Under the pieces are notes generated by a model, which did not search any database, had not been told where the DNA came from, and worked only from the letters and a program-made list of their open reading frames with translations. Positions 1-64,000 of a stretch of DNA of 64,000 nt are shown here, in pieces; position 1 is the first letter of the stretch; each line of letters begins with the position of its first letter. The stretch comes from Penicillus capitatus (Eukaryota > Plantae > Chlorophyta). Location: contig OZ287697.1 in assembly GCA_965649825.1 (NCBI GenBank), forward strand, positions 248,001 to 312,000, given 5' to 3'. The translations under genes were made by a program, and so were the position numbers.

Positions 1-3000
1 TCAATTTTGGCTCCGTTGTCAATCAACAACTGCAGATCATTCTATGCTCAAAGGTTGTTATCGAACAGATAAGGAGCCCACCTCAACGATTTCAATGCAG
101 TTATAATACGCCGCCTGGTGCAAAGGAGTCCATCCATCTGGCATGACAGCAGTAACGTTCGCTCCGTGATCAATGAGAAACTGGATGGAGGTGAGTGTGA
201 TCGTTCGGAGGAATTGGAAGCTCAATGTGACGTCACCTTTGCAACCTTGACATGACTATTTCGGAGAGCTGTGTTCAGCGGCTGATATCCTCTATTGTTC
301 ACTGCGGCTATATCCGCACCGTGATTTACGAGAATCTATGCATGTGCAGAAGAGTGACCAGATCAGATCGGACATTCAGTACCTCTGCAGTCTCGATATG
401 TCCGTCATAAGCTGCCATATGGAGCGGTGTATTTCCCTCGATACCAACGGCCTGAATGTTTGCTCCGTTATCGACGAGGATCTATAGAGGCCACATATGC
501 AATCTCGCAAAGTAAGAGGTAGGAGCTGAAGTTCACCCTGGCGACTTCGACGTGTCCTGCAAAGACTGCGACGTGCAGTGGGGTCATATGATAATTTGCA
601 ACAGCATCAATTGCTGCCCCATGATCGATAAGACTCTGGGAACATATACTGAGTGCCCTTGAAGGAATGGATGAGAGATTACTTGTGCGATTTCTGCATT
701 TTCTATTGAGGCTGCACAATGGAGCGGCGCCATTCCATCTTGCCCCACACTGGCGTTCACATCTGCTTCGTGATCGAGGAGAATCTGCCAATAGATCACC
801 AATGCACGAGCGACGTTTACTGGATCCAATACATTCACCTCGACGATTTTTAGGTATCCACGTGAAGTGGCTAGATGAAGAGGCGTTTCTCCAAAGACTG
901 AGGCTGGACTAACTTCTGCCCCATTGTCAAGAAGAAGCTGCACAGCGAACCACAGATCTACAGATTGCCCCTCACCACCGTTGCCGTACCTCGACGATCT
1001 CGATGTATCCGAAAAATGCTGCCTTATGGAGGGCACTCCAATTGCCGAGAAGACGGCCATTGACATCCGCTCGATACTCGATAAGGAGCTGCGTATGGAT
1101 GACCGGGCTCAGGGTAGAAACGCATTCGATACGCCATTCACCTTTGCTATTTCAGCGAAATCATGAGACGCTGCATAGAGAAGACTCGTCCATCTATTAT
1201 CCTTGGTAAAATTGGCATCCGCTCCACTTTCCAGAAGTGCCTAGACATCTCACGCTCACATAATCTCCATGCAACGGCGGAGATCCCAATGCACTTTCAT
1301 GACAACAAAATGTCTGTTAACGCATGCCTCGAACAAAGGAGTTTCGTCCCTATTGCTCACAACATCGATGTTGGCTCCGTGTGAGATCAGGATCTGTGAG
1401 TCACTCACGAGGTCCAGATCACGATAGGGATGCGATGTTACCTTTGTCACACTCAAATGCCCTTTGGATGCTGCGCCGTGCAAAGAACAGCGGCCATCGT
1501 TGTCGACAGCGTCGACATCGCCTCCGTTTTCCAGTAGCACCTTCAGCGATCGGATTATCGGATCAGACAGCAAGATCGATCCCTATGTCTCACCTCCACT
1601 GTCTCGCCCTGCCCATTGAGTGACGCTAAATGCAGCGGTGTTTGACCCTCTTTGTTGACAGCATCGGTATGCGCTCCGTTTTGGATAAGTATCTGATCAG
1701 AATCGACCATGGCGTCGAAGAGTGCAATGTGGAGCCGGTCTACCATGATGATCTGACTGTGTCCTCCTTCTGCTGCCTTGTGCAGGGCCGTTGCGCCTCC
1801 CTGTTCCACAGCGCTCACATTGGCTCCACGATCCACCAGCCACTGTTGCCGTTTGAATCTCCGTGACAAGCATCTCGGCGTGGCGATGTCTCACCTCGAC
1901 AACCTCTGTGACGCCGGCACTCGCGGCCACGAGAAGAGCCGTCCAGCCAAACTTGTCGGAGCTTTCTATATCGGCGACATCCTCCTCAAGGAGCAACTAA
2001 ACGCGATACACGCTTGTCGACTGTTTCGCCACGGATCGAACATGCTTGTGTCAATGTGAGTCTTCCACTATCTACCGCTGCCAGCAATGGCTCCCAGCCA
2101 TCATCGTTGGCCTCCCTTACATCCGCCCCTTTCGTGATAAGTGTCTGGGAACAGACCTTGTCCGAAAGAACCAGTCAAGGGTGCGGTGATCACTTTGGCC
2201 ACTTTTAGCTGCCCAGCTGCCGATGCGATGAACAGCGGCGTCTGTCCCTTTGCGTCTCGCGCATTGACGTCCGCTCCATTTTCGATGAGAATCTAATCTT
2301 AATTGGTTATGCGAATCGATGAGGGTGCGAGATGCTCACTCTTGCGAGTTCTGCATGTCCATTTTCGGCTGCGATGTGCAACGGCGTCCAAAGGTTCTTC
2401 TGAACGGCATTGACGTCAGCACCTTTGTTGATCAAGGTCTGCAAAGTGCTTTGATCGCCGATGTGGTTAGATGCTAGGATCTCACTCTTGCGATATCATT
2501 CCTTTCATGTAGTACAGCTCCATGCAATGCTGTCCGGCCGTTGTGATCTGTCACATCAATGTCGGCACCGGCCCCGATCAGCATCTGTGTCATCGAAACA
2601 AACATCGCATGAAGAAGTCGGCGTGACTGCTCACATCCACGAAACGCCGGTGACCATTCTTCACTGCCAAACTCAAGGGCGTGTCTCTATCCAGAGTGGC
2701 CACACTCAACTTCGATCCAAAGTCCAGTAAATGCTACAGTGCACAACATCCGTGTAAAAATCCACATCCTTAGCATCGGACTGAAAAGATTGTATGCGCG
2801 TCCTGGGCAAACGGTAACTCTTGTCTCGAAGAACATCAGCCGATTGGACGATGCATTCTGGTCAAGAAAGACAGGTGACTGTTCGCAGCTGACCTTTGCC
2901 ACAGCTGCGGATCCGTAAGTTGCCGCCACATGTAATGGAGTCATCAGCCGTTCGTTCATTTGGTGGATGTCTGCCTCGTGCTCCACTAGAACCTTCACAC

Positions 3001-3220
3001 AAACGGGGTCAGTGTCCCCAGACGCGTCAAGGAGACAGACGTGGTGTACCTTGACACAGTCGAGTGCATCGAACGCCGATGCCCAGTGCAGCAGCGTCGA
3101 GCCTTGGCCAAGGGAGCCGTGCTTCGTATTGTCAACGTGGTAGGTGGCATTGGATGAGAGGCCTTCGGCGAGAAGATCGGAAACTTTCCAGTTTTCATCC
3201 TTCTCGAAGGCTTTCAACAT
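1..3220 (-). CDS. Long ankyrin-repeat protein, one repeat per exon (at least 21 exons); 3' end runs off the window start
   Basis: Spliced translation gives consecutive ANK repeats (VLVEHEADIHQMNERLMTPLHVAATYGSAAVAK, ILIQNGAHTDAVNKEGQTPLHLASLNGQGETVE, etc.). Exons include 3050-3220, 2894-2992, 2635-2733, 2486-2584, 2340-2438, 2194-2292, 2046-2144, 1895-1996, all with phase-0 introns. Confidence 0.92.
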
Positions 3221-3318
3221 TTCCTGAAGTTATTGGCAGAGCGCAGGCCATTAGAAGGAAGGAATGGGGACTGTGTCCTACCAAGCGTTGGTGGAATCGG
3301 ACGGATTCCACTGTATTG

Positions 3319-4780
3319 TCAATTGAGGATGCAAGATTTGCTCGAGTCGTCTCTTCGATCAATCCAAACACCTATACAGTGTCTAGCTGCAGGAAGAGTC
3401 TTTAAAAAGAAGAAGGCTTGAATAGAGCCGAACTTCAACTGATCTCGCGCAGTAGTGAATTGACAAGTTTGCTGAAAAACGGCAGATGGAGTGCGTAGGT
3501 TAAAGCGGGCATAAGATTCGCGATAAGACAAGGACTTACCGCATCTTCTCTTCTTACAGTCTCTTCTATCCAGCTCCAGAAGCTGGAAACGCGTGTGTAC
3601 ACACCGGGCATGTATCCATCGCATTCTTCAGATCCGAATGATGTGACCCCGACGATAATATCACGTTCTGGATTGCCGTGTGAAAGAACACCTTCGGGTT
3701 TGTGCGGTATCACCAATGGGCCTCCTGAGTCGCCTAAACGAAAACGTCAGATACGTCTGTATGGTAAAGCGATTTTTCCATTCGCTTACCCCGACAGGTA
3801 TCTGCACCCACACCACCGGCGCAGATCATGTGATCGTCAAGTTCTTCTTCAAGTGCCATTTCGCATGCATCCAATGGAAGAAATGGAAGCCTTTCGGCCA
3901 ATTGCATGACGTCAGATGTCACGTTTTCTTCTGGAGAACCCCATCCAGCCGACGCCATGAGATCTCCAAATTCCAGCACAGACCCGACGCTGTCAACGAG
4001 TGGACGGGCGAGAGGGGCCTTCCTGTCCAGCCTCACCAGTCCGATATCGAATCCATCGACGATGTTGCCAGTCCATCCCGAAGGCCAGTACGCCTTCTTC
4101 GACTGGTACAGCTACAAGGGCAGCGACAGGTTCAGTTCTCCTTCGAGATCGATCCTCTCCGGCTTACGCTCTCCGGGTCGCTGGTGTCGATCTCGTGGAT
4201 GCCGCAGCGGACGACGCCGTAGTGGCCGACGCCGTTGTGCCGGTCGTTGGACAGACAGTGCGCCGCCGTCAGGACCCACTGCTCGTCGATCAGCGCTCCT
4301 CCGCAGACGTGCTCTTCGGTCCCGCGCCGACGCAGGCTGCACACGTAAGGGAACCTCTCTCTCGGCGCCTGGATTCCGCCCTGTGCGAATGCCAATCGCG
4401 CGCATGCTCGGCGACTGCACCGACCGTACCGCGATCCTCGGCTCGCCTCGGTTGGCTTGGACGTCGACTTCGTCGGAGTTTTCGCGGAAGGCAGATGCTC
4501 TCGGCGGTTTGGAACGCGCGGCCAGGCTACCTGACGTCGCATCCTCCTCCCCCCTCTGCCGGACGAGAGCAGACAGTCGTCAGCGGAGCGGTTGGGAGGC
4601 GCAAAAGCACCTCGATTTCTCCGAAGGCGAGGACGTCGGACAGACTGTCGGCGCCGTGGCCTGGAGACACAGGGCGTGACCGACCCGCAAGACGACGCTT
4701 CGCGAACCGTGGATGGCGGCCGTCGATGCCGGCGAATGCAGCAGGAAGCAGAAAAACACGAAGAGAAGCGGCCGCTTCAT
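3319..4780 (-). CDS. Secreted trypsin-like (S1) serine protease, multi-exon
   Basis: Signal peptide MKRPLLFVFFCFLLHSPASTA. Activation motif EPRIA|GG is split by an intron. Catalytic motifs WVLTAAHC, FDIGLVRL and GDSGGP are present, plus IVGVTSFG and PGVYTRVS. The 5' exon structure is unresolved. Confidence 0.88.
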
Positions 4781-6180
4781 GTTGGCAGAACGGAAACCGC
4801 GGGTGCTGCGGACGCAAAGACTCCACTCTCTCTTCGCGATGTGCAGGGAACGAACGCCGAGATCGTTCGAGGAAGTCTGTCTCTAAATGGACATCATCAT
4901 GCAACGCATGCACTGTCGATAGCGGCGGAGACGATTTCCCCGCGGTTTGCGCCGAAGGAACCGTTGTCGCGCGAGGGAACGAGATGGTGTTTCACGAGAT
5001 AAACAACGCAGCAAGCGCACACCGATCTCCAAGTGAACACGCTGAACAGCTGACGCCATCTCCGTTCTCCGAGACGTTCCCATGTTCCTTGTACGATAGT
5101 TGGGAACAGTGCCTTGGGCCATCAAGGCCGTGGACGCGTGCCTCGGACGAGCTTTGACGTCAACCAGGAGATGGGCGATCAAGAGGGTGGTGTGCATGGC
5201 GTCCGACGACAGACGAGGTGACACAAGGGGATCCCGGGACCAAACCGGGCTTTTCTGTTGTGTGCGCTTGTAGCAAATCAGCTCCTGTCGCGGTGCGGTT
5301 TCCCAAACGGCTCGCAACCGACGGAACTTCCCTCGTGGCTAACTTCCGCAACCGTAACGTGCCGTCCGGAAAGAGTCGGCGGTGCGCAGATTGCAAGGAT
5401 CATCGAAACGAAATCAAAGAGCGATAGAAGATGAGAAAGCTGAAAACTCTCACGGGCCGCGCATGCGCGTCGCGCACGTGCAGCCAGCTCTCGGAAAAAG
5501 TTTCAACGTCGCAACAGATGGTGAAGGACAAAAGCTCCTTAAGATTGGGAGAACACTCGACTTTTATCCATTTTAACTTCGTGGCCAGTACAAATGATGC
5601 GAATAAAGCGAGAACATGCACCGACGGTGCACAGCACAAGAAAACGAGGGCGAGTGAGTAAGCAGCCCATATCGCATCGCACTACATGGTACCATGGGAT
5701 GTAATACAGTGTGAACCCCGTGTTAAGCCCCACTGAACAATAATGTCATATCGCATTGACGGACTTCAGCGAGGGTGTATCTTGCGTTTCCGCCGAAACC
5801 AAAGTGCGCCAGCTATAGAAGGCTTCTCGAAAAGCTGGCGTGAGGAATGCCTCCAGACTAGAGGGTTTACTTTGTGTCCGCTCTTCTATTCATACCCTCT
5901 CTGGAATTCTTTCAGTTTTGCAGATTAAGGGCGTTGCATGCGAACAAAGACACACTGGCTGATTTATCCATAGAAAACAACCGATTTTCAATGCGGTCAA
6001 TGAAGTAAGTACTAATTGAGCTCTACGAAATCTTCCACTCCGTAGTCTATGCAAGCAGACGAAAACAAAAAAGTAAACGCACATCTCGTGAGACAAATGT
6101 GCAGCTTTCAATTTGCGCTTGTGTTTGTTTTGGTTTGCTACAGTGCTTATCTTCGTTTTACCACGGAATATCGCGTCCGT

Positions 6181-6315
6181 TGTCAGTGGATAGCTAGCTG
6201 TCCACCTTCGTGCAGCTGTCCAAAGAATTGCATAAATTCTTACAATTATTGTTCGAACAGTCTTTGTAATCCTTACGCCTTCGTCGTTAACCCGTTGTCC
6301 GTTGACAAACACGAC
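6181..6315 (+). repeat. Dispersed repeat family B, degenerate copy
   Basis: TGTCAGTGGA...TGTCCACCTTCGTGCAGCT and CAGTCTTTGTAA...CCTTCGTCG blocks are shared with 6648-6820 and 49140-49315. Confidence 0.5.
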
Positions 6316-6647
6316 ACCGTCTGCTAAACCAATTCAACGATATAGAGGCTCTCTCGCGCATGCAGAAGTTCTTCTCTTTTCTCCGCAAGACCGATCTATC
6401 CCTTTCACAATTCGACGGCATTGACGGCGTTTAGGATTTTCTTCCGCTTTTTTGAACAGGGAGCAAGGCCATTTTTGATTGCTCTCACGATTGTTGGGGT
6501 TGAACATAATCTTAAGCTTCTTCTAGTTCCGCACTAAAAAGCTTCGGAGAGCTTTCGGCTACCCACTCGCTTTCTGACAATCTGCATCTCACCGTGTTTT
6601 CTTCAAAAACGATGCCAAAGGAATTGTCGTTGATGGAGTTGTTACAG

Positions 6648-6820
6648 TGTCAGTGGACAGCTGTCCACCTTCGTGCAGCTAACCGCGGAGATGTGTAGAT
6701 GTGACGCGTGTGTACGTTCTACGCGTATAAATCCGAACATTTAACGATGCAACGTCTTTGTAACCTATAATCCCTCGTCGTAACCGCGTCGTTCATCGAC
6801 AGCACGACATACAGTAAAGC
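6648..6820 (+). repeat. Dispersed repeat family B copy (LTR-like)
   Basis: About 170 bp aligns by eye with 49140-49315 (TCCACCTTCGTGC, GTCTTTGTAACC, TCGTCGTAA, TCGTT...GAC...CGACA). Confidence 0.6.
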
Positions 6821-7033
6821 AAAGGACAAGATAAAAGCATATCGTGCCGAGAAAGAACCGACGAATGCATTCAACAAATGGAAAAAAGAAAGCTGACAAT
6901 TCAACGAATGACCTATTTTTGCTCGAAAAAACCTTTAATGTCGAACAGCAATGAACAGTGCCCTACCTACATGAAGACTTCTTTGTTATTGATATCAAAT
7001 ACCTTGCCTCCTTATGAGGTCGTGAAGATCCAT

Positions 7034-7371
7034 TGTTCGGAATCTTGTAAAGACTTCGATTAAGTACTGAGTCGAACATCGCGCAACGAACGACGAAAGT
7101 AGACGAGAACGAGAACTCACAAGCACGAGAGATAGTAACAGGGTGAATGCTGTCCTTATATACCCTGAATGATTAGGAGTTCACGAACCTCCGCATCTAA
7201 CAGCTGCGAACTTCAACGCTGGTTCGGTAACCACGGCCTGCTCTTATTCAGGAAGTTAACTCGGGAGCCGACATCCGTCGCGACCGATGGTCAGCGCGCC
7301 AGGATGGTTAGAACGAGGCTCGACCGCTCCTGATGGTTACGAACAAGCATATGACAGCTTCATCTCCTAAA
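7034..7371 (-). mobile_element. Solo LTR (family A), 338 bp, 5-bp TSD TCCAT
   Basis: Reverse-complement homolog of 43862-44201, with an identical 28-nt core (7265-7292 vs 43941-43968) and a conserved TATA (7156-7162). TCCAT flanks both sides (7029-7033, 7372-7376). One terminus is mutated (TGTAGG to TTTAGG). Confidence 0.85.
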
Positions 7372-7726
7372 TCCATAAAGAAGAATGAACTGTGGACATG
7401 AGTGTGTGTGTCTGTAAATACTATTGCGCGACGTGTTTCATACCCGTAGAGGGCATTCACGAGGTGTATATCGTTCCGTCGAGCGTTGATCGGATGAATA
7501 CACGCTCAGCCGCAACGCAACAAAACCACCAGTTAGTGATATTTTAGGATAACAAACCTGCACTTCCTCTTACAGAGTTGTCTCGTTTTGAATGGTATTC
7601 ATCCTAACGCATAATGCAGGAAAAAGAATAGCTGGCCACGCAACATTCCCGTGTCCATTGTTCGTGTACCCCCACTCACAAGAAACGTTGTCTTAATGCT
7701 GCTGCAGACAACGCGTCTTGGCTGCG

Positions 7727-9450
7727 CTACGGAGATGTTTTCCTCGGAACGAAATTCAACCAGATGCCATCCTTCGCTCCAATGACGAGTCCCTCCGCCA
7801 CATTGTGTGCCAAGTCCGCATACGATCCGACCAAGGAGACCTCGTACTTCTGAAGGATAACGGCGATGGCGACGCGCATTTCCAGCATTGCCAGCTTCTG
7901 TCCGGGACAGTCCCTGGGGCCTGTCGAGAATTGAAGGTTGTGTGAACGGCAGATGTCGTCGTCGTCGCCGAGCCATCTCTCTGGCTTGAAGCTTTCTGGA
8001 TCGCTCCAGTCGGTGTCAATGTTGAACGCGCGGTTGCCAGGTTGCACGATCAGTGTTCCCTTCGGGATCCTGTACCCGAGAATGTTCATGTCTGTCGGCA
8101 CTCTTCGTCGGAAGTTGGAACTGCTAACGTGAGCCACTCGCATCCCCTCCTTAACGACTGCATTGAGGTAATCCAAGTTTGACAGATCTTCGAACTGCAG
8201 ATCCCGTCGAGTGCTTCCGTACAGACCTTGATGCTCCAGCTCGTCCAAGATCTTGTTCACGACGTCCGGGCGAGTGGCCAATAGCGCGAAAATCCAGCTG
8301 AGTTGATGACCGGTGGTGTCCATCCCGGCAATAACGGCACCGGCAACCTCGGCTAGGAGGAGGTCGTAGTCTACGCGCTTCTTCGTTTCTGGATCTGTCA
8401 GATGCTTCATTCCGTACCAGATGGGCTCTTCGCCGTTGACGGGGTCGTCTCGGGCCAGTATCTCGTCCGTTAGCAGCTTCCATTCGTTGCGCAGCTTACC
8501 AACAATCAAACTTCGATGCCGTCCAGCTTTCGAGTACGGAAATAGCTTACAGTAGACAGACTTGAGCGGATTTCTAAAAATTTCTCTGGTGATGTACCCT
8601 GCTGCTAAGATGAGGTCGAGCATTTCTCGACTTCCATCCAATCCGCCCAGATTAGCGTCGAAGGCGACGGCGCCAATGATGTCGAGGGTCATCGAGACAA
8701 AGAGTCTCTGGACGTCGATCGGACCGTTCTCCCTCGCCGATTCAATAACAGTGATCACATTTTTAATGATACCTTGAATCTTCGGCATGGTCGCCTTCAG
8801 ATTCTTCGATTGAAACGCTGCTGTGTACACTCTGCGAACGGCTTTGACGTATGGCGTTACTTGCTCATGCATCGAGAGATACTTTGTATGCGGGTGGTCG
8901 CCCAGCATCTGCGACCACACCATCACATGATGTAACATCCTGCGACTCAACTCACTGGAAGCATAGCTTCACCGTCCTGGCGAACACGGGGAAAGGGGTC
9001 TCTGTTCGCCATCATGACTGTTTTGACGAATTCCTCGTCTGTGACCAGCAGCCATGGATCGCCCAGAATATCGAACTAGAACGAACACAGCCTAGAACGA
9101 AGAACGAGCAAGGCAGGCAACAAACTCGCATGAGCTTCGGGTAGTTGAGGCGTTTCATTTCGCGTCCGAGCCAATTTGAAATCTCTTTCGTACCTTTGCC
9201 GTCTTTGCCGTAGAGGAAATCCAGCGTGTTCCCCAACAGCGGCCAGCCAGGCGGCGACGGTACTTTGTGAAGGTCATATCTCCACCTTCGCCACAGCGTA
9301 CGCGTCACCATCAAAACCAGCACGGTAGTAGCGAGGACCGTCCAGAACATGGCGTCTTGAATAAATCTGCGCAAACAAGAAAATGGATGCTGTATGACCG
9401 TTACGTAAACCTCCTCCTGTCTTTTCGTCCGCCTTTGCTTACCTAAGCAT
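7727..9450 (-). CDS. Cytochrome P450 (membrane-anchored)
   Basis: N-terminal TM anchor and PSPPGWPLLGN hinge, I-helix AGMDTT, KEGMR (ExxR), PERW, and heme motif FSTGPRDCPG. Start is either ATG 9350 or a putative 8-nt first exon at 9443-9450 that splices in frame. Confidence 0.92.
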
Positions 9451-9873
9451 TTAGCAGCGTCCGCGATTGATGGACGAATCGTTGCGTCTTGACTGCCCTT
9501 AATAGGTCTTGGTCTTTGTAATCTTTTGTGGTCACTTACTTTTCACCTTCTAATTGTTCGGTTCTATTTTGGAAATTCGAAGAGGACTACGCATACGGTA
9601 AACCATTTTCATGCGAAGAGAGAGAAGCAAAAATGCACTCTTCTTTCACATCTGCTTCAATCGTTTATCCTATGCTGTGAGCGAAAGGCAGTTATTTGAC
9701 TTAAGTGTGATGTCGGATTTAGCGTTCAGGTTACTGTTCAAGGCTCTTTTAGGGAAAGATTTCCTTTGAAAACGATCTCTTATGTTGTCAGGCTACGGCA
9801 ACGGGACGCCGAGTTGACGATGCAGTTAGATGAACAAATAAACGAACAATGATGCGCCTCCAGTTCTCCTTCG

Positions 9874-11458
9874 ATGCGTTGTCTCTACGAAGTCCTTGGC
9901 GTCTCGCGCGATGCCGACGAAGCGACGATTCGCAAAGCCTACCGTCAGCAGGCTCTCAAATGGCATCCAGGTATCTCGCTCATCCTTAACCCGCCACTCA
10001 CTCTCCTTCCCAGACAAGAACCAGGAGCGACTCGAAGAGGCCGAAACGTGTTTCAAAGAAATCTCCAACGCCTTCGAAGTTCTGAGCGATCGGCACGAAC
10101 GACAATGGTGACGTCAAGTGCGCATGAAGGCATGGGGAAGAAAGGCAGTTGGGTTTAGGTATGATGACCACCGGGAAGCCATTTTGAGATCTGGCAGGGG
10201 ACACCAAGCTGGAGATTCTCACACTTCGGATACACATTTCGAAGGTTTCTCCGTCGAAGAGCTCTACACCTATTTCTCCGTCAGTCGTTTCAGCGGCTAT
10301 CACACTGGACCCAACGGATTCTATACTGTCTATCGTGACGTCTTTGAAAAAGTCGTCAAGAATGAAGTCGATTTTGGTGCGCGGTATGGAGGAGAGGTTG
10401 CGAGTTTTCCGTCGTTTGGCTCGGATACTTCATCGTCAGCCGAAGTGTCGAGCTTCTACCATTTTTGGACAAATTTTGTGACTCGGATGGATTTCGCTTT
10501 CGTTGATCAGCACAATCCTTCCTCTGCGCCGAACAGACGGGTGCGGCGAGCAATGGAGGACGAGAACCAGAAGGCCAGGAAAGCGGCGAAGCGAGAATAC
10601 ATCGAAGCTGTGCGGCAGTTGGCTGCTTTCGTCAAGAAACGCGACGTCCGCGTGCTAAAGATGCAGAAGGAAGAAGCTGAACGCAAAGCCCAACGCCGAG
10701 CCGAAGAGGAAAAGCGAAAACAGCTCGAAGCCGAAGAACGCCGCCGTAAGGCATCGGAGTACGAAGATGCTGACTGGATTCAGAACAGCGAGGCTGTGGA
10801 TAACGACGACGTCGAGGCGACAAGCGAAGCAAGTGTCCAAGAAGCGTTATGGTGTGTGATCTGCGACAAAGTGTTCAAAAGTGAGAAGGCAATGCAGAAT
10901 CACGAAAAGTATGTCACTGCTTTGGCCTTCCCTCCTGCACAGAGGGCGATGTCTGCGTCTAGGTCGAAGAAACACAGAGAGAAGCTGGCTGCGATTGAGA
11001 AAGCGCTGAAAGAGGAGCAGGAGGAGGAAGTCGAGGGGCCGTTGGAGACGACAGAGCCATCGCCGAAACGAAAAGACGTGTCGGTGCCGCGCCCGGAAGA
11101 ACAATCGTGTGTCGTCGTGGATGGCATCGACGATAGCGATCAGGCGTCGGATGATATCGACGACGATACGTTCCTTGAGCGTTTTGTCGCTCTGCGTGTC
11201 GACGATCGTCGCAAGGACGAACCGTCGGTCGATGGATCGATCGATGACGAAGCGACGGTAGCGGATGCGGTTTCTGGACAGGCAGCGACAGCCAAACGCA
11301 GCGCAAAGAAGAAAAAGCGACGAGCGAAGAAGGCCGAACCCGTGACGACGGAGCCTCTCACCTGCGAAACGTGCGGCGAAACATTTGGCTCAAGGAATCG
11401 ACTCTTTCAGCATTTGTCTCAAACGAAACACGCTTCTTTAAAAGCAACGAACGGTTAA
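9874..11458 (+). CDS. DNAJC21: DnaJ/Hsp40 with C2H2 zinc fingers (DNAJC21/Jjj1 type)
   Basis: J domain (CLYEVLGV...WHP|D with HPD split by an intron), [14 protein letters not shown] coil, and zinc fingers [18 protein letters not shown] and [18 protein letters not shown]. Confidence 0.85.
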
Positions 11459-11518
11459 GAATTTCATGCGCCCTAGAACAGGCGTGATGACGTTTCTTCG
11501 ACCACGATTTTCGTTTCC

Positions 11519-12744
11519 ATGTCGAAAGCGCTCTCTCGTAACGGTCGCCTACTGCAGGTCGAACACCGCCCTTTCAGGCATCCGCATATTCTATGCACCA
11601 TGCAGAGTGTGCTGCTGGAGTATCGAGGGGATAAGGAGGAGGCGACTGGGTTGCCGCATGGACGTGGCGAGGCGTGGTTTCGCAGCGGTAATCGTTACGA
11701 AGGCGAATGGGCGATGGGGCTTATGCATGGACGCGGTACTTACTTCTTTGCCAACAGCGTCGTTTACCAGGGGCACATTCAGAACGGATCTATTACGGGT
11801 CGCGGGGTACGCATTCGTCGCTGCGTTGTGTCGACGACAATGCGCCCCGGATGTAGATGTTCACATGGGCAGATGCCGTTTACAAGGGCGAAGTTTTCGA
11901 GGGATATCCACACGGCAGAGGAAAGTGGACGCAGGAATCGAGCGGCGTCGAATACGATGGCGATTGGAAGAATGGTGCGAAACACGGCAAAGGCACTCTA
12001 AAGATCACAGCACATGGCAAAACGAGCACTTACGAAGGCATGGCCAGTCAAACTCGACGCCGAATCAAGCGTACGCCCCTTAGGCGATTTTATGCTGAAC
12101 AAGCGCCACGGCTACGGATTCATGATCTATCCGAATGGCAATCGCTATGATGGCGAGTGGGTTCTGGGGGAGAAACACGGCAGAGGGACGATGCAATGGT
12201 TCAGCCGCCATAGCAGTATGGCAGAGACGGCGTCGCTTTTTAGGTTTGATCGGAATGAGACGTATTGCGGCGAGTGGTACCGTGATCAAATACACGGCGT
12301 CGGCGAAAACACCTGGGCGGTGCCACATCTCGAAACGGCACAGAAGACGACACAGCTCTTTACGCAACACAACAGGTCGCCCTCTGCGTATCGCCGAATC
12401 GCGGCGCCGATGGCGGCGCTAGGTATCAGGGGCAGTTTGCCCAGGGAGAGCGTGATGGATACGGCAGAATGTCGTATGCGGACGGATCGATCTACGAAGG
12501 CTACTTTGTCGAATCGGCCAAGCACGGTTATGGGTGTTTCCTAAAGGATCGCCATCTACACTTTGGCTTCATGATCGAAGACAGACTCGGGCCCAATATG
12601 ATGACGGTGACGATCCGAGACGACGAGAATGTGTCGCGTTCGCTCATGAACGTCTTGCAAGATCTCTTGAGCAATGGAGACGTCTGCGAGGCGAAGCACA
12701 ACGCCATCGCACAGTTTTTGGAGGATAGCAAGAGTGGAGCGTGA
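11519..12744 (+). CDS. MORN-repeat protein (radial-spoke RSPH10-like architecture), multi-exon
   Basis: Many Y-x-G-x-W/F-x4-HG-x-G repeats (RYEGEWAMGLMHGRG, VYKGEVFEGYPHGRG, EYDGDWKNGAKHGKG, RYDGEWVLGEKHGRG). Start and end are approximate. Confidence 0.7.
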
Positions 12745-12759
12745 TCTTCAACTGAAAAA

Positions 12760-13996
12760 TTACTCGTAAATTTTCTCGATCTCTTTCCGAGCCTGTTCGA
12801 CATCGTTTCGTGAAAAGAGGGACAAAAATTTAACGATTCGATTCTGGGCCGTCTGCAAAGCACTCGACGAGAATTCGACGAACTGTGCCTCCTCTGCGCC
12901 GCTCCTGAACTTTTGTCGATTCAACCGATCTTCGAAGTACTTGTTGTAATCCATCTGCACAAACATACTCGTGTCTGAAGGGAGGACTAGGCGTGAGGTC
13001 ATGCCTCCTGAATGTACTCCATGATGTCGATCGTTAGCCGACGGCCTTTGGCGCGATCCTCTGCGGAGGACAGGAATCCCAAAGCCGATTCCAGATTCGA
13101 CTGAATCTTGTTCGGCGCGCGGATGATCCGATCGATCACGATCCGAACTTGTTCCCATTCTGCGTTTTCCACCAACGATCGGCTCTCGTTCAACAAATCC
13201 TATCCACCAGACGCACGACTGCCGTTGCTTAGGCAGTAGCAGATGGCACAACCTGTGAGCGCAGTATGGGGACGAGATAGTCCGATACACGACCCGACGG
13301 TTTGAAGAACTGGAAATTTTCGGCAGGGATCAATGCAAAACCGACAAAGAGAGCAGAGAACACGCCGCCCACCAACAGGCGTTTCTAAAATCACCACAGC
13401 AGGTGAAACGCAGCTGCTGGAGGAGTGAAGGGGATGGGGACGTTGACAATGGCCTGGTCTTCTTCCGAGAGGCCCTGTTCGCGTTCTGTTCCTTCGCCCG
13501 TCAAGAAATCCACATCCGTTTCGCTCATCCAGTTTCCAGTGTCAGCATCTGGACGACATCGGGTGTGGAAAACGGAAGCTGCCGCGAAGGGACGGACCGG
13601 AGTCGAAAATTCTTTCGCGTTTCATATCTCGGGCATCGACAGCGGGGCCAGTCCAAAACGTCCGACCCGCTTTGGCCAGCACCGCCTCCTTCTCCTACAA
13701 CGTCTGCCCATCGACCGACCGTCGTTGTCCCCAGGTCGCACCTGATTGGCTCGCAAAGACGCAAGCTCTCTGCGCAAACGTTCCGCCTCTTCCTCCGCTT
13801 TGCGCAGCCTCTCGAGCGTTTCCTCGTCCATACGGACGTCCTCACTCCTTTCCCCTTCGCCCTCAACAGCAGCCAGACGGCACGGCCGACTGCAGACCAT
13901 AGGAGACGACGCTCGCGTTGCCCGAGAGCTCCAGCGTAAGGAACTGCAGGAGAGGCGCCGTAGGGGTCGGTATGGATGGACGGATCGCGATGTCAT
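12760..13996 (-). CDS. Putative plastid-targeted single-TM protein with a C-terminal helical (PsbQ-like) domain
   Basis: Ser/Arg-rich transit-like N-terminus (MTSRSVHPYRPLRRLSCSSLRW), a coiled segment, TM LLVGGVFSALFVGFALIP and a helical C-terminal domain. The exon chain is phase-consistent; the PsbQ-like label is inference. Confidence 0.6.
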
Positions 13997-14028
13997 TCTC
14001 GTCAATAGTGCTGAGTGACGCACCGTTC

Positions 14029-14519
14029 ATGGGTTTGGCCTCGACCTTCACCGTCGCGGCATCGTGGTGCCCTGTCCCTCACACCAAAACCCGACCGCGA
14101 TCTTCATACCTTGTCTACACCCAAGCACCGCACCCCATACCGCATCGCCATGTTGAGCGAAAGGGTCGCCGTAGAGTGGACCGAGGAGCGTCAAAATCGT
14201 CATCCCTGACGATCCGTGTCCCAAGTGCCGCGGCACGGGACGATCGAAGTGTCTCGACTGCCAAGGACGCGGTCGGTCGGCTCTCATCTCCACTCCCCTT
14301 TGTCTGCTGATCTCCAAGTGCAGGACGCATTAACTATACGGACGCTGTGCTTCTGCCCAAAGGCGTGATGCCTGTCTGGTGTCGATCCTGCGGCGGATCT
14401 GGCCGCTGGCACTGTGAAAAGTGATCCCTTATGGCAGTCATGTGGATGGGAGGTCAGAGTGTGGGTGTAGATGTATGGGTATCGGTATCAGAAGGGGTCA
14501 CATCGGATTTCAGTTGTAA
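14029..14519 (+). CDS. Small DnaJ-type zinc-finger (CxxCxGxG) protein
   Basis: CPKCRGTG, CLDCQGRG, CRSCGGSG and C-x-RCMGIG repeats across exons, with stop TAA at 14517-14519. The start codon is uncertain. Confidence 0.6.
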
Positions 14520-14914
14520 GCATGGTCGGTGTCCATGATACATCGACATCCCTCCTTCTAACCGTCGAGTATATCTCACGGCAAGCTTGAGCACGCTGCC
14601 AAACGAGCAACCCATTCGCATTGTTGCTTTGAAAAGAAACAAAGACACCACACGAGACGATTGTTAAGATAGACAATAAACGGACTGACGAAACGGACAT
14701 GTGTATGTCACGTGTGGTCGGTTTTCTCGCGAGAGATGCTTGTCTTCTGTCACGACATGGAAGAAACAGGCAACACCTTATTGTATCGTCGAGAATCGAA
14801 GCCTAAAAGAATGCCCGATGTCTTATAGATCTAAATGGGCCATACATAATGAGAGAATCAAAGACGCATAACGACGCTAACAACACGATGGAGTAATAGA
14901 TGGAAAATAGACGA

Positions 14915-16920
14915 TCATGTTAGAAAGGGATTGGTAGATGGAGTGGACGGGGCGGCGGTAGTAGACAGAAACGGATTCCATTCCTTCTCCTCTGATGGAA
15001 GATGATGTGACGTTTCGGCAAAAGGATTCGTGGCGTCTAAGACGGCAGGGCTCGCATCGGAGTCCTCGGAGACAGTCGAAGGTAATAAAAAAGGATTTGT
15101 CGCCACCGGCGGCGGCGGCGGCGCCACTGAGATCTCATTTGCAGGGTCATCCATCCCGTGCGTCTTGACTTCTGCTGTGTGGGCAAAGGGATTGGACGGT
15201 TTGTCGGCTTCTATGTGGCAAGGGATGGCGTCGGATTCGGTAGAGAGAAACGGATTGGATGGTTCGGAAATGGACGTTATGTGTGGCAACGGTGCCGATG
15301 TCGATCCCGCGAACGGATTGGTGGCGGTCGGAGTTCTGTCTTCCTCCAGACGCTCGCCAAAAAATGCCGAATCGCAACGGGGGACACCTCCGGGAGCCTC
15401 TCCCGCAACTACACACGCCGATTCTCACACATTTGCTAGAAGAGTGACCATGGTCGTGCCTGGATCTGAATGACGTGATGGGAGATCGTCCAATAGATCA
15501 TGGCCCAGTCGATCTGTCCGTTCAGGAACCTGCACTTCAGACTGGCATCGTGCTAAACTCCCTGCACAGGAAATGATGTCACACATCGGTGATGTGACAG
15601 GTCATGTGCCTGCCTTGGGCGATCTCAGCTGAATCGGCGATTCTGTTGGCCACAGCCTTGGCCACTTTGAAAGCGAACTGGGCGGCTTTGATCTCTTCCT
15701 GTGCATCCTTCAGCTTCTGCTCAGCTTCCAGTCGTGCCAACTGCTCTTTTTGCAGCGCCTTGCGCATCTCGAGAAAATCTTCTTGGTCGCATACACCCTC
15801 TCTCACATGCTCCTTCACATCAACCCCCTCTCTACACCCACGATCCCTGCCACGCCCACAGGGTACACACAGCTGTCACATCACGCTTACTTTTTAGCTA
15901 TCTCCAATTCTTTTTCTGCCAGAATGGCACGTTTCATGATCTCTCCGTTTTCTCTTTGCACGGCACGGAGTTGAGACTTCAATTTTTGCATTTCTTGACA
16001 CGAGCGATTTTGATCGGCGCTCGCCTGAGGACGACCCATTTTGTCCACGACGTCTGCTACGGCGGCAAGGTCACGATCGAAGGCGTCCCAGTCCAATTCA
16101 ACATTATTTTCATCGGACGACGCATTGCACTTCTTCGTTTCAAGGAAATCGCGAGAATTCCCAGATGCTGTCGTGGAAGGCATCGTAACAGCAACATCTG
16201 TCACATCACTTTCGCTTCGCACATCCAAGTGCTTTCGCTGAAATTCGATGACGGTACGTGCCATCTGATCCATTTGATCGACCTATGTTCACAAGATCCG
16301 TCTGATCCTCGACCCCATGATCGCACATCGCGATCCGCGTGTTACTTGAGTCTGAAAGGTCGAAAAGAAGGCGGTGGAGATTTCGATAGAGGCATGCTCC
16401 ATTTTGCCAAGCAGCTCCTCAAAGGAGCCATCTGCTGTCACATCATCGCTTTCGGCACTTCTCACTCTTTTCTCTCACTTTTTGACTTGGATTTGACACT
16501 TTCTAAATATCTCCGATTGAGTTCTGTGTATCGGCTTTGCGCGACGTCCCTCACATTTTCTGTACAGCGGCACATAAACTAACACGATTTCAGCGCCGCC
16601 CGTCCCTCGGCGTGACACCGCACTTCAGTCGATGTCTCTAGCTGTGCCAAGAATCCCTTCTGCGCTTCCGTCTCCGTCGAGAACGTGGCGGAAGCACGTT
16701 GGCAGACCTCTATCACACCATAGCCTCATATTCGTATGGCACTTTGCCTTTTGGTGCCCGACCTCTTGTCGACTTCCAAAACTTGTGCACACGACGCGAC
16801 CATTGCTACGGGAAGATACCTTACGTCTCATGCGCCGAAAAACGAAGGATTCACTTCTGTGCTATCGCTGAGGGACTTGAGTTTCTGCATTTCGCCTTTG
16901 GTCTGGTATTTGCTCGACAT
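14915..16920 (-). CDS. Coiled-coil protein with a C-terminal NPF-repeat tail
   Basis: Coiled-coil exons (QKLKSQLRAVQRENGEIMKRAILAEKELE; ALQKEQLARLEAEQKLKDAQEE). The last exon has six NPF motifs in ORF 14915-15289 plus one just upstream. The 5' exons are tentative. Confidence 0.6.
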
Positions 16921-17081
16921 TTTCAAGCAGACGCCCAAACGCACTGCACGGTGCCATCCATCGCCAAATCCCGCACCGTATATACCGTATGCAACACGCC
17001 GCGAACGCGATCGACCGTATCCACACCGTATCGCAAAACGACAGACCCTCTTTCCTACAGCGAGCGAGCGGCGGCGCCTCA

Positions 17082-18608
17082 TCAGAGAGCATCCTCTTTC
17101 CTTGGCTTGTAGAGAAGACGACTGGGGTCGATCTCCAGCGACTTCTGCTGCTTCAGAAGTCTCAAGTGTTCTTCGATATGCTTCGGGAAAACGTGAACCA
17201 TGTGCTGTCCCCTCCAGTACTTAAGAAAATTCAGTCCCGTCAAGACGTGGACGACATCTTCCGACTTGATACAGGTCTCTTTGGTGATCTCTTCGATCGT
17301 CACCATGCCTTTCTTCTGACGAATGACCTCCAGGATCTTCTTCGTCCAGTAGCTACGATAGCTGACTTGGCCCAGATCCGACAGCGGCCGCTCCGGTGTG
17401 CCCGTTTTGCCTTCGAGTTTCGAAAGCTCGTAGGAGAAGCCGATCAAGAAACGACCGTAGCCACGGCGCTGATAGGGTGGTAGTGTCAGGATACACGCCA
17501 GATTATAGTCTTCTCGACTCTGCTTCTCTTTGGAAAAGTATCCCACGACTCTGGCGCCGTTGGGATGGATCTCGCACATGACGTAGAACATAAACGGATC
17601 GACATCGTAGTACAGCGTCTTGTGATCGAGGAAGAGCTTGGACAGAAGGCAGAGATTCTGACAGTAAAGCTTGCTCTTCTTGCCATCGATCTCGTACACG
17701 GCGATCGCCGGATCCGCCACCGCGCCGCCAACCAGCACCGGACGTGTGGCCGAAGGAACGGGAGAGCGATAGATTTCGTCGCCCGGTGGGCAGTTGATCG
17801 AACACAGCGCCTGATGACGCAGCAATGTCTTCTTCTTGCGAAAATACTTGAGCGTGAACTCGCAGATGTAGAGCTTGTCTTGTGAGGCATACGGCTCTGG
17901 ATAGGGAGAATAATACCAGGTATCAATAATGTACTTGCCCAGGACAATCCTCTGCCAACAGAACGACCTCAATCCAAGGCGTTAAATGGCTCGGCACGTG
18001 CCTGGATGTTCTTCACTTTGGTGCGTTCTTGATACTCGCGCTCCAGAGGGTTGTTTTCGTGGGCGGATACATCTTCGACCTGTAAAAGAGTGAGATCTCA
18101 GTTGTGAAAAGAGTGAGATGTGCGTGTGACGTGAGGAAGGTGGTGTGCTTCTTCGTATTTGCGTTTGAGACGTCGCGTCAGCTTCTGCTCAGATCCCAGA
18201 TCGCACGAAGTTACGAAGCTCTCTTGCCTTCCGATCGTATGGATCATTTTGGACAGTCTCTCGACCGGTACCCATTCATCGAGTCTCTTATCGCCTGGAC
18301 ATCTCCATCTTTATGCAAGGAAATGATGTGACAGCTGTACAGTCGTTGTAGTGCACGTAGTAAAGAAATCCGCCAGATGCTGTTGGCTCGCGCTTCGTAC
18401 GTAGCACCTCTGCCGGATCTGAAGCGACGTTTAGGCAATGGAGGGCAGGAATAGGGAGCTACGGTTGCTGTCGTCGTGCGTGGCGCGACAGAGGACTTTG
18501 GTCTCGACCGCAAATTCCTACACACATACATGCCTCGCATCGCCCGTCGTTCAATAGCAGAAGCGTCACGGGCAGCGCATCGTCGTCGAGCTCGTCGCGC
18601 TCTTCCAT
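17082..18608 (-). CDS. HAM1: MYST-family histone acetyltransferase (HAM1/Esa1/KAT5-KAT8 type)
   Basis: Chromo-barrel YYVHYND|CDKRLDEWV, then the MYST core TWYYSPYP, LYICEFTLKY, YCQNLCLLSKLFLDHKTLYYDV, NLACILTLPPYQRRGYG and PERPLSDLG. Confidence 0.93.
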
Positions 18609-18730
18609 CGCAGAAGGCAACGATGCAGTCGTACAGAACACGAAGGCGATGGCGCTGATGACACGCGCGAAAATGATGTGACGTCCAGAGCACCATCTCA
18701 TCGAAATCGATCGCGTGACGATAACATACA

Positions 18731-19605
18731 TCAAATGGCAAAATCGCGAAGCCTTCGCCGTTTCTCTATGTGCCGATCGCCCTCCTTGCGATCACTGTGA
18801 AGGATATCATCATCAAGGGGCAACGTCGATTCCTAGATTTTTAGAAATGTGATCAAAAGAGTGAGAATGTGTGAGAGACGCGTATGAGGTAGATTTCGTT
18901 GGCCATGTCTGATGAAGTGTGACGGCAAAATGCCCACGAGTAGATCTGCGCAGAGAATGCCTGATCAACAAACTGCCATTCCTCGAATCCGATCACCGCC
19001 TGTCACATCATCTCACACATCTCACTCTCCCCAATGCTTGACGCGCCTTGTCCCGAGACTCGTGCAAAACGCGAATCGCTTTTGTCTCGGCGCGAAATCG
19101 CTGATGCTGCTGCCGAGAAGACTGGAGCAGCGCCGCGATATCCGTTCCCCTGACCTGAGACACAGGGGTGGGTCATAAGCGTCATTGTGTGAGAATGTGT
19201 GAGACCACATGACCAATATCCGCACGCAGTCGACCATCCAGGACGAAATCGTGAGCATAGGGCAACAGATCTCTCCATTCTGAAAAGGTCATCTCTCCAT
19301 GGCCATCCGCCGACATCCACTCGGACAGCATCTCATGGCAACGTTTGATATCCCGCACACACGCATCAGCCATCGTTCGATTCTCAACGTTGCTGTGGGC
19401 TAGCGCGACAGACGTCAAGGCGCTTTCCTAGGAATCAGAGATGGCGTGGGGTGGGTGGGACGCTTGACCGAAGGGAGTCCAGTAATGCACGCGCCTGAGA
19501 TGCGTGGCGGCTGAGGAATGTCCACAAGTGAAGACTTATGGCAACAAACGCCGCAAAGCAGAGGGGTGCCACAGTGCGACGGAGTTTTCTACCAGGCGGT
19601 GGCAT
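18731..19605 (-). CDS. Hypothetical type II membrane protein, multi-exon
   Basis: Basic N-terminus plus TM (MPPPGRKLRRTVAPLCFAAFVAISLHLWTF). A phase-consistent exon chain ends ...RRRLRDFAI*. No family was recognised. Confidence 0.45.
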
Positions 19606-19738
19606 GATCATCAGCACAATCGTCAATTTTCAAAGGGCGCTCGTCTTCTGTACGTCGATCTTGACCGTATACAACGAACCGTATACGTATTTTAGCGCTG
19701 CCTTGGACAGAGAGGTGTCTTCTGCTTTCGACGTCGTC

Positions 19739-21021
19739 ATGTCGGAAACCGCAGAGTCTTCGTTTTACGAGGTGCCCCACGTCGAGGTCTGTCTGGACAC
19801 CGTTGCATTGTTATGTAGGTTTTGGGCGTGGCACCCGATGCAACGGCGGTCCGCTGCCCCGTGTCACAGATTTCTGTCGAATTGCGTCGTGTAGGACGTC
19901 ATACGTCGCGCCTATCTCCGTCGGGCACGCGAATGTCACCCGGACAAGAATAGCGATGCGGTTTGGTCACCCTCTCAGCGTAAGGATAGCGAAAATGCCG
20001 TCGCTTTAGGACGCCAAAGAGCGATTCCAATCTCTTCAACGCATCTACGCCATCCTCAGTTCTCCTCAGAAGTGCGTCACGCACAGACGCCAGTCACACT
20101 TTTTATCACACTTATGCGTCCAGGAGAGCAGCTTACGATGCGGGCGAGGGGGATGAGGCTATGGATGGACGTTTTGGTGCCCCGGAGATCACGGAGGAAG
20201 ATATCCATGCGTTCGCCCGTACCTATCTGGGATCAGATATCGAACGCGAAGACCTGCTTCGGAACTATCGCAAGTGTAAAGGCAAAATGGAACAGGTGCA
20301 GCGATCATGGTGCATGACTAAGTGTGATCTCACTCTTTTGCCGTGCAGCTCTTCGAACTGCAGATCCTGAGCGATGTCAAATTCGATGCCCATCGATTCG
20401 TCGACATCCTCGACGACGCTGTCGGACAAGGTCAGTCAATGGATCGTCAAAGAGTGAGATGGTTGCCAAGAGTGAGATCTAGGGGAGATCCGTTCCTACA
20501 AGAGCTACGAGACGTGGAGAGGACACGTGTTGAAGACACCCAGACGCAATGTATCATTCGAGAAGCGCTTTAAGAAATCAAAGGCGTCAACCGTTTCCGA
20601 TCTCGATGAGCTCGCCTTGATCGAAAAGATCCAAAGCCGGGTCGCTTCTTCCCAGCTTCCAATTTGTTTCTCACTCTTTTGTGATGTGACCCGCAGGGAG
20701 CAAAGCACATGGCTTTTGTCAACGATCTAAAGACAAAGTTCTGTGGCACCGGGGTAAGATCCTACTATCCACGAGAAGATGTGTGACATGTGTGAGATCG
20801 TTAGCCAACACCGTACGATGAAATCACAGAAGAGGAATTTCAGAACGCGCAGTCCAGATTGCTTCATACCTCCGCCGCCAAGAACACAAAACGCAACGGG
20901 GCAAGTCATCGCTTTCATTTTTATTCCCTCCACTTCTCCGGTGCCTTTCCAGAAGGTCGTCAAGACCAAAGGAGTACAGAAGCGTCGGTCCAAGCGCTTA
21001 GCAAAGAAAGGTCGAAGATAA
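19739..21021 (+). CDS. DNAJC9: DnaJ protein, DNAJC9/ATJ6 type
   Basis: FYE|VLGVAPDA, RRAYLRRARECHPDKN, KERFQSLQRIYAILS, TEEDIHAFARTYLGSDIEREDL, and C-terminal FVNDLKTKF and EITEEEFQNAQSRL. Confidence 0.8.
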
Positions 21022-21088
21022 ACAACGGTCTGACAGATTTGACGGCGCGGTACTGTCTCTTACATTGTTTGACAGTACCCACCCGATT

Positions 21089-22487
21089 TCATTTCATGCC
21101 TCTCTTTCGGCGCGGATGGTCTGCCATAGAACGATAGAGTAGAGGACCGATGATCGCGCCGATGATGAGAGACGCATAAGACACGAGGGGGAATCCATCG
21201 GAGACGACGTGACAGTCGCCGCCAGACACCGTACATAGATTATTGACGTGACTGGCAAAGGGAAAAGGAATCGGACAGGGAACGTCACGAAACTGCTGCT
21301 CCTGACGGACGCACACGCGATGTGACATCACATCCGAAAGACACAGAGCCGCCATCCGCATCAACACATGACTCACACTGATCCGACTGAGCCATCTCTG
21401 CCGCAAGGAAGGACACGCAGTTCTCTCCTCTTCCATCCAGATCCGCTGCAGCGTTAGGATCGTGTTCCCCAGCGATATCGAAGCGCAGGAGAGAACAGCG
21501 TAGATCGTCAGAAATGAAGTGTTGTGTGAAAGAGTGAGAAAGTAGGTGAGTGCGCCGGCCATTGCCATTCGGAGATAGTAGGCCGAGATCCAGGCGTGAC
21601 GGCGATACCTGGAAGGCAGGCCGTGGTGGACAAAGATGCCAGAGATGAGACCGGGAAGACACTCCAGTCCTTTCAGAACGGCCAGGACGTCGACTGGCAG
21701 TCCCCTATCCATGAGCTTCATCCATGCCAATCCCTCGACCGTCTCGAACGGAAATCGGCCCATCGATGCGACGATCCATCGCCTATGGCCGCCGCCAACA
21801 CTCTTCGCAGCTTCTGCATAGCTTCTCTCATTGACGGTTACGTTCGGAGTGACAACCGTCCATCCGCAGAGGAAGAGCAGTAGGTAGCCCAGTCCTTGTA
21901 GGAGGCTATGGAAGGTGAGATCGATCCGAGAGAGAAGACCATCGTCGCGTTGCGAATGGTACAGCACGAGAAATCCAACGAAACCAAACAGGGCACCGGC
22001 GTTGCTGCCGACCTCCCTCGCTGCCCCCATCTTCGATCCGTGCACCAGCCACATCTCATTTACGCGTTGCATCGCCGCCGCCAGCGACACCAACAACAGC
22101 GACATCCATAACACCATCCAGAAATCCCCCCGGTCGATTCCGTGTTCCATACTGGCGGCCAAGGTGAAACAGCAGGTTGCCAGGAGGAGAGAGAAGATAC
22201 AGAGGTATGGTTTGTGGGATGACGGTGTTCTGGGCGTCCATAGAAATCGTATGGCGTCTGGCAGGGCGATACCTGCAAACAGACCGAGTTCAATCAACGA
22301 CACCTTGGGCTTCAGCATCACAGGTCTGCAGCATCAGTCCATATCGCCACGCCCCTTATGGACCATGAGCGTACGCTGTTCCGAGGGTGACGCCCATGAC
22401 GACGCCATGAACAGCGGAGAACGCAGCCGACAGCAGGACGTTGCGCAAGTGCGGTTCTTGACGGAATGACGGTCGTTGCCTAGGCAT
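21089..22487 (-). CDS. MFS transporter, acetyl-CoA transporter (SLC33A1/AT-1)-like
   Basis: Multiple TM helices; the N-terminal LGLFAGIALPDAIRFLWTP resembles the AT-1 family signature. Several introns read through in ORF 21089-22321. Confidence 0.65.
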
Positions 22488-22824
22488 TGTTGGCTTCGTG
22501 CAGATGGGACATCACGACGATTCGCCTACACCTTCAAACAGGACGCAATGCTCCGACGCAGTTCGGCGTGCCATCTACGGCACGGCAGAGGACAAAGCGG
22601 CAGAATACGATGCGTCCTTGCAGAAGTGCGCTGTCGCAAAGAGGGCGCCGCCGAAACGGTGTGGCGATGCAGGTGGTGGAAAGTCTACGCGGAGCGGAAG
22701 AATGATGAAGAGCAGGAGCACGTTGCCGATTCGCTGCTCTATGACGAACGCTGTACGTTGCCACGAACCGTCCAGCGACCGGAATGCGTTCGCTCTGCCG
22801 AAGAAAAACCGTAAACAGTTTCTG

Positions 22825-25502
22825 TCAGACCAACGGTGAAGTCATAGTGGACCGACTATGTTCCATAACGATGGCGGTAAACTGGCGGCGGTCTTTGACG
22901 CTGAACCTGTACAGGAGACACACGTCGTCGATAAGGCCATACAATAGGAACGAGCGTACGCGATGCCAGTCGGCTTCGACGCTGAGAACGCTCTGCGGCG
23001 ATAAGAAGTGAATGTAGAGGCTGCGCTTTTCGGCCGCCAGTGGAATCGTTCGCCGAGTGATCGGTGAAGTGTCGATCCTGGCGACATTGATGGAATCGCC
23101 CGAAGCGGCGAGGAGGAGAGCGCCGTCCATGCGCCAGGCTAAACTATGGCAATGATGCGCACGCGTATCGTTGTCGTCGTCAGATGTTATCTCCTCAAGC
23201 GCCATGCCTTCGTCCGTGTCATAGATACGCAGCGTCTGATCTGCCATGGCGACAAGGCAGCGACGATTGGATCCGAAAGCGATCGCCACGATCGGCGTCG
23301 AGTGACGAAACCGATAGCGGAATTGGACGCCTAAGGAGCAAAGCCTCAGTCATCTGGGCGACCTCGTGAGATGCCTATGCCCAACCTGAGGGACGAAGGG
23401 CGTAGATGTAGAGCGTCGACTGAATAGAGTACGCCAATTGCTCGCCGTCGGGAGATAGGCACAAACCGTAGGGGTGCAGTCGAAAGGGAACGGTTGTCGG
23501 TGTCTCCAGCCCGACACGCGGTAGGAGACGCATGGTGGGTAGCTCCACGGCACGAATGGCGTTTTCCAGATCGATGATCCAGAGAAAAGAGACGTCCGGT
23601 GCGAAAAGGACCTGCCATGCTGCGGGTAGCGCTTTCTTCGTCTTAACCGTATGAAAAGACACAGGCTGGCCGCCTTCGACATCTAGGCCGTCAATCTGGA
23701 CGATTCGGGTTTTGGTCCCGGACGAAAGGGCGAGAAAGCGACGGTCCGCTGAAACGGCGGCGGTGCGAATGTTATGAGCATTCGAAATCGATAGTCGTGT
23801 CTTCAGTACCGCCCCATGCGTTGCTGAAACGACATCTCCATGACGGTTGTTCTCCCCTGCCGCCACCACCACCTGTCACATCACACAAAGCCATTCGCGC
23901 GCGATCTTGAAGCGATCAATATCTCACGGCAGGATTCTGAGGCAAGTGCCAGAAATCGACATCTCCTTGACGGACGGCCATAAGGAGACGGGCATCGACC
24001 GTCTGAAACCTTGGCTTCTCCGGAACAAGATCCAGCGTCATCAGTCGTCGCTCGAGAAAAGACTGAACGAGATCTGCCTCCTCGGCGCACGTGACGTAAT
24101 GCACCAGACAGTCATCGGATCCAGTGAGCAACGTCTGTTGTCGATTGTGTCGACATATAGCCCAGCAAGTCATATCATTCGCATGCGGTCGTCGGAGATG
24201 CAGACAGTTCCACATGCCATCGGGCGTCGTTCGGCGGTAGACCACTACTGTTGCGTCCATTCCTGCTGAGAGGACATAATCGACGCTGTCTTGCCGGGTC
24301 GCCATCAGCAAGGTCACATCCGCATGGTGTTTCTCGTATGCGCAGAGGAGCGTACCGAACCGACGGTCCCAGAACCCGACGCGACCGTTGGCGTCGCCAC
24401 TGACAACGACATCCTCCAAACAAAGCACCGAACACACACTGACCGATGACCCCTCCTCCAAACCAACGCGCACTCGGATCCGTTCATGACCTGTGAGAAG
24501 AAAACGCACGTGCACGGAGCCGCCAGGGAACGACGGATGGCGTACCCATGTTTCGATGAAGTGACGGGGATGCGAGCAAAGACCAGAGACGTATGGTGCC
24601 GTCTTCGTAACCGACGGCCACTTCGATGGCGTCATTCGCACACCAACTCAGACACAACGCCCTGTCCATTCACCATCGCATCTTTCCGATGCAGTAGACG
24701 AGGCGCAGCCGCTTACCGCGTGGCAGTGGATGGCAGCAGACCAAGAAAAACACAGTTGCCGCCGCATTCGATGGAATAGAATCGCACGGCGCCGTCGTCG
24801 CATGACAGTCCCAGCCAGATTGCGTCCTCCCTCGGCGATATCTCCTTTCCCGGCGGCGTCGGTTTTGCATAGTCGGATGGAGGAGACACCGTCATGGACC
24901 AGATTCCGCCGCCGCTCACTTCTTCGACGCTCTTGACGTCGCCTGTCTCCAAGTGCCACTCCATCAGTCTAGACAACGCGCAATACAATGACAGCTTCTC
25001 GCCAGCTTCGCATCACACTTTCCGTCGAGTGTGCTCGCGAAGAGACGTGGTGGCATCGTGCCCATCGAATCATCGATCCACTGGAGTCCCGTCATTTCGC
25101 ATCCCTTGCCTCCCGTCAGTCTCTGTGTTTAGAGAACTCGAGAAATGCATGCCCGACCACTGTGTCGTCTGCACTTTAAGTAGCGTCCAATGATGTGACT
25201 CCCAGATCTCCACGTCGCCGGACGCGCGTGCCAAGGCGAGCCACTCCCCGTCGGGTGTCGCCGTAAGTTGCCGAACGCCACTCGGCTTCCAGTCAACATA
25301 CTCAAACCGATGCAGAAAACCGAGATCTGTTGTCATCGGTGCCCGTCCGGAATCCGACCGAACAAACAAACACACCTTTCCCTTGTGCATCCCGCTCCCC
25401 GCCCTTAACCGTACACGGCGTAGAAGCTGATACGAAGCTGGCGTTAGGAGGCTTGGCTTCAGTCGGGGTGGTGCCTGAACGTCGACGTTTCGGCCTTCCC
25501 AT
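22825..25502 (-). CDS. UTP4: U3 snoRNP WD40 protein UTP4/Cirhin, multi-exon
   Basis: N-terminal HRFEYVDWKPSGVRQL...LALARASGDVEIW, GGIWSM, SGDANGRVGFWD and HHADV...SAGMDATV, typical of UTP4. Confidence 0.8.
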
Positions 25503-25622
25503 GTCTTGCAGCGGTGATGTGACGTGATTAGGGTCGTCGTCGTTCCCCTCGTCTTTCTGCATTCATTCATTCACCGCATCGCGTTCGCGTCGTTCACGCC
25601 GTTTCGACTTTGTTTCATCACC

Positions 25623-28600
25623 ATGGCGAAACTCGTTGCGATGCGCGGTCTTCAGGTGTTCTCACACTGTCACTCTTTCTTTCTTGCTATTCACGTACGT
25701 GCGTGCGTTCGTCTGGCAGATGTTTATTGGAGACATCCGCGCATGTCAAAACAAAGAAGCCGAGGAGAAACGCGTCGAAAAAGAACTCGCTAAGATTCGC
25801 GAGAAATTCGGTTCGGCGAAACAACTCACGGGTAACGCCTGTCTTTGAGTCCTTGTTCGACTCATCCTGTCTTCTGCAGCATACGACCGAAAGAAATATG
25901 TCTGGAAGCTGCTGTATATCTACATGCTCGGCTACGATGTCGAATTTGGCCATCGCCAGGCTGCCGATCTCCTTTCCGAAGACAAGTACGTACTGGAAGC
26001 TTGACGACTTAGGTGGACACGTGGCTGTAGGTATGCCGATAAACAGGTGGGGTATGCGGCGTGCTCTGTTCTGTTGAATGAGGTAAGGATGGCGCACAAG
26101 ATGCGAAACGAAGACAGTGTGCTGCATCGGTGTGCTGCAGAATGATTCCTTCATGCGTATTGCGATCAATTCTGTACGTAATGACCTGCTGAGTCGCAAC
26201 GAAGCTTTTCAATGTCTGGCGCTGTCTTTTGTGGGCAACGGTCTGTCCTGTCACATCATCCACGGTCGAAGATGGCGCTGTCTTTAGTGGGCGGTGCGGA
26301 AATGGCCGAGGCGTTGACACCAGATGTGATGAAGATCCTGGTCCGTGACCCCCTCGCCCCCTCTCTTACCTCATCCCTCTTGTCCGTTGCTGTAGACAAG
26401 CGGGACATCGCGGTCTGTTGTGCGTAAGAAAGCAGCGCTGGCTCTGTTGCGTCTCTACCGTAAGATGCCGATCGATGCCGAGATGATTCAGCCATCGTCT
26501 TGGTCGAGCAAGATGTCGAGTCTCCTTGATGAAAACGACATCGGTCACATCACTCACACTTTTCACTCTTTTACGAGATCGCATCGACAGGTCTATTGAT
26601 CGCCGTGTGTACGCTGCTCCTTGGCATCGTCTCACGTTCCTCCTGTGCCGGGTACGAAGGATGCTTCTCCAAAATCGTGAAGCTCCTGGCACGGTTAGTG
26701 ATCGACAAGGATGTGGCACAGCAGTACACGTACTATGGCATTCCTTCTCCTTGGCTCCAGGTGAAGTCGCTCCGACTGCTTCAGTACTTTCCTCCCTCTG
26801 AAGATCCTGCCACCGTCGCGCGTCTGTCCGATATCCTGACCCAGTCCATCAACGGAATGGGCTCGGTGAAGAACGCCAACAAGAGCAACGCCCAGCATGC
26901 GATTCTTTTCGAAGCGATTGCTCTGTGTCTGCACATGGATCTGGATCAAGAACTGCTCCAACAGAGCGTGGCATTGCTTGGAAAATTCTTGACGATGTCG
27001 GATCCCAATATCAAATACCTCGCCCTGGAGAACATGTCGCGTTTGGCATTGGTTCCCGAAATGCTCGATGCGATTAAGCGTCATCAGAAGACGATCATTT
27101 CTTCCCTCAAAGTGAGCTGCCTGCGCCGCCAGCGATGGAGCGGTGGTGGAGAGATGAGATGTAGGATGCCGATGTGAGTATTCGTCGCAGAGCATTGGAT
27201 TTGCTCTTTACGATGTGCGACGCTTCCAATTCCGTTGAAATCGTTGACGAGCTGCTAAAGTACACAACGATCGCCGATTTTAGCATCCGCGAAGAACTGG
27301 TCTTAAAAATTGCGATTCTGGCCGAGCGCTTCGCTCCGAATGTCCGATGGTATGTCGACGCCTCGATGGATCTCATCGAAAGAGCGGGAGAACATGTGAG
27401 CGAAGATATCTGGCATCGAGTGATCCAGTTGGTCACGAACAACGACGACATGAAAGAGTACGCGGCAAACAAAGTCATCGAGGCACTGAAGAGAGGCGGC
27501 GCCTTCGAAGCGCTCATCTCCGTCGGCGCTTTCGTTTTGGGAGAATACGGAGCCGCCCTGCGTCAGCAGCACCCTCCGCTCGAGATCTTTCAACTGCTGC
27601 AGGAACGGTTTCCTGCGTCATCTGGCCGTACGAAAGGCCTGTTGATGACATCGTATCTCAAATTGGCGATGATGGATCCAAACAACGAAGAATTGAAGCA
27701 AGGGGTGATGCAGGTTTTTGAGTACTATTCCAAAGTGGTGGATGCCGAATTGCAACAGAGGGCAGTGGAGTACCTTGCCTTTATTCGTCAGCCGCCAGCT
27801 GTCACATCACAGTACATTCAACCTATGCCGAAGTGGGAGGGCCGTGAGTCCTCGCTCGTGCGTCGACTGGCAGCACAGGAGGGAGAAGTGACCGATGCAC
27901 GCGACGATGAAGAAGCTGGCAGTTTCGGCGAGAAGCCACATGCCATGGCAGATCTCTCTGTTCCTCTGGCACTGTCTGGAGATGTGAATGGCACATCGGA
28001 TTTTGTCGACATCGGTGAGGCACCGGCGCCCGTGACCACTTCCAACGGTACGGGCAATCCTGTCGTGGCCAGTATCGATGCACTGGATGATCTCATCGCC
28101 TCACCGACGCAGCCGCCGGCCGATCCGCCTGCGGCACCCGATCCCTTTGCTGCTAGTGGAAATGAACACTCCCTTATGGGAGGACCCCCTCCAGCCATCA
28201 CCCTGGCCGGAGATCTGCAGCAATGGTTCGATGCACTGGTGATCAAAAACAAAGGGCTCCTGTACGAAGACACCTACCTTCAGGTAAGCCTCGCTGACAT
28301 TCTTGGCTTCCGATCCCCTACGGTTATATGTCTAGGTGGGATTGCACAGTGAATTCCATGGCAGTCGTGGAACATTGACGCTCTTTATGGGAAATAAACA
28401 TTCTGCCAATAAAATAGAGAGACTGGTGTGTATGGTGCCGCCAACGGCGGAGTTCAATCTCAATCTCGGGCCCATTCCGCCCGAAATTCTTCCCAAAGTT
28501 CAAGTCCAAGTCCGCATCTCCTTTTCTCTCATCATCAAGTGAATGTGAGCGATGTCTGGCAGGTGCATTTGACAGTGGAATGCACTCAGCCTTTCATGGA

Positions 28601-29060
28601 ACCGCCTGCGATGCAGCTGAGCTATCGTGTCGAGGTACATTCGATGACACAGACGCTGAAGCTGCCCATTCTGCCGAACAAGTTTTTCCAGCCGTGCTCC
28701 GATATCTCACAGGAGCTCTTTTTTGAGTACTGGAAAGCACAGCAAGGTCCACCCCAAAAACTCCAGGAGTTCATCACCACACCCGTCCCCGTTCCGTCCG
28801 CCGCCGTGGAAACGCTTTTGGAGTCGCTGGGCTTCGGATGTCGTTCTTTGGCTCTGGATGCCAACGAAGACAACGCCGTGGGCGCTGCTTATTTTAAATA
28901 TGGACATTCGGGACAGGAGCAGCAGCTTTTGGCCCAGGTTCGAGTGGAAGGCAATCCACAAGGACGTCGTCAGTTTCGAGTGACGGTCTGTACAGCAAAC
29001 GTGGTGTTAACTGCGAAGCTCAAAGACACCATCCTCCAGCAATTAAGTGTTTTTCGTTAA
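25623..29060 (+). CDS. AP2A: AP-2 complex subunit alpha (alpha-adaptin), multi-exon
   Basis: MRGL|MFIGDIRACQNKEAEEKRVEKELAKIREKF, YDRKKYVWKLLYIYMLGYDVEFGH, YYGIPSPWLQVK, SIRRRALDLLFTMCD, AELQQRAVEY, and an appendage domain with GLLYEDTYLQ. Confidence 0.95.
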
Positions 29061-29123
29061 GTCCTGTTTGTTTGGTTGTTTGTACGGATGACGATAATCT
29101 GAATGCTGAACCTACTACTGACC

Positions 29124-29184
29124 TGTCACATCATCTGTCACGTCATTACTCCCTCCGTCACGCAACGCCGAGCGAGGTATAAAA
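29124..29184 (+). promoter_or_regulatory. Putative promoter: TGTCACATCA motif followed by TATAAAA
   Basis: TGTCACATCA at 29124-29133 and TATAAAA at 29178-29184 lie upstream of the 29371 ORF. Confidence 0.3.
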
Positions 29185-29370
29185 GCGCTCTTGTTGCTCC
29201 GTTCAGTGATTTTCGAGCATCTCTGGCGTCAGTCCATTCCTTGATTGAACGTTGCTAAGCGAATCAGCGCCAAGAAGTCCATTCCTTCAAAAATGACAAG
29301 ACCGAGGGGGTGATGCGAGTTGTCGAGGATCTGTGAGCATTTGAGGTGTTTGCGTTGTGGACGTGTGCTG

Positions 29371-30039
29371 ATGGCGTGGGTCGACAGTGGCGATGTGACG
29401 GCGGATTCGAATGCGATGTACGTCGTCATGCGCAACGCTCTGCGTGTGTTGGAAGGCGACGAGGGTGCACATTCGATGCCCGTTGCGCAGAGAACAGCTT
29501 TTTGCGCTGCGTTGCGAAAGGTCTTGCACGAATGCCTCGACGAAAGGACGCGCAGCGAATGCGCTCTCCGGATACGTGCAGCCTATCGCTGGTTCTGTGC
29601 TCGTCGACTACTGGACATGACGCACCATCCGTTGCCTTCTTCGAATGCCAAGCGATCTGCCGTTGTGCGCAGCGAGGTCCAAATCGGCGAAGGGGTGAAG
29701 GGATCTGATGATCAAGAGGCGATGGCTAAGGTTCCCGTGCGTCTCGAGTATGGTCGTGATGCGCTTCGACGTTGGACGACGGTTCGCGAGAATATCGAGG
29801 CGCTAAAGAGACGCGTAGCGGTGGACGAAATTGATCGTTGTGCCAGAGAGGTTGCCAAATGTAAAGCGCTTGGCGTACCGGCGAGCGAGGCGCACCTCTC
29901 CCGTGCCCTGATGCCGGTCACTCTGGCAGTTGAATGCTCTCGCCGCTGTCAAGCGTCGTCGCCACGAGCAAAGATAGAGATGCGATGCCGAAGGGGAAGA
30001 GATGATACGGAAGCTCATTTCCGTGATCCTGATCTGTGA
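29371..30039 (+). CDS. Hypothetical protein (about 220 aa)
   Basis: Long open frame with protein-like composition downstream of a TATA box; no domain recognised. Confidence 0.45.
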   Translation: MAWVDSGDVTADSNAMYVVMRNALRVLEGDEGAHSMPVAQRTAFCAALRKVLHECLDERTRSECALRIRAAYRWFCARRLLDMTHHPLPSSNAKRSAVVRSEVQIGEGVKGSDDQEAMAKVPVRLEYGRDALRRWTTVRENIEALKRRVAVDEIDRCAREVAKCKALGVPASEAHLSRALMPVTLAVECSRRCQASSPRAKIEMRCRRGRDDTEAHFRDPDL

Positions 30040-30920
30040 ATTGGATAGACACGGCAAACACAGAACCTCAGTCGTATTCTTGGACGTTATGTACACTGAA
30101 TGCTTCCAATGTGGCGGAACTTGCCTAACTTACTTATTCCGGCGGGTCCGTGTCACACAGTCAAGCTCCGAAGGATTCAGTTAATGCGGCATGTTGCTTA
30201 TGATTGGAGAACGTTTTTTTGTAGCGGTCGAGAGAAAAACGCGCCTTAAGTACGAACGCCCTTGACATGCTGCAATTTTTTGTCTCTACGTTCGTGGTGT
30301 TTATTGAAATGCGCACGACCTTCACCTTTCGCTACAGCGTTCATATTCCCTTACGTTAATCGAAAAAGATAAGGGTATTCAGGGTTTTTCTGTCACCATG
30401 CCATCTATTTATTTAACTTGCTTTTATGAAGAATAAGCAACGACAGTGTGCATTTTAGGTAGTGAGAAAACCGACACGAAGGTCGCCGTTCGTTGGATGC
30501 GAGTCGCGGGGTACGGCGTGGCAATAGTAGTTGCTAACTATGTGGGAGCATACAAAAGATTTGTCCGGCTTAAATACCTAGGATTTCCCGTGCGTCGTAC
30601 AAACTGTCATCATTACGTCAGTCACGCCAATCTCTTGACCGCCCATCCTCTTGTTGACGTCATGCCTCGTGCGTGGCATACATTCTCCCCTCCATGAACC
30701 GAGGCACTGCTAACATCGAACGCGACAGCCTCGCGCTGCTGGTTTGTTTCGCCCTCAACCAGAAGAAGTCCTTTGAGCGTTCAATTGTGAAGATGGGGCC
30801 ATAGACCTCACTGCTTTCCATGAAACAGTAGAGTCTTAAGCCGATGTGTGTCGATACATGCATCAAGACCGTTTAAATATTGATAAATGGAAGTTCACAT
30901 TTCTCAGAAGCACCGAGGCT

Positions 30921-31130
30921 GTCACATCGTGACTGCCGCGTTTCTTAGGGGTTCTGTCCCGAGGGATGCTCGTACAAGGTTCACATCACTCAGAGGTCCT
31001 TTTCTATGGCTCTGAATGAGGGTGACTCATCTGTCCTGTCACCATAAGCACAAAAATACGGGAATGTGGACATATAGACACCTTTGCTCTGTAATATGTG
31101 AAGCCTTCCCCTTACAACAATGCATTTCGC
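30921..31130 (+). repeat. Diverged copy of the LTR-like repeat at 48977-49385
   Basis: TGTCACATCG...AGGGGTT...GTACAAGGT...TGGCTCTGA...TGACTCA blocks are collinear with 48977-49100. Confidence 0.55.
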
Positions 31131-32039
31131 AGCGATGTCCGGAAATTCACACCAGCCACATTTTTTGAATCATTACCCTCTGAACAAGTAACTATCGAGG
31201 TCCAAGAATAGCTCGACGTCGAAAAAGTGCAGGCACGACTAGTAAAAACCGACTTTCGACCGTAGACGAACGGATGACAATGGCAATCTCACCAAAGGAG
31301 ACCGCCGAGAATCGACACTCAATCGTACTTCAGTAGATCTGACGAAACAAACATCCCTTTGACCTCCTTTCTTATTTCACGTCCCATCGTGCCTCATCCA
31401 ACGACAAGTTCACGAAGAATCGGAGAGTCTTAGGATCGTTACGTGCTCTGATACTTAATGAAATTTTAATGCGGTACTTCTATTATTCGATCTTTTTTGG
31501 CCCATTTCCTCTGCAAACGAGATAAGTATACGAAAAACCGAAGCATCAGACTCTTGTCGGTCAGATGTTTAGCTATTCATCCATTCGTCCGAGCCCCCGG
31601 CGTCTTCGTCGACGATTCCGAAAGCCTGCTCAGCACCAGATATCGATGTCGAGCAGAATTCTGCACTCAATTTCGCGTTTGACAGAATCCAGAAGACAGA
31701 GATATGTTTGCACTCAGGCGTTCAGAATTAGACAACAGCATTCGCCTTTTATCGCCTAAAAGACGGGCGTCGTATCATATGTCGCCTCGTCAGACAGTTG
31801 CGGACGCAACGGCATGCTCTACTGCGCACGGAGCACATGAAATCGACCGCCCCGATATCGATTTCATAAGATAGATATATTGGTAGCCGGGCACGCCGAA
31901 GGGACGCCGTCACATCACTTCGGCGTTCACGAGACTCTGTTTAGCCGTCAAAGCTGCCACGTCACCCTTGCCTTCTGGCCGATGGACGCCGCAATTCCTT
32001 TGACGGATATGCGTTTAACCATTCCACCGCCTCTGAACG

Positions 32040-32850
32040 TATCCTCCGTAGAACACAAGCCGCCGGAATCGACCTTCCATGTGTAATGACAGTAGCCATC
32101 TCTAGCCCATCCAACCGAATAACCTCTAACTCTCCACTAAACAGCAAGTGTGATGTCCATCTCCTCGTTTTTGTATATAATAGAGATACTAGAAAGGACA
32201 TCCTACTGAACTAAATGCCATGGTCGCTACGATATAGCAAACGTCCAGCATCCTGGAGGTAAGAGAGTAGTAAAGTAGACCCGCCCGTGTATTGTGTGTT
32301 CCAGACAAGGCCGCCATCGTATGGGCCGCAGACGGAAAGGGAATACCGAGTTATGTCATCACTATTGATCAAAGCAGATGGATTCCCATCTGTGTGCGAG
32401 TGGACACCTATCCACCTCCCAAATCGACCATTGTGCCATACCCATCACAGGGGCATCGCCACGTTCATGGCCTTCTGGAACGGTCTATGCCGCCAGTCGA
32501 TCACAGTCGGTGGAGAGATGAGCAAGAACGTATGCCATGACGGGAACCCTAGAGGGCAGTCGATGGAGTTCAAACAGAGATTGCATGCACTGGCCTTTCT
32601 CGCATTGGCAAGGCGACGGCACAGAAAACGAGCACTAGTGAAACCGACCCCACACGCAGATTTGGCAGCAGATGTCAGAACACCCGTGCACACACAAGAA
32701 AGGAGATAAAACACTGAAGCTCTATTACCTGCTGCTAAAACCAAGATCCACGCCCTGTGTTTCAAAGATGCACATCTCGAGACCGTCTCAGGTGATGCCT
32801 CTGAACAAGACTCGAAACTAAGCAGCATCGACCAAACCTCAAACATCCGA
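32040..32850 (+). mobile_element. Decayed non-LTR (LINE) reverse transcriptase fragment
   Basis: Frameshifted, degenerate RT motifs occur in the expected order: QAAGID (~KAPGPDG), N*MPWSL (~NYRPISL), YVITID (~LDxxKAFD), RQSITVGGEMS...GNPRG (~GVPQG), HADL (~YADD). Confidence 0.45.
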
Positions 32851-33307
32851 CTAGAATCTCGGAGGCCTCTTCGGACAAGGGTTCAGATGCACAGACCATA
32901 TCTCCGTGACGTATGTGCTCACTAGACGACCACTGCACCATGACAACGGCGTCGAAACTGCCTAGTGAGATGCACGTCCGCCGTTCGACGCGGGCACGAC
33001 CTATGCACGTTCCGCGGCCTTGCCTCGAAGATTTCTTTCAGTTGCAGATCTGCTCGATTTCACGATGCACTGGCGTCGCGTTCTTGACGGTTGCCAAACG
33101 ATTTCGTCCGCCGCATTGGCGACCCACAGTTCTCCTGGGAAATTTTTTTGATCCGTCGACTGCAGAAGCAGCTCGTCCATCCATTGACCCCAACCGCCAA
33201 CTCCTGACGAAACCGAAGCCCTTCAAAAGTAGGCGCGTTGTCTAGCGGCATCTAACTGGTCCGTGATTTTCTCGGTGACCTGGATTCGTTTCTTTGTGCC
33301 TTGGGAG

Positions 33308-35358
33308 ATGCCTTTCGGTCACTGGTTGGTACTGTGCACACTAGCAGTCCTTTTTGTCATTCCCCTCTGTGAATGCGCTTTGCCAAACGACTTGAGCAAC
33401 TACCAGAACGAATACGCGTGCGATTCGAAGGTTCGTCTTGTCAGGTGACCCACCCAATCCCTGCGACGACATATCATCGAACTGAACCATGATTCAGGCC
33501 ACTGACCATTTCTGATGTTCAAACTGCCGTCACGACGCATACACGCGTTGTTCCTGTCGGGACAGGATTCTCATGGAATAGAGTAATTAGACGCTAGGCG
33601 CATTCAATGCCGCTAAATGGCTTTTATAGGAGTTCTTTTGCGCAAGTCCCCCTCACGCCAAGAAAGAAACGGCTGCCAATATCGTCATGACGACGATAAG
33701 GCCACTCACCATCGATGTTGACACAGACGAAATGTCTGCATGGGTGGCAGCCGGCGTGACAATCTGGGATCTCATGGTATATCTGGCCAACTATGTCACA
33801 CCGTCCTCTCCGAGAGGTGACCATCCTCTTCGTCCCGAATGAGATAGATCGTTGGCCTTTCCGACAGGCTATGCCATTGCAGCGCCGCCTTCCTTTGTGA
33901 ATCAGACGATTGCAGGAGCCATCGCAACGAACACACACGGGAGCAGTTTGAAGCACGGCTCGCTGTCGAATCAAGTCATCGGATTCAAGGTCGTGCTGGC
34001 GAACGGCACACATGTGGAGATTTTTCCGGAGAGCCATCCTCTCTACTTCAAGGCCTTTCAAGTCAGTGTGGGCCGTCTTGGAGTCGTAACAGATGTGAAG
34101 CTGAAAATTGTGCCCGAGAAGCTCGTCAGAAGGAGATTCAGTCCTAGCATACCTGCTGAGGAGTTCCTGACGGAGCTCCGACTCGCACAAACGTCCTATC
34201 GAAGCACGGGAAAGCTTCCCAGTTCATTCGACCGCGATCGTTTGGTGATTCTCTCATTGATCGATTTTTCCGTAAGTCCTTCTGGATCTCACTCTTTTTT
34301 ATTTGTGTGATCTCTGTCTGTAGTTTATGACCGTCACACTCGAAACCATTGAAGAAAAAATTCCTTTCAGCAAGACGAAACTGCCCGTGAATAATTCTTC
34401 TGATCTAGATATCTCTCAGCCTTTCTTAGAAGGAATAGAAATCAAAATCAACGGCGCCCTGTCGCTCGATCGCCGTGAAAAGGGTAGTGCTATCGCAGAT
34501 GGCGTCAACTGGAAAAAGCCATCCTCGCTTAAGATCACCGAAGGGATGAAAAAAGTGGCAGATCTACCGGAATATCTAAAATCCTCTGCCGAGTATTTTG
34601 AACAAGCTTTGGAAAACGTAAGTCTGGAAACGCATGAAGCATCTTTTACCTTCAGTGAAGAGGCTGCAGCGGCCGATGTCCTCACTCTACAAGACGGATA
34701 CGAGGTTGCCTTGCCAGTCGACAAAATGGCCGATTGCCTTCAAGGCATCGTGAGTTTTCTGAAGACAGAGAAGCCTGACAACGGCTTCCGCCTCTTTCCG
34801 ACGCTGAAAATCGTGGGAAAGGAAGAGGGATTGCTGTCTGCCTCTCATGACGGACCTGTTATGTGGTTTGGTCTTCAAGACCTTGTTTACTACAACCAAA
34901 AGTACGACCCCGCGATCGTCCTTCCTACCATCGTCTTCTCTTGTGCAGACCAAGATCCATTAACGAGCCCTTCAAGAGATTTATGGGCTATCTCGTGACG
35001 AACCAAGCCTGTTCGCCTGTTGGACTGCACTGGGGAGGAGCTGGTTGGCCAGATACTGGCTGTTTTAACGGAGCTGACGTCTATAAAGACACGTGGTGTG
35101 ATTTTGGCTGCGCCGTGCGCGCCTTGGACCCGGATGATAAGTTTATTGGATCTGCTCCTGACAGGTGACCCACTCCCATCTGTCACATCACTTTTCTGCA
35201 TTAGTATCCGTTTCAGGTGGAGTTGGGAGGGTGCAGACTTGGAAAGCTGCTGCACGAAGGACGGATTCAATCACGGAAAGAAAAATTGCGAATGCAAGGT
35301 GCAACGAACACGCCATTCTGTCGATTGTCCCCCTGCGCCCTTCTACACCGACAGATAG
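33308..35358 (+). CDS. Secreted FAD-linked aldonolactone oxidase-like protein (GULLO-like), paralog 1
   Basis: Signal peptide, LPNDLSNYQNEYACD, FAD domain TIAGAIATNTHGSSL, GRLGVVT, YEVALP, HWG motif and a Cys-rich tail ending PFYTDR*. Confidence 0.85.
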
Positions 35359-36140
35359 ACAACGCCTCTATGTTTCAACGTTTATCTGCCTGTGATTTTT
35401 GCCAGTTCATACCAAGACAACTTAGACTGGAACGCCATTGGTCGACGTGTCATTTGTGCATACAAATTGGCTCTGGTTATATACCCCTTAGGCTGTTCTT
35501 TTCCATGTAATCACCGTTTTTATTTCGTAGTCTGACAACATTGACGAATGTCATTGATGGAAGTGTGTGTCATACATCTGTTAAACAAGAAGAGGTCCCG
35601 TCTCCCTGCAGAGAGTTATGTATGAATGTTCCTTTATTGGTTCAAAGAGATAAGATTTGTGGCTTTTGGCGTTTGCTGCTGAACAGCCAGCCGCATGTGC
35701 TGAATCGTTTGTTTGTTAATCGACAAGTTTATGACCAAAAACGCAAACGCGTCGAATCCGAAGACCGCGCCGATACGAACACGACAAGGACCTACCACGT
35801 ACGCTTTCGCTTTGTGGACGCCATTCGAAGCGAAAATCTCAAAATGCGTCGTTTATCGATCGCTCGGCGTTTGAGTGCTCCTTCGATGACGCTGCTATTC
35901 TCGCCGGCGCTTTTTGGCGAGCCACTTTCTTGAGTCGGAATGGACGGAGACAGTACTACTGTCATCCTTCATTCTGTATGAATTTCATGGCGACTCCCGC
36001 AACCGACCTCGGTAATGGGAGGCTCTCAATCAAGAGACCGGTTTTGTCTCCCGGAAGTTAGAGCGAACCCACTGCCCCAATACCACACGTCTTTCTTTTC
36101 TGTGAGCCGAGACATCGTCGCACAGAACCTATTGTCGAAA

Positions 36141-36941
36141 ATGGTGTCCGGCATTGTTTGGAGAGCGCTCGTCCTTTTATTCGCCGTTGCGAAATTAGGT
36201 AACCTCGCAATCTTTGGCGGCGTTTTCGAAGAGTCTGTTTTCTGTTTAGGTTTTGCAACACCACATCATGACGGCGTGACGGCGTTGTCTGCGAAACCGA
36301 CGCGCAGTTTGAAAGGCATTGCCTGTTCAGGGGCGTCTTGCGGCTATGCGAATTCGGCAAGCGTTTCTAAATTCATTTCTTATCTCGCCGGAACAGCGGA
36401 CGACGTTTGCAACTGCACGTGCAATTCCGATGACGCCAGCCTTCTACACCTGGCGGCGGCGTCTTCGAACAAGCTCTCGAATATTATCATTCAGAGGTTG
36501 ATGAGTGAGAGATGCACACCAGAGGTTGTCGATCAAGGAGGCAATACGCCTCTTCATGATGCCTGCAAGGTCTGCAACATCCGCCAAGCAACAGTAATCT
36601 CTGCCATCTGGAAGAATGCGTTCCCACACTCTTGCGCTTCTATAGTACTTGATGCAGCGTTTAGCGTCGGTAATGACCGTGAACAAAGCAACAGAGACGT
36701 CCCTGTGCCTCTGCCTCATGAACTGTGAGGACGATGCGTATGGTCTCCTATCGATGATGCTCAAGAAATGGGACGGCGTACCGGAGAAGGATTGTCTCAT
36801 GTGCGGCAACATCAATGCGGTTCAAGCCTCAAAGGGCGCAAACATCAGCAGGGTAGGCATCTCTGCTGTCATCTACATAAACAATGGTCTTGCTTTGACG
36901 TGTAACAGGCTGTTGAAGACGTCATGAACTGTGGAGACTAG
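36141..36941 (+). CDS. Secreted Cys-rich protein with 2-3 ankyrin-like repeats (4 exons)
   Basis: MVSGIVWRALVLLFAVAKLG signal-like start, then SLLHLAAAS, GNTPLHDACK and ETSLCLCL repeats. The spliced frame ends AVEDVMNCGD*. Confidence 0.6.
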
Positions 36942-39162
36942 CTTTACGTTGTCCCTGATCACTCGACTGTGACCATCCCTTAGAAAATGGACCTGCCTGT
37001 TACATCCATGTCTCCCCTGGGTCTTTCTTTTCGTTTCTCCTTCTTTTGCATGATTTTACTTGTGAGAAGAGAGGTCGGTTACTCGAAGGAATACTGTAGT
37101 TAAAGACGTGTGTCCATGGATTCGGCGTTCTGAAGACGTTGTAGTTATGTGACGCTGAATCGTTGTTGCATTCGGAGAGGCGCGTTGCGATTGGACGTGG
37201 CTTCGCTAACCGTTGACGGCCGAAAGCTGTCTGAAAGGATTGTCTCTACAGCCTTAGCAAAAAGACGGTACAGACAACAGAGCGGCATGGTGTGATCCGA
37301 GGTTTGCAACCAGAGTAGAGAGCACAATTCAGTCCTGTCCTGTGGGCGTGTGGACGTCGGATAGAAGCGTCAAGTCAACTATCGAACTTGCTATCGCGTC
37401 GAATTCATGAGTCGATGCGTCTGGCGCAATATAATACGACGTATTCGCGCATTTTGCTTTCTCTGTCTGTAGTGTCGAGCTCTGCTTCGGGTCGGCCACC
37501 GGCAGCTTCCGGCACAGGCCAACAGGGTGCAAAGCGAATGAATCTACACGACCAACAATTGACCTCTGGCTTGTCAACCGATACTTGGAGACTGACGGGT
37601 GGACACGAACGGTTTCCGGCCCGCAGACCGGACACGTCGCAGCTTCCTGACGTGACGTCCGTCCTCGGGCGACCAAGGGTATAAATGACAGTGCGTGCGC
37701 CGACCTGCAGTCTCTACTTTGACTCTGGTGTTTTCCCTCCGTCCTCGCGATGCGTGTGCACGACCACGGCGCACGTCTCTTTGAAGATTCCCGTCAGAGA
37801 GAGAAGTTTGTGGGATTTACACAGGCTTTTGAATAACAAATCAGCCCGGAGGATTCCCGTCAGAGACCTTTTGAAACGCCAGTCTTGGAGTCGTGGCGAC
37901 GAGAGAGAAGGCTGAGTGAAGTGGCAACTATGAGAGGTGACAGGGAACCAGAGAATGATGAAAAAATACTTCCATGCGAATTGTTTAAAAAAGTACGATG
38001 GTTGCAGTGTGAAGGGAAGTATGTGAAATTGATGCTGAGACGTTCCATCAGAGAAATCCAGGCCGCCCCGAGTACATTATGGTACATCAAAAGTCGCATA
38101 ACATACTATCTGTTCTGGATTTGACACTGTTTAACTGAAAACACTCGAGGCGTGGAAGCGAACGCTACTTCGTGGGCACACGATGCTGTTGTACAAGGCG
38201 ATACTGTTCCATTCGAATCCGTTTGTCTTTTCCTGTGAGCTTGCTGCTTTAAGCTGTGCATGATTTAGCGTTTAGCGCGAAACAGATAAATACATGGAAG
38301 GTTTATTATATGAGAGATCTTCCGCGACGTATTTGGCCTGTTGTAAAGAGCACAATCAGTTGGTTTCCGTCACCTTAAAACGAGATAGCGAATACAATGA
38401 TTGAGTATTACTCTATTCTACTGAGTGCGGCCTTCAATAGGCGTCTAACAAATCTAAAGTGTGGGCTGCTTTTTATTTTTGTCGTAAAAGATTGATTGCT
38501 CACGAAGGAGTCTCGCCTGTCGGGTTTTGTACCGACAGAGTAGGTTGTTTATTTCTCTTTCTTCTAAAAACACTGTTCTTTCTACTTGACACAATTACTA
38601 GTTTAGCCGGACAGCAAGGAATCTTCACGAGATACGCCACCCACCCTTTATAATTTGCGAATCTAAACACATAGAAGGAGTCGTGGCGAGACTGCGAGCG
38701 CCATAAAGTTTTTGTAGTATGATCCCATCGCGATGAATTGTTTGAAAAACGAGGTTGCAGTGTTTTGTTAAAAAGGCGTTATTCACACAGTCTAGGATCT
38801 TTTGTAAAAACAGGTCATTTCATCGTATTCTTCGACACATCAATCAAATCACTGGATTCTCGGCTTGACAGTAGGATATGGAATTTATATTTCGACTTCC
38901 CAACTTCCGTATGGTATCTAGGAGCAAGAAAAGCATCTCGGTGAGTAGTGTGCGATTCATGATATTAGATAAAAGCCACACTTAATCCTAAAGAGTTAGA
39001 TTGTATTCAAACTTGTATATTCCGTCCATGTTCCCGTTCCTCAGACAACGATTCGAATAGCACTGAAAAACAGAAAGAAGTCGTCATGTCGATAAGATAA
39101 CATTGCGTGCACGCGTATTACCATCTCTTTTGACACGGCTTGCTAACGCGTCCACGCTGTTC

Positions 39163-41860
39163 TTACATGATTAGACAGCTGCGGCCAACTTTTATCGTTT
39201 GTACGGTGTTTGCTTTAGCAGGTACTGCGCATTCCCTATAAAAGGGAACTCTGAAACTCAGGAGAGAAAATGAATCAAATTGCGAAAAAAATAAGACACG
39301 ACAGAACAGGACTGTGTACGTTTAAAACCATCAAATGACTCTGACAGTCAGTGTCATTTAAGAAGTGCTCATCGTTCATTAGAGCACAGACAAGGTCTCA
39401 TTAGAAAGATAGAACAATAGACCACCTGCCGGACAACAAGCACATGGCAAAGAAAAAAAGCAGAAATGAACGCCATCATCGATAGAAAGAAGAAAAGATC
39501 GAACAGGTTCATCTGTTGGTGTAGAACGGGGCGTCGGGACATTCCTCGCGGGTACGAATGGGAATGACATTGCAGTCACAACCATCCAAAGAGGTATTAT
39601 ACCCTTCGTCGGTGCAGCACCTCTCCAGATTGGCCCCATTCCAATTCCATCTGCGAAAGAAGGTAATCATTCAGCTTGAATTATTCTTTATCAACGGTGC
39701 ACCTGTCTGGGGCGGAACCAATGAACTTGTCTGTGGGATCGAGCGCTCTTACGGCGCATCCGAAATCGCACCAGGTATCCTTGTAGTGTTCGGCGCCGTT
39801 CCAGCAGCCGAAATCCGGCCATCCTGCCTTGCCCCAGTGCAGACGACTAGGCGAACAGGATTCGTTAGCCACGAGGTGAGCAATCAGCTGCTTAAACGGC
39901 AGATTGCTTGACCTCGGTCTAGATAGCAGAGCAACGTCACAGAGAGTCGGTACGCGATCAGACCACGCACTCTTGGTTGTAGAAAACGGTGTCGACAGTT
40001 TGAAACCAGACATAGGCTCGGTCGTGTGAAGCTGACAACAATCCGCTCTCCTTTCCGGCGAATCTGATTAAGAGAGGCCGCTGCAAAAATGTCTCAGCGG
40101 ACAGACCCTCGGCAAGAGTTAGAAAGCCGTCCATGCACTCTGCAAGGTTCTCCAGGGGCACCCCCACTTCATAATCGTCAATGGTATCCGTACTGTTAAA
40201 AATCTCTGGAGGAGCTAGTAACTCCACTTCGTGTCTATCTCCGGTGACGTTTCCAAACAGAATCGATAACCCAGCCGGAGAAGATTCGACAATCGATGCT
40301 GTCAAATCCGGATTGCTCAGATTCAGGTTTGGAGGACGCGGATCCGGAACGGTCCAGTCGACGCCATTAGCGATGGCAGAGCGAGACTTGTAGAAGCGAG
40401 CATTGGCAAGACTGCTGAACATTTGGTATGCGCGTGGAGGAGTAGCTTGAAAGTTTGCCTCGCTGTGAGAATCGCCTGTTAGCTCTCCACCGCGTTCTTC
40501 AGCTTCCAGATTCTCGAACGTCCAACGCGAGAACTGCAGATCGACCTTTAGCGCTGTCCAAACTCCGGGGTTTCTTACCGTGATGTTTTTGGCGAACGCG
40601 ATTATATACGTGACTCCTTCAATCCTCTCAGGTATCGTATCACCCGAAGCGTATGCTGATTGGATCTCTCTGATTTCCGAGAAGAAGTCCTCGCGATCTG
40701 TCGACTGCTTGATCGTCCTCTTGACGAGTGTCTCGCGAATGATCCGCATTTTCACGTCGGTCACGACGCCGAGGCGTCCGACGCTGACCTGAAAGGCCCT
40801 GAAGTACAGTGGATGTCTATCTGGATAGATCTCCGTCAGCGTTCCGTTGGCCAGCACCACTCTGAAGCCGATAACCTGGTTGGAGAGCGAGCTGTATGTT
40901 AAACTGCTTCCGTGCGTACTGGTTGCAACGGCACCTCCGATCGTTTGATTGACATAGATTGAAACCTTGCCCAGAGCGTAACCTGGAAGCATCTGTCTCG
41001 TTCTCTGAGAAAGACGAGTGGCGTGCAATCACCTCTAGGCGCGGCATCTGTGACGTAGTCTCCGAGAAAGGTTATTAGATTCCAGATGCTCACTCCTGCT
41101 GAAACCCAAACAGACATCTCTTCTTCGTCGACTCTGATCTTCGGACGGCGGATGGTGGTCATGACGATGTTGGCTGCCGTTTCGCCTTCCTCGAATGCAG
41201 CGTTGGCGCAGAAGAAACCCTGGTGCAAACACACACGCGTCAGAAAGAGGAGTTAATAGCAGGTTATAGTTGCGTCACCCTGTTGTAAGAGTGACCAACG
41301 CCGACTGGAGAGATGCGGTCGTGGCGTTTCACCGCTCTTCGCACGTCGCCGACTTTCTTTGGCCTGCATCAGTGGCAACGTCAGTGTTCTGAAGAAAGAT
41401 GTTTACTCGAAGACGACTTACCTCACGAGGCGGACTCTGGTGTCACATACGTATTCGTTAGAGTAGTTGCTTAGGTCGTCCGGCAATCTGCATTTCGCAG
41501 AGTGGAGGACGTGAAGAAGCGTGAGCCAAAATGCAATTGTCCGATAGGCAGCGGCCATCTTCCCTGGAGAAATCCGAGGTTGACGAGAAAACTGGTCCGC
41601 GTCGAAGCCGGTCGTCTTCGAGATTTTCGAGAGCTTGGAGTCGGCTGCAAACGAATAAAGCAAAGAGGAAAGAACGTTTCAGCGACAATTTGACGGTGAT
41701 GAATTCACTACCGAATTCATACAGACAGCGCGGCATTTCCGACCAGTTGCCTATTCTAAACGTGCTCTCGAGGCAGTACCTTCAAATGTCATCTGGACGT
41801 CATCCAGAGAACTGTCCGTCGACAGCCGACGGGCAATGCGCACAGGTTCTAATTCAGTCT
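39163..41860. repeat. Segmental duplication, copy 1 (paralog 2 plus flanks)
   Basis: Collinear with 50133-52830 including introns, UTRs and upstream sequence; offset about 10.97 kb. Confidence 0.85.
39509..41558 (-). CDS. Secreted GULLO-like FAD oxidoreductase, paralog 2
   Basis: MAAAYRTIAFWLTLLHVLHSAKC signal, VGVGHSYN, TIGGAVATSTHGSSL, RLHWGK and a Cys-rich tail ending PFYTNR*. Confidence 0.87.
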
Positions 41861-42484
41861 GTGGGATACTTCTCGACTCGGAAAGCTGTTTGTCGCTGTC
41901 TACATATATCTGCGTGTTGAGGCACGCAAATGCACATAATGATTCAAGCCGCCGTGTTAAGCTGCTACCGACACGAGGTTATCGACGCCTGTTTGGTCTT
42001 TCAATGAACAAAGCTGAAACGAATACAACAGAATGACAGTCGCTGAACAAAAACGACGAAATCTGCACAGAGCCAACGTCTCTCATCCGCGAGCGAAGAG
42101 AACTGCCACGCCTGTCTGACACCTCGATCTGGACTTCGATAATCGGGTTCGTCGGAAAGCTGACACTCAGAGGAGATCCCTTGAACAAGCCACGCAGTAT
42201 GACGAAAGAGGACTTAAACCGTGTTTCTACCTGTTTTGGGGAGATCGTCTGCCGGTCCTCGGAATCCCTATCTTGCGAGTCTTTCTGATACTGCGTGGAT
42301 TGCGAAGGACCAAAGCATTATGAATGGAGGTACTGTGAACAGGGATTCGCACATGAAATACAAAAACACGCTCCTTCCGAAGCTCACGGAGCAGCCTATG
42401 AAGATGCGAATCTGTGTGATAAGAGCGCAGAAGACATGACGGTCGCTCGCCATCGGCAACCGAAGCAGAGAACGCGAGGGTCCT

Positions 42485-42623
42485 TGTCGGGATAGAGTGC
42501 TGAACGACATGGACGGTGACTATTAAGGGTCACATCATCGATATAAATTAAAAAAACAGCATTAGGTTATTTGTATCTGACGTTCCCTTTTAAGCTTCTG
42601 TTTACACCAAACAAAAAGCGAAA
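42485..42623 (+). repeat. 5' LTR (139 bp, TG...AA)
   Basis: Identical by eye to 47434-47572; contains TATAAA. Confidence 0.92.
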
Positions 42624-42636
42624 TGGTTTCGGAGCG
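42624..42636 (+). other. Primer-binding site, tRNAiMet-like (TGGTTTCGGAGCG)
   Basis: Abuts the 5' LTR, resembles the plant iMet PBS TGGTATCAGAGC with two differences, and overlaps the gag ATG. Confidence 0.7.
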
Positions 42637-43861
42637 ACAATATCTATCCACTGAACGTCATGAGGTTGAGACCGCTCTCAACGCGGCCGCTATGGTCGCT
42701 GACGGTTATCGACCGCGGATGGCCAAAGTCATGGAAAGGGTCGAAGTCGGCTCGCCCTTGTTCGAGCTCTTCCGCCAGGTGACGGGGACCGCTGAGCCAC
42801 ATTTTGCAGAACTCGCCGCGTTTAACACTGCATTCGCGACAAGGGCCGCGGCCATCAAGAATTGTTTCCCTGCAGCAAAGGCGGCGATAAGCGATGAGGA
42901 CAAGTGGCACGTTTTTAAAGCAATGCTTCTGGCCCAATGCTCCACTGCAGGAGCCACTTCAGGAGAGAGGCTGGCATCTGCGAGCAAGAAAAAGGCGGAA
43001 TCTTGGCTACAGTTCGCGGAGAGGTTCGGAGTCATGGCAACTCAGTCTGGTCTAGCGAGGGAAATGCAAATAAAGCTGTTATATGGAAAACTCCCGCCAG
43101 CACTAAAGAGGGCAATCGCTAGTCTGCCCGTTACGGCTACGATAAATGAGATGATTCTGGTCATTAGAAACGTGACTTTTTGGACGGGGTCATCGTCTGC
43201 CGCTGAGGTGGATAAGGATGCCATGGAAGTGGATGCGATAGATGCAAATGGAGGAGGGAACATTTCCCATAACGTGGACAGTTTTGGCCAGACATTATCA
43301 TTACGAGAGCTCTGTGATGCAATGAGGAGTGAACTTGCCAGAAATCCTCGTTTTGCAAGCATTGCTGAGGACATTGTCGGACAGTGGCGCCAGAAGGGAT
43401 CGCAAGGCCAGTTCCAGAATCTAAGAGGAAATAAACGTTCTGGTCAAAGACGGCCAGCAAGGCAGTTTCAGGGAAACTGCTACCAATGTGGAGAGTATGG
43501 CCACTCAGCCAAATTCTGTCGCCAACGATCACACCACGTGCGGGAATCGCACCCAATACCAACACAGAATCACTTCGCACCGTTGGCTGCGTTTGAAGAG
43601 GAAGAGAGGGAGGACGACTCGGCATCTGTACTCTCCGTTGGCCTATCCCCGGCAACACAACGCGACATCTCTGCGAAGAAGGGCAAGCCCAAAGAGACAA
43701 GACTGATGGTTTTGAAGGAGGAAGACTCGGGAAAGGACACAGTCAAATATATCGATTATCCTCGAGTTGACCAGTCGTCGTCTAGCAGACCTCAAAGGGG
43801 TCGGGCTTCATTGAAAGTGGCAACTTACCTAGCCAACCGGCCGGAGAAGGAACAAGCTCTC

Positions 43862-44201
43862 TGTAGGAAATGAACCCTTAACTGTCATCTGTGTAACCAC
43901 CGGAAGCGGTGGAGCCGTCACATAACCATCCAGGCGCGCCGACCATCGGTCGCGACGGATGTCGGCTCTCGACCTAACTTCCCCATAACGTAAGGGGTGT
44001 GGTTATGCTGCATGCACTAGGAGTTCGCAGCTGTTAGGACGTAAGGTTAGGAAGTCCATAACCACCCTGGGTATATAAGGTCGACATTTCACCCTGTAAA
44101 CACTCCTGTTCGTATCGCATCAAATCTGATTGCGTTTCCGTCGTCTCAACGCGCAAGGACTCGACTATCGTCTGAACCACTCTTACATTCGATTCCCAAC
44201 A
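43862..44201 (+). mobile_element. Solo LTR (family A), 340 bp, TG...CA, 5-bp TSD CTCTC
   Basis: TGTAGG...CCCAACA is flanked by CTCTC (43857-43861, 44202-44206), has TATATAA at 44072-44078, and is homologous to 7034-7371. Confidence 0.92.
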
Positions 44202-44466
44202 CTCTCATTGACACTGGGGCAGAGGTATCGTTATTGCCGCTTCAGTATTGCCAGCGCTGGGGTCTTCGAGTAAAGCGAGTGGAAAACACTCAACTACGTG
44301 GGTTCAATAATTCAACCAGTCAAGTCACCGGCGAGGTCATTCTGCCGACGCGCATTGGCGGCTGGAATCAAGCAATTCCCTACTATGTGACCGATGCGAC
44401 TAATAAGGTGATCCTCGGGTATTCGGCTTTGAAAACTTTTGGTATCTCGGTGGACTGCTCCAATGA

Positions 44467-47400
44467 CTGCTTCCTTGGGACAGACGGTCATGTGGTATTC
44501 TGTCACTCGGTCTCTTCAAACTAGCTCCGCCAGGTCATGGCGCTTCGCCTGGCGTGACGCTTCGAGTAGACCGTGCCCTTCTTAAGGGTGCTGAACCAAG
44601 TATCTCTCAAACATCTTTTATTCTCAAACTCGGCCGAACTCTTTTCCTGACACCTTTTGAAAGTCGCTTATCAGTCCTTCCGGTTAGTGTGCTTGGTGGA
44701 GGCCTTACTGGCCTGTTTTCGTGTTGTTTTCTTCGAGACGTTTCGGTCAATCCTATTCTCGGAAAGAACGGTCGTGTTTCTGTCCGTATTCACAATTTCT
44801 CCGACCGCCTCACTACACTTTCCCCTAAGTTGAAAGTCGTTCGAGGAACCTTTTCCGGAAGTGGGCGGATTCTTAATGACCCACAACTCGTTTTACGACT
44901 TACTTCTCAGGATTCCCCCACATCCGAGCGCCCGGATGTTGGTTTGGAATCGTCACCTTCGTTTTCTGTTTGGCAATCTCGTTTTCCGTACCTTTTTACC
45001 GACAATGATTCTAGTTATGCGACGTCTTCTACACTCCGTGCGCTTGTAGTAAGAGCTGACGATTTGATCTGGAAGTCCCCGGTCCCGTTTGCAGACTCGG
45101 GTGCTCCTCCTTGCTTTACTGATTGTTCTGCCCAGCATGCGCGGCACGAGATTGAATCCTCACTTTCCCGTGGCATTATACAAGAAGTTCCTCGTTTTGA
45201 CCGTGGGTTTTTCTCTCCTGTCATTTTTCTTCGTAAACCTGACGGCCGTGTACGCGTGGTGGTTAATTTTCAAAAATTAAACCACTATTCCGAAGTCTGG
45301 AATTCGCACACTCCAGACACACGAACAGCTATTCGCGCTGTTGAGCCTTCGTGGCGTTTCTTTACCATCCTTGATCTTCGCGATGGGTATTTTCATATTC
45401 CAGTGGACACTGCCCTCAGTCGCCTGTTTTGTTTTTCCTGTTTTGGCCGTCGTTTCCGTTTTGTCACTCTTCCTCAGGGCTGGGCCTCAAGTGTCGGTTT
45501 CTTCAACGACCGTATCCGCCGAATTCTTGGCCATTTACCTGGATTAGCTTATTTCGATGACATTATTGTTGGTGGCCAGGATCGCGTTTCACATGATCGC
45601 AATTTAGAAGCTGTTCTGACCGCTCTCCAATCCGCCGGTCTGCATGTGAATCCGCGCAAGGTCCAATTCTGCCGCCCATCGGTTCAGTTTCTTGGATTTT
45701 CTCTCTCGGGTGATCAATATCATCAGCGCAATTTTATCTCACAACAACTTGCACAGTTGCCGCTGGTTCGATCTCGTAAGGAATTACAGCGTGTATTGGG
45801 AATTTTTACTGCTTGTCGCGGCAATTCCCCTGGCTTGGGAATTGCTCTTGCACCTCTTTACTCCCTTCTTCATAAACAAGTCCACTTCATTGATTGGTCA
45901 GAAGTTCAAAATCTCATCCGTGCTGTAGCTGCCCGGTTAATTCGCAATTCGCTGAATTTCCTCCGTTGTGTCGCATCCCCAAGTTTTCATCTTGAAGTTG
46001 ATTGGTCGGGAGCCGGAGCTGGCTATCTTCTCTATGCGGGTCATCGTTCACAACGCCGCATCATTGCTACTAACTCGCGTAGTCTTCATGGCTATCCTGT
46101 CAGCTCTTTTCTTGGTGAGCTTGACGCTATTATTTGGTGTCTGCAAGACACTCTTCCCCTTACTGTCGGCTGCCCTGTTCATTTATATACAGACTCACTC
46201 AGCGCGTTACAAAAACTCCAGGCTCGGGATGTTTGGTACAAATCACGTTCTGATCTACGTGTGGGTCGCCGCCTGGGATGGCTGTGGTCTAATTTTCCTC
46301 TACACACCCGACTGTTCTTGCATTTCTTGCCGTCTTCGGATAACTTTCTCTCTGACTGTCTTTCCCGTTGGCCCACTTTAGCACAGCGGAAGGAAGTGGA
46401 CCTAAATGTTATACAAGGCGGAGAGTATAAAGGGCAAAGGAAAAGATTGCAAGCGGCGCATGAAGGCCACTGGGGAGTAAAGAAAACAGTACTAAATTTA
46501 AAAAGAGATGGGGGCCCGAAGTGGAGAGGGATGGAAAGAGATGTTCAAGAATATGTGGCGAATTGTTGGACTTGTCAGATGTGGGGACAGGTACAACACA
46601 GAGTGGATTTGGGAATCACAACGGCAACTGGAATTGGAGACGCTGTGGGTATTGACTTTGCTGGTCCGTTACCGATTAAGGATAGAGAGGAGCCAAGATA
46701 TATCCTTGTGATGGTGGACTACCTCTCACGATGGGTCGAAGCATGGGCTTGTACTGCCCCAAGCAGCGAAGTGGCAGTAAGAGCATTAGGAAAGTGGAGA
46801 CAGAAAAATGGCAAGATCAAAATGCTCGTGTCAGACAATGCCCAAACATGGCGATCCAAGGAAGTGAGGAGTTGGTGTGAAAGGAACAAGACTGTGCAGC
46901 GACTGACGGCCAGTTACATGCCTCAGTCAAATGGGATGTGTGAGAGACAGATAGGGGTGCTCAAGGGGAGACTAAAGAGGATGGCAAAGAATCCTTGGGA
47001 GTGGAGGAAGGTTCTACCCACGGCGACTCGCATTATGAACCGCTCGGTAAATGAGACCACTGGATATAGTGCCGCGGAGTTGAAGAATGGAGAGATGAGG
47101 AATGGAAGAAAGGTAAATAATGAAGTCCAGAAGAGGTGGATTCAAGAAGCAATGGAGAAGACATTGAAGCGGCAGGAATACACGAATGAACTGAGAAGGA
47201 AAAAGTTTGGAAGTAGGAAACGAGTTAAATTGGGAGATCATGTGCTGAGGCCAAGAATAAAAGCTGATGCGGGCACATTTCGCCCACCATGGGATGAAGA
47301 GCCATGCGTGGTAAAGGAGGCCCTGGGAAACAGCCTATGGCTAGTAGAGGGTTTACTTTTTGGGAAAGTCTATAAGGTTCACGACGATCAACTGAGACAA

Positions 47401-47475
47401 GTCCCTCATATGACTACAGCGCAGCTGGAAGCGTGTCGGGATAGAGTGCTGAACGACATGGACGGTGACTATTAA
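44467..47475 (+). CDS. pol: Gypsy pol: dUTPase-like remnant, RT, RNase H, integrase (no ATG start; stop lies inside the 3' LTR)
   Basis: RT: SPVIFLRKPDGRVR, LDLRDGYFHI, LPQG, YFDD. RH: EVDWS, ELDAI, YTDS, SDCLSR. INT: HEGHWG...CWTC, IDFAG, SDNA, SNGMCER. Confidence 0.93.
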   Translation: MLPWDRRSCGILSLGLFKLAPPGHGASPGVTLRVDRALLKGAEPSISQTSFILKLGRTLFLTPFESRLSVLPVSVLGGGLTGLFSCCFLRDVSVNPILGKNGRVSVRIHNFSDRLTTLSPKLKVVRGTFSGSGRILNDPQLVLRLTSQDSPTSERPDVGLESSPSFSVWQSRFPYLFTDNDSSYATSSTLRALVVRADDLIWKSPVPFADSGAPPCFTDCSAQHARHEIESSLSRGIIQEVPRFDRGFFSPVIFLRKPDGRVRVVVNFQKLNHYSEVWNSHTPDTRTAIRAVEPSWRFFTILDLRDGYFHIPVDTALSRLFCFSCFGRRFRFVTLPQGWASSVGFFNDRIRRILGHLPGLAYFDDIIVGGQDRVSHDRNLEAVLTALQSAGLHVNPRKVQFCRPSVQFLGFSLSGDQYHQRNFISQQLAQLPLVRSRKELQRVLGIFTACRGNSPGLGIALAPLYSLLHKQVHFIDWSEVQNLIRAVAARLIRNSLNFLRCVASPSFHLEVDWSGAGAGYLLYAGHRSQRRIIATNSRSLHGYPVSSFLGELDAIIWCLQDTLPLTVGCPVHLYTDSLSALQKLQARDVWYKSRSDLRVGRRLGWLWSNFPLHTRLFLHFLPSSDNFLSDCLSRWPTLAQRKEVDLNVIQGGEYKGQRKRLQAAHEGHWGVKKTVLNLKRDGGPKWRGMERDVQEYVANCWTCQMWGQVQHRVDLGITTATGIGDAVGIDFAGPLPIKDREEPRYILVMVDYLSRWVEAWACTAPSSEVAVRALGKWRQKNGKIKMLVSDNAQTWRSKEVRSWCERNKTVQRLTASYMPQSNGMCERQIGVLKGRLKRMAKNPWEWRKVLPTATRIMNRSVNETTGYSAAELKNGEMRNGRKVNNEVQKRWIQEAMEKTLKRQEYTNELRRKKFGSRKRVKLGDHVLRPRIKADAGTFRPPWDEEPCVVKEALGNSLWLVEGLLFGKVYKVHDDQLRQVPHMTTAQLEACRDRVLNDMDGDY
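44515..44554 (+). promoter_or_regulatory. Putative -1 ribosomal frameshift signal (T TCA AAC TAG plus hairpin)
   Basis: The pol frame is -1 relative to PR and open from 44467. Heptamer at 44515-44521, 6-nt spacer, then stem CGCCAGG (44528-44534) / CCTGGCG (44548-44554). Confidence 0.55.
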
Positions 47476-47572
47476 GGGTCACATCATCGATATAAATTAA
47501 AAAAACAGCATTAGGTTATTTGTATCTGACGTTCCCTTTTAAGCTTCTGTTTACACCAAACAAAAAGCGAAA
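47434..47572 (+). repeat. 3' LTR (139 bp)
   Basis: Identical by eye to 42485-42623; its first 42 nt encode the end of integrase. Confidence 0.92.
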
Positions 47573-48976
47573 GGCCTCCTTCCTGAGAAGAACAAATGTC
47601 CAGATTTCCCTGTTCGAGGAAGTACTCGTGACGGCGAGGAATGCCAGAAATCTGTCTTGCTGTGGAAATTAGAGACCGAGTCAGTGTCAGGCGCATCTGC
47701 ACTTTGTGTAGCCCCTAACGCGAAGGACGGCGCGACGGAGGTCGCTGTAACAACCGATGGGTGCATCGAATTGAAGGTTTCTGACACGTCTGGTCAGTCG
47801 GTGGTTCTCGCCACGGACGCAACGGCTGTTCGCATCTTTAAGGTGAAGCAAGACGTACAAGGCACGCGTCCCAATGGCCGTTTTGTTACCGTCAAGTGCG
47901 CGGAGAATCCGATCACTGAAGAGGAAACGGTCCACGGAAGCCAAGGTGATATATCCTACGCATGCGAAAGGAGAAACATCGGTGCACGGCTGCTACTAGA
48001 AAATCGTGATCAGGCCTTTCGCAAGTATACTGTAAACTGTTTCACCCAATGCTCGGAAACCCAGTTGGTGCGCAAAAAAGGGTTGCATGGCAGAACCAAA
48101 AGAACCGGGGTGCAGGAGTTTCCAAAGGGCACATCGCCGAGAAGGGCCATGTCCCCTCCCTCTGTTTTGCCGTCGTTGTCTACCAAACCCGAAAGCGATG
48201 GTAGATTGTTTTCGAGACAGACGTGCGGATCTGAGTCCTGGACTAAACTGTCGTTAACGTTCATCCTTATTGTAGCCACAATCCCTATCGATGATGCCCC
48301 GTAAACGTGGTACGCCCTCCACCCTCGCTGTATGATACCCTGGAGGGTCCGCGTTCGATTCCAAGCCGACGGCGACGGTCCATGTTATGTTGTGCCCTGC
48401 CGATGCATTTCTTGCGAGGAATCTGTGAGGCGCATTAGACGACAGAGCGTTGCCGTTGTGAAATGCTTCCTCCCCAGCAACGTCCTGCCCTGCCATAACA
48501 CCCGATGATCACAACCGCAGACGTCGGTCTATCTTGCCTGCAGTTGATTGATGTGATTCTTTTCCCTCCTTGACATTGGACCGCTGAATTTTCCTGTGCG
48601 AACCATGTCGACATGGATTGGCAATTCACTGTTGGAAGGCGACTAGACGAGCGGTTTCCGGTCGGCTTACACGCTTACGTCAGAAGCCGACTACAGAAAC
48701 ATGGAGGCCACGGATGCACGTGGACGAGAACAGTCCCTCTTGTCCTTCCGGTTATTCTAGCGTTGCCGAGAGAATTGCTCCTGGTGGACGGGACAATAGC
48801 TTCGCGAGTTTGGTTTCTTGGTTGCACAGACGAACTATCCAAAAAGTGTACGAAACTTGAAGACCGGAAACAAATGCCATGCACCGACCATATGTGAACA
48901 AAACGACGTCTTTGTGAAAATATGGCGCCACTCTGATGGGACGGCGATGTAATTGGTTGTCACGCTCCCGCGTGAG

Positions 48977-49385
48977 TGTCACATCGTCTGCCTCGTTTCC
49001 GAGGGGTTAGTAATTCCAAGTGGCGCTTGTACAAGGTAACTGTCCTTTTCGGGGCACTTTCTTGTGGCTCTGAGCGCCGGATGACTCACCTGATCTGTGA
49101 AGTCTTGTCACATTTCGTGTATAAATAGGCGTATCGTAATGTCAGTGAACAACCGTCCACCTTCGTGCGGCTGCCACGGAGACGCGTTGATATGACGCTC
49201 GTGTGCGTCTGACGCGTACGTGATCCGAACTAATGATCGTTAAGACAGTCTTTGTAACCGACAAGCCTTCGTCGTAATCGCATCGTTCGCCGACTGCGCG
49301 ACACATAACAACAAAGAACCTCGCTCCGTGAACTGTAAAAGCCTTCCGCTGCGTTTGTTCGTTAAGCGGGCGCTCCCGCGTGACA
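48977..49385 (+). mobile_element. LTR-like element (TGTCAC...GTGACA) followed by a PBS-like TGGTGGC
   Basis: 6-bp terminal inverted repeat, TATAAATA near 49120, and partial copies at 6181, 6648 and 30921. No matching short TSD and no recognisable internal ORF. Confidence 0.5.
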
Positions 49386-50132
49386 TTGGTGGCATTTGTG
49401 TCACTTAGCCTTTCCCGCGCATTTGGCAGTGGAGGCAACCGTCTTCGCCGAGTAAAGGCGTGAGTCTTGGTGGCCAGGAGTGAGTTCCTATGAAGTTCGC
49501 GCTTTTCTGTAGAAACTTCTAGAACCTCATTGGGAACTCGTTTTCGAAGTTCACGGTTTTTTCCTGTCGTCACATCGGGGACTGAGTATTCAAGCGAGGG
49601 TTCGGGCACATAAAACATCTTTCGCTCGACGTCCGAGTATACACTTGTGTCCTTGCCCATCCTCATCTTGCTTCAAGACATCCACCGTGCTTGTGAGGTG
49701 AGCCAACACGGAGACGATTCCGGCGCCAACGCTCTTCCTCCGCGTCCCCCTGGCCGGGGAGGCGAGGGAGAAATACGTGTCCATGCCGAGGACATTGTAA
49801 GGGAGGTGTAGGGTCAGGCTGCCGAAGGGAGTTTTCGCAATCTTATTAACAGTTTCTGTTCTTTCTTTTTCGCAAGGTCTCAACACTTACTCCGACGACC
49901 AAACTATGATATCGTGAGTGGTAAAGACTCGTTCGATGAACGAATACAACTCTATACTTATGCAGGCTGCGATCTAATCAAAAAGCTTCAATCCTTGTTA
50001 CCTTGCTGCCTATGAAGACGACCTTTCCTGAATACCCTTAAAAGCATGTGATATAGCTCTTTGTTCCGAACTCGACACGTATGCGTGATAGCATCTATTC
50101 GATGCGTCTTTCTAATAAAACGACATTCATCG

Positions 50133-52830
50133 TTACATGATTAGACCATTGCGGCCTACTTCCACCGTTTTTTCTCGGTGTTTTTCTAAACATGTACGAT
50201 GCATTTTCTGTTGAAGGGAAATTTTAAACGCAGAAGGACAGACGAATCAAATACAGAAGAATGAGCACGATAGAACAGAACTTTGCAAGTTTAAAGCCAG
50301 CAAATGACTCTGACAGTCAGTACCATTCATAGGAGTACTCATCACTTCATCAGAGCATAGACACGATCTCAAGGTAGAACAATAGACGTCAGCAGGACAA
50401 CAGCCACATGACAGAAAAAATCAGGCAGAAATGAATGCCATCATCGATAGAAAGAAGAAAAGATCGAACAGGTTCATCTGTTGGTGTAGAACGGGGCCTC
50501 TGGACATTCCTCGCGGGTGCGAATGGGAATCACATTACAGCCGCATCCATCCAAAGAGGTATCATACCCTTCGTCGGTACAGCACCTCTCCAGATTGGCC
50601 CCATTCCAATTCCATCTGCGAAAGAAGGTAATCATTCAGCTTGAATTATTCTTTATCAACGGTGCACCTGTCTGGGGCGGAACCAATGAACTTGTCTGTG
50701 GGATCGAGCGCTCTTACGGCGCATCCGAAATCGCACCAGGTATCCTTGTAGTGTTCGGCGCCGTTCCAGCAGCCGAAATCCGGCCATCCTGCCTTGCCCC
50801 AGTGCAGACGACTAGGCGAACAGGATTCGTTGGCCACGAGGTAAGCAATCAGCTGTTTGAAAGGCAAATTGCTTGACCTCGGTCTAGATAGCAGAGCAGC
50901 GTCATAGAGAGTCTGTACCCGATCTGATTACGCACTCTCTGTTGTAGTAGAAGAAGTCGACAAGTTGAAACCAGACGTATGCTCGGTCGTGTGAAGCTGA
51001 CAGCAATCCGCTCTCCTTTCCAGCGAATCTGATTAAGAGAGGCTGTTGCAAAAATGTCTCAGCGGACAGACCCTCGGCAAGAGTTAGAAAGCCGTCCATG
51101 CACTCTGCAAGCTTCTCCAGCGGCACCCCCACTTCATAATCGTCAACACTTCCCGGCCTAGTTATACTTTCTATGGAAGCAAGTAACTCGACTTCATGTG
51201 TGTCTCCGGTGACGTTTCCAAACAGAATCGATAACCCAGCCGGAGAAGATTCGACAATCGATGCTGTCAAATCCGGATTGCTCAGATTCAGGCTTGGAGG
51301 ACGCGGATCCGGAACGGTCCAGTCGACGCCATTAGCGATGGCAGAGCGAGACTTGTAGAAGCGAGCATTGGCAAGACTGCTGAACATTTGGTATGCGCGT
51401 GGAGGAGTAGCTTGAGAATTCGCCCCGTTGTGAGAATCGCCTGTTAGCTCTCTACCGCGTTCTTCAGCTTCCAGATTCTCAAACGTCAAACGCGAGAACT
51501 GCAGATCGACCTTTAGCGATGTTCAAATGCCAGGGTTTCTTACCGTAGTGTTTTTGGCGAACGCGATGAAGTACGTGACTCCTTCAATCCACTCAGGGAT
51601 CGGCTCACCCGAAGCGTAAGCTGCCTGAATATCTCTGATTTCCGAGAAGAAGTTCTCGCGGTCAGTCGACTGCTTGATCGTCCTTCTGACAAGCGTTTCG
51701 CGAATGATCCGCATTTTCACGTCGGTCACGACACCGAGGCGTCCGACGCTGACCTGAAAGGCCCTGAAGTACAGTGGGTGTCGATCTGGGTAGATCTCCG
51801 TCAGCGTTCCGTTGGCCAGCACCACTCTGAAGCCGACAACCTGGTTGGAGAGCGAGCTGTATGTGAAACTGCTTCCGTGCGTACTGGTTGCAACGGCACC
51901 TCCGATCGTCTGATTCACAAAGATTGAAACCTTTCCCAGAGCGTAACCTAGAAACATCTGTCTCGTTCTCCAGGAAAAAAGAGGAGAATGTAATCACCTC
52001 TAGGCGCGTCATCTGTGACGTAGTCTCCGAGAAAGGTCATCAGATCCCAGACGATCACTCCAGCCGACACCCAGACAGACATCTCCTCTTCGTCGATTTC
52101 AATCTTCGGACGGCGGATGGTGGTCATGACGATGTTGGCTGCCGTTTCGCCTTCCTCGAATGCAGCGTTGGCGCAGAAGAAATTCTGGTGGAAACACACA
52201 CGCGTCAGAAAGACGAGTTTATAGCAGGTTATAGTTGCGTCACCCTGTTGTATGAGTGGCCAACGCCGACTGGAGAGATGCGATCGTGGAGTTTCACCGC
52301 TCTCCGAACGTCGCCAACTTTCTTTGGCCTGCATCAGTGGCAACGTCAGTGTTCGGAAAAAATGTTTACTCGAAGATGATCTACCTAACGAGGCGGACTC
52401 TGGTGTCACATACGTATTCGTTAGAATAGTTGCTCAGGTCGTCCGGCACGCTGCATTTCGCAGAGTGGAGGACGTGAAGAAGCGTGAGCCAGAATGCAAT
52501 TGCCCGGTAGGCCGCGGTCATGTCGCCTGGAGAAATCCGAGGTTGACGAGAAAACTGGTCCGCGTCGAAGCCGGTCGTCTTCGGGATTTTTGAGAGCTTG
52601 GAGTCGGCTGCAAACGAATAACGCAAAGAGGAAAGAACGTTTCAGCGACAAAGTGACGGATGACGAATTCACTACCGATTTCGTACAGACAGCGCGGCAT
52701 TTCCGAGCAGCTGCCCGTTGTACAACGTACTGACGAGGCAGTACCTTCAAATGTCCATCTGGACGTCATGCTGAGAACTGTACGTCGACAGCCGATGATG
52801 GACGTTTCACATGGGTTCTAATTCCGTCTA
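50133..52830. repeat. Segmental duplication, copy 2 (paralog 3 plus flanks)
   Basis: Collinear with 39163-41860. Confidence 0.85.
50474..52521 (-). CDS. Secreted GULLO-like FAD oxidoreductase, paralog 3
   Basis: Near-duplicate of paralog 2: MTAAYRAIAFW signal, VGVGHSYN, RLHWGK, PFYTNR*. Confidence 0.87.
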
Positions 52831-52897
52831 CGGAAAACAGAAAAACACTTGCACGTTCGGTATCTATTGATCAGCGAATCCCGAAAGGGACAAATCA

Positions 52898-53206
52898 ATG
52901 TTGGATCTAAACAGTTTTTGGTTACTCTCTTTATTCGCGTTAGTAAGCTGCGCCTTGTCGTCTTCCGAACTCGGGCATACTCTTGGCACCATTCGGTTTT
53001 TACGTTTGAAGCACATTGGCTATACTTATGCGTGGTGCATCTTAGGTAGTCTTGCCACGCGTGCTTGTGAAAGAATCTCGGTTGACGATGAGATGTGTTC
53101 CATACTGTCCACTTTTCCATGTTCGTATGATACCGGCGGCTGCGAAAACAATGCCTCAGTGCTCAAAGCTATCAAGCCAGAATTACTAGCTCGGCGTAAA
53201 AAATAG
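52898..53206 (+). CDS. Possible small secreted Cys-containing peptide (102 aa)
   Basis: ATG start, hydrophobic N-terminus MLDLNSFWLLSLFALVSCALS and several Cys; single exon, no family recognised. Confidence 0.3.
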   Translation: MLDLNSFWLLSLFALVSCALSSSELGHTLGTIRFLRLKHIGYTYAWCILGSLATRACERISVDDEMCSILSTFPCSYDTGGCENNASVLKAIKPELLARRKK

Positions 53207-54890
53207 CTCTTTGGCAAAGGGAGGAGATATGCGCTCTCAAAGGCAACGGAGGTGATACCGCTTGACATCCTTCGCCGTGAAGTGAAAGACACACAGCTCT
53301 TGCGTGAAACAGATGGAAAGTATCAAGAAGTGAATCCAACATGAAGCGTTCGCAGGATCTCGGCGAAGCAGTCGAAGACAGGGGTTAAGCCCCAAGTTAA
53401 TCAGTAGAGCTTGGTTATGTTTGACTGTTGAGCACATTTTCCTTGGCCATCTTACACTGCCAGTCCCTTTTCATTTGTTCCTGCGACTGGCCATTCTGCG
53501 GTACCATTAACATTAGCCTCTCCTCTTGTGGCGGACTCTCTCCTCCGATGCAGTTAGTGGGCAAAGATGTAAGACTCGCTATCACAAAAATCTCCTCAGC
53601 CAGTCTTTCTCGAATCTCATTCGAATGACGCGGGACACGAACGTTGAATGCGTGTTTAGGCAGTTGCGTACAAACGCCAGAGGCATAGCAACGAAAAGCT
53701 GAAAGATAGTAACGACATCGTCAGTCCAGTCAGTCTATTGAAATTTGATCGATGTGACAGTTCTTAGGCGCACTTCAACACGGTGACAACAATGGATCAC
53801 ACCGCGAACACTCCATCGAGTGCAAAACTTAGGAAGGCGTACGCGATTTCTCATTCCCGATGCACTGTATGTCGTCATACGGGAATAGCAGGGGTGTTGA
53901 TTTTCATTGGAAACGGTCATCAAATGACACTTCCATCTCATGAAAGTCTTAGCCTGAAATGCTTTGTTGTGAATCCTTACGACGGCAGCAGGGATGAAAT
54001 CCACACAGTCGTGACTCGGTCGCATATGGAATCAGCAGCATACTTGCCAGGCGAAAAATCGTCTAGGTCTTCTTCACGGGAGATGCTCAAAGCACTTGCT
54101 ACGTTTTGAATCCCTACGTGACCGAGACAGCGACGTCCAATCCCCGAGATCGTTCAAAGTTGCGATGCCGCTGAACCGACTTGGAATCTTTACTGTATAG
54201 GACGCTTCTCATGTCACAGATCTTTAGAATTGCGAGGGAACATCCGATCGCGTGTGTCTTCCGTGATGATCATCCAACGCAGCCTTGAGCCTTGATTTCT
54301 CCTAGATGGTATCTATTCCTCTCTGTGACCGTTACCTTCGAAGCATCGTGTCATGCTCAGCCACGCAATGTCTGCCTTCTTATCGAGTCTCGACGCCGAG
54401 AGTAGAATGCAGATGGTTAGATCAAACGGATCTCTTCGTGCGAAAGAAATCCAACAGCATCTGGACGCCATGACAAAAATTCCATACGGTGTCCGTCCGG
54501 CAGAGACGGACACGCAGAAGGACGCTTCCTTTTCGCGACGCTGCCTCTAAACACTGCTTCTCAGGCGCGAGCGCAGCCGCTCGGTGTGCCATCGTTTCGA
54601 ATGCCCTGTGCTGGGTGCGCCTCGAACTGGTTCGAAGTCTAGGCTCATGCTCCGTTGAGCAGGATAAGCGTTTCGTCCAGTGCTCTCTCACAAGCTCTGA
54701 CCGTACAGCGTGTTTTGTATCCGTCGAACGACGTTTTCAACGGCAGGTAGGCGCTGCTTCGGCGGAGACTCCTGACCGTAGGAAGGTTAGCGTGCCGCGG
54801 AACGTAGATGAGCCGGTGGTTAGCGATCATTTGGAATTTCCTGTTGAGCTTTGGAGTCTCTATCCTCAGGAATAATCGGAATCGGCAAGG

Positions 54891-56954
54891 ATGCAGCGAC
54901 TCTTGCTTGCCTCTGTCCTCTTCGCCGCGTTCTTTGGCGCACAAAGCTGGCTTCCAGAACACTTGAGCAACTTTCAGAACGAGTATGCGTGCGACTCAGG
55001 CGTCCGCCTCGTTAGGTACGTTCTCGCAAACACAGCCAGCAGCAGTCTGCAAACGACACCCTGTCGCAGGCCACTGACCATCTCTGACGTGCAAGAGGCC
55101 GTGAAGTTGCATTCCCGAGTGACACCAGTTGGAAACGGACTGTCCTATAATAAGGCAAGTCAGGCTGTCTGCCACTCGGGATCTCCAACCGATGACGTAC
55201 CCTTCCTTCTATCAGGAGTTTTTCTGTTCGGAGCCTCCGCCTGGAAGCAAGAAGACATCTGCCAATATCGTCATGACAACGATCAGGCCACTGACCATCG
55301 ATGTGGATGAAAGCGCGTTATCCGTATGGTGCTCGGCTGGCGTCACCATCTGGGATCTTATGGCCTTTCTTGCGAATTACGTGACACCGTCGTCTCCACG
55401 GGGTGCGTCTCGATGTCTCTATCTCCTCCGATCGACGGGTGTGGAGTTCTCTGTAGGGTATGCCATCGCTGCACCTCCCGTCGCTCTCAATCAGACCATT
55501 GCTGGAGCTGTTGCGACCAACACACATGGAAGCAGTCTACGGGATGGATCTCTCTCGAATCAAGTCATCGGTTTCAAAGTTGTCTTGGCCAATGGCACGT
55601 TCATGGAGATCTATCCAGACAGCCATCCACTGTGCTTTAAGGCATTCCAGGTCAACGTCGGACGACTGGGTGTCGTGACGGACGTGAAAATGAGGATCAG
55701 ACCGGAAACGTTCATAAAGAGAAGAGTGATGCCAGGAATTCCGACAGAAGACTTCATGAACCAACTCGCTTTAGCTCAGCACTCATACAGGATGACGAAA
55801 ACGTTGCCGCCCTGGCTCCAAAACGATTTCGAATTTACACTCTCTTTGAAAGACTTCACAGTAAACCAACCCCTTCCACCCTTGCCTTCTGACTTGATGG
55901 GGTGCCTTAGTTTACCACCACCACTTTTGAACAGGCAGGCGAACCCGTTGCCGTTGAAAAGAATGAGAAAAAGGGTGTTGACAATGACGAAGAAGAAGAA
56001 GAGTTGAGTTACCATCAACCTCTGTTGCAACAAATCGAGACTGCCATGAATCCTTTCCTGAATCAGAGCCGCCAGGAGAAAGGCGGCATCATTGCAGATG
56101 GTGTGAAGTGGGAGAAACCTGTGCCGCTGGCGATCGATGCACGACAGACAAATCGCGATCAATTTCCGCCGCCCTTTGAGACGAACGTCGGCGGTGCTGG
56201 AAAACAGAAACCAAATGCAACGGTCGAAGCACACGATGCTTCATACATTTTGTCGGAAGGGGGAGCTGACGATGCGCGTTCTATCTTACTTGACACCTAT
56301 GAGGTGGCTGTTCACGTGGACAAGATGGCAGACTGTGTTCAGGGACTCATCAGTCGTTTGCAAGTACTGAAGCCAAACAACGGCCTCCGTTATGACCCGT
56401 TGTTCCGTTTCGTCGGCAAGGAAGACAGTCTGCTGTCCGCTTCCAATGACAAGCCCGTTCTCTGGATTAACTTTCAAGACAGTGTCTTCTACAACCAAGC
56501 GTCTGGCGATGGCCATAGCGATCTGTTTTGAAGGTGTCTGTGTGTTTAGGACTAGGACAGTCAACAAACCCTTCAGAGAACTGATGACTTATTTTGTAAC
56601 GAGCAATCAGTGCACTCCTGCACGTTTGCACTGGGGTAAAGCTGGTTGGCCAGATACCGGTTGTTGGAGCGGAGCCGATTTTTACGAGGGGACTTGGTGC
56701 GATTTCGGCTGTGCCGTCCGAGACTTGGACCCTGATGGGAAATTCGTCGGATCGGCACCGGACAGGTATGACATGCGACGTACCCGCCGCCGATCGAATC
56801 GTTTTGTCGCAGATGGAACTGGGAAGGCGCAAATCTCGAAGAGTGCTGCGCCGAGTTTGGCTACGATTACTTTCGGGCTGGCTGCGGCTGCAAGGTGAAG
56901 CCAGAACGCGCCGAGTCCTCCTGTCCAGATCCTCCGTACTACACCAACCGTTGA
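54891..56954 (+). CDS. Secreted GULLO-like FAD oxidoreductase, paralog 4
   Basis: MQRLLLASVLFAAFFGAQS signal, VGNGLSYN, THGSSL, RLHWGK and tail PYYTNR*. Intron 55155-55215 is GC-AG. Confidence 0.87.
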
Positions 56955-57947
56955 ATCCCCGTTGTTTGACTTGACGGACGATGATTCATGCTGTTACGTT
57001 ACTGACAATGACGACATCTCATCCGGGGTGGAACACATTCGCAAACAAAGCTATCCATTTGCGACGCTTTTTTTGGTTATACCTATATTGAGTCAGAATC
57101 ATGATTTTGCACAAAGAAGACGACCGAGAACCGCATTCTTCGAAGAGCGATGTTAACGGATGTACAGCACCGTCTAGAAAAGTTGATTCAGCATTTGTTA
57201 TATCAACCGTGCCGTGTACACGGGAAGTGTGTTTTGCTATGTGCTTTTCATGGTACGGATCACAGTGAGAGCTTTCATATATAAGCACGCATCTTATCTG
57301 GGTCTTACTTTGATGATCATCAAAGCGTTTATTGAAGTCCTGTTTCCGACGCGATAGTCACCTTTGCGATTGGGACAAACTTGCACATACAGCATCAGCA
57401 TCTGTTGTCAAATATTCAACGCTGAGATACTCGAATTCGCATGACGGTCACGCGCAGACAGATCTCGACACGTCACATCATCATCGCTACGAAACGCCAT
57501 CCCACTTGGATGTCTGTTCACTCCTTGTCAAGCCCAGCACATCTTGGAGTCGTCATGCCTGACAATCGGCGGTGAATGATCCAAATGATCTGATCTCTGC
57601 TTCTTTAGCACGGTGCGCCGAAGGCAGTCCTTCTGAAGGAGTTGGTCTAGGTGCAGCGCATTCAGATGTGTGTAGGAAAGGGGTCCACTCAGAGGCCATG
57701 GCCTGCTGTCTTGTGGAGATAGCAGCGGGATATGTACGACAGTCATCCGTCGAGTACCTTCACCGTCCATGCATCGATGATCCAATTCCGTGCCCTGCCT
57801 CGATCGACGATGCAGATCGCGTCCTTCGTCGAGCGACGAACCGTAGGAAGGACGAGCTTCGCATGTGCTCCACCAAAAGTTCCCAATCCTTTAAATTTTC
57901 CACCGTGCTACGGGGAGATGTCTTCAGATAATCCAAGACGCTCCCAG

Positions 57948-59988
57948 ATGAAGACGCTGTGCACAACCTATGTCCTCTTCATTCTTCTAGCACTCGGCAG
58001 CTGTTCGCTCCCACATGACCTCAGCAACTTTCAGAACGAGTATGCGTGCGCGTCAGATATACGCCTCGTCCGGTTCGTTCACTCACATCCATCATGACGT
58101 CTACGATAATGCATGACCCACGGTTCAGGCCCGTGACCATCGCCGACGTTCAGGAAGCGGTGAAGGTGCATTCCAATGTGGTGCCTGTCGGAGCGGGGTA
58201 CTCATGGAACAGAGTAAGGCAGCAGCTGCCAAAGCGTATGGACTATAAGGCAGCTGTCTTTGAATCAGGAGTTCTTTTGTGCCGAGTCGCCATCCAGAGG
58301 CAATCGGACAAGTGCCAATATCGTCATGACGACGATACGGCCACTGACCATTGACGTGGACGAGGAGGAGATGGCGGCCTGGGTATCGGCAGGCGTGATG
58401 GTCTCGGATCTCATGGTATTTCTGGCAAACTATATCACGCCGTCGTCGCCCAGAGGTAGACCGGTGGCCTCTGGCAAGGGAACGATGGGGTTTGGGTGCA
58501 GGGTACTCTATTGGCACGACGCCCTACTTTGTGAATCAGACGATTGCTGGAGCGATCGCCACCAACACACACGGCTACAGTTTGCGAAACGGCTCCCTGT
58601 CGAATCAGGCCATCGGCTTTCGGGTGATTCTGGCCAACGGCACCCTAGCGGAGATCTCTCCCGATCATCATCCTCTCTATTTCAAAGCTTTTCAGGTCAA
58701 TGTCGGTCGCCTGGGCGTCGTGACAGACGTGAAGCTGCGATTGAGACCTGAGACGCTCATGAAAAGAAAGGTGAGGAAAGGGATCCCAACAGACGCGTTC
58801 ATGTCAGACATTCAACGAGCGCAAAGTCTGTATCGATCGAACGGGACCCTTCCCAGTTGGCTCCAAAACGATTTTATGTTCAGCTTTTCGTTAGACGACT
58901 TTACGGTGAGCGTCTTTACCCTCCAGTTAATACTTAACACTGTTGTGTGGGTCAGTTCACAACGACGATGCTGGAACCCATTGAGGAGCCCGTTGCAAAG
59001 GGGAAGAAGGAGGAGGAAGTGGATGAAGAAGACACGGACCCAGTCTACGCGCATTCTTTTTTGGAAGCTGTCGAGAGTCGAATGAATCGTTATCTCAATC
59101 TGAGTCGCTACGAAAAGGGAAGCACTGTTGCGGACGGCATCACATGGGAAGAACCTGAGCAGCAAGATATCATTCCTCTCGACACGCTGTTCCACAATGT
59201 CTCACTCTTTTCCGAGGCGTTAGGCAGATCCTATGACGACGATGATAATATCACGGTTGAAGCGAACGAGGCCATGATCACACTTACGGCAGAGGCCGCC
59301 GAAAATTCTCGAGCCATACTTCGAGATGCTTACGAAGTGGCCGTCTATGTTGACAGGATGGCAGATTGCCTTCAGGGATTTATCTCTCTTTTACAAGCCC
59401 AAGCATCGAACAGCGCTCTCCGTTTTTCTCCCCTGTTTCATTTCGTTGGCAAGGAGGAAGCTTTGCTCTCCGCCTCGCATGATCAGCCTGTCCTGTGGGT
59501 CAGTTTCGCGGATGTGGTTTACTACAATCAGAAGTGATATCTGCTATGGTATGGCGTCGTATGCATCTCTGTGTTCTCTGTAGGCCTAGAAACATCAATT
59601 TACCTCTTAGACAGCTCATGGCATATCTCTTGTCCAGCAACGAGTGCACTCCAGCTCGCCTGCATTGGGGCAAAGCTGGATGGCCTGATTTTGGCTGCTG
59701 GAACGGAGCTGATGCCTACAAAGACACTTGGTGTGATTTCGGCTGCGCCGTTCAGGCTCTCGATCCCCAAGACAAGTTCATCGGTTCCGCACCGGATAGG
59801 TCAACTCTCCCCCTTATCGCTCCGGCATTGCATAGTTGCCTGACAGGTGGAACTGGAAAGGGGCACGTCTCGAGGAATGTTGTACGGCGTTCGGCTACGA
59901 TACCGACCGAGAAGGATGCGATTGCAAGGTGGCGTCCCCTCGTCCCCTCTCCTCCTGCCCGGACGCTCCTTTCTATTCCAACCGCTAG
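57948..59988 (+). CDS. Secreted GULLO-like FAD oxidoreductase, paralog 5
   Basis: MKTLCTTYVLFILLALGSCS signal, VGAGYSWN, THGYSL, RLHWGK and tail PFYSNR*. Confidence 0.87.
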
Positions 59989-60880
59989 ACATGACACCAC
60001 CCTCTTTTCTTTGACAGTTAACTTCTGTTGACAGCGTTGCTGTCACATGCAGATCTCCTTTTTGATTCCGTCTGACAATGACTGACGCTTTCCAAACTTC
60101 AAGCTGTGCATGCAGTCTGTTAGCCTTTTTTATTTTTCAATGTTAGATCACGCTACGGCGTTGTGATCTGGTGATATCTGAAAGCTTGTTTCCAGAATGG
60201 GCCAATACGGGACGAAGCACAATGACAGTTAGCAACACATTGCATTCTTTCCGATCCTTCTGACGACGTACACGCACGGGGGGTTATTTCTTTTATCTCT
60301 GTTCCTGGGCTGTGCCTATGACGGAGATACAGCTACGAAAGCAGATCGCGGTCGACGTCACATATTGAACACCGTTGCTTCCCTTGCATGACCATTCCTG
60401 CGATTGCGTTGTGGACGATATCCCTATCGAAACAGAACATCGATTTCTTTTGACAGCTATGACAAAATCCTTCACTGCCAGGAAGTCCGTCTCTTATCGA
60501 GAACTGGATTTCGAATGCGTCTTTACTGGGCTATGGTCTCCTTGTCCTCTGACGATCGACGCCAGAAAATGGCGACGTGATGCTGTGTCAGCATTCTGCT
60601 CCTGCTGATGTAACAGAAAACGTTGTTGCCGGATGATACAGTACAGGTGGTCGAATGGATGGATGCGGTGAAGGGCTCGGCGATGGAGCGATCGATTTGA
60701 TCGAATTGAGACGACGTGCGGTTCAGATCTGCGAAATCGGGCCTATATGCACGCATGACGTCGTCTGTACGGGAAAATGCGTTGACGTAGCAGAGACACT
60801 AGCGGCCAACAATCGTTTGATTCTTTGCGTGGCCAGAGTTCCTTAACGAAACTCTCCAGAATAGGCAAACGTCATTTGCG

Positions 60881-62937
60881 ATGCGGGCGTTATTTTTTGC
60901 CGCTCTCCTTTTTGCCTTTTCCTGCGTCATCCGCAGTGCACCGCCAGAGGACCTTAGCAATTTCCAAAACGAATATGTATGCGATTCGGATGTTCGTCTC
61001 GTCAGGTGCGCACCGCCGCCGCCGACGAGGCCTCAGCGGACGCGGCTCGTGGTCTAGGCCGATGAGCGTCGCCGATATTCAGGAGGCCGTCAAGCTACAT
61101 TCCAATATCGTCCCTGTCGGTCTTGGGCATTCGTGGAATAAGGTCCGGTCCTGCGAAGCTGTCTGTCAGCCGCCATCCTTCTGACATCCGCGTTGTGGGC
61201 GTTAGGAATTTTTCTGCGCTGCCTCTCCGTCTAAGGGCAAGAAAACGAGTGCCAATATTGCGATGACCACGATAAGGCCGCTCACGATTGATATCGATGA
61301 GAGTGACCCTTCCGTCTGGGTCTCGGCAGGTGTCACCGTGTGGGACCTCATGCTGTACCTGGCGAACTACGTCACGCCGTCGTCTCCCAGAGGTCAGCCG
61401 CCACTGTCCGGCCTTCCTCAATACGATGCGATTTCTCACAGGGTATGCCATTGCTGCCCCTCCATCTTGTGTGAACCATACGATCGGCGGGGCTATTGCA
61501 ACGAACGCCCACGGAAGCAGTCTGATGCACGGGTCGCTATCGAATCAAGTGTTGGGCTTTAGGGTCGTCCTGGCCAATGGCACACTGGCAGAAATCTTTC
61601 CAGATACCTTTCCGCTATATTTCAGAGCTTTCCAGGTCAGCGTGGGACGACTTGGCGTGGTGACAGATGTCAAACTACGTATCGTGCCGGAAACGCCTAT
61701 GAAGAGAAAACAGCAGTCAGGAATTCCGCCGAAGGACTTCGTGCTGACACTCAGAGATGCTCAAGATCTGTACCGAACGTCCAAAACGCTGCCGGGCTGG
61801 CTGAACCAGGATCTCATGTTTACCTTTTCGTTGCGAGACTACACGGTAAGCCGCCGAATGCGCCGTGCCTGTATGAGTGTCATTGTGTGTCAGTTCACGA
61901 CGATCAGTCTCGAGCCGACGAGTGAAGTGCCAGTGCCCGAGAGGAAGAGAAAGAAGAGACAGGGCCAAGGGTTGGAGTACTCGCAACCGCTATTGGAAGC
62001 GTTGGACGTCAAGATGAACCATCATCTAAAACTCAATCGCCGGAAGAAAGGCCGCTCCATCGCCGCAGGCGTACAATGGACGAAACCCGTTTCGCTGCAA
62101 CCGGATCCTCGCTACGCAGATCTGAGAAATCTGAGAGAGTTTCAGGAACAGTCCGATCGGATAACGAAGCAGTTTTTGGGCAACACGACTGGCGAAACAC
62201 ACCAAACCGCACTCATCTATACAGAAGAACGTGCATCTGCGACGCAGAACGTTTTGCAGGATGTCTACGAAGTCGCCGTTCATGTGGATAAAATGGCAGA
62301 CTGCATTCAAGGACTGATCAATCTTTTACAAACAACGAAGCCTGACAACGGCCTCCGTTCCGCTCCGATGTTCCGATTCACTGGTAAAGAGGAAGGCTTG
62401 CTTTCCGCCTCCAGCGAGAAACCTGTCCTCTGGATCGAACTGATCGACAAAGTCTATTACAATCAGGGGTACGGTTACAGTGGGGACGATGCCTTCTGAT
62501 CTGCTCTGTCTGTTATGCAGGGTCAGGTCTGTCAATGTCCCGTTTAAGAAACTCATGGAGTATCTCGTGACGAGTCATCAGTGCACACCTGCCCGACTGC
62601 ATTGGGGCAAGGCGGGATGGCCAGATCGCGGTTGTTGGAATGGAGCCGAGCGCTTCATCCATACATGGTGCGATTTCGGCTGCGCTGTCCGCGACCTGGA
62701 CCCCGATGGTAAATTCGTTGGATCGGCCCCCGACAGGTAACGGAGTGCCTTCTTTTCGGTGCCCGATGTGAATGTCGTTCATCGTGTGGATCTAGGTGGA
62801 ATTGGAAGGGCGCGAATTTCGATGAGTGTTGTAGCGATTTCGGCTACGATTACATCCGCCAAGGCTGCGGATGTAACGTCAATCTGATTCGTGTCCCATC
62901 GGAGTGTCCAGAGGCTCCGTTTTACAGCAACCCCTAG
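60881..62937 (+). CDS. Secreted GULLO-like FAD oxidoreductase, paralog 6
   Basis: MRALFFAALLFAFSCVIRS signal, VGLGHSWN, AHGSSL, RLHWGK and tail PFYSNP*. Confidence 0.87.
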
Positions 62938-63291
62938 ATGTCGTCAATTCATGACATGTTGTTTTTTTCTAGCTACCCTTTGGCATAACTTCTCGCTGCG
63001 TCTATGCATTGCCGAGGGGAAATGATCGCGCGAGCATAAAGCGATCTTACTGTTGCGATTTCTCATTCGCATTTTGTCTGCATAAACTGAGGGTGGGTGG
63101 GTCATTGTTGGAGGCATCAAGGGTCTATGTCTTCTGCCGTTGGTGCCCAATGAAATCAGCACTGTCCGAGGTCACTCACTCTATCAACTGGTTTTGCACA
63201 TATCGTATCATGTGAGCACATCTCGCATCGTTTTGACGTCCCGTCGCCTTTAACTCGCTGGTTGGAACATAACGACACGATCTCAAGTTGA

Positions 63292-64000
63292 TCACTCCTT
63301 TGTTAAAGGGTCATCAAAACCTGGTTGCTCGAACTGTATGGACAATAAGTGCGTTGCTCTATGAAAGATGTCGATGAACATGCAAGCATTCCATGAGACG
63401 GTGATGTATAAGTCTCCTGGAAAGATACCGTGAATTCTGTTGTGATGTGACGTGTGACGATGAATATTTGTCACATCCGTTCGCTTCGGACGCCACGGCA
63501 GTCAAGGGACTGACTGTCCCGTTTGGCGCCTGGAGATGGTCTATCCCGTCCTCATCGATGCCGTGATGACGTCGCATCGTCATCTCATCCCCTGAACGAC
63601 GTCATGGATGCGAAATCATCCCGACGCCTTCCGATCATCCACATCGATCGACGCCGTGCATCGCGACCCGAACATCGCGTCATTCGGATGCCGAACAGAG
63701 GTTGCCTATCGACGATACGTTTCGCGTCGTGACGCGTGTGACGTTTGCAGGTGAAGGACACACCGAGTCCGCTGAAGACCACCAATGTGTCCTCACTCAA
63801 GACACCGGCACGTGTGGCGTCTTCGAAGTGCCATTGCCTTTGATGTCCTCCCAACTCAGTCGATGCCAATACTATTAGGTCAAACTGAAGAACGTGCGAA
63901 CGGCAGCAAGGACCTCGTTCACTGTATTCGCCAAACCGCGTTTCTCTTGTGTTTATCGAGAATGGTCGACACCTAAACGCGCGATCACATCTGCAGGGAG
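63292..64000 (-). CDS. Possible 3' part of an unidentified multi-exon gene entering from beyond the window
   Basis: Exon-like terminal frame (IHGIFPGDLYITVSWN...PLTKE*) after an acceptor-like site. The upstream exons are unresolved. Confidence 0.3.

Follow-up and report, generated by a model that had tools for sequence, protein, structure and literature searches.

An array of VAO-fold flavoprotein genes, predicted to be secretory, with a variable flavin-linking residue in a green alga

The window, that is, the whole 64-kb stretch of DNA that was analysed, contains six intact coding sequences, c1 to c6, none of which has an internal stop in our gene models; the ATG of c1 lies at 33308 and the stop codon of c6 ends at 62937, which are the two limits given in the original prediction. 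Each gene is composed of seven exons and six introns of 45-63 nt, whose positions and phases are identical in all six, and the splice sites are GT-AG throughout with the sole exception of c4 intron 2, which is GC-AG. An apparent in-frame TGA in c3 falls within its 45-nt intron 4. The genes, the codons at the bracketed position of their G-x-G-[H]-S motif as located in the gene models, and the duplicated segments are as follows.

33308..35358, plus strand: c1, gene model of 7 exons, 582 aa; FAD_binding_4 E=1e-13; Phe at the flavinylation site, Lys433 for Arg, Gly494 for Lys (HWGG)
33568..33570, plus strand: c1 motif codon TTC, Phe
39163..41829, no strand assigned: segmental duplicate with c2, about 90% identical to 50133-52795 (self-blastn and blastn to the contig)
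39509..41558, minus strand: c2, gene model of 7 exons, 577 aa; His70, Arg428 and Lys489 kept; O2-gatekeeper Ser
41291..41293, minus strand: c2 motif codon CAC, His
50133..52795, no strand assigned: segmental duplicate with c3, partner unit 39163-41829 (blastn)
50474..52521, minus strand: c3, gene model of 7 exons, 577 aa; 91% identity to c2; His, Arg and Lys kept
52256..52258, minus strand: c3 motif codon CAC, His
54891..56954, plus strand: c4, gene model of 7 exons, 582 aa; Leu66 at the flavinylation site; Arg433 and Lys494 kept; gatekeeper Pro
55140..55142, plus strand: c4 motif codon CTG, Leu
57948..59988, plus strand: c5, gene model of 7 exons, 578 aa; Tyr66 at the flavinylation site; Arg changed to His429, HGS to HGY; Lys490 kept
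58199..58201, plus strand: c5 motif codon TAC, Tyr
60881..62937, plus strand: c6, gene model of 7 exons, 577 aa; His66, Arg428 and Lys489 kept; gatekeeper Pro140
61128..61130, plus strand: c6 motif codon CAT, His

The array consists of tandem and inverted duplications, and its neighbours are ordinary genes. Blastn to the contig revealed additional copies of the c2/c3 duplication unit past the window end, and directly past base 64000 of the same 1.46-Mb metagenome contig lie three more genes, c7 (His, with a frameshift), c8 (Phe) and c9 (His), giving nine in total, while tblastn found no extra copy in window positions 1-33300. Because these three copies sit past the edge, the number six is set by the window. 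The six intact paralogs of the original prediction, with their shared introns, leaders and conserved cysteines, are confirmed. No partner genes were found near the array and no evidence of co-regulation was found either. The prediction had also proposed an undescribed coordinated system, to which such a duplication array among ordinary neighbours lends nothing that points to coordination.

All six motif codons, for Phe, His, His, Leu, Tyr and His, lie exactly where they had been predicted. Positional equivalence was checked by aligning the family profile to PDB sequences: the family's 'avGvGhSwn' aligned with 'vLGSGHSFN' of alditol oxidase and 'pVGSGLSPN' of GalDH, so that the variable residue falls on the His that links FAD in the former and on the Leu of plant GalDH, as the original prediction had assumed. 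This is the position of the 8-alpha-N1-histidyl-FAD link in GULO, ALO and alditol oxidase, and plant GalDH has Leu there (PMC11099136, PMC11505616); His goes with covalent and Leu with non-covalent FAD (PMC11099136). In a 37-sequence alignment G63, G65 and S67 are invariant, and the variable residue is His in 30 of the 46 homologues from outside the window, the other types found across the family being F, Y, L, W, Q, R and A. On the contig, His is present in c2, c3, c6, c7 and c9 and absent from c1 (Phe), c4 (Leu), c5 (Tyr) and c8 (Phe). Since the variable residue is the histidyl-FAD position, we predict from the sequences that the His copies can flavinylate covalently through it and that the Phe, Leu and Tyr copies cannot.

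Arg388 and Lys456 form the conserved catalytic pair of GalDH and Ala113 is its gatekeeper (PMC11099136); oxidases have Gly or Pro at the gatekeeper, and the Lys of HWXK is required for activity (PMC11505616). Alignment of the profile to PDB sequences matched GalDH Ala113 (NFAS; NFGS in the A113G variant) with Pro or Ser of the family, the family's 'iRf' with 'IRT' of alditol oxidase, and HWGK with HWGK of alditol oxidase. LHWGK is found in c2-c6, c8 and c9, and c1 reads LHWGG. The Arg388 equivalent was assigned tentatively, from a weak second domain in the alignment of the profile with alditol oxidases, which scored 7 bits, and from the correspondences between alditol oxidase and GalDH; the residue is Arg in c2, c3, c4, c6, c8 and c9, whereas c1 has Lys there and c5 has His. 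In our residue table nearly every homologue has this Arg and this Lys, among them those with Trp, Ala, Leu or Arg at the variable position; changes are seen in c1, c5 and the related transcripts P0003 and P0004. The Glu of the E-x-R motif is a hydrophobic residue in all copies. Judged from these substitutions, c1 and c5 may be rewired or inactive. With Arg to Lys and Lys to Gly in c1 and Arg to His in c5 at the Arg388/Lys456 equivalents, the copies do not form the simple redox-potential series that had been envisaged; the proposed mixture of covalent and non-covalent flavin at one locus fits the site equivalence, but not as a simple graded panel.

The Lys-for-Arg of c1 and the His-for-Arg of c5 are charge-conservative changes that might still support catalysis. 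As for the gatekeeper, Arabidopsis GULLO5 has Pro there yet lacks oxidase activity (PMC11505616), so a Pro gatekeeper is no guarantee of that activity.

In profile searches the FAD_binding_4 domain (PF01565) was recognized at 49-60 bits against a gathering cut-off of 26.4 in c1, c2, c4, c5 and c6, the five copies that the scan took in (c3, 91% identical to c2, was left out). Against Pfam ALO (PF04030; gathering score 23.1) c6 scored above the cut-off with 29.1, c4 (20.6) and c5 (15.4) scored below it, and c1 and c2 had no hit at E<=0.1. Matches to the full-length families were confined to the N-terminal domain and far weaker: 34-45 bits for TIGR01677 (pln_FAD_oxido; cut-off 383; about residues 21-237), 67-68 for TIGR01678 (sugar 1,4-lactone oxidases; 396.8), 62-71 for TIGR01679 (bacterial FAD oxidoreductases; 292) and 24-47 for TIGR01676 (GalDH; 458). 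The label 'GULLO-like', for which an HMM test had been proposed, is thus not borne out by the TIGR01677 and TIGR01678 scores. An AlphaFold2 model of c6 (pLDDT 89.1, pTM 0.89) displayed the two-domain VAO fold, with FAD and cap domains; its top Foldseek matches in the PDB were the alditol oxidases 8OT8 and 2VFS (TM 0.76-0.79 on target) and GalDH 8QNB (0.72), and the probability was 1.00 for alditol oxidase, GalDH, DprE1, cholesterol oxidase and cytokinin oxidase. No land-plant protein was among the 120 best homologues listed. As far as sequence comparison tells, the array genes represent a separate family that is restricted to green algae among the matches listed, and our literature search found no paper on it.

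Each of the six proteins starts with a hydrophobic leader of 21-25 residues (maximum Kyte-Doolittle value 2.0-3.1 over 9 residues), directly followed by a conserved P-x-D/E/H-L-S-N start; the signal peptides were judged from hydropathy and this kind of conservation. The mature proteins of c1-c6 share 12 invariant cysteines, five of them within the last 36 residues, and most of the 12 are invariant or nearly so in the 37-sequence alignment of the wider family too. Neither an ER-retention tail nor a further transmembrane segment was found in the c1-c6 proteins. Because of these leaders, conserved cysteines and absent retention or membrane signals, entry into the secretory pathway is plausible, in agreement with the predicted secretion.

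A neighbour-joining tree, the topology of which gene conversion can distort, yielded three groups, A, B and C, with 99-100% bootstrap, and His and non-His members occur in every one of them. This distribution implies at least four independent losses of His within the clade; several more took place elsewhere in the family, for example to a Trp that is conserved in Volvocales. For all computable pairs dN/dS was 0.08-0.30, which indicates purifying selection on every copy. Between the old paralogues dS is saturated, and their identity is 16-51% in the cap domain versus 62-73% in the FAD domain.

Taken together, the results lead us to regard the locus as a probable birth-and-death array of secretory VAO-fold flavoproteins in which putative covalent oxidases, non-covalent variants and rewired or inactive copies are mixed. 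Its genes would be paralogues of a green-alga-specific VAO/PCMH-fold subfamily whose fold and motifs are nearest to alditol oxidase and the aldonolactone oxidoreductases. A cleavable leader would take each protein into the secretory pathway, and its stability probably comes from as many as six disulfides, some of them in the Cys-rich C-terminal extension that typifies the family as a whole. The ancestor presumably had a His forming 8-alpha-N1-histidyl-FAD, a Pro or Ser O2-gatekeeper, and an Arg/Lys pair (the equivalents of GalDH Arg388/Lys456, with the Lys in HWGK) that would stabilise the substrate alkoxide for hydride transfer to flavin N5, and divergence after duplication would have affected chiefly the substrate-binding cap domain. 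His, Arg and Lys are all preserved in class I, which comprises c2, c3 and c6 and, past the window, c9 as well as c7 with its frameshift; its members probably bind flavin covalently and work as oxidases or dehydrogenases that attack a secondary alcohol group in a polyol, a sugar or a lactone-type compound. Class II (c4 with Leu; past the window c8 with Phe) keeps Arg and Lys and would hold FAD only non-covalently, with an expected lower flavin redox potential. Class III (c1 with Phe, Arg to Lys and Lys to Gly; c5 with Tyr and Arg to His) has lost the canonical catalytic pair and may perform different chemistry or serve as non-catalytic binding proteins. Some copies have lost the His that binds the flavin covalently, and two of these have altered catalytic residues as well, so that what the locus holds is a genuine expanded gene family of a fairly ordinary sort and does not amount to a new system.

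The original prediction read the array as a panel of six active extracellular flavoenzymes, some with covalent and others with non-covalent flavin, whose redox potentials, electron acceptors or substrates would be tuned for making H2O2 or for converting sugars or lactones at the wall or at wound sites. That every copy is intact and under purifying selection, that the flavinylation position was correctly identified, and that the cap domains have diverged strongly, as differing substrates would lead one to expect, all fit such a panel, as do the non-His variants with Arg and Lys that are stably conserved elsewhere, such as the Trp conserved across Volvocales; a precedent is provided by a GulLO-like protein of plant nectar, which is secreted and weakly forms H2O2 (PMC6077269). 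However, c1 has neither the HWGK Lys nor the catalytic Arg, for which it has Lys, c5 combines His for Arg with an altered HGS, the cut-offs of the GULLO and lactone-oxidase HMMs are not reached, and there is no sign of co-regulation, no partner gene nearby and nothing that ties the genes to wounds or the wall, which makes this reading unlikely. The opposite view, that the non-His copies are functionless duplicates heading for pseudogenes and only the His copies matter, could draw on the seven deviations that c1, c5 and c8 each have at 77 family-conserved columns (4-5 in the His copies), on the frameshift already present in c7, and on P0003 and P0004, whose active sites are even more degenerate. 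Yet c1, c4 and c5 are old (dS saturated) and still have full-length ORFs, all six splice sites, the 12 cysteines and a dN/dS of about 0.1, and Phe and Tyr homologues of another organism are uninterrupted full-length ORFs on mRNA-like contigs, so we hold decay to be very improbable.

That the genes encode terminal enzymes of ascorbate biosynthesis, true orthologues of GULO, ALO or GalDH, is scarcely credible: a number of homologues carry the database name 'L-gulonolactone oxidase' or 'D-arabinono-1,4-lactone oxidase', and the fold and HWGK motif are shared with those enzymes, but the scores fall far under the TIGR01676/77/78 cut-offs, a hydrophobic residue replaces the Glu of Glu386-x-Arg388 in GalDH, the leader and disulfide-rich architecture is unlike that of the mitochondrial or ER-membrane enzymes, and green algae make ascorbate via mitochondrial GalDH (PMC11066809).

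The mixed birth-and-death array can be set beside several known systems. Alditol oxidase (AldO; 2VFR/2VFS, and 8OT8 from an actinomycete), the top sequence and structure match in the PDB, shares the two-domain VAO fold, the His of G-S-G-H-S, which aligns with the family His, the HWGK Lys and, on the tentative assignment, the Arg of I-R-T. In contrast, this bacterial, cytosolic enzyme of about 420 aa lacks the leader, the conserved disulfide set and the Cys-rich C-terminal extension of the algal proteins, to which it is 17-19% identical; its E-x-R Glu is hydrophobic in the alga, and the cap domain of the algal proteins has about 100 residues more, among them a disordered hypervariable loop. The aldonolactone oxidoreductases (animal GULO, fungal ALO and plant GalDH; 8QMY/8QNB/8QNR, 7SML, 7A24) show the same His-covalent versus Leu-non-covalent alternative at the equivalent position, and the gatekeeper position, the HWxK motif and the Arg/Lys pair, with its Arg tentatively assigned in the alga, are in common (PMC11099136, PMC11505616); however, they are targeted to mitochondria or the ER membrane whereas the algal proteins carry secretory leaders, they have only His or Leu where the algal family has many residue types, and their switch occurred between kingdoms, not among paralogues of a single locus. 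Land-plant GulLO-like proteins (Arabidopsis GULLO1-7; Mucuna nectar MsGulLO) resemble the array in forming a multigene family with signal peptides and a wall or extracellular location, both of which are predictions for the algal proteins, and they have diverged from true GULO, with weak or uncertain lactone activity and possible H2O2 production (PMC6077269, PMC11505616, PMC11066809), but their profile TIGR01677 matches only the N-terminal ~200 residues of the algal proteins. BBE-like/glucooligosaccharide-oxidase-type VAO enzymes of plants and fungi are likewise secreted, disulfide- or glycan-bearing, expanded families in which covalent-linkage residues differ among paralogues (PMC4898691); they are, however, distant profile matches only (E ~1e-4 to 1e-5), with a different C-terminal BBE domain and without the ALO-type HWGK.

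It is a quite improbable further idea that some non-canonical copies use flavin-protein chemistry undescribed for the alditol/aldonolactone oxidase clade. Thus c5, like the homologues P0003 and P0028, may be a candidate for an 8-alpha-O-tyrosyl-FAD link from the N-terminal G-x-G-Y-S loop. A bicovalent His66/Cys142 flavin link may be considered for c6, whose Cys142 is absent from every other copy and has the spacing of the 6-S-cysteinyl Cys of BBE-like/glucooligosaccharide-oxidase-type enzymes. Copies of the c1 type may be flavin-binding or flavin-free secreted 'pseudo-oxidases' that work with active paralogues. If any of these proposals were true, the family would constitute a natural evolutionary series for the gain, loss and replacement of covalent flavinylation.

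Gene models built by six-frame translation and junction-by-junction comparison across the window resolved six paralogous flavoenzyme genes, designated c1 to c6, and a codon check agreed exactly with the array boundaries and all six motif coordinates of the original prediction.

Gene models of the array within the window
33308-35358, plus strand, c1, 582 aa
39509-41558, minus strand, c2, 577 aa
50474-52521, minus strand, c3, 577 aa
54891-56954, plus strand, c4, 582 aa
57948-59988, plus strand, c5, 578 aa
60881-62937, plus strand, c6, 577 aa

Each gene consists of seven exons and six introns (45-63 nt) with identical positions and phases, GT-AG borders are found at 35 of the 36 introns, and none of the six coding sequences contains an internal stop. 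We ruled out that c3 is a pseudogene, since the in-frame TGA of its long ORF sits within the 45-nt intron 4. The corresponding intron of c2 is in frame and stop-free, so its retention would add 15 residues.

Introns of special note
55155-55215, plus strand, c4 intron 2, the single exception to GT-AG, with a GC-AG pair and donor GCAAGT
40534-40578, minus strand, c2 intron 4, 45 nt, in frame and stop-free
51499-51543, minus strand, c3 intron 4, the same intron as that of c2, carrying the TGA

While tblastn detected no additional copies over the window's first 33 kb, the array does extend past base 64000. Through the homologue P0012 we reached a 1.46-Mb contig (ctg340516, record coordinates ~879,000-975,000; locus L001) of the ENA metagenome assembly ERZ25074695, which is 99.86% identical to window positions 56290-64000, indicating that the window belongs to this contig or to a near-identical strain. 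Downstream of c6 it carries three further genes of the c2 type, all on the plus strand. Thus the six intact genes expected in the window are there, but the array as a whole numbers nine. No further copies follow c9 on the contig, and a PEP carboxylase gene lies ~7 kb downstream of the array.

Copies beyond the window (L001 coordinates)
9434-11476, plus strand, c7, His at the motif, frameshifted by a one-base (+1 G) insertion in exon 1
12772-14820, plus strand, c8, intact, 578 aa, motif P-V-A-T-G-F-S with Phe
18753-20797, plus strand, c9, intact, 577 aa, His at the motif

The last three introns of c7 are in frame and stop-free, giving a 492-aa ORF, and in c8 the first Gly of G-x-G is replaced by Ala. 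Within the window, c2 and c3 lie in segmental duplicates (39163-41829 and 50133-52795) that are 90% identical, and between them sits a Ty3/gypsy-type LTR retrotransposon with 139-bp LTRs (42485-42623 and 47434-47572) that are 100% identical. As the paralogous L001 segment 15748-21055 lacks this element, its insertion is recent. The flanking genes are ordinary. Their exons encode parts of a cytochrome P450, a zuotin-like zinc-finger protein, a MYST histone acetyltransferase and an AP-2 alpha adaptin, the fragment of the last having Enallax costatus as its best hit from a named organism, at 58%. A weak ankyrin-like ORF lies between c1 and c2. No functional partner genes were found near the array, and the intergenic ORFs gave zero Pfam domain matches.

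Retrotransposon and flanking-gene features
42485-47572, Ty3/gypsy-type LTR retrotransposon between c2 and c3
42623-43873, its gag-like ORF with a zinc knuckle
44554-47475, its pol ORF with RT, RNase H and integrase
7727-8950, minus strand, flanking-gene feature
10118-11458, plus strand, flanking-gene feature
17082-17972, minus strand, flanking-gene feature
27174-28352, plus strand, flanking-gene feature
36015-36728, plus strand, flanking-gene feature

The encoded proteins belong to the VAO fold, but the 'GULLO-like' label first given to them was not supported. Pfam FAD_binding_4 was passed by all five copies scanned (c1, c2, c4, c5 and c6), the ALO domain was marginal, with only c6 of these five exceeding the cut-off, and the curated TIGR models matched the N-terminal domain only. 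Membership in the plant GULLO or true lactone-oxidase families was ruled out, since scores fell far short of the curated cut-offs for TIGR01677, the plant GULLO model (34-45 bits versus 383), TIGR01678 (67-68 versus 397) and TIGR01676 (24-47 versus 458). The AlphaFold2 model of c6 (pLDDT 89.1, pTM 0.89) has the alditol oxidases 8OT8 and 2VFS and the ancestral plant galactonolactone dehydrogenase (GalDH) 8QNB as its nearest PDB structures. An exhaustive phmmer search of 1.84 billion representatives returned only 56 proteins at E<=1e-30; top homologues share 50-52% identity, and the best from a named organism, Bryopsis sp., 42%. The homologues listed come almost all from green algae (Bryopsis, Volvocales, Sphaeropleales, Trebouxiophyceae and prasinophytes), several of whose genomes misname family members 'L-gulonolactone oxidase', and a literature search found no publications on this green-algal flavoprotein family. 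Volvocales homologues measure ~800-1000 aa as against ~580 aa for the array proteins.

In all eight intact proteins the first 21-25 residues form a hydrophobic leader, called heuristically as a signal peptide and modelled in c6 as a low-confidence helix, after which a conserved mature N-terminus follows (P-x-D/E/H-L-S-N-F/Y-x-N-E-Y-x-C). Of the 12 Cys invariant in these proteins, five lie within a C-terminal extension of ~45 residues, which is well modelled and has no counterpart in alditol oxidase, and most of the 12 are invariant or nearly so family-wide in an alignment of 37 sequences. Neither an ER-retention tail nor a second hydrophobic segment was found in the eight intact proteins. Together, the leader, the cysteines and the missing retention tail support entry into the secretory pathway, from which we infer an extracellular destination.

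Central to the array is the residue between two invariant positions of its FAD-binding motif. When a profile of 37 family members was aligned to PDB sequences, the family motif 'avGvGhSwn' fell on 'vLGSGHSFN' of alditol oxidase and 'pVGSGLSPN' of GalDH; the variable residue thus aligns with the alditol oxidase His and the GalDH Leu and is the predicted flavinylation site, as had been proposed. In GULO and ALO, FAD is attached there by an 8-alpha-N1-histidyl bond, whereas in GalDH a Leu lies near the dimethylbenzene ring and FAD is non-covalent (PMC11099136; PMC11505616). G63, G65 and S67 are invariant in the 37-sequence alignment, while the residue between G65 and S67 is Phe in c1 (TTC), His in c2 and c3 (both CAC), Leu in c4 (CTG), Tyr in c5 (TAC) and His in c6 (CAT). 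Among 46 homologues outside the window, 30 have His, and the others have Trp (Volvocales), Phe, Tyr, Gln, Arg, Ala or Leu. The earlier idea that one locus would encode both covalent and non-covalent flavoproteins is therefore sound as a structural inference from the aligned His and non-His residues. In addition, c6 alone among the copies has a Cys142 (codon 61468-61470), two residues after the gatekeeper Pro140 in A-P-P-S-C-V-N-H-T-I-G-G, with a spacing that would match the 6-S-cysteinyl position in BBE and glucooligosaccharide-oxidase enzymes, which are bicovalent; c6 might thus be bicovalent.

Other active-site positions separate the non-His copies further.

Residues at other catalytic positions
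O2 gatekeeper (GalDH Ala113; NFAS, or NFGS in the A113G variant): Pro in c1, c4, c5, c6, c8 and c9; Ser in c2 and c3
Catalytic Arg (alditol oxidase 'IRT', GalDH Arg388, an equivalence in a weak segment of the profile-to-PDB alignment): Arg in c2, c3, c4, c6, c8 and c9; Lys in c1; His in c5
HWGK Lys (GalDH Lys456): Lys in every copy but c1 (HWGG)

Aldonolactone oxidoreductases conserve Arg388 and Lys456, whose role is to stabilise the alkoxide of the substrate (PMC11099136), and the T. cruzi enzyme lost its activity but not its flavin when the HWXK Lys was mutated (PMC11505616). Across the wider algal family both residues are essentially invariant, even where Trp, Ala, Leu or Arg takes the place of His; c1, c5 and the homologues P0003 and P0004 are the exceptions. 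Of the latter two, both transcript-like, P0003 (Tyr) has Arg to Phe, Lys to His and HGS to RLG changes, and P0004 (Gln) has Arg to Thr and Lys to Tyr. Since the pair is kept in most non-His variants but altered in these four, two kinds of His loss can be distinguished: one in which the catalytic apparatus is predicted to be kept (c4, c8, P0001 and the Trp clade), and one in which it is apparently dismantled as well (c1, c5, P0003 and P0004). Judged by these residues, c1 and c5, out of the window's three non-His copies, may lack conventional enzyme function altogether.

A distance-based neighbour-joining tree with 100 bootstraps placed c1, c4, c5 and c6 in group A (99%), c2, c3, c8 and c9 in group B (100%), and P0001-P0004, from another organism, in group C (100%), the three forming one clade with 100% support. 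Each group contains His and non-His members, so that, with His taken as ancestral, at least four independent losses are needed within this clade and several more outside it. Pairwise dN/dS ranges from 0.08 to 0.30, and comparisons among c1, c4, c5, c6 and group B show saturated dS, so the copies lacking His are both old and under constraint. Most of the divergence lies in the cap (substrate) domain, where old paralogues share 16-51% identity versus 62-73% in the FAD domain. No positive selection was seen in the cap domain, where regional dN/dS is <=0.58 wherever dS is informative; values near 1.17 arise from saturated c6-c2 comparisons. This domain also has a hypervariable stretch, charged and of low complexity (examples are EKNEKKGVDNDEEEEE and PERKRKKRQGQG), with a low pLDDT of 54-60.

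Hypervariable stretch at the start of exon 5
55911-56010, c4
58956-59050, c5
61894-61980, c6

The c8 gene is a mosaic, with dS versus c9 of 0.12 over residues 461-531 and of 0.8-1.1 in the cap domain, so its 3' end has been homogenised with neighbouring copies, indicating gene conversion. In Gonium pectorale (L006, LSYV01000217.1, 10001-22164) the homologues P0008 and P0010 form a head-to-tail pair, both with Trp, which is conserved over Volvocales homologues with the Arg/Lys pair retained, and Bryopsis has a single copy that has introns 1 and 2 in common with the array genes. For P0001 (Phe) and P0003 (Tyr), a full-length ORF of 575 aa runs without interruption through a JGI contig of 2.0-2.3 kb and is flanked by UTR-like sequence, as would be expected if the contigs were spliced mRNAs, and therefore the Phe and Tyr variants are probably transcribed in a related alga. 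The contigs, with one homologue on each, come from the JGI samples 3300008030 (locus L002) and 3300008031 (L004), and a literature search found no publications on either sample.

The array is best read as a birth-and-death set of VAO-fold flavoproteins of the secretory pathway. Its members would fall into three functional classes: covalent enzymes of the canonical type, non-covalent variants that keep the catalytic pair, and variants in which this pair is altered. It is an expanded enzyme family and not a new type of system; the purpose-built panel originally envisaged finds no support among ordinary neighbours without partner genes, nor is a wall or wound role supported.

Covalent flavinylation raises the flavin redox potential and improves cofactor retention. 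To our knowledge, its gain and loss have so far been studied mainly between kingdoms, comparing GULO/ALO with plant GalDH. Here a single locus shows the switch several times over, in young as well as old paralogues, and related algae show it in parallel; in some copies His loss is coupled to loss of the Arg/Lys pair. The locus flags an uncharacterised, disulfide-rich secretory flavoprotein family widespread among green algae, and it provides a compact, testable natural series on covalent FAD, opening the questions of what covalent FAD is worth to an extracellular oxidase, which residues are able to replace His, and what function, if any, catalytically dead VAO-fold proteins have.
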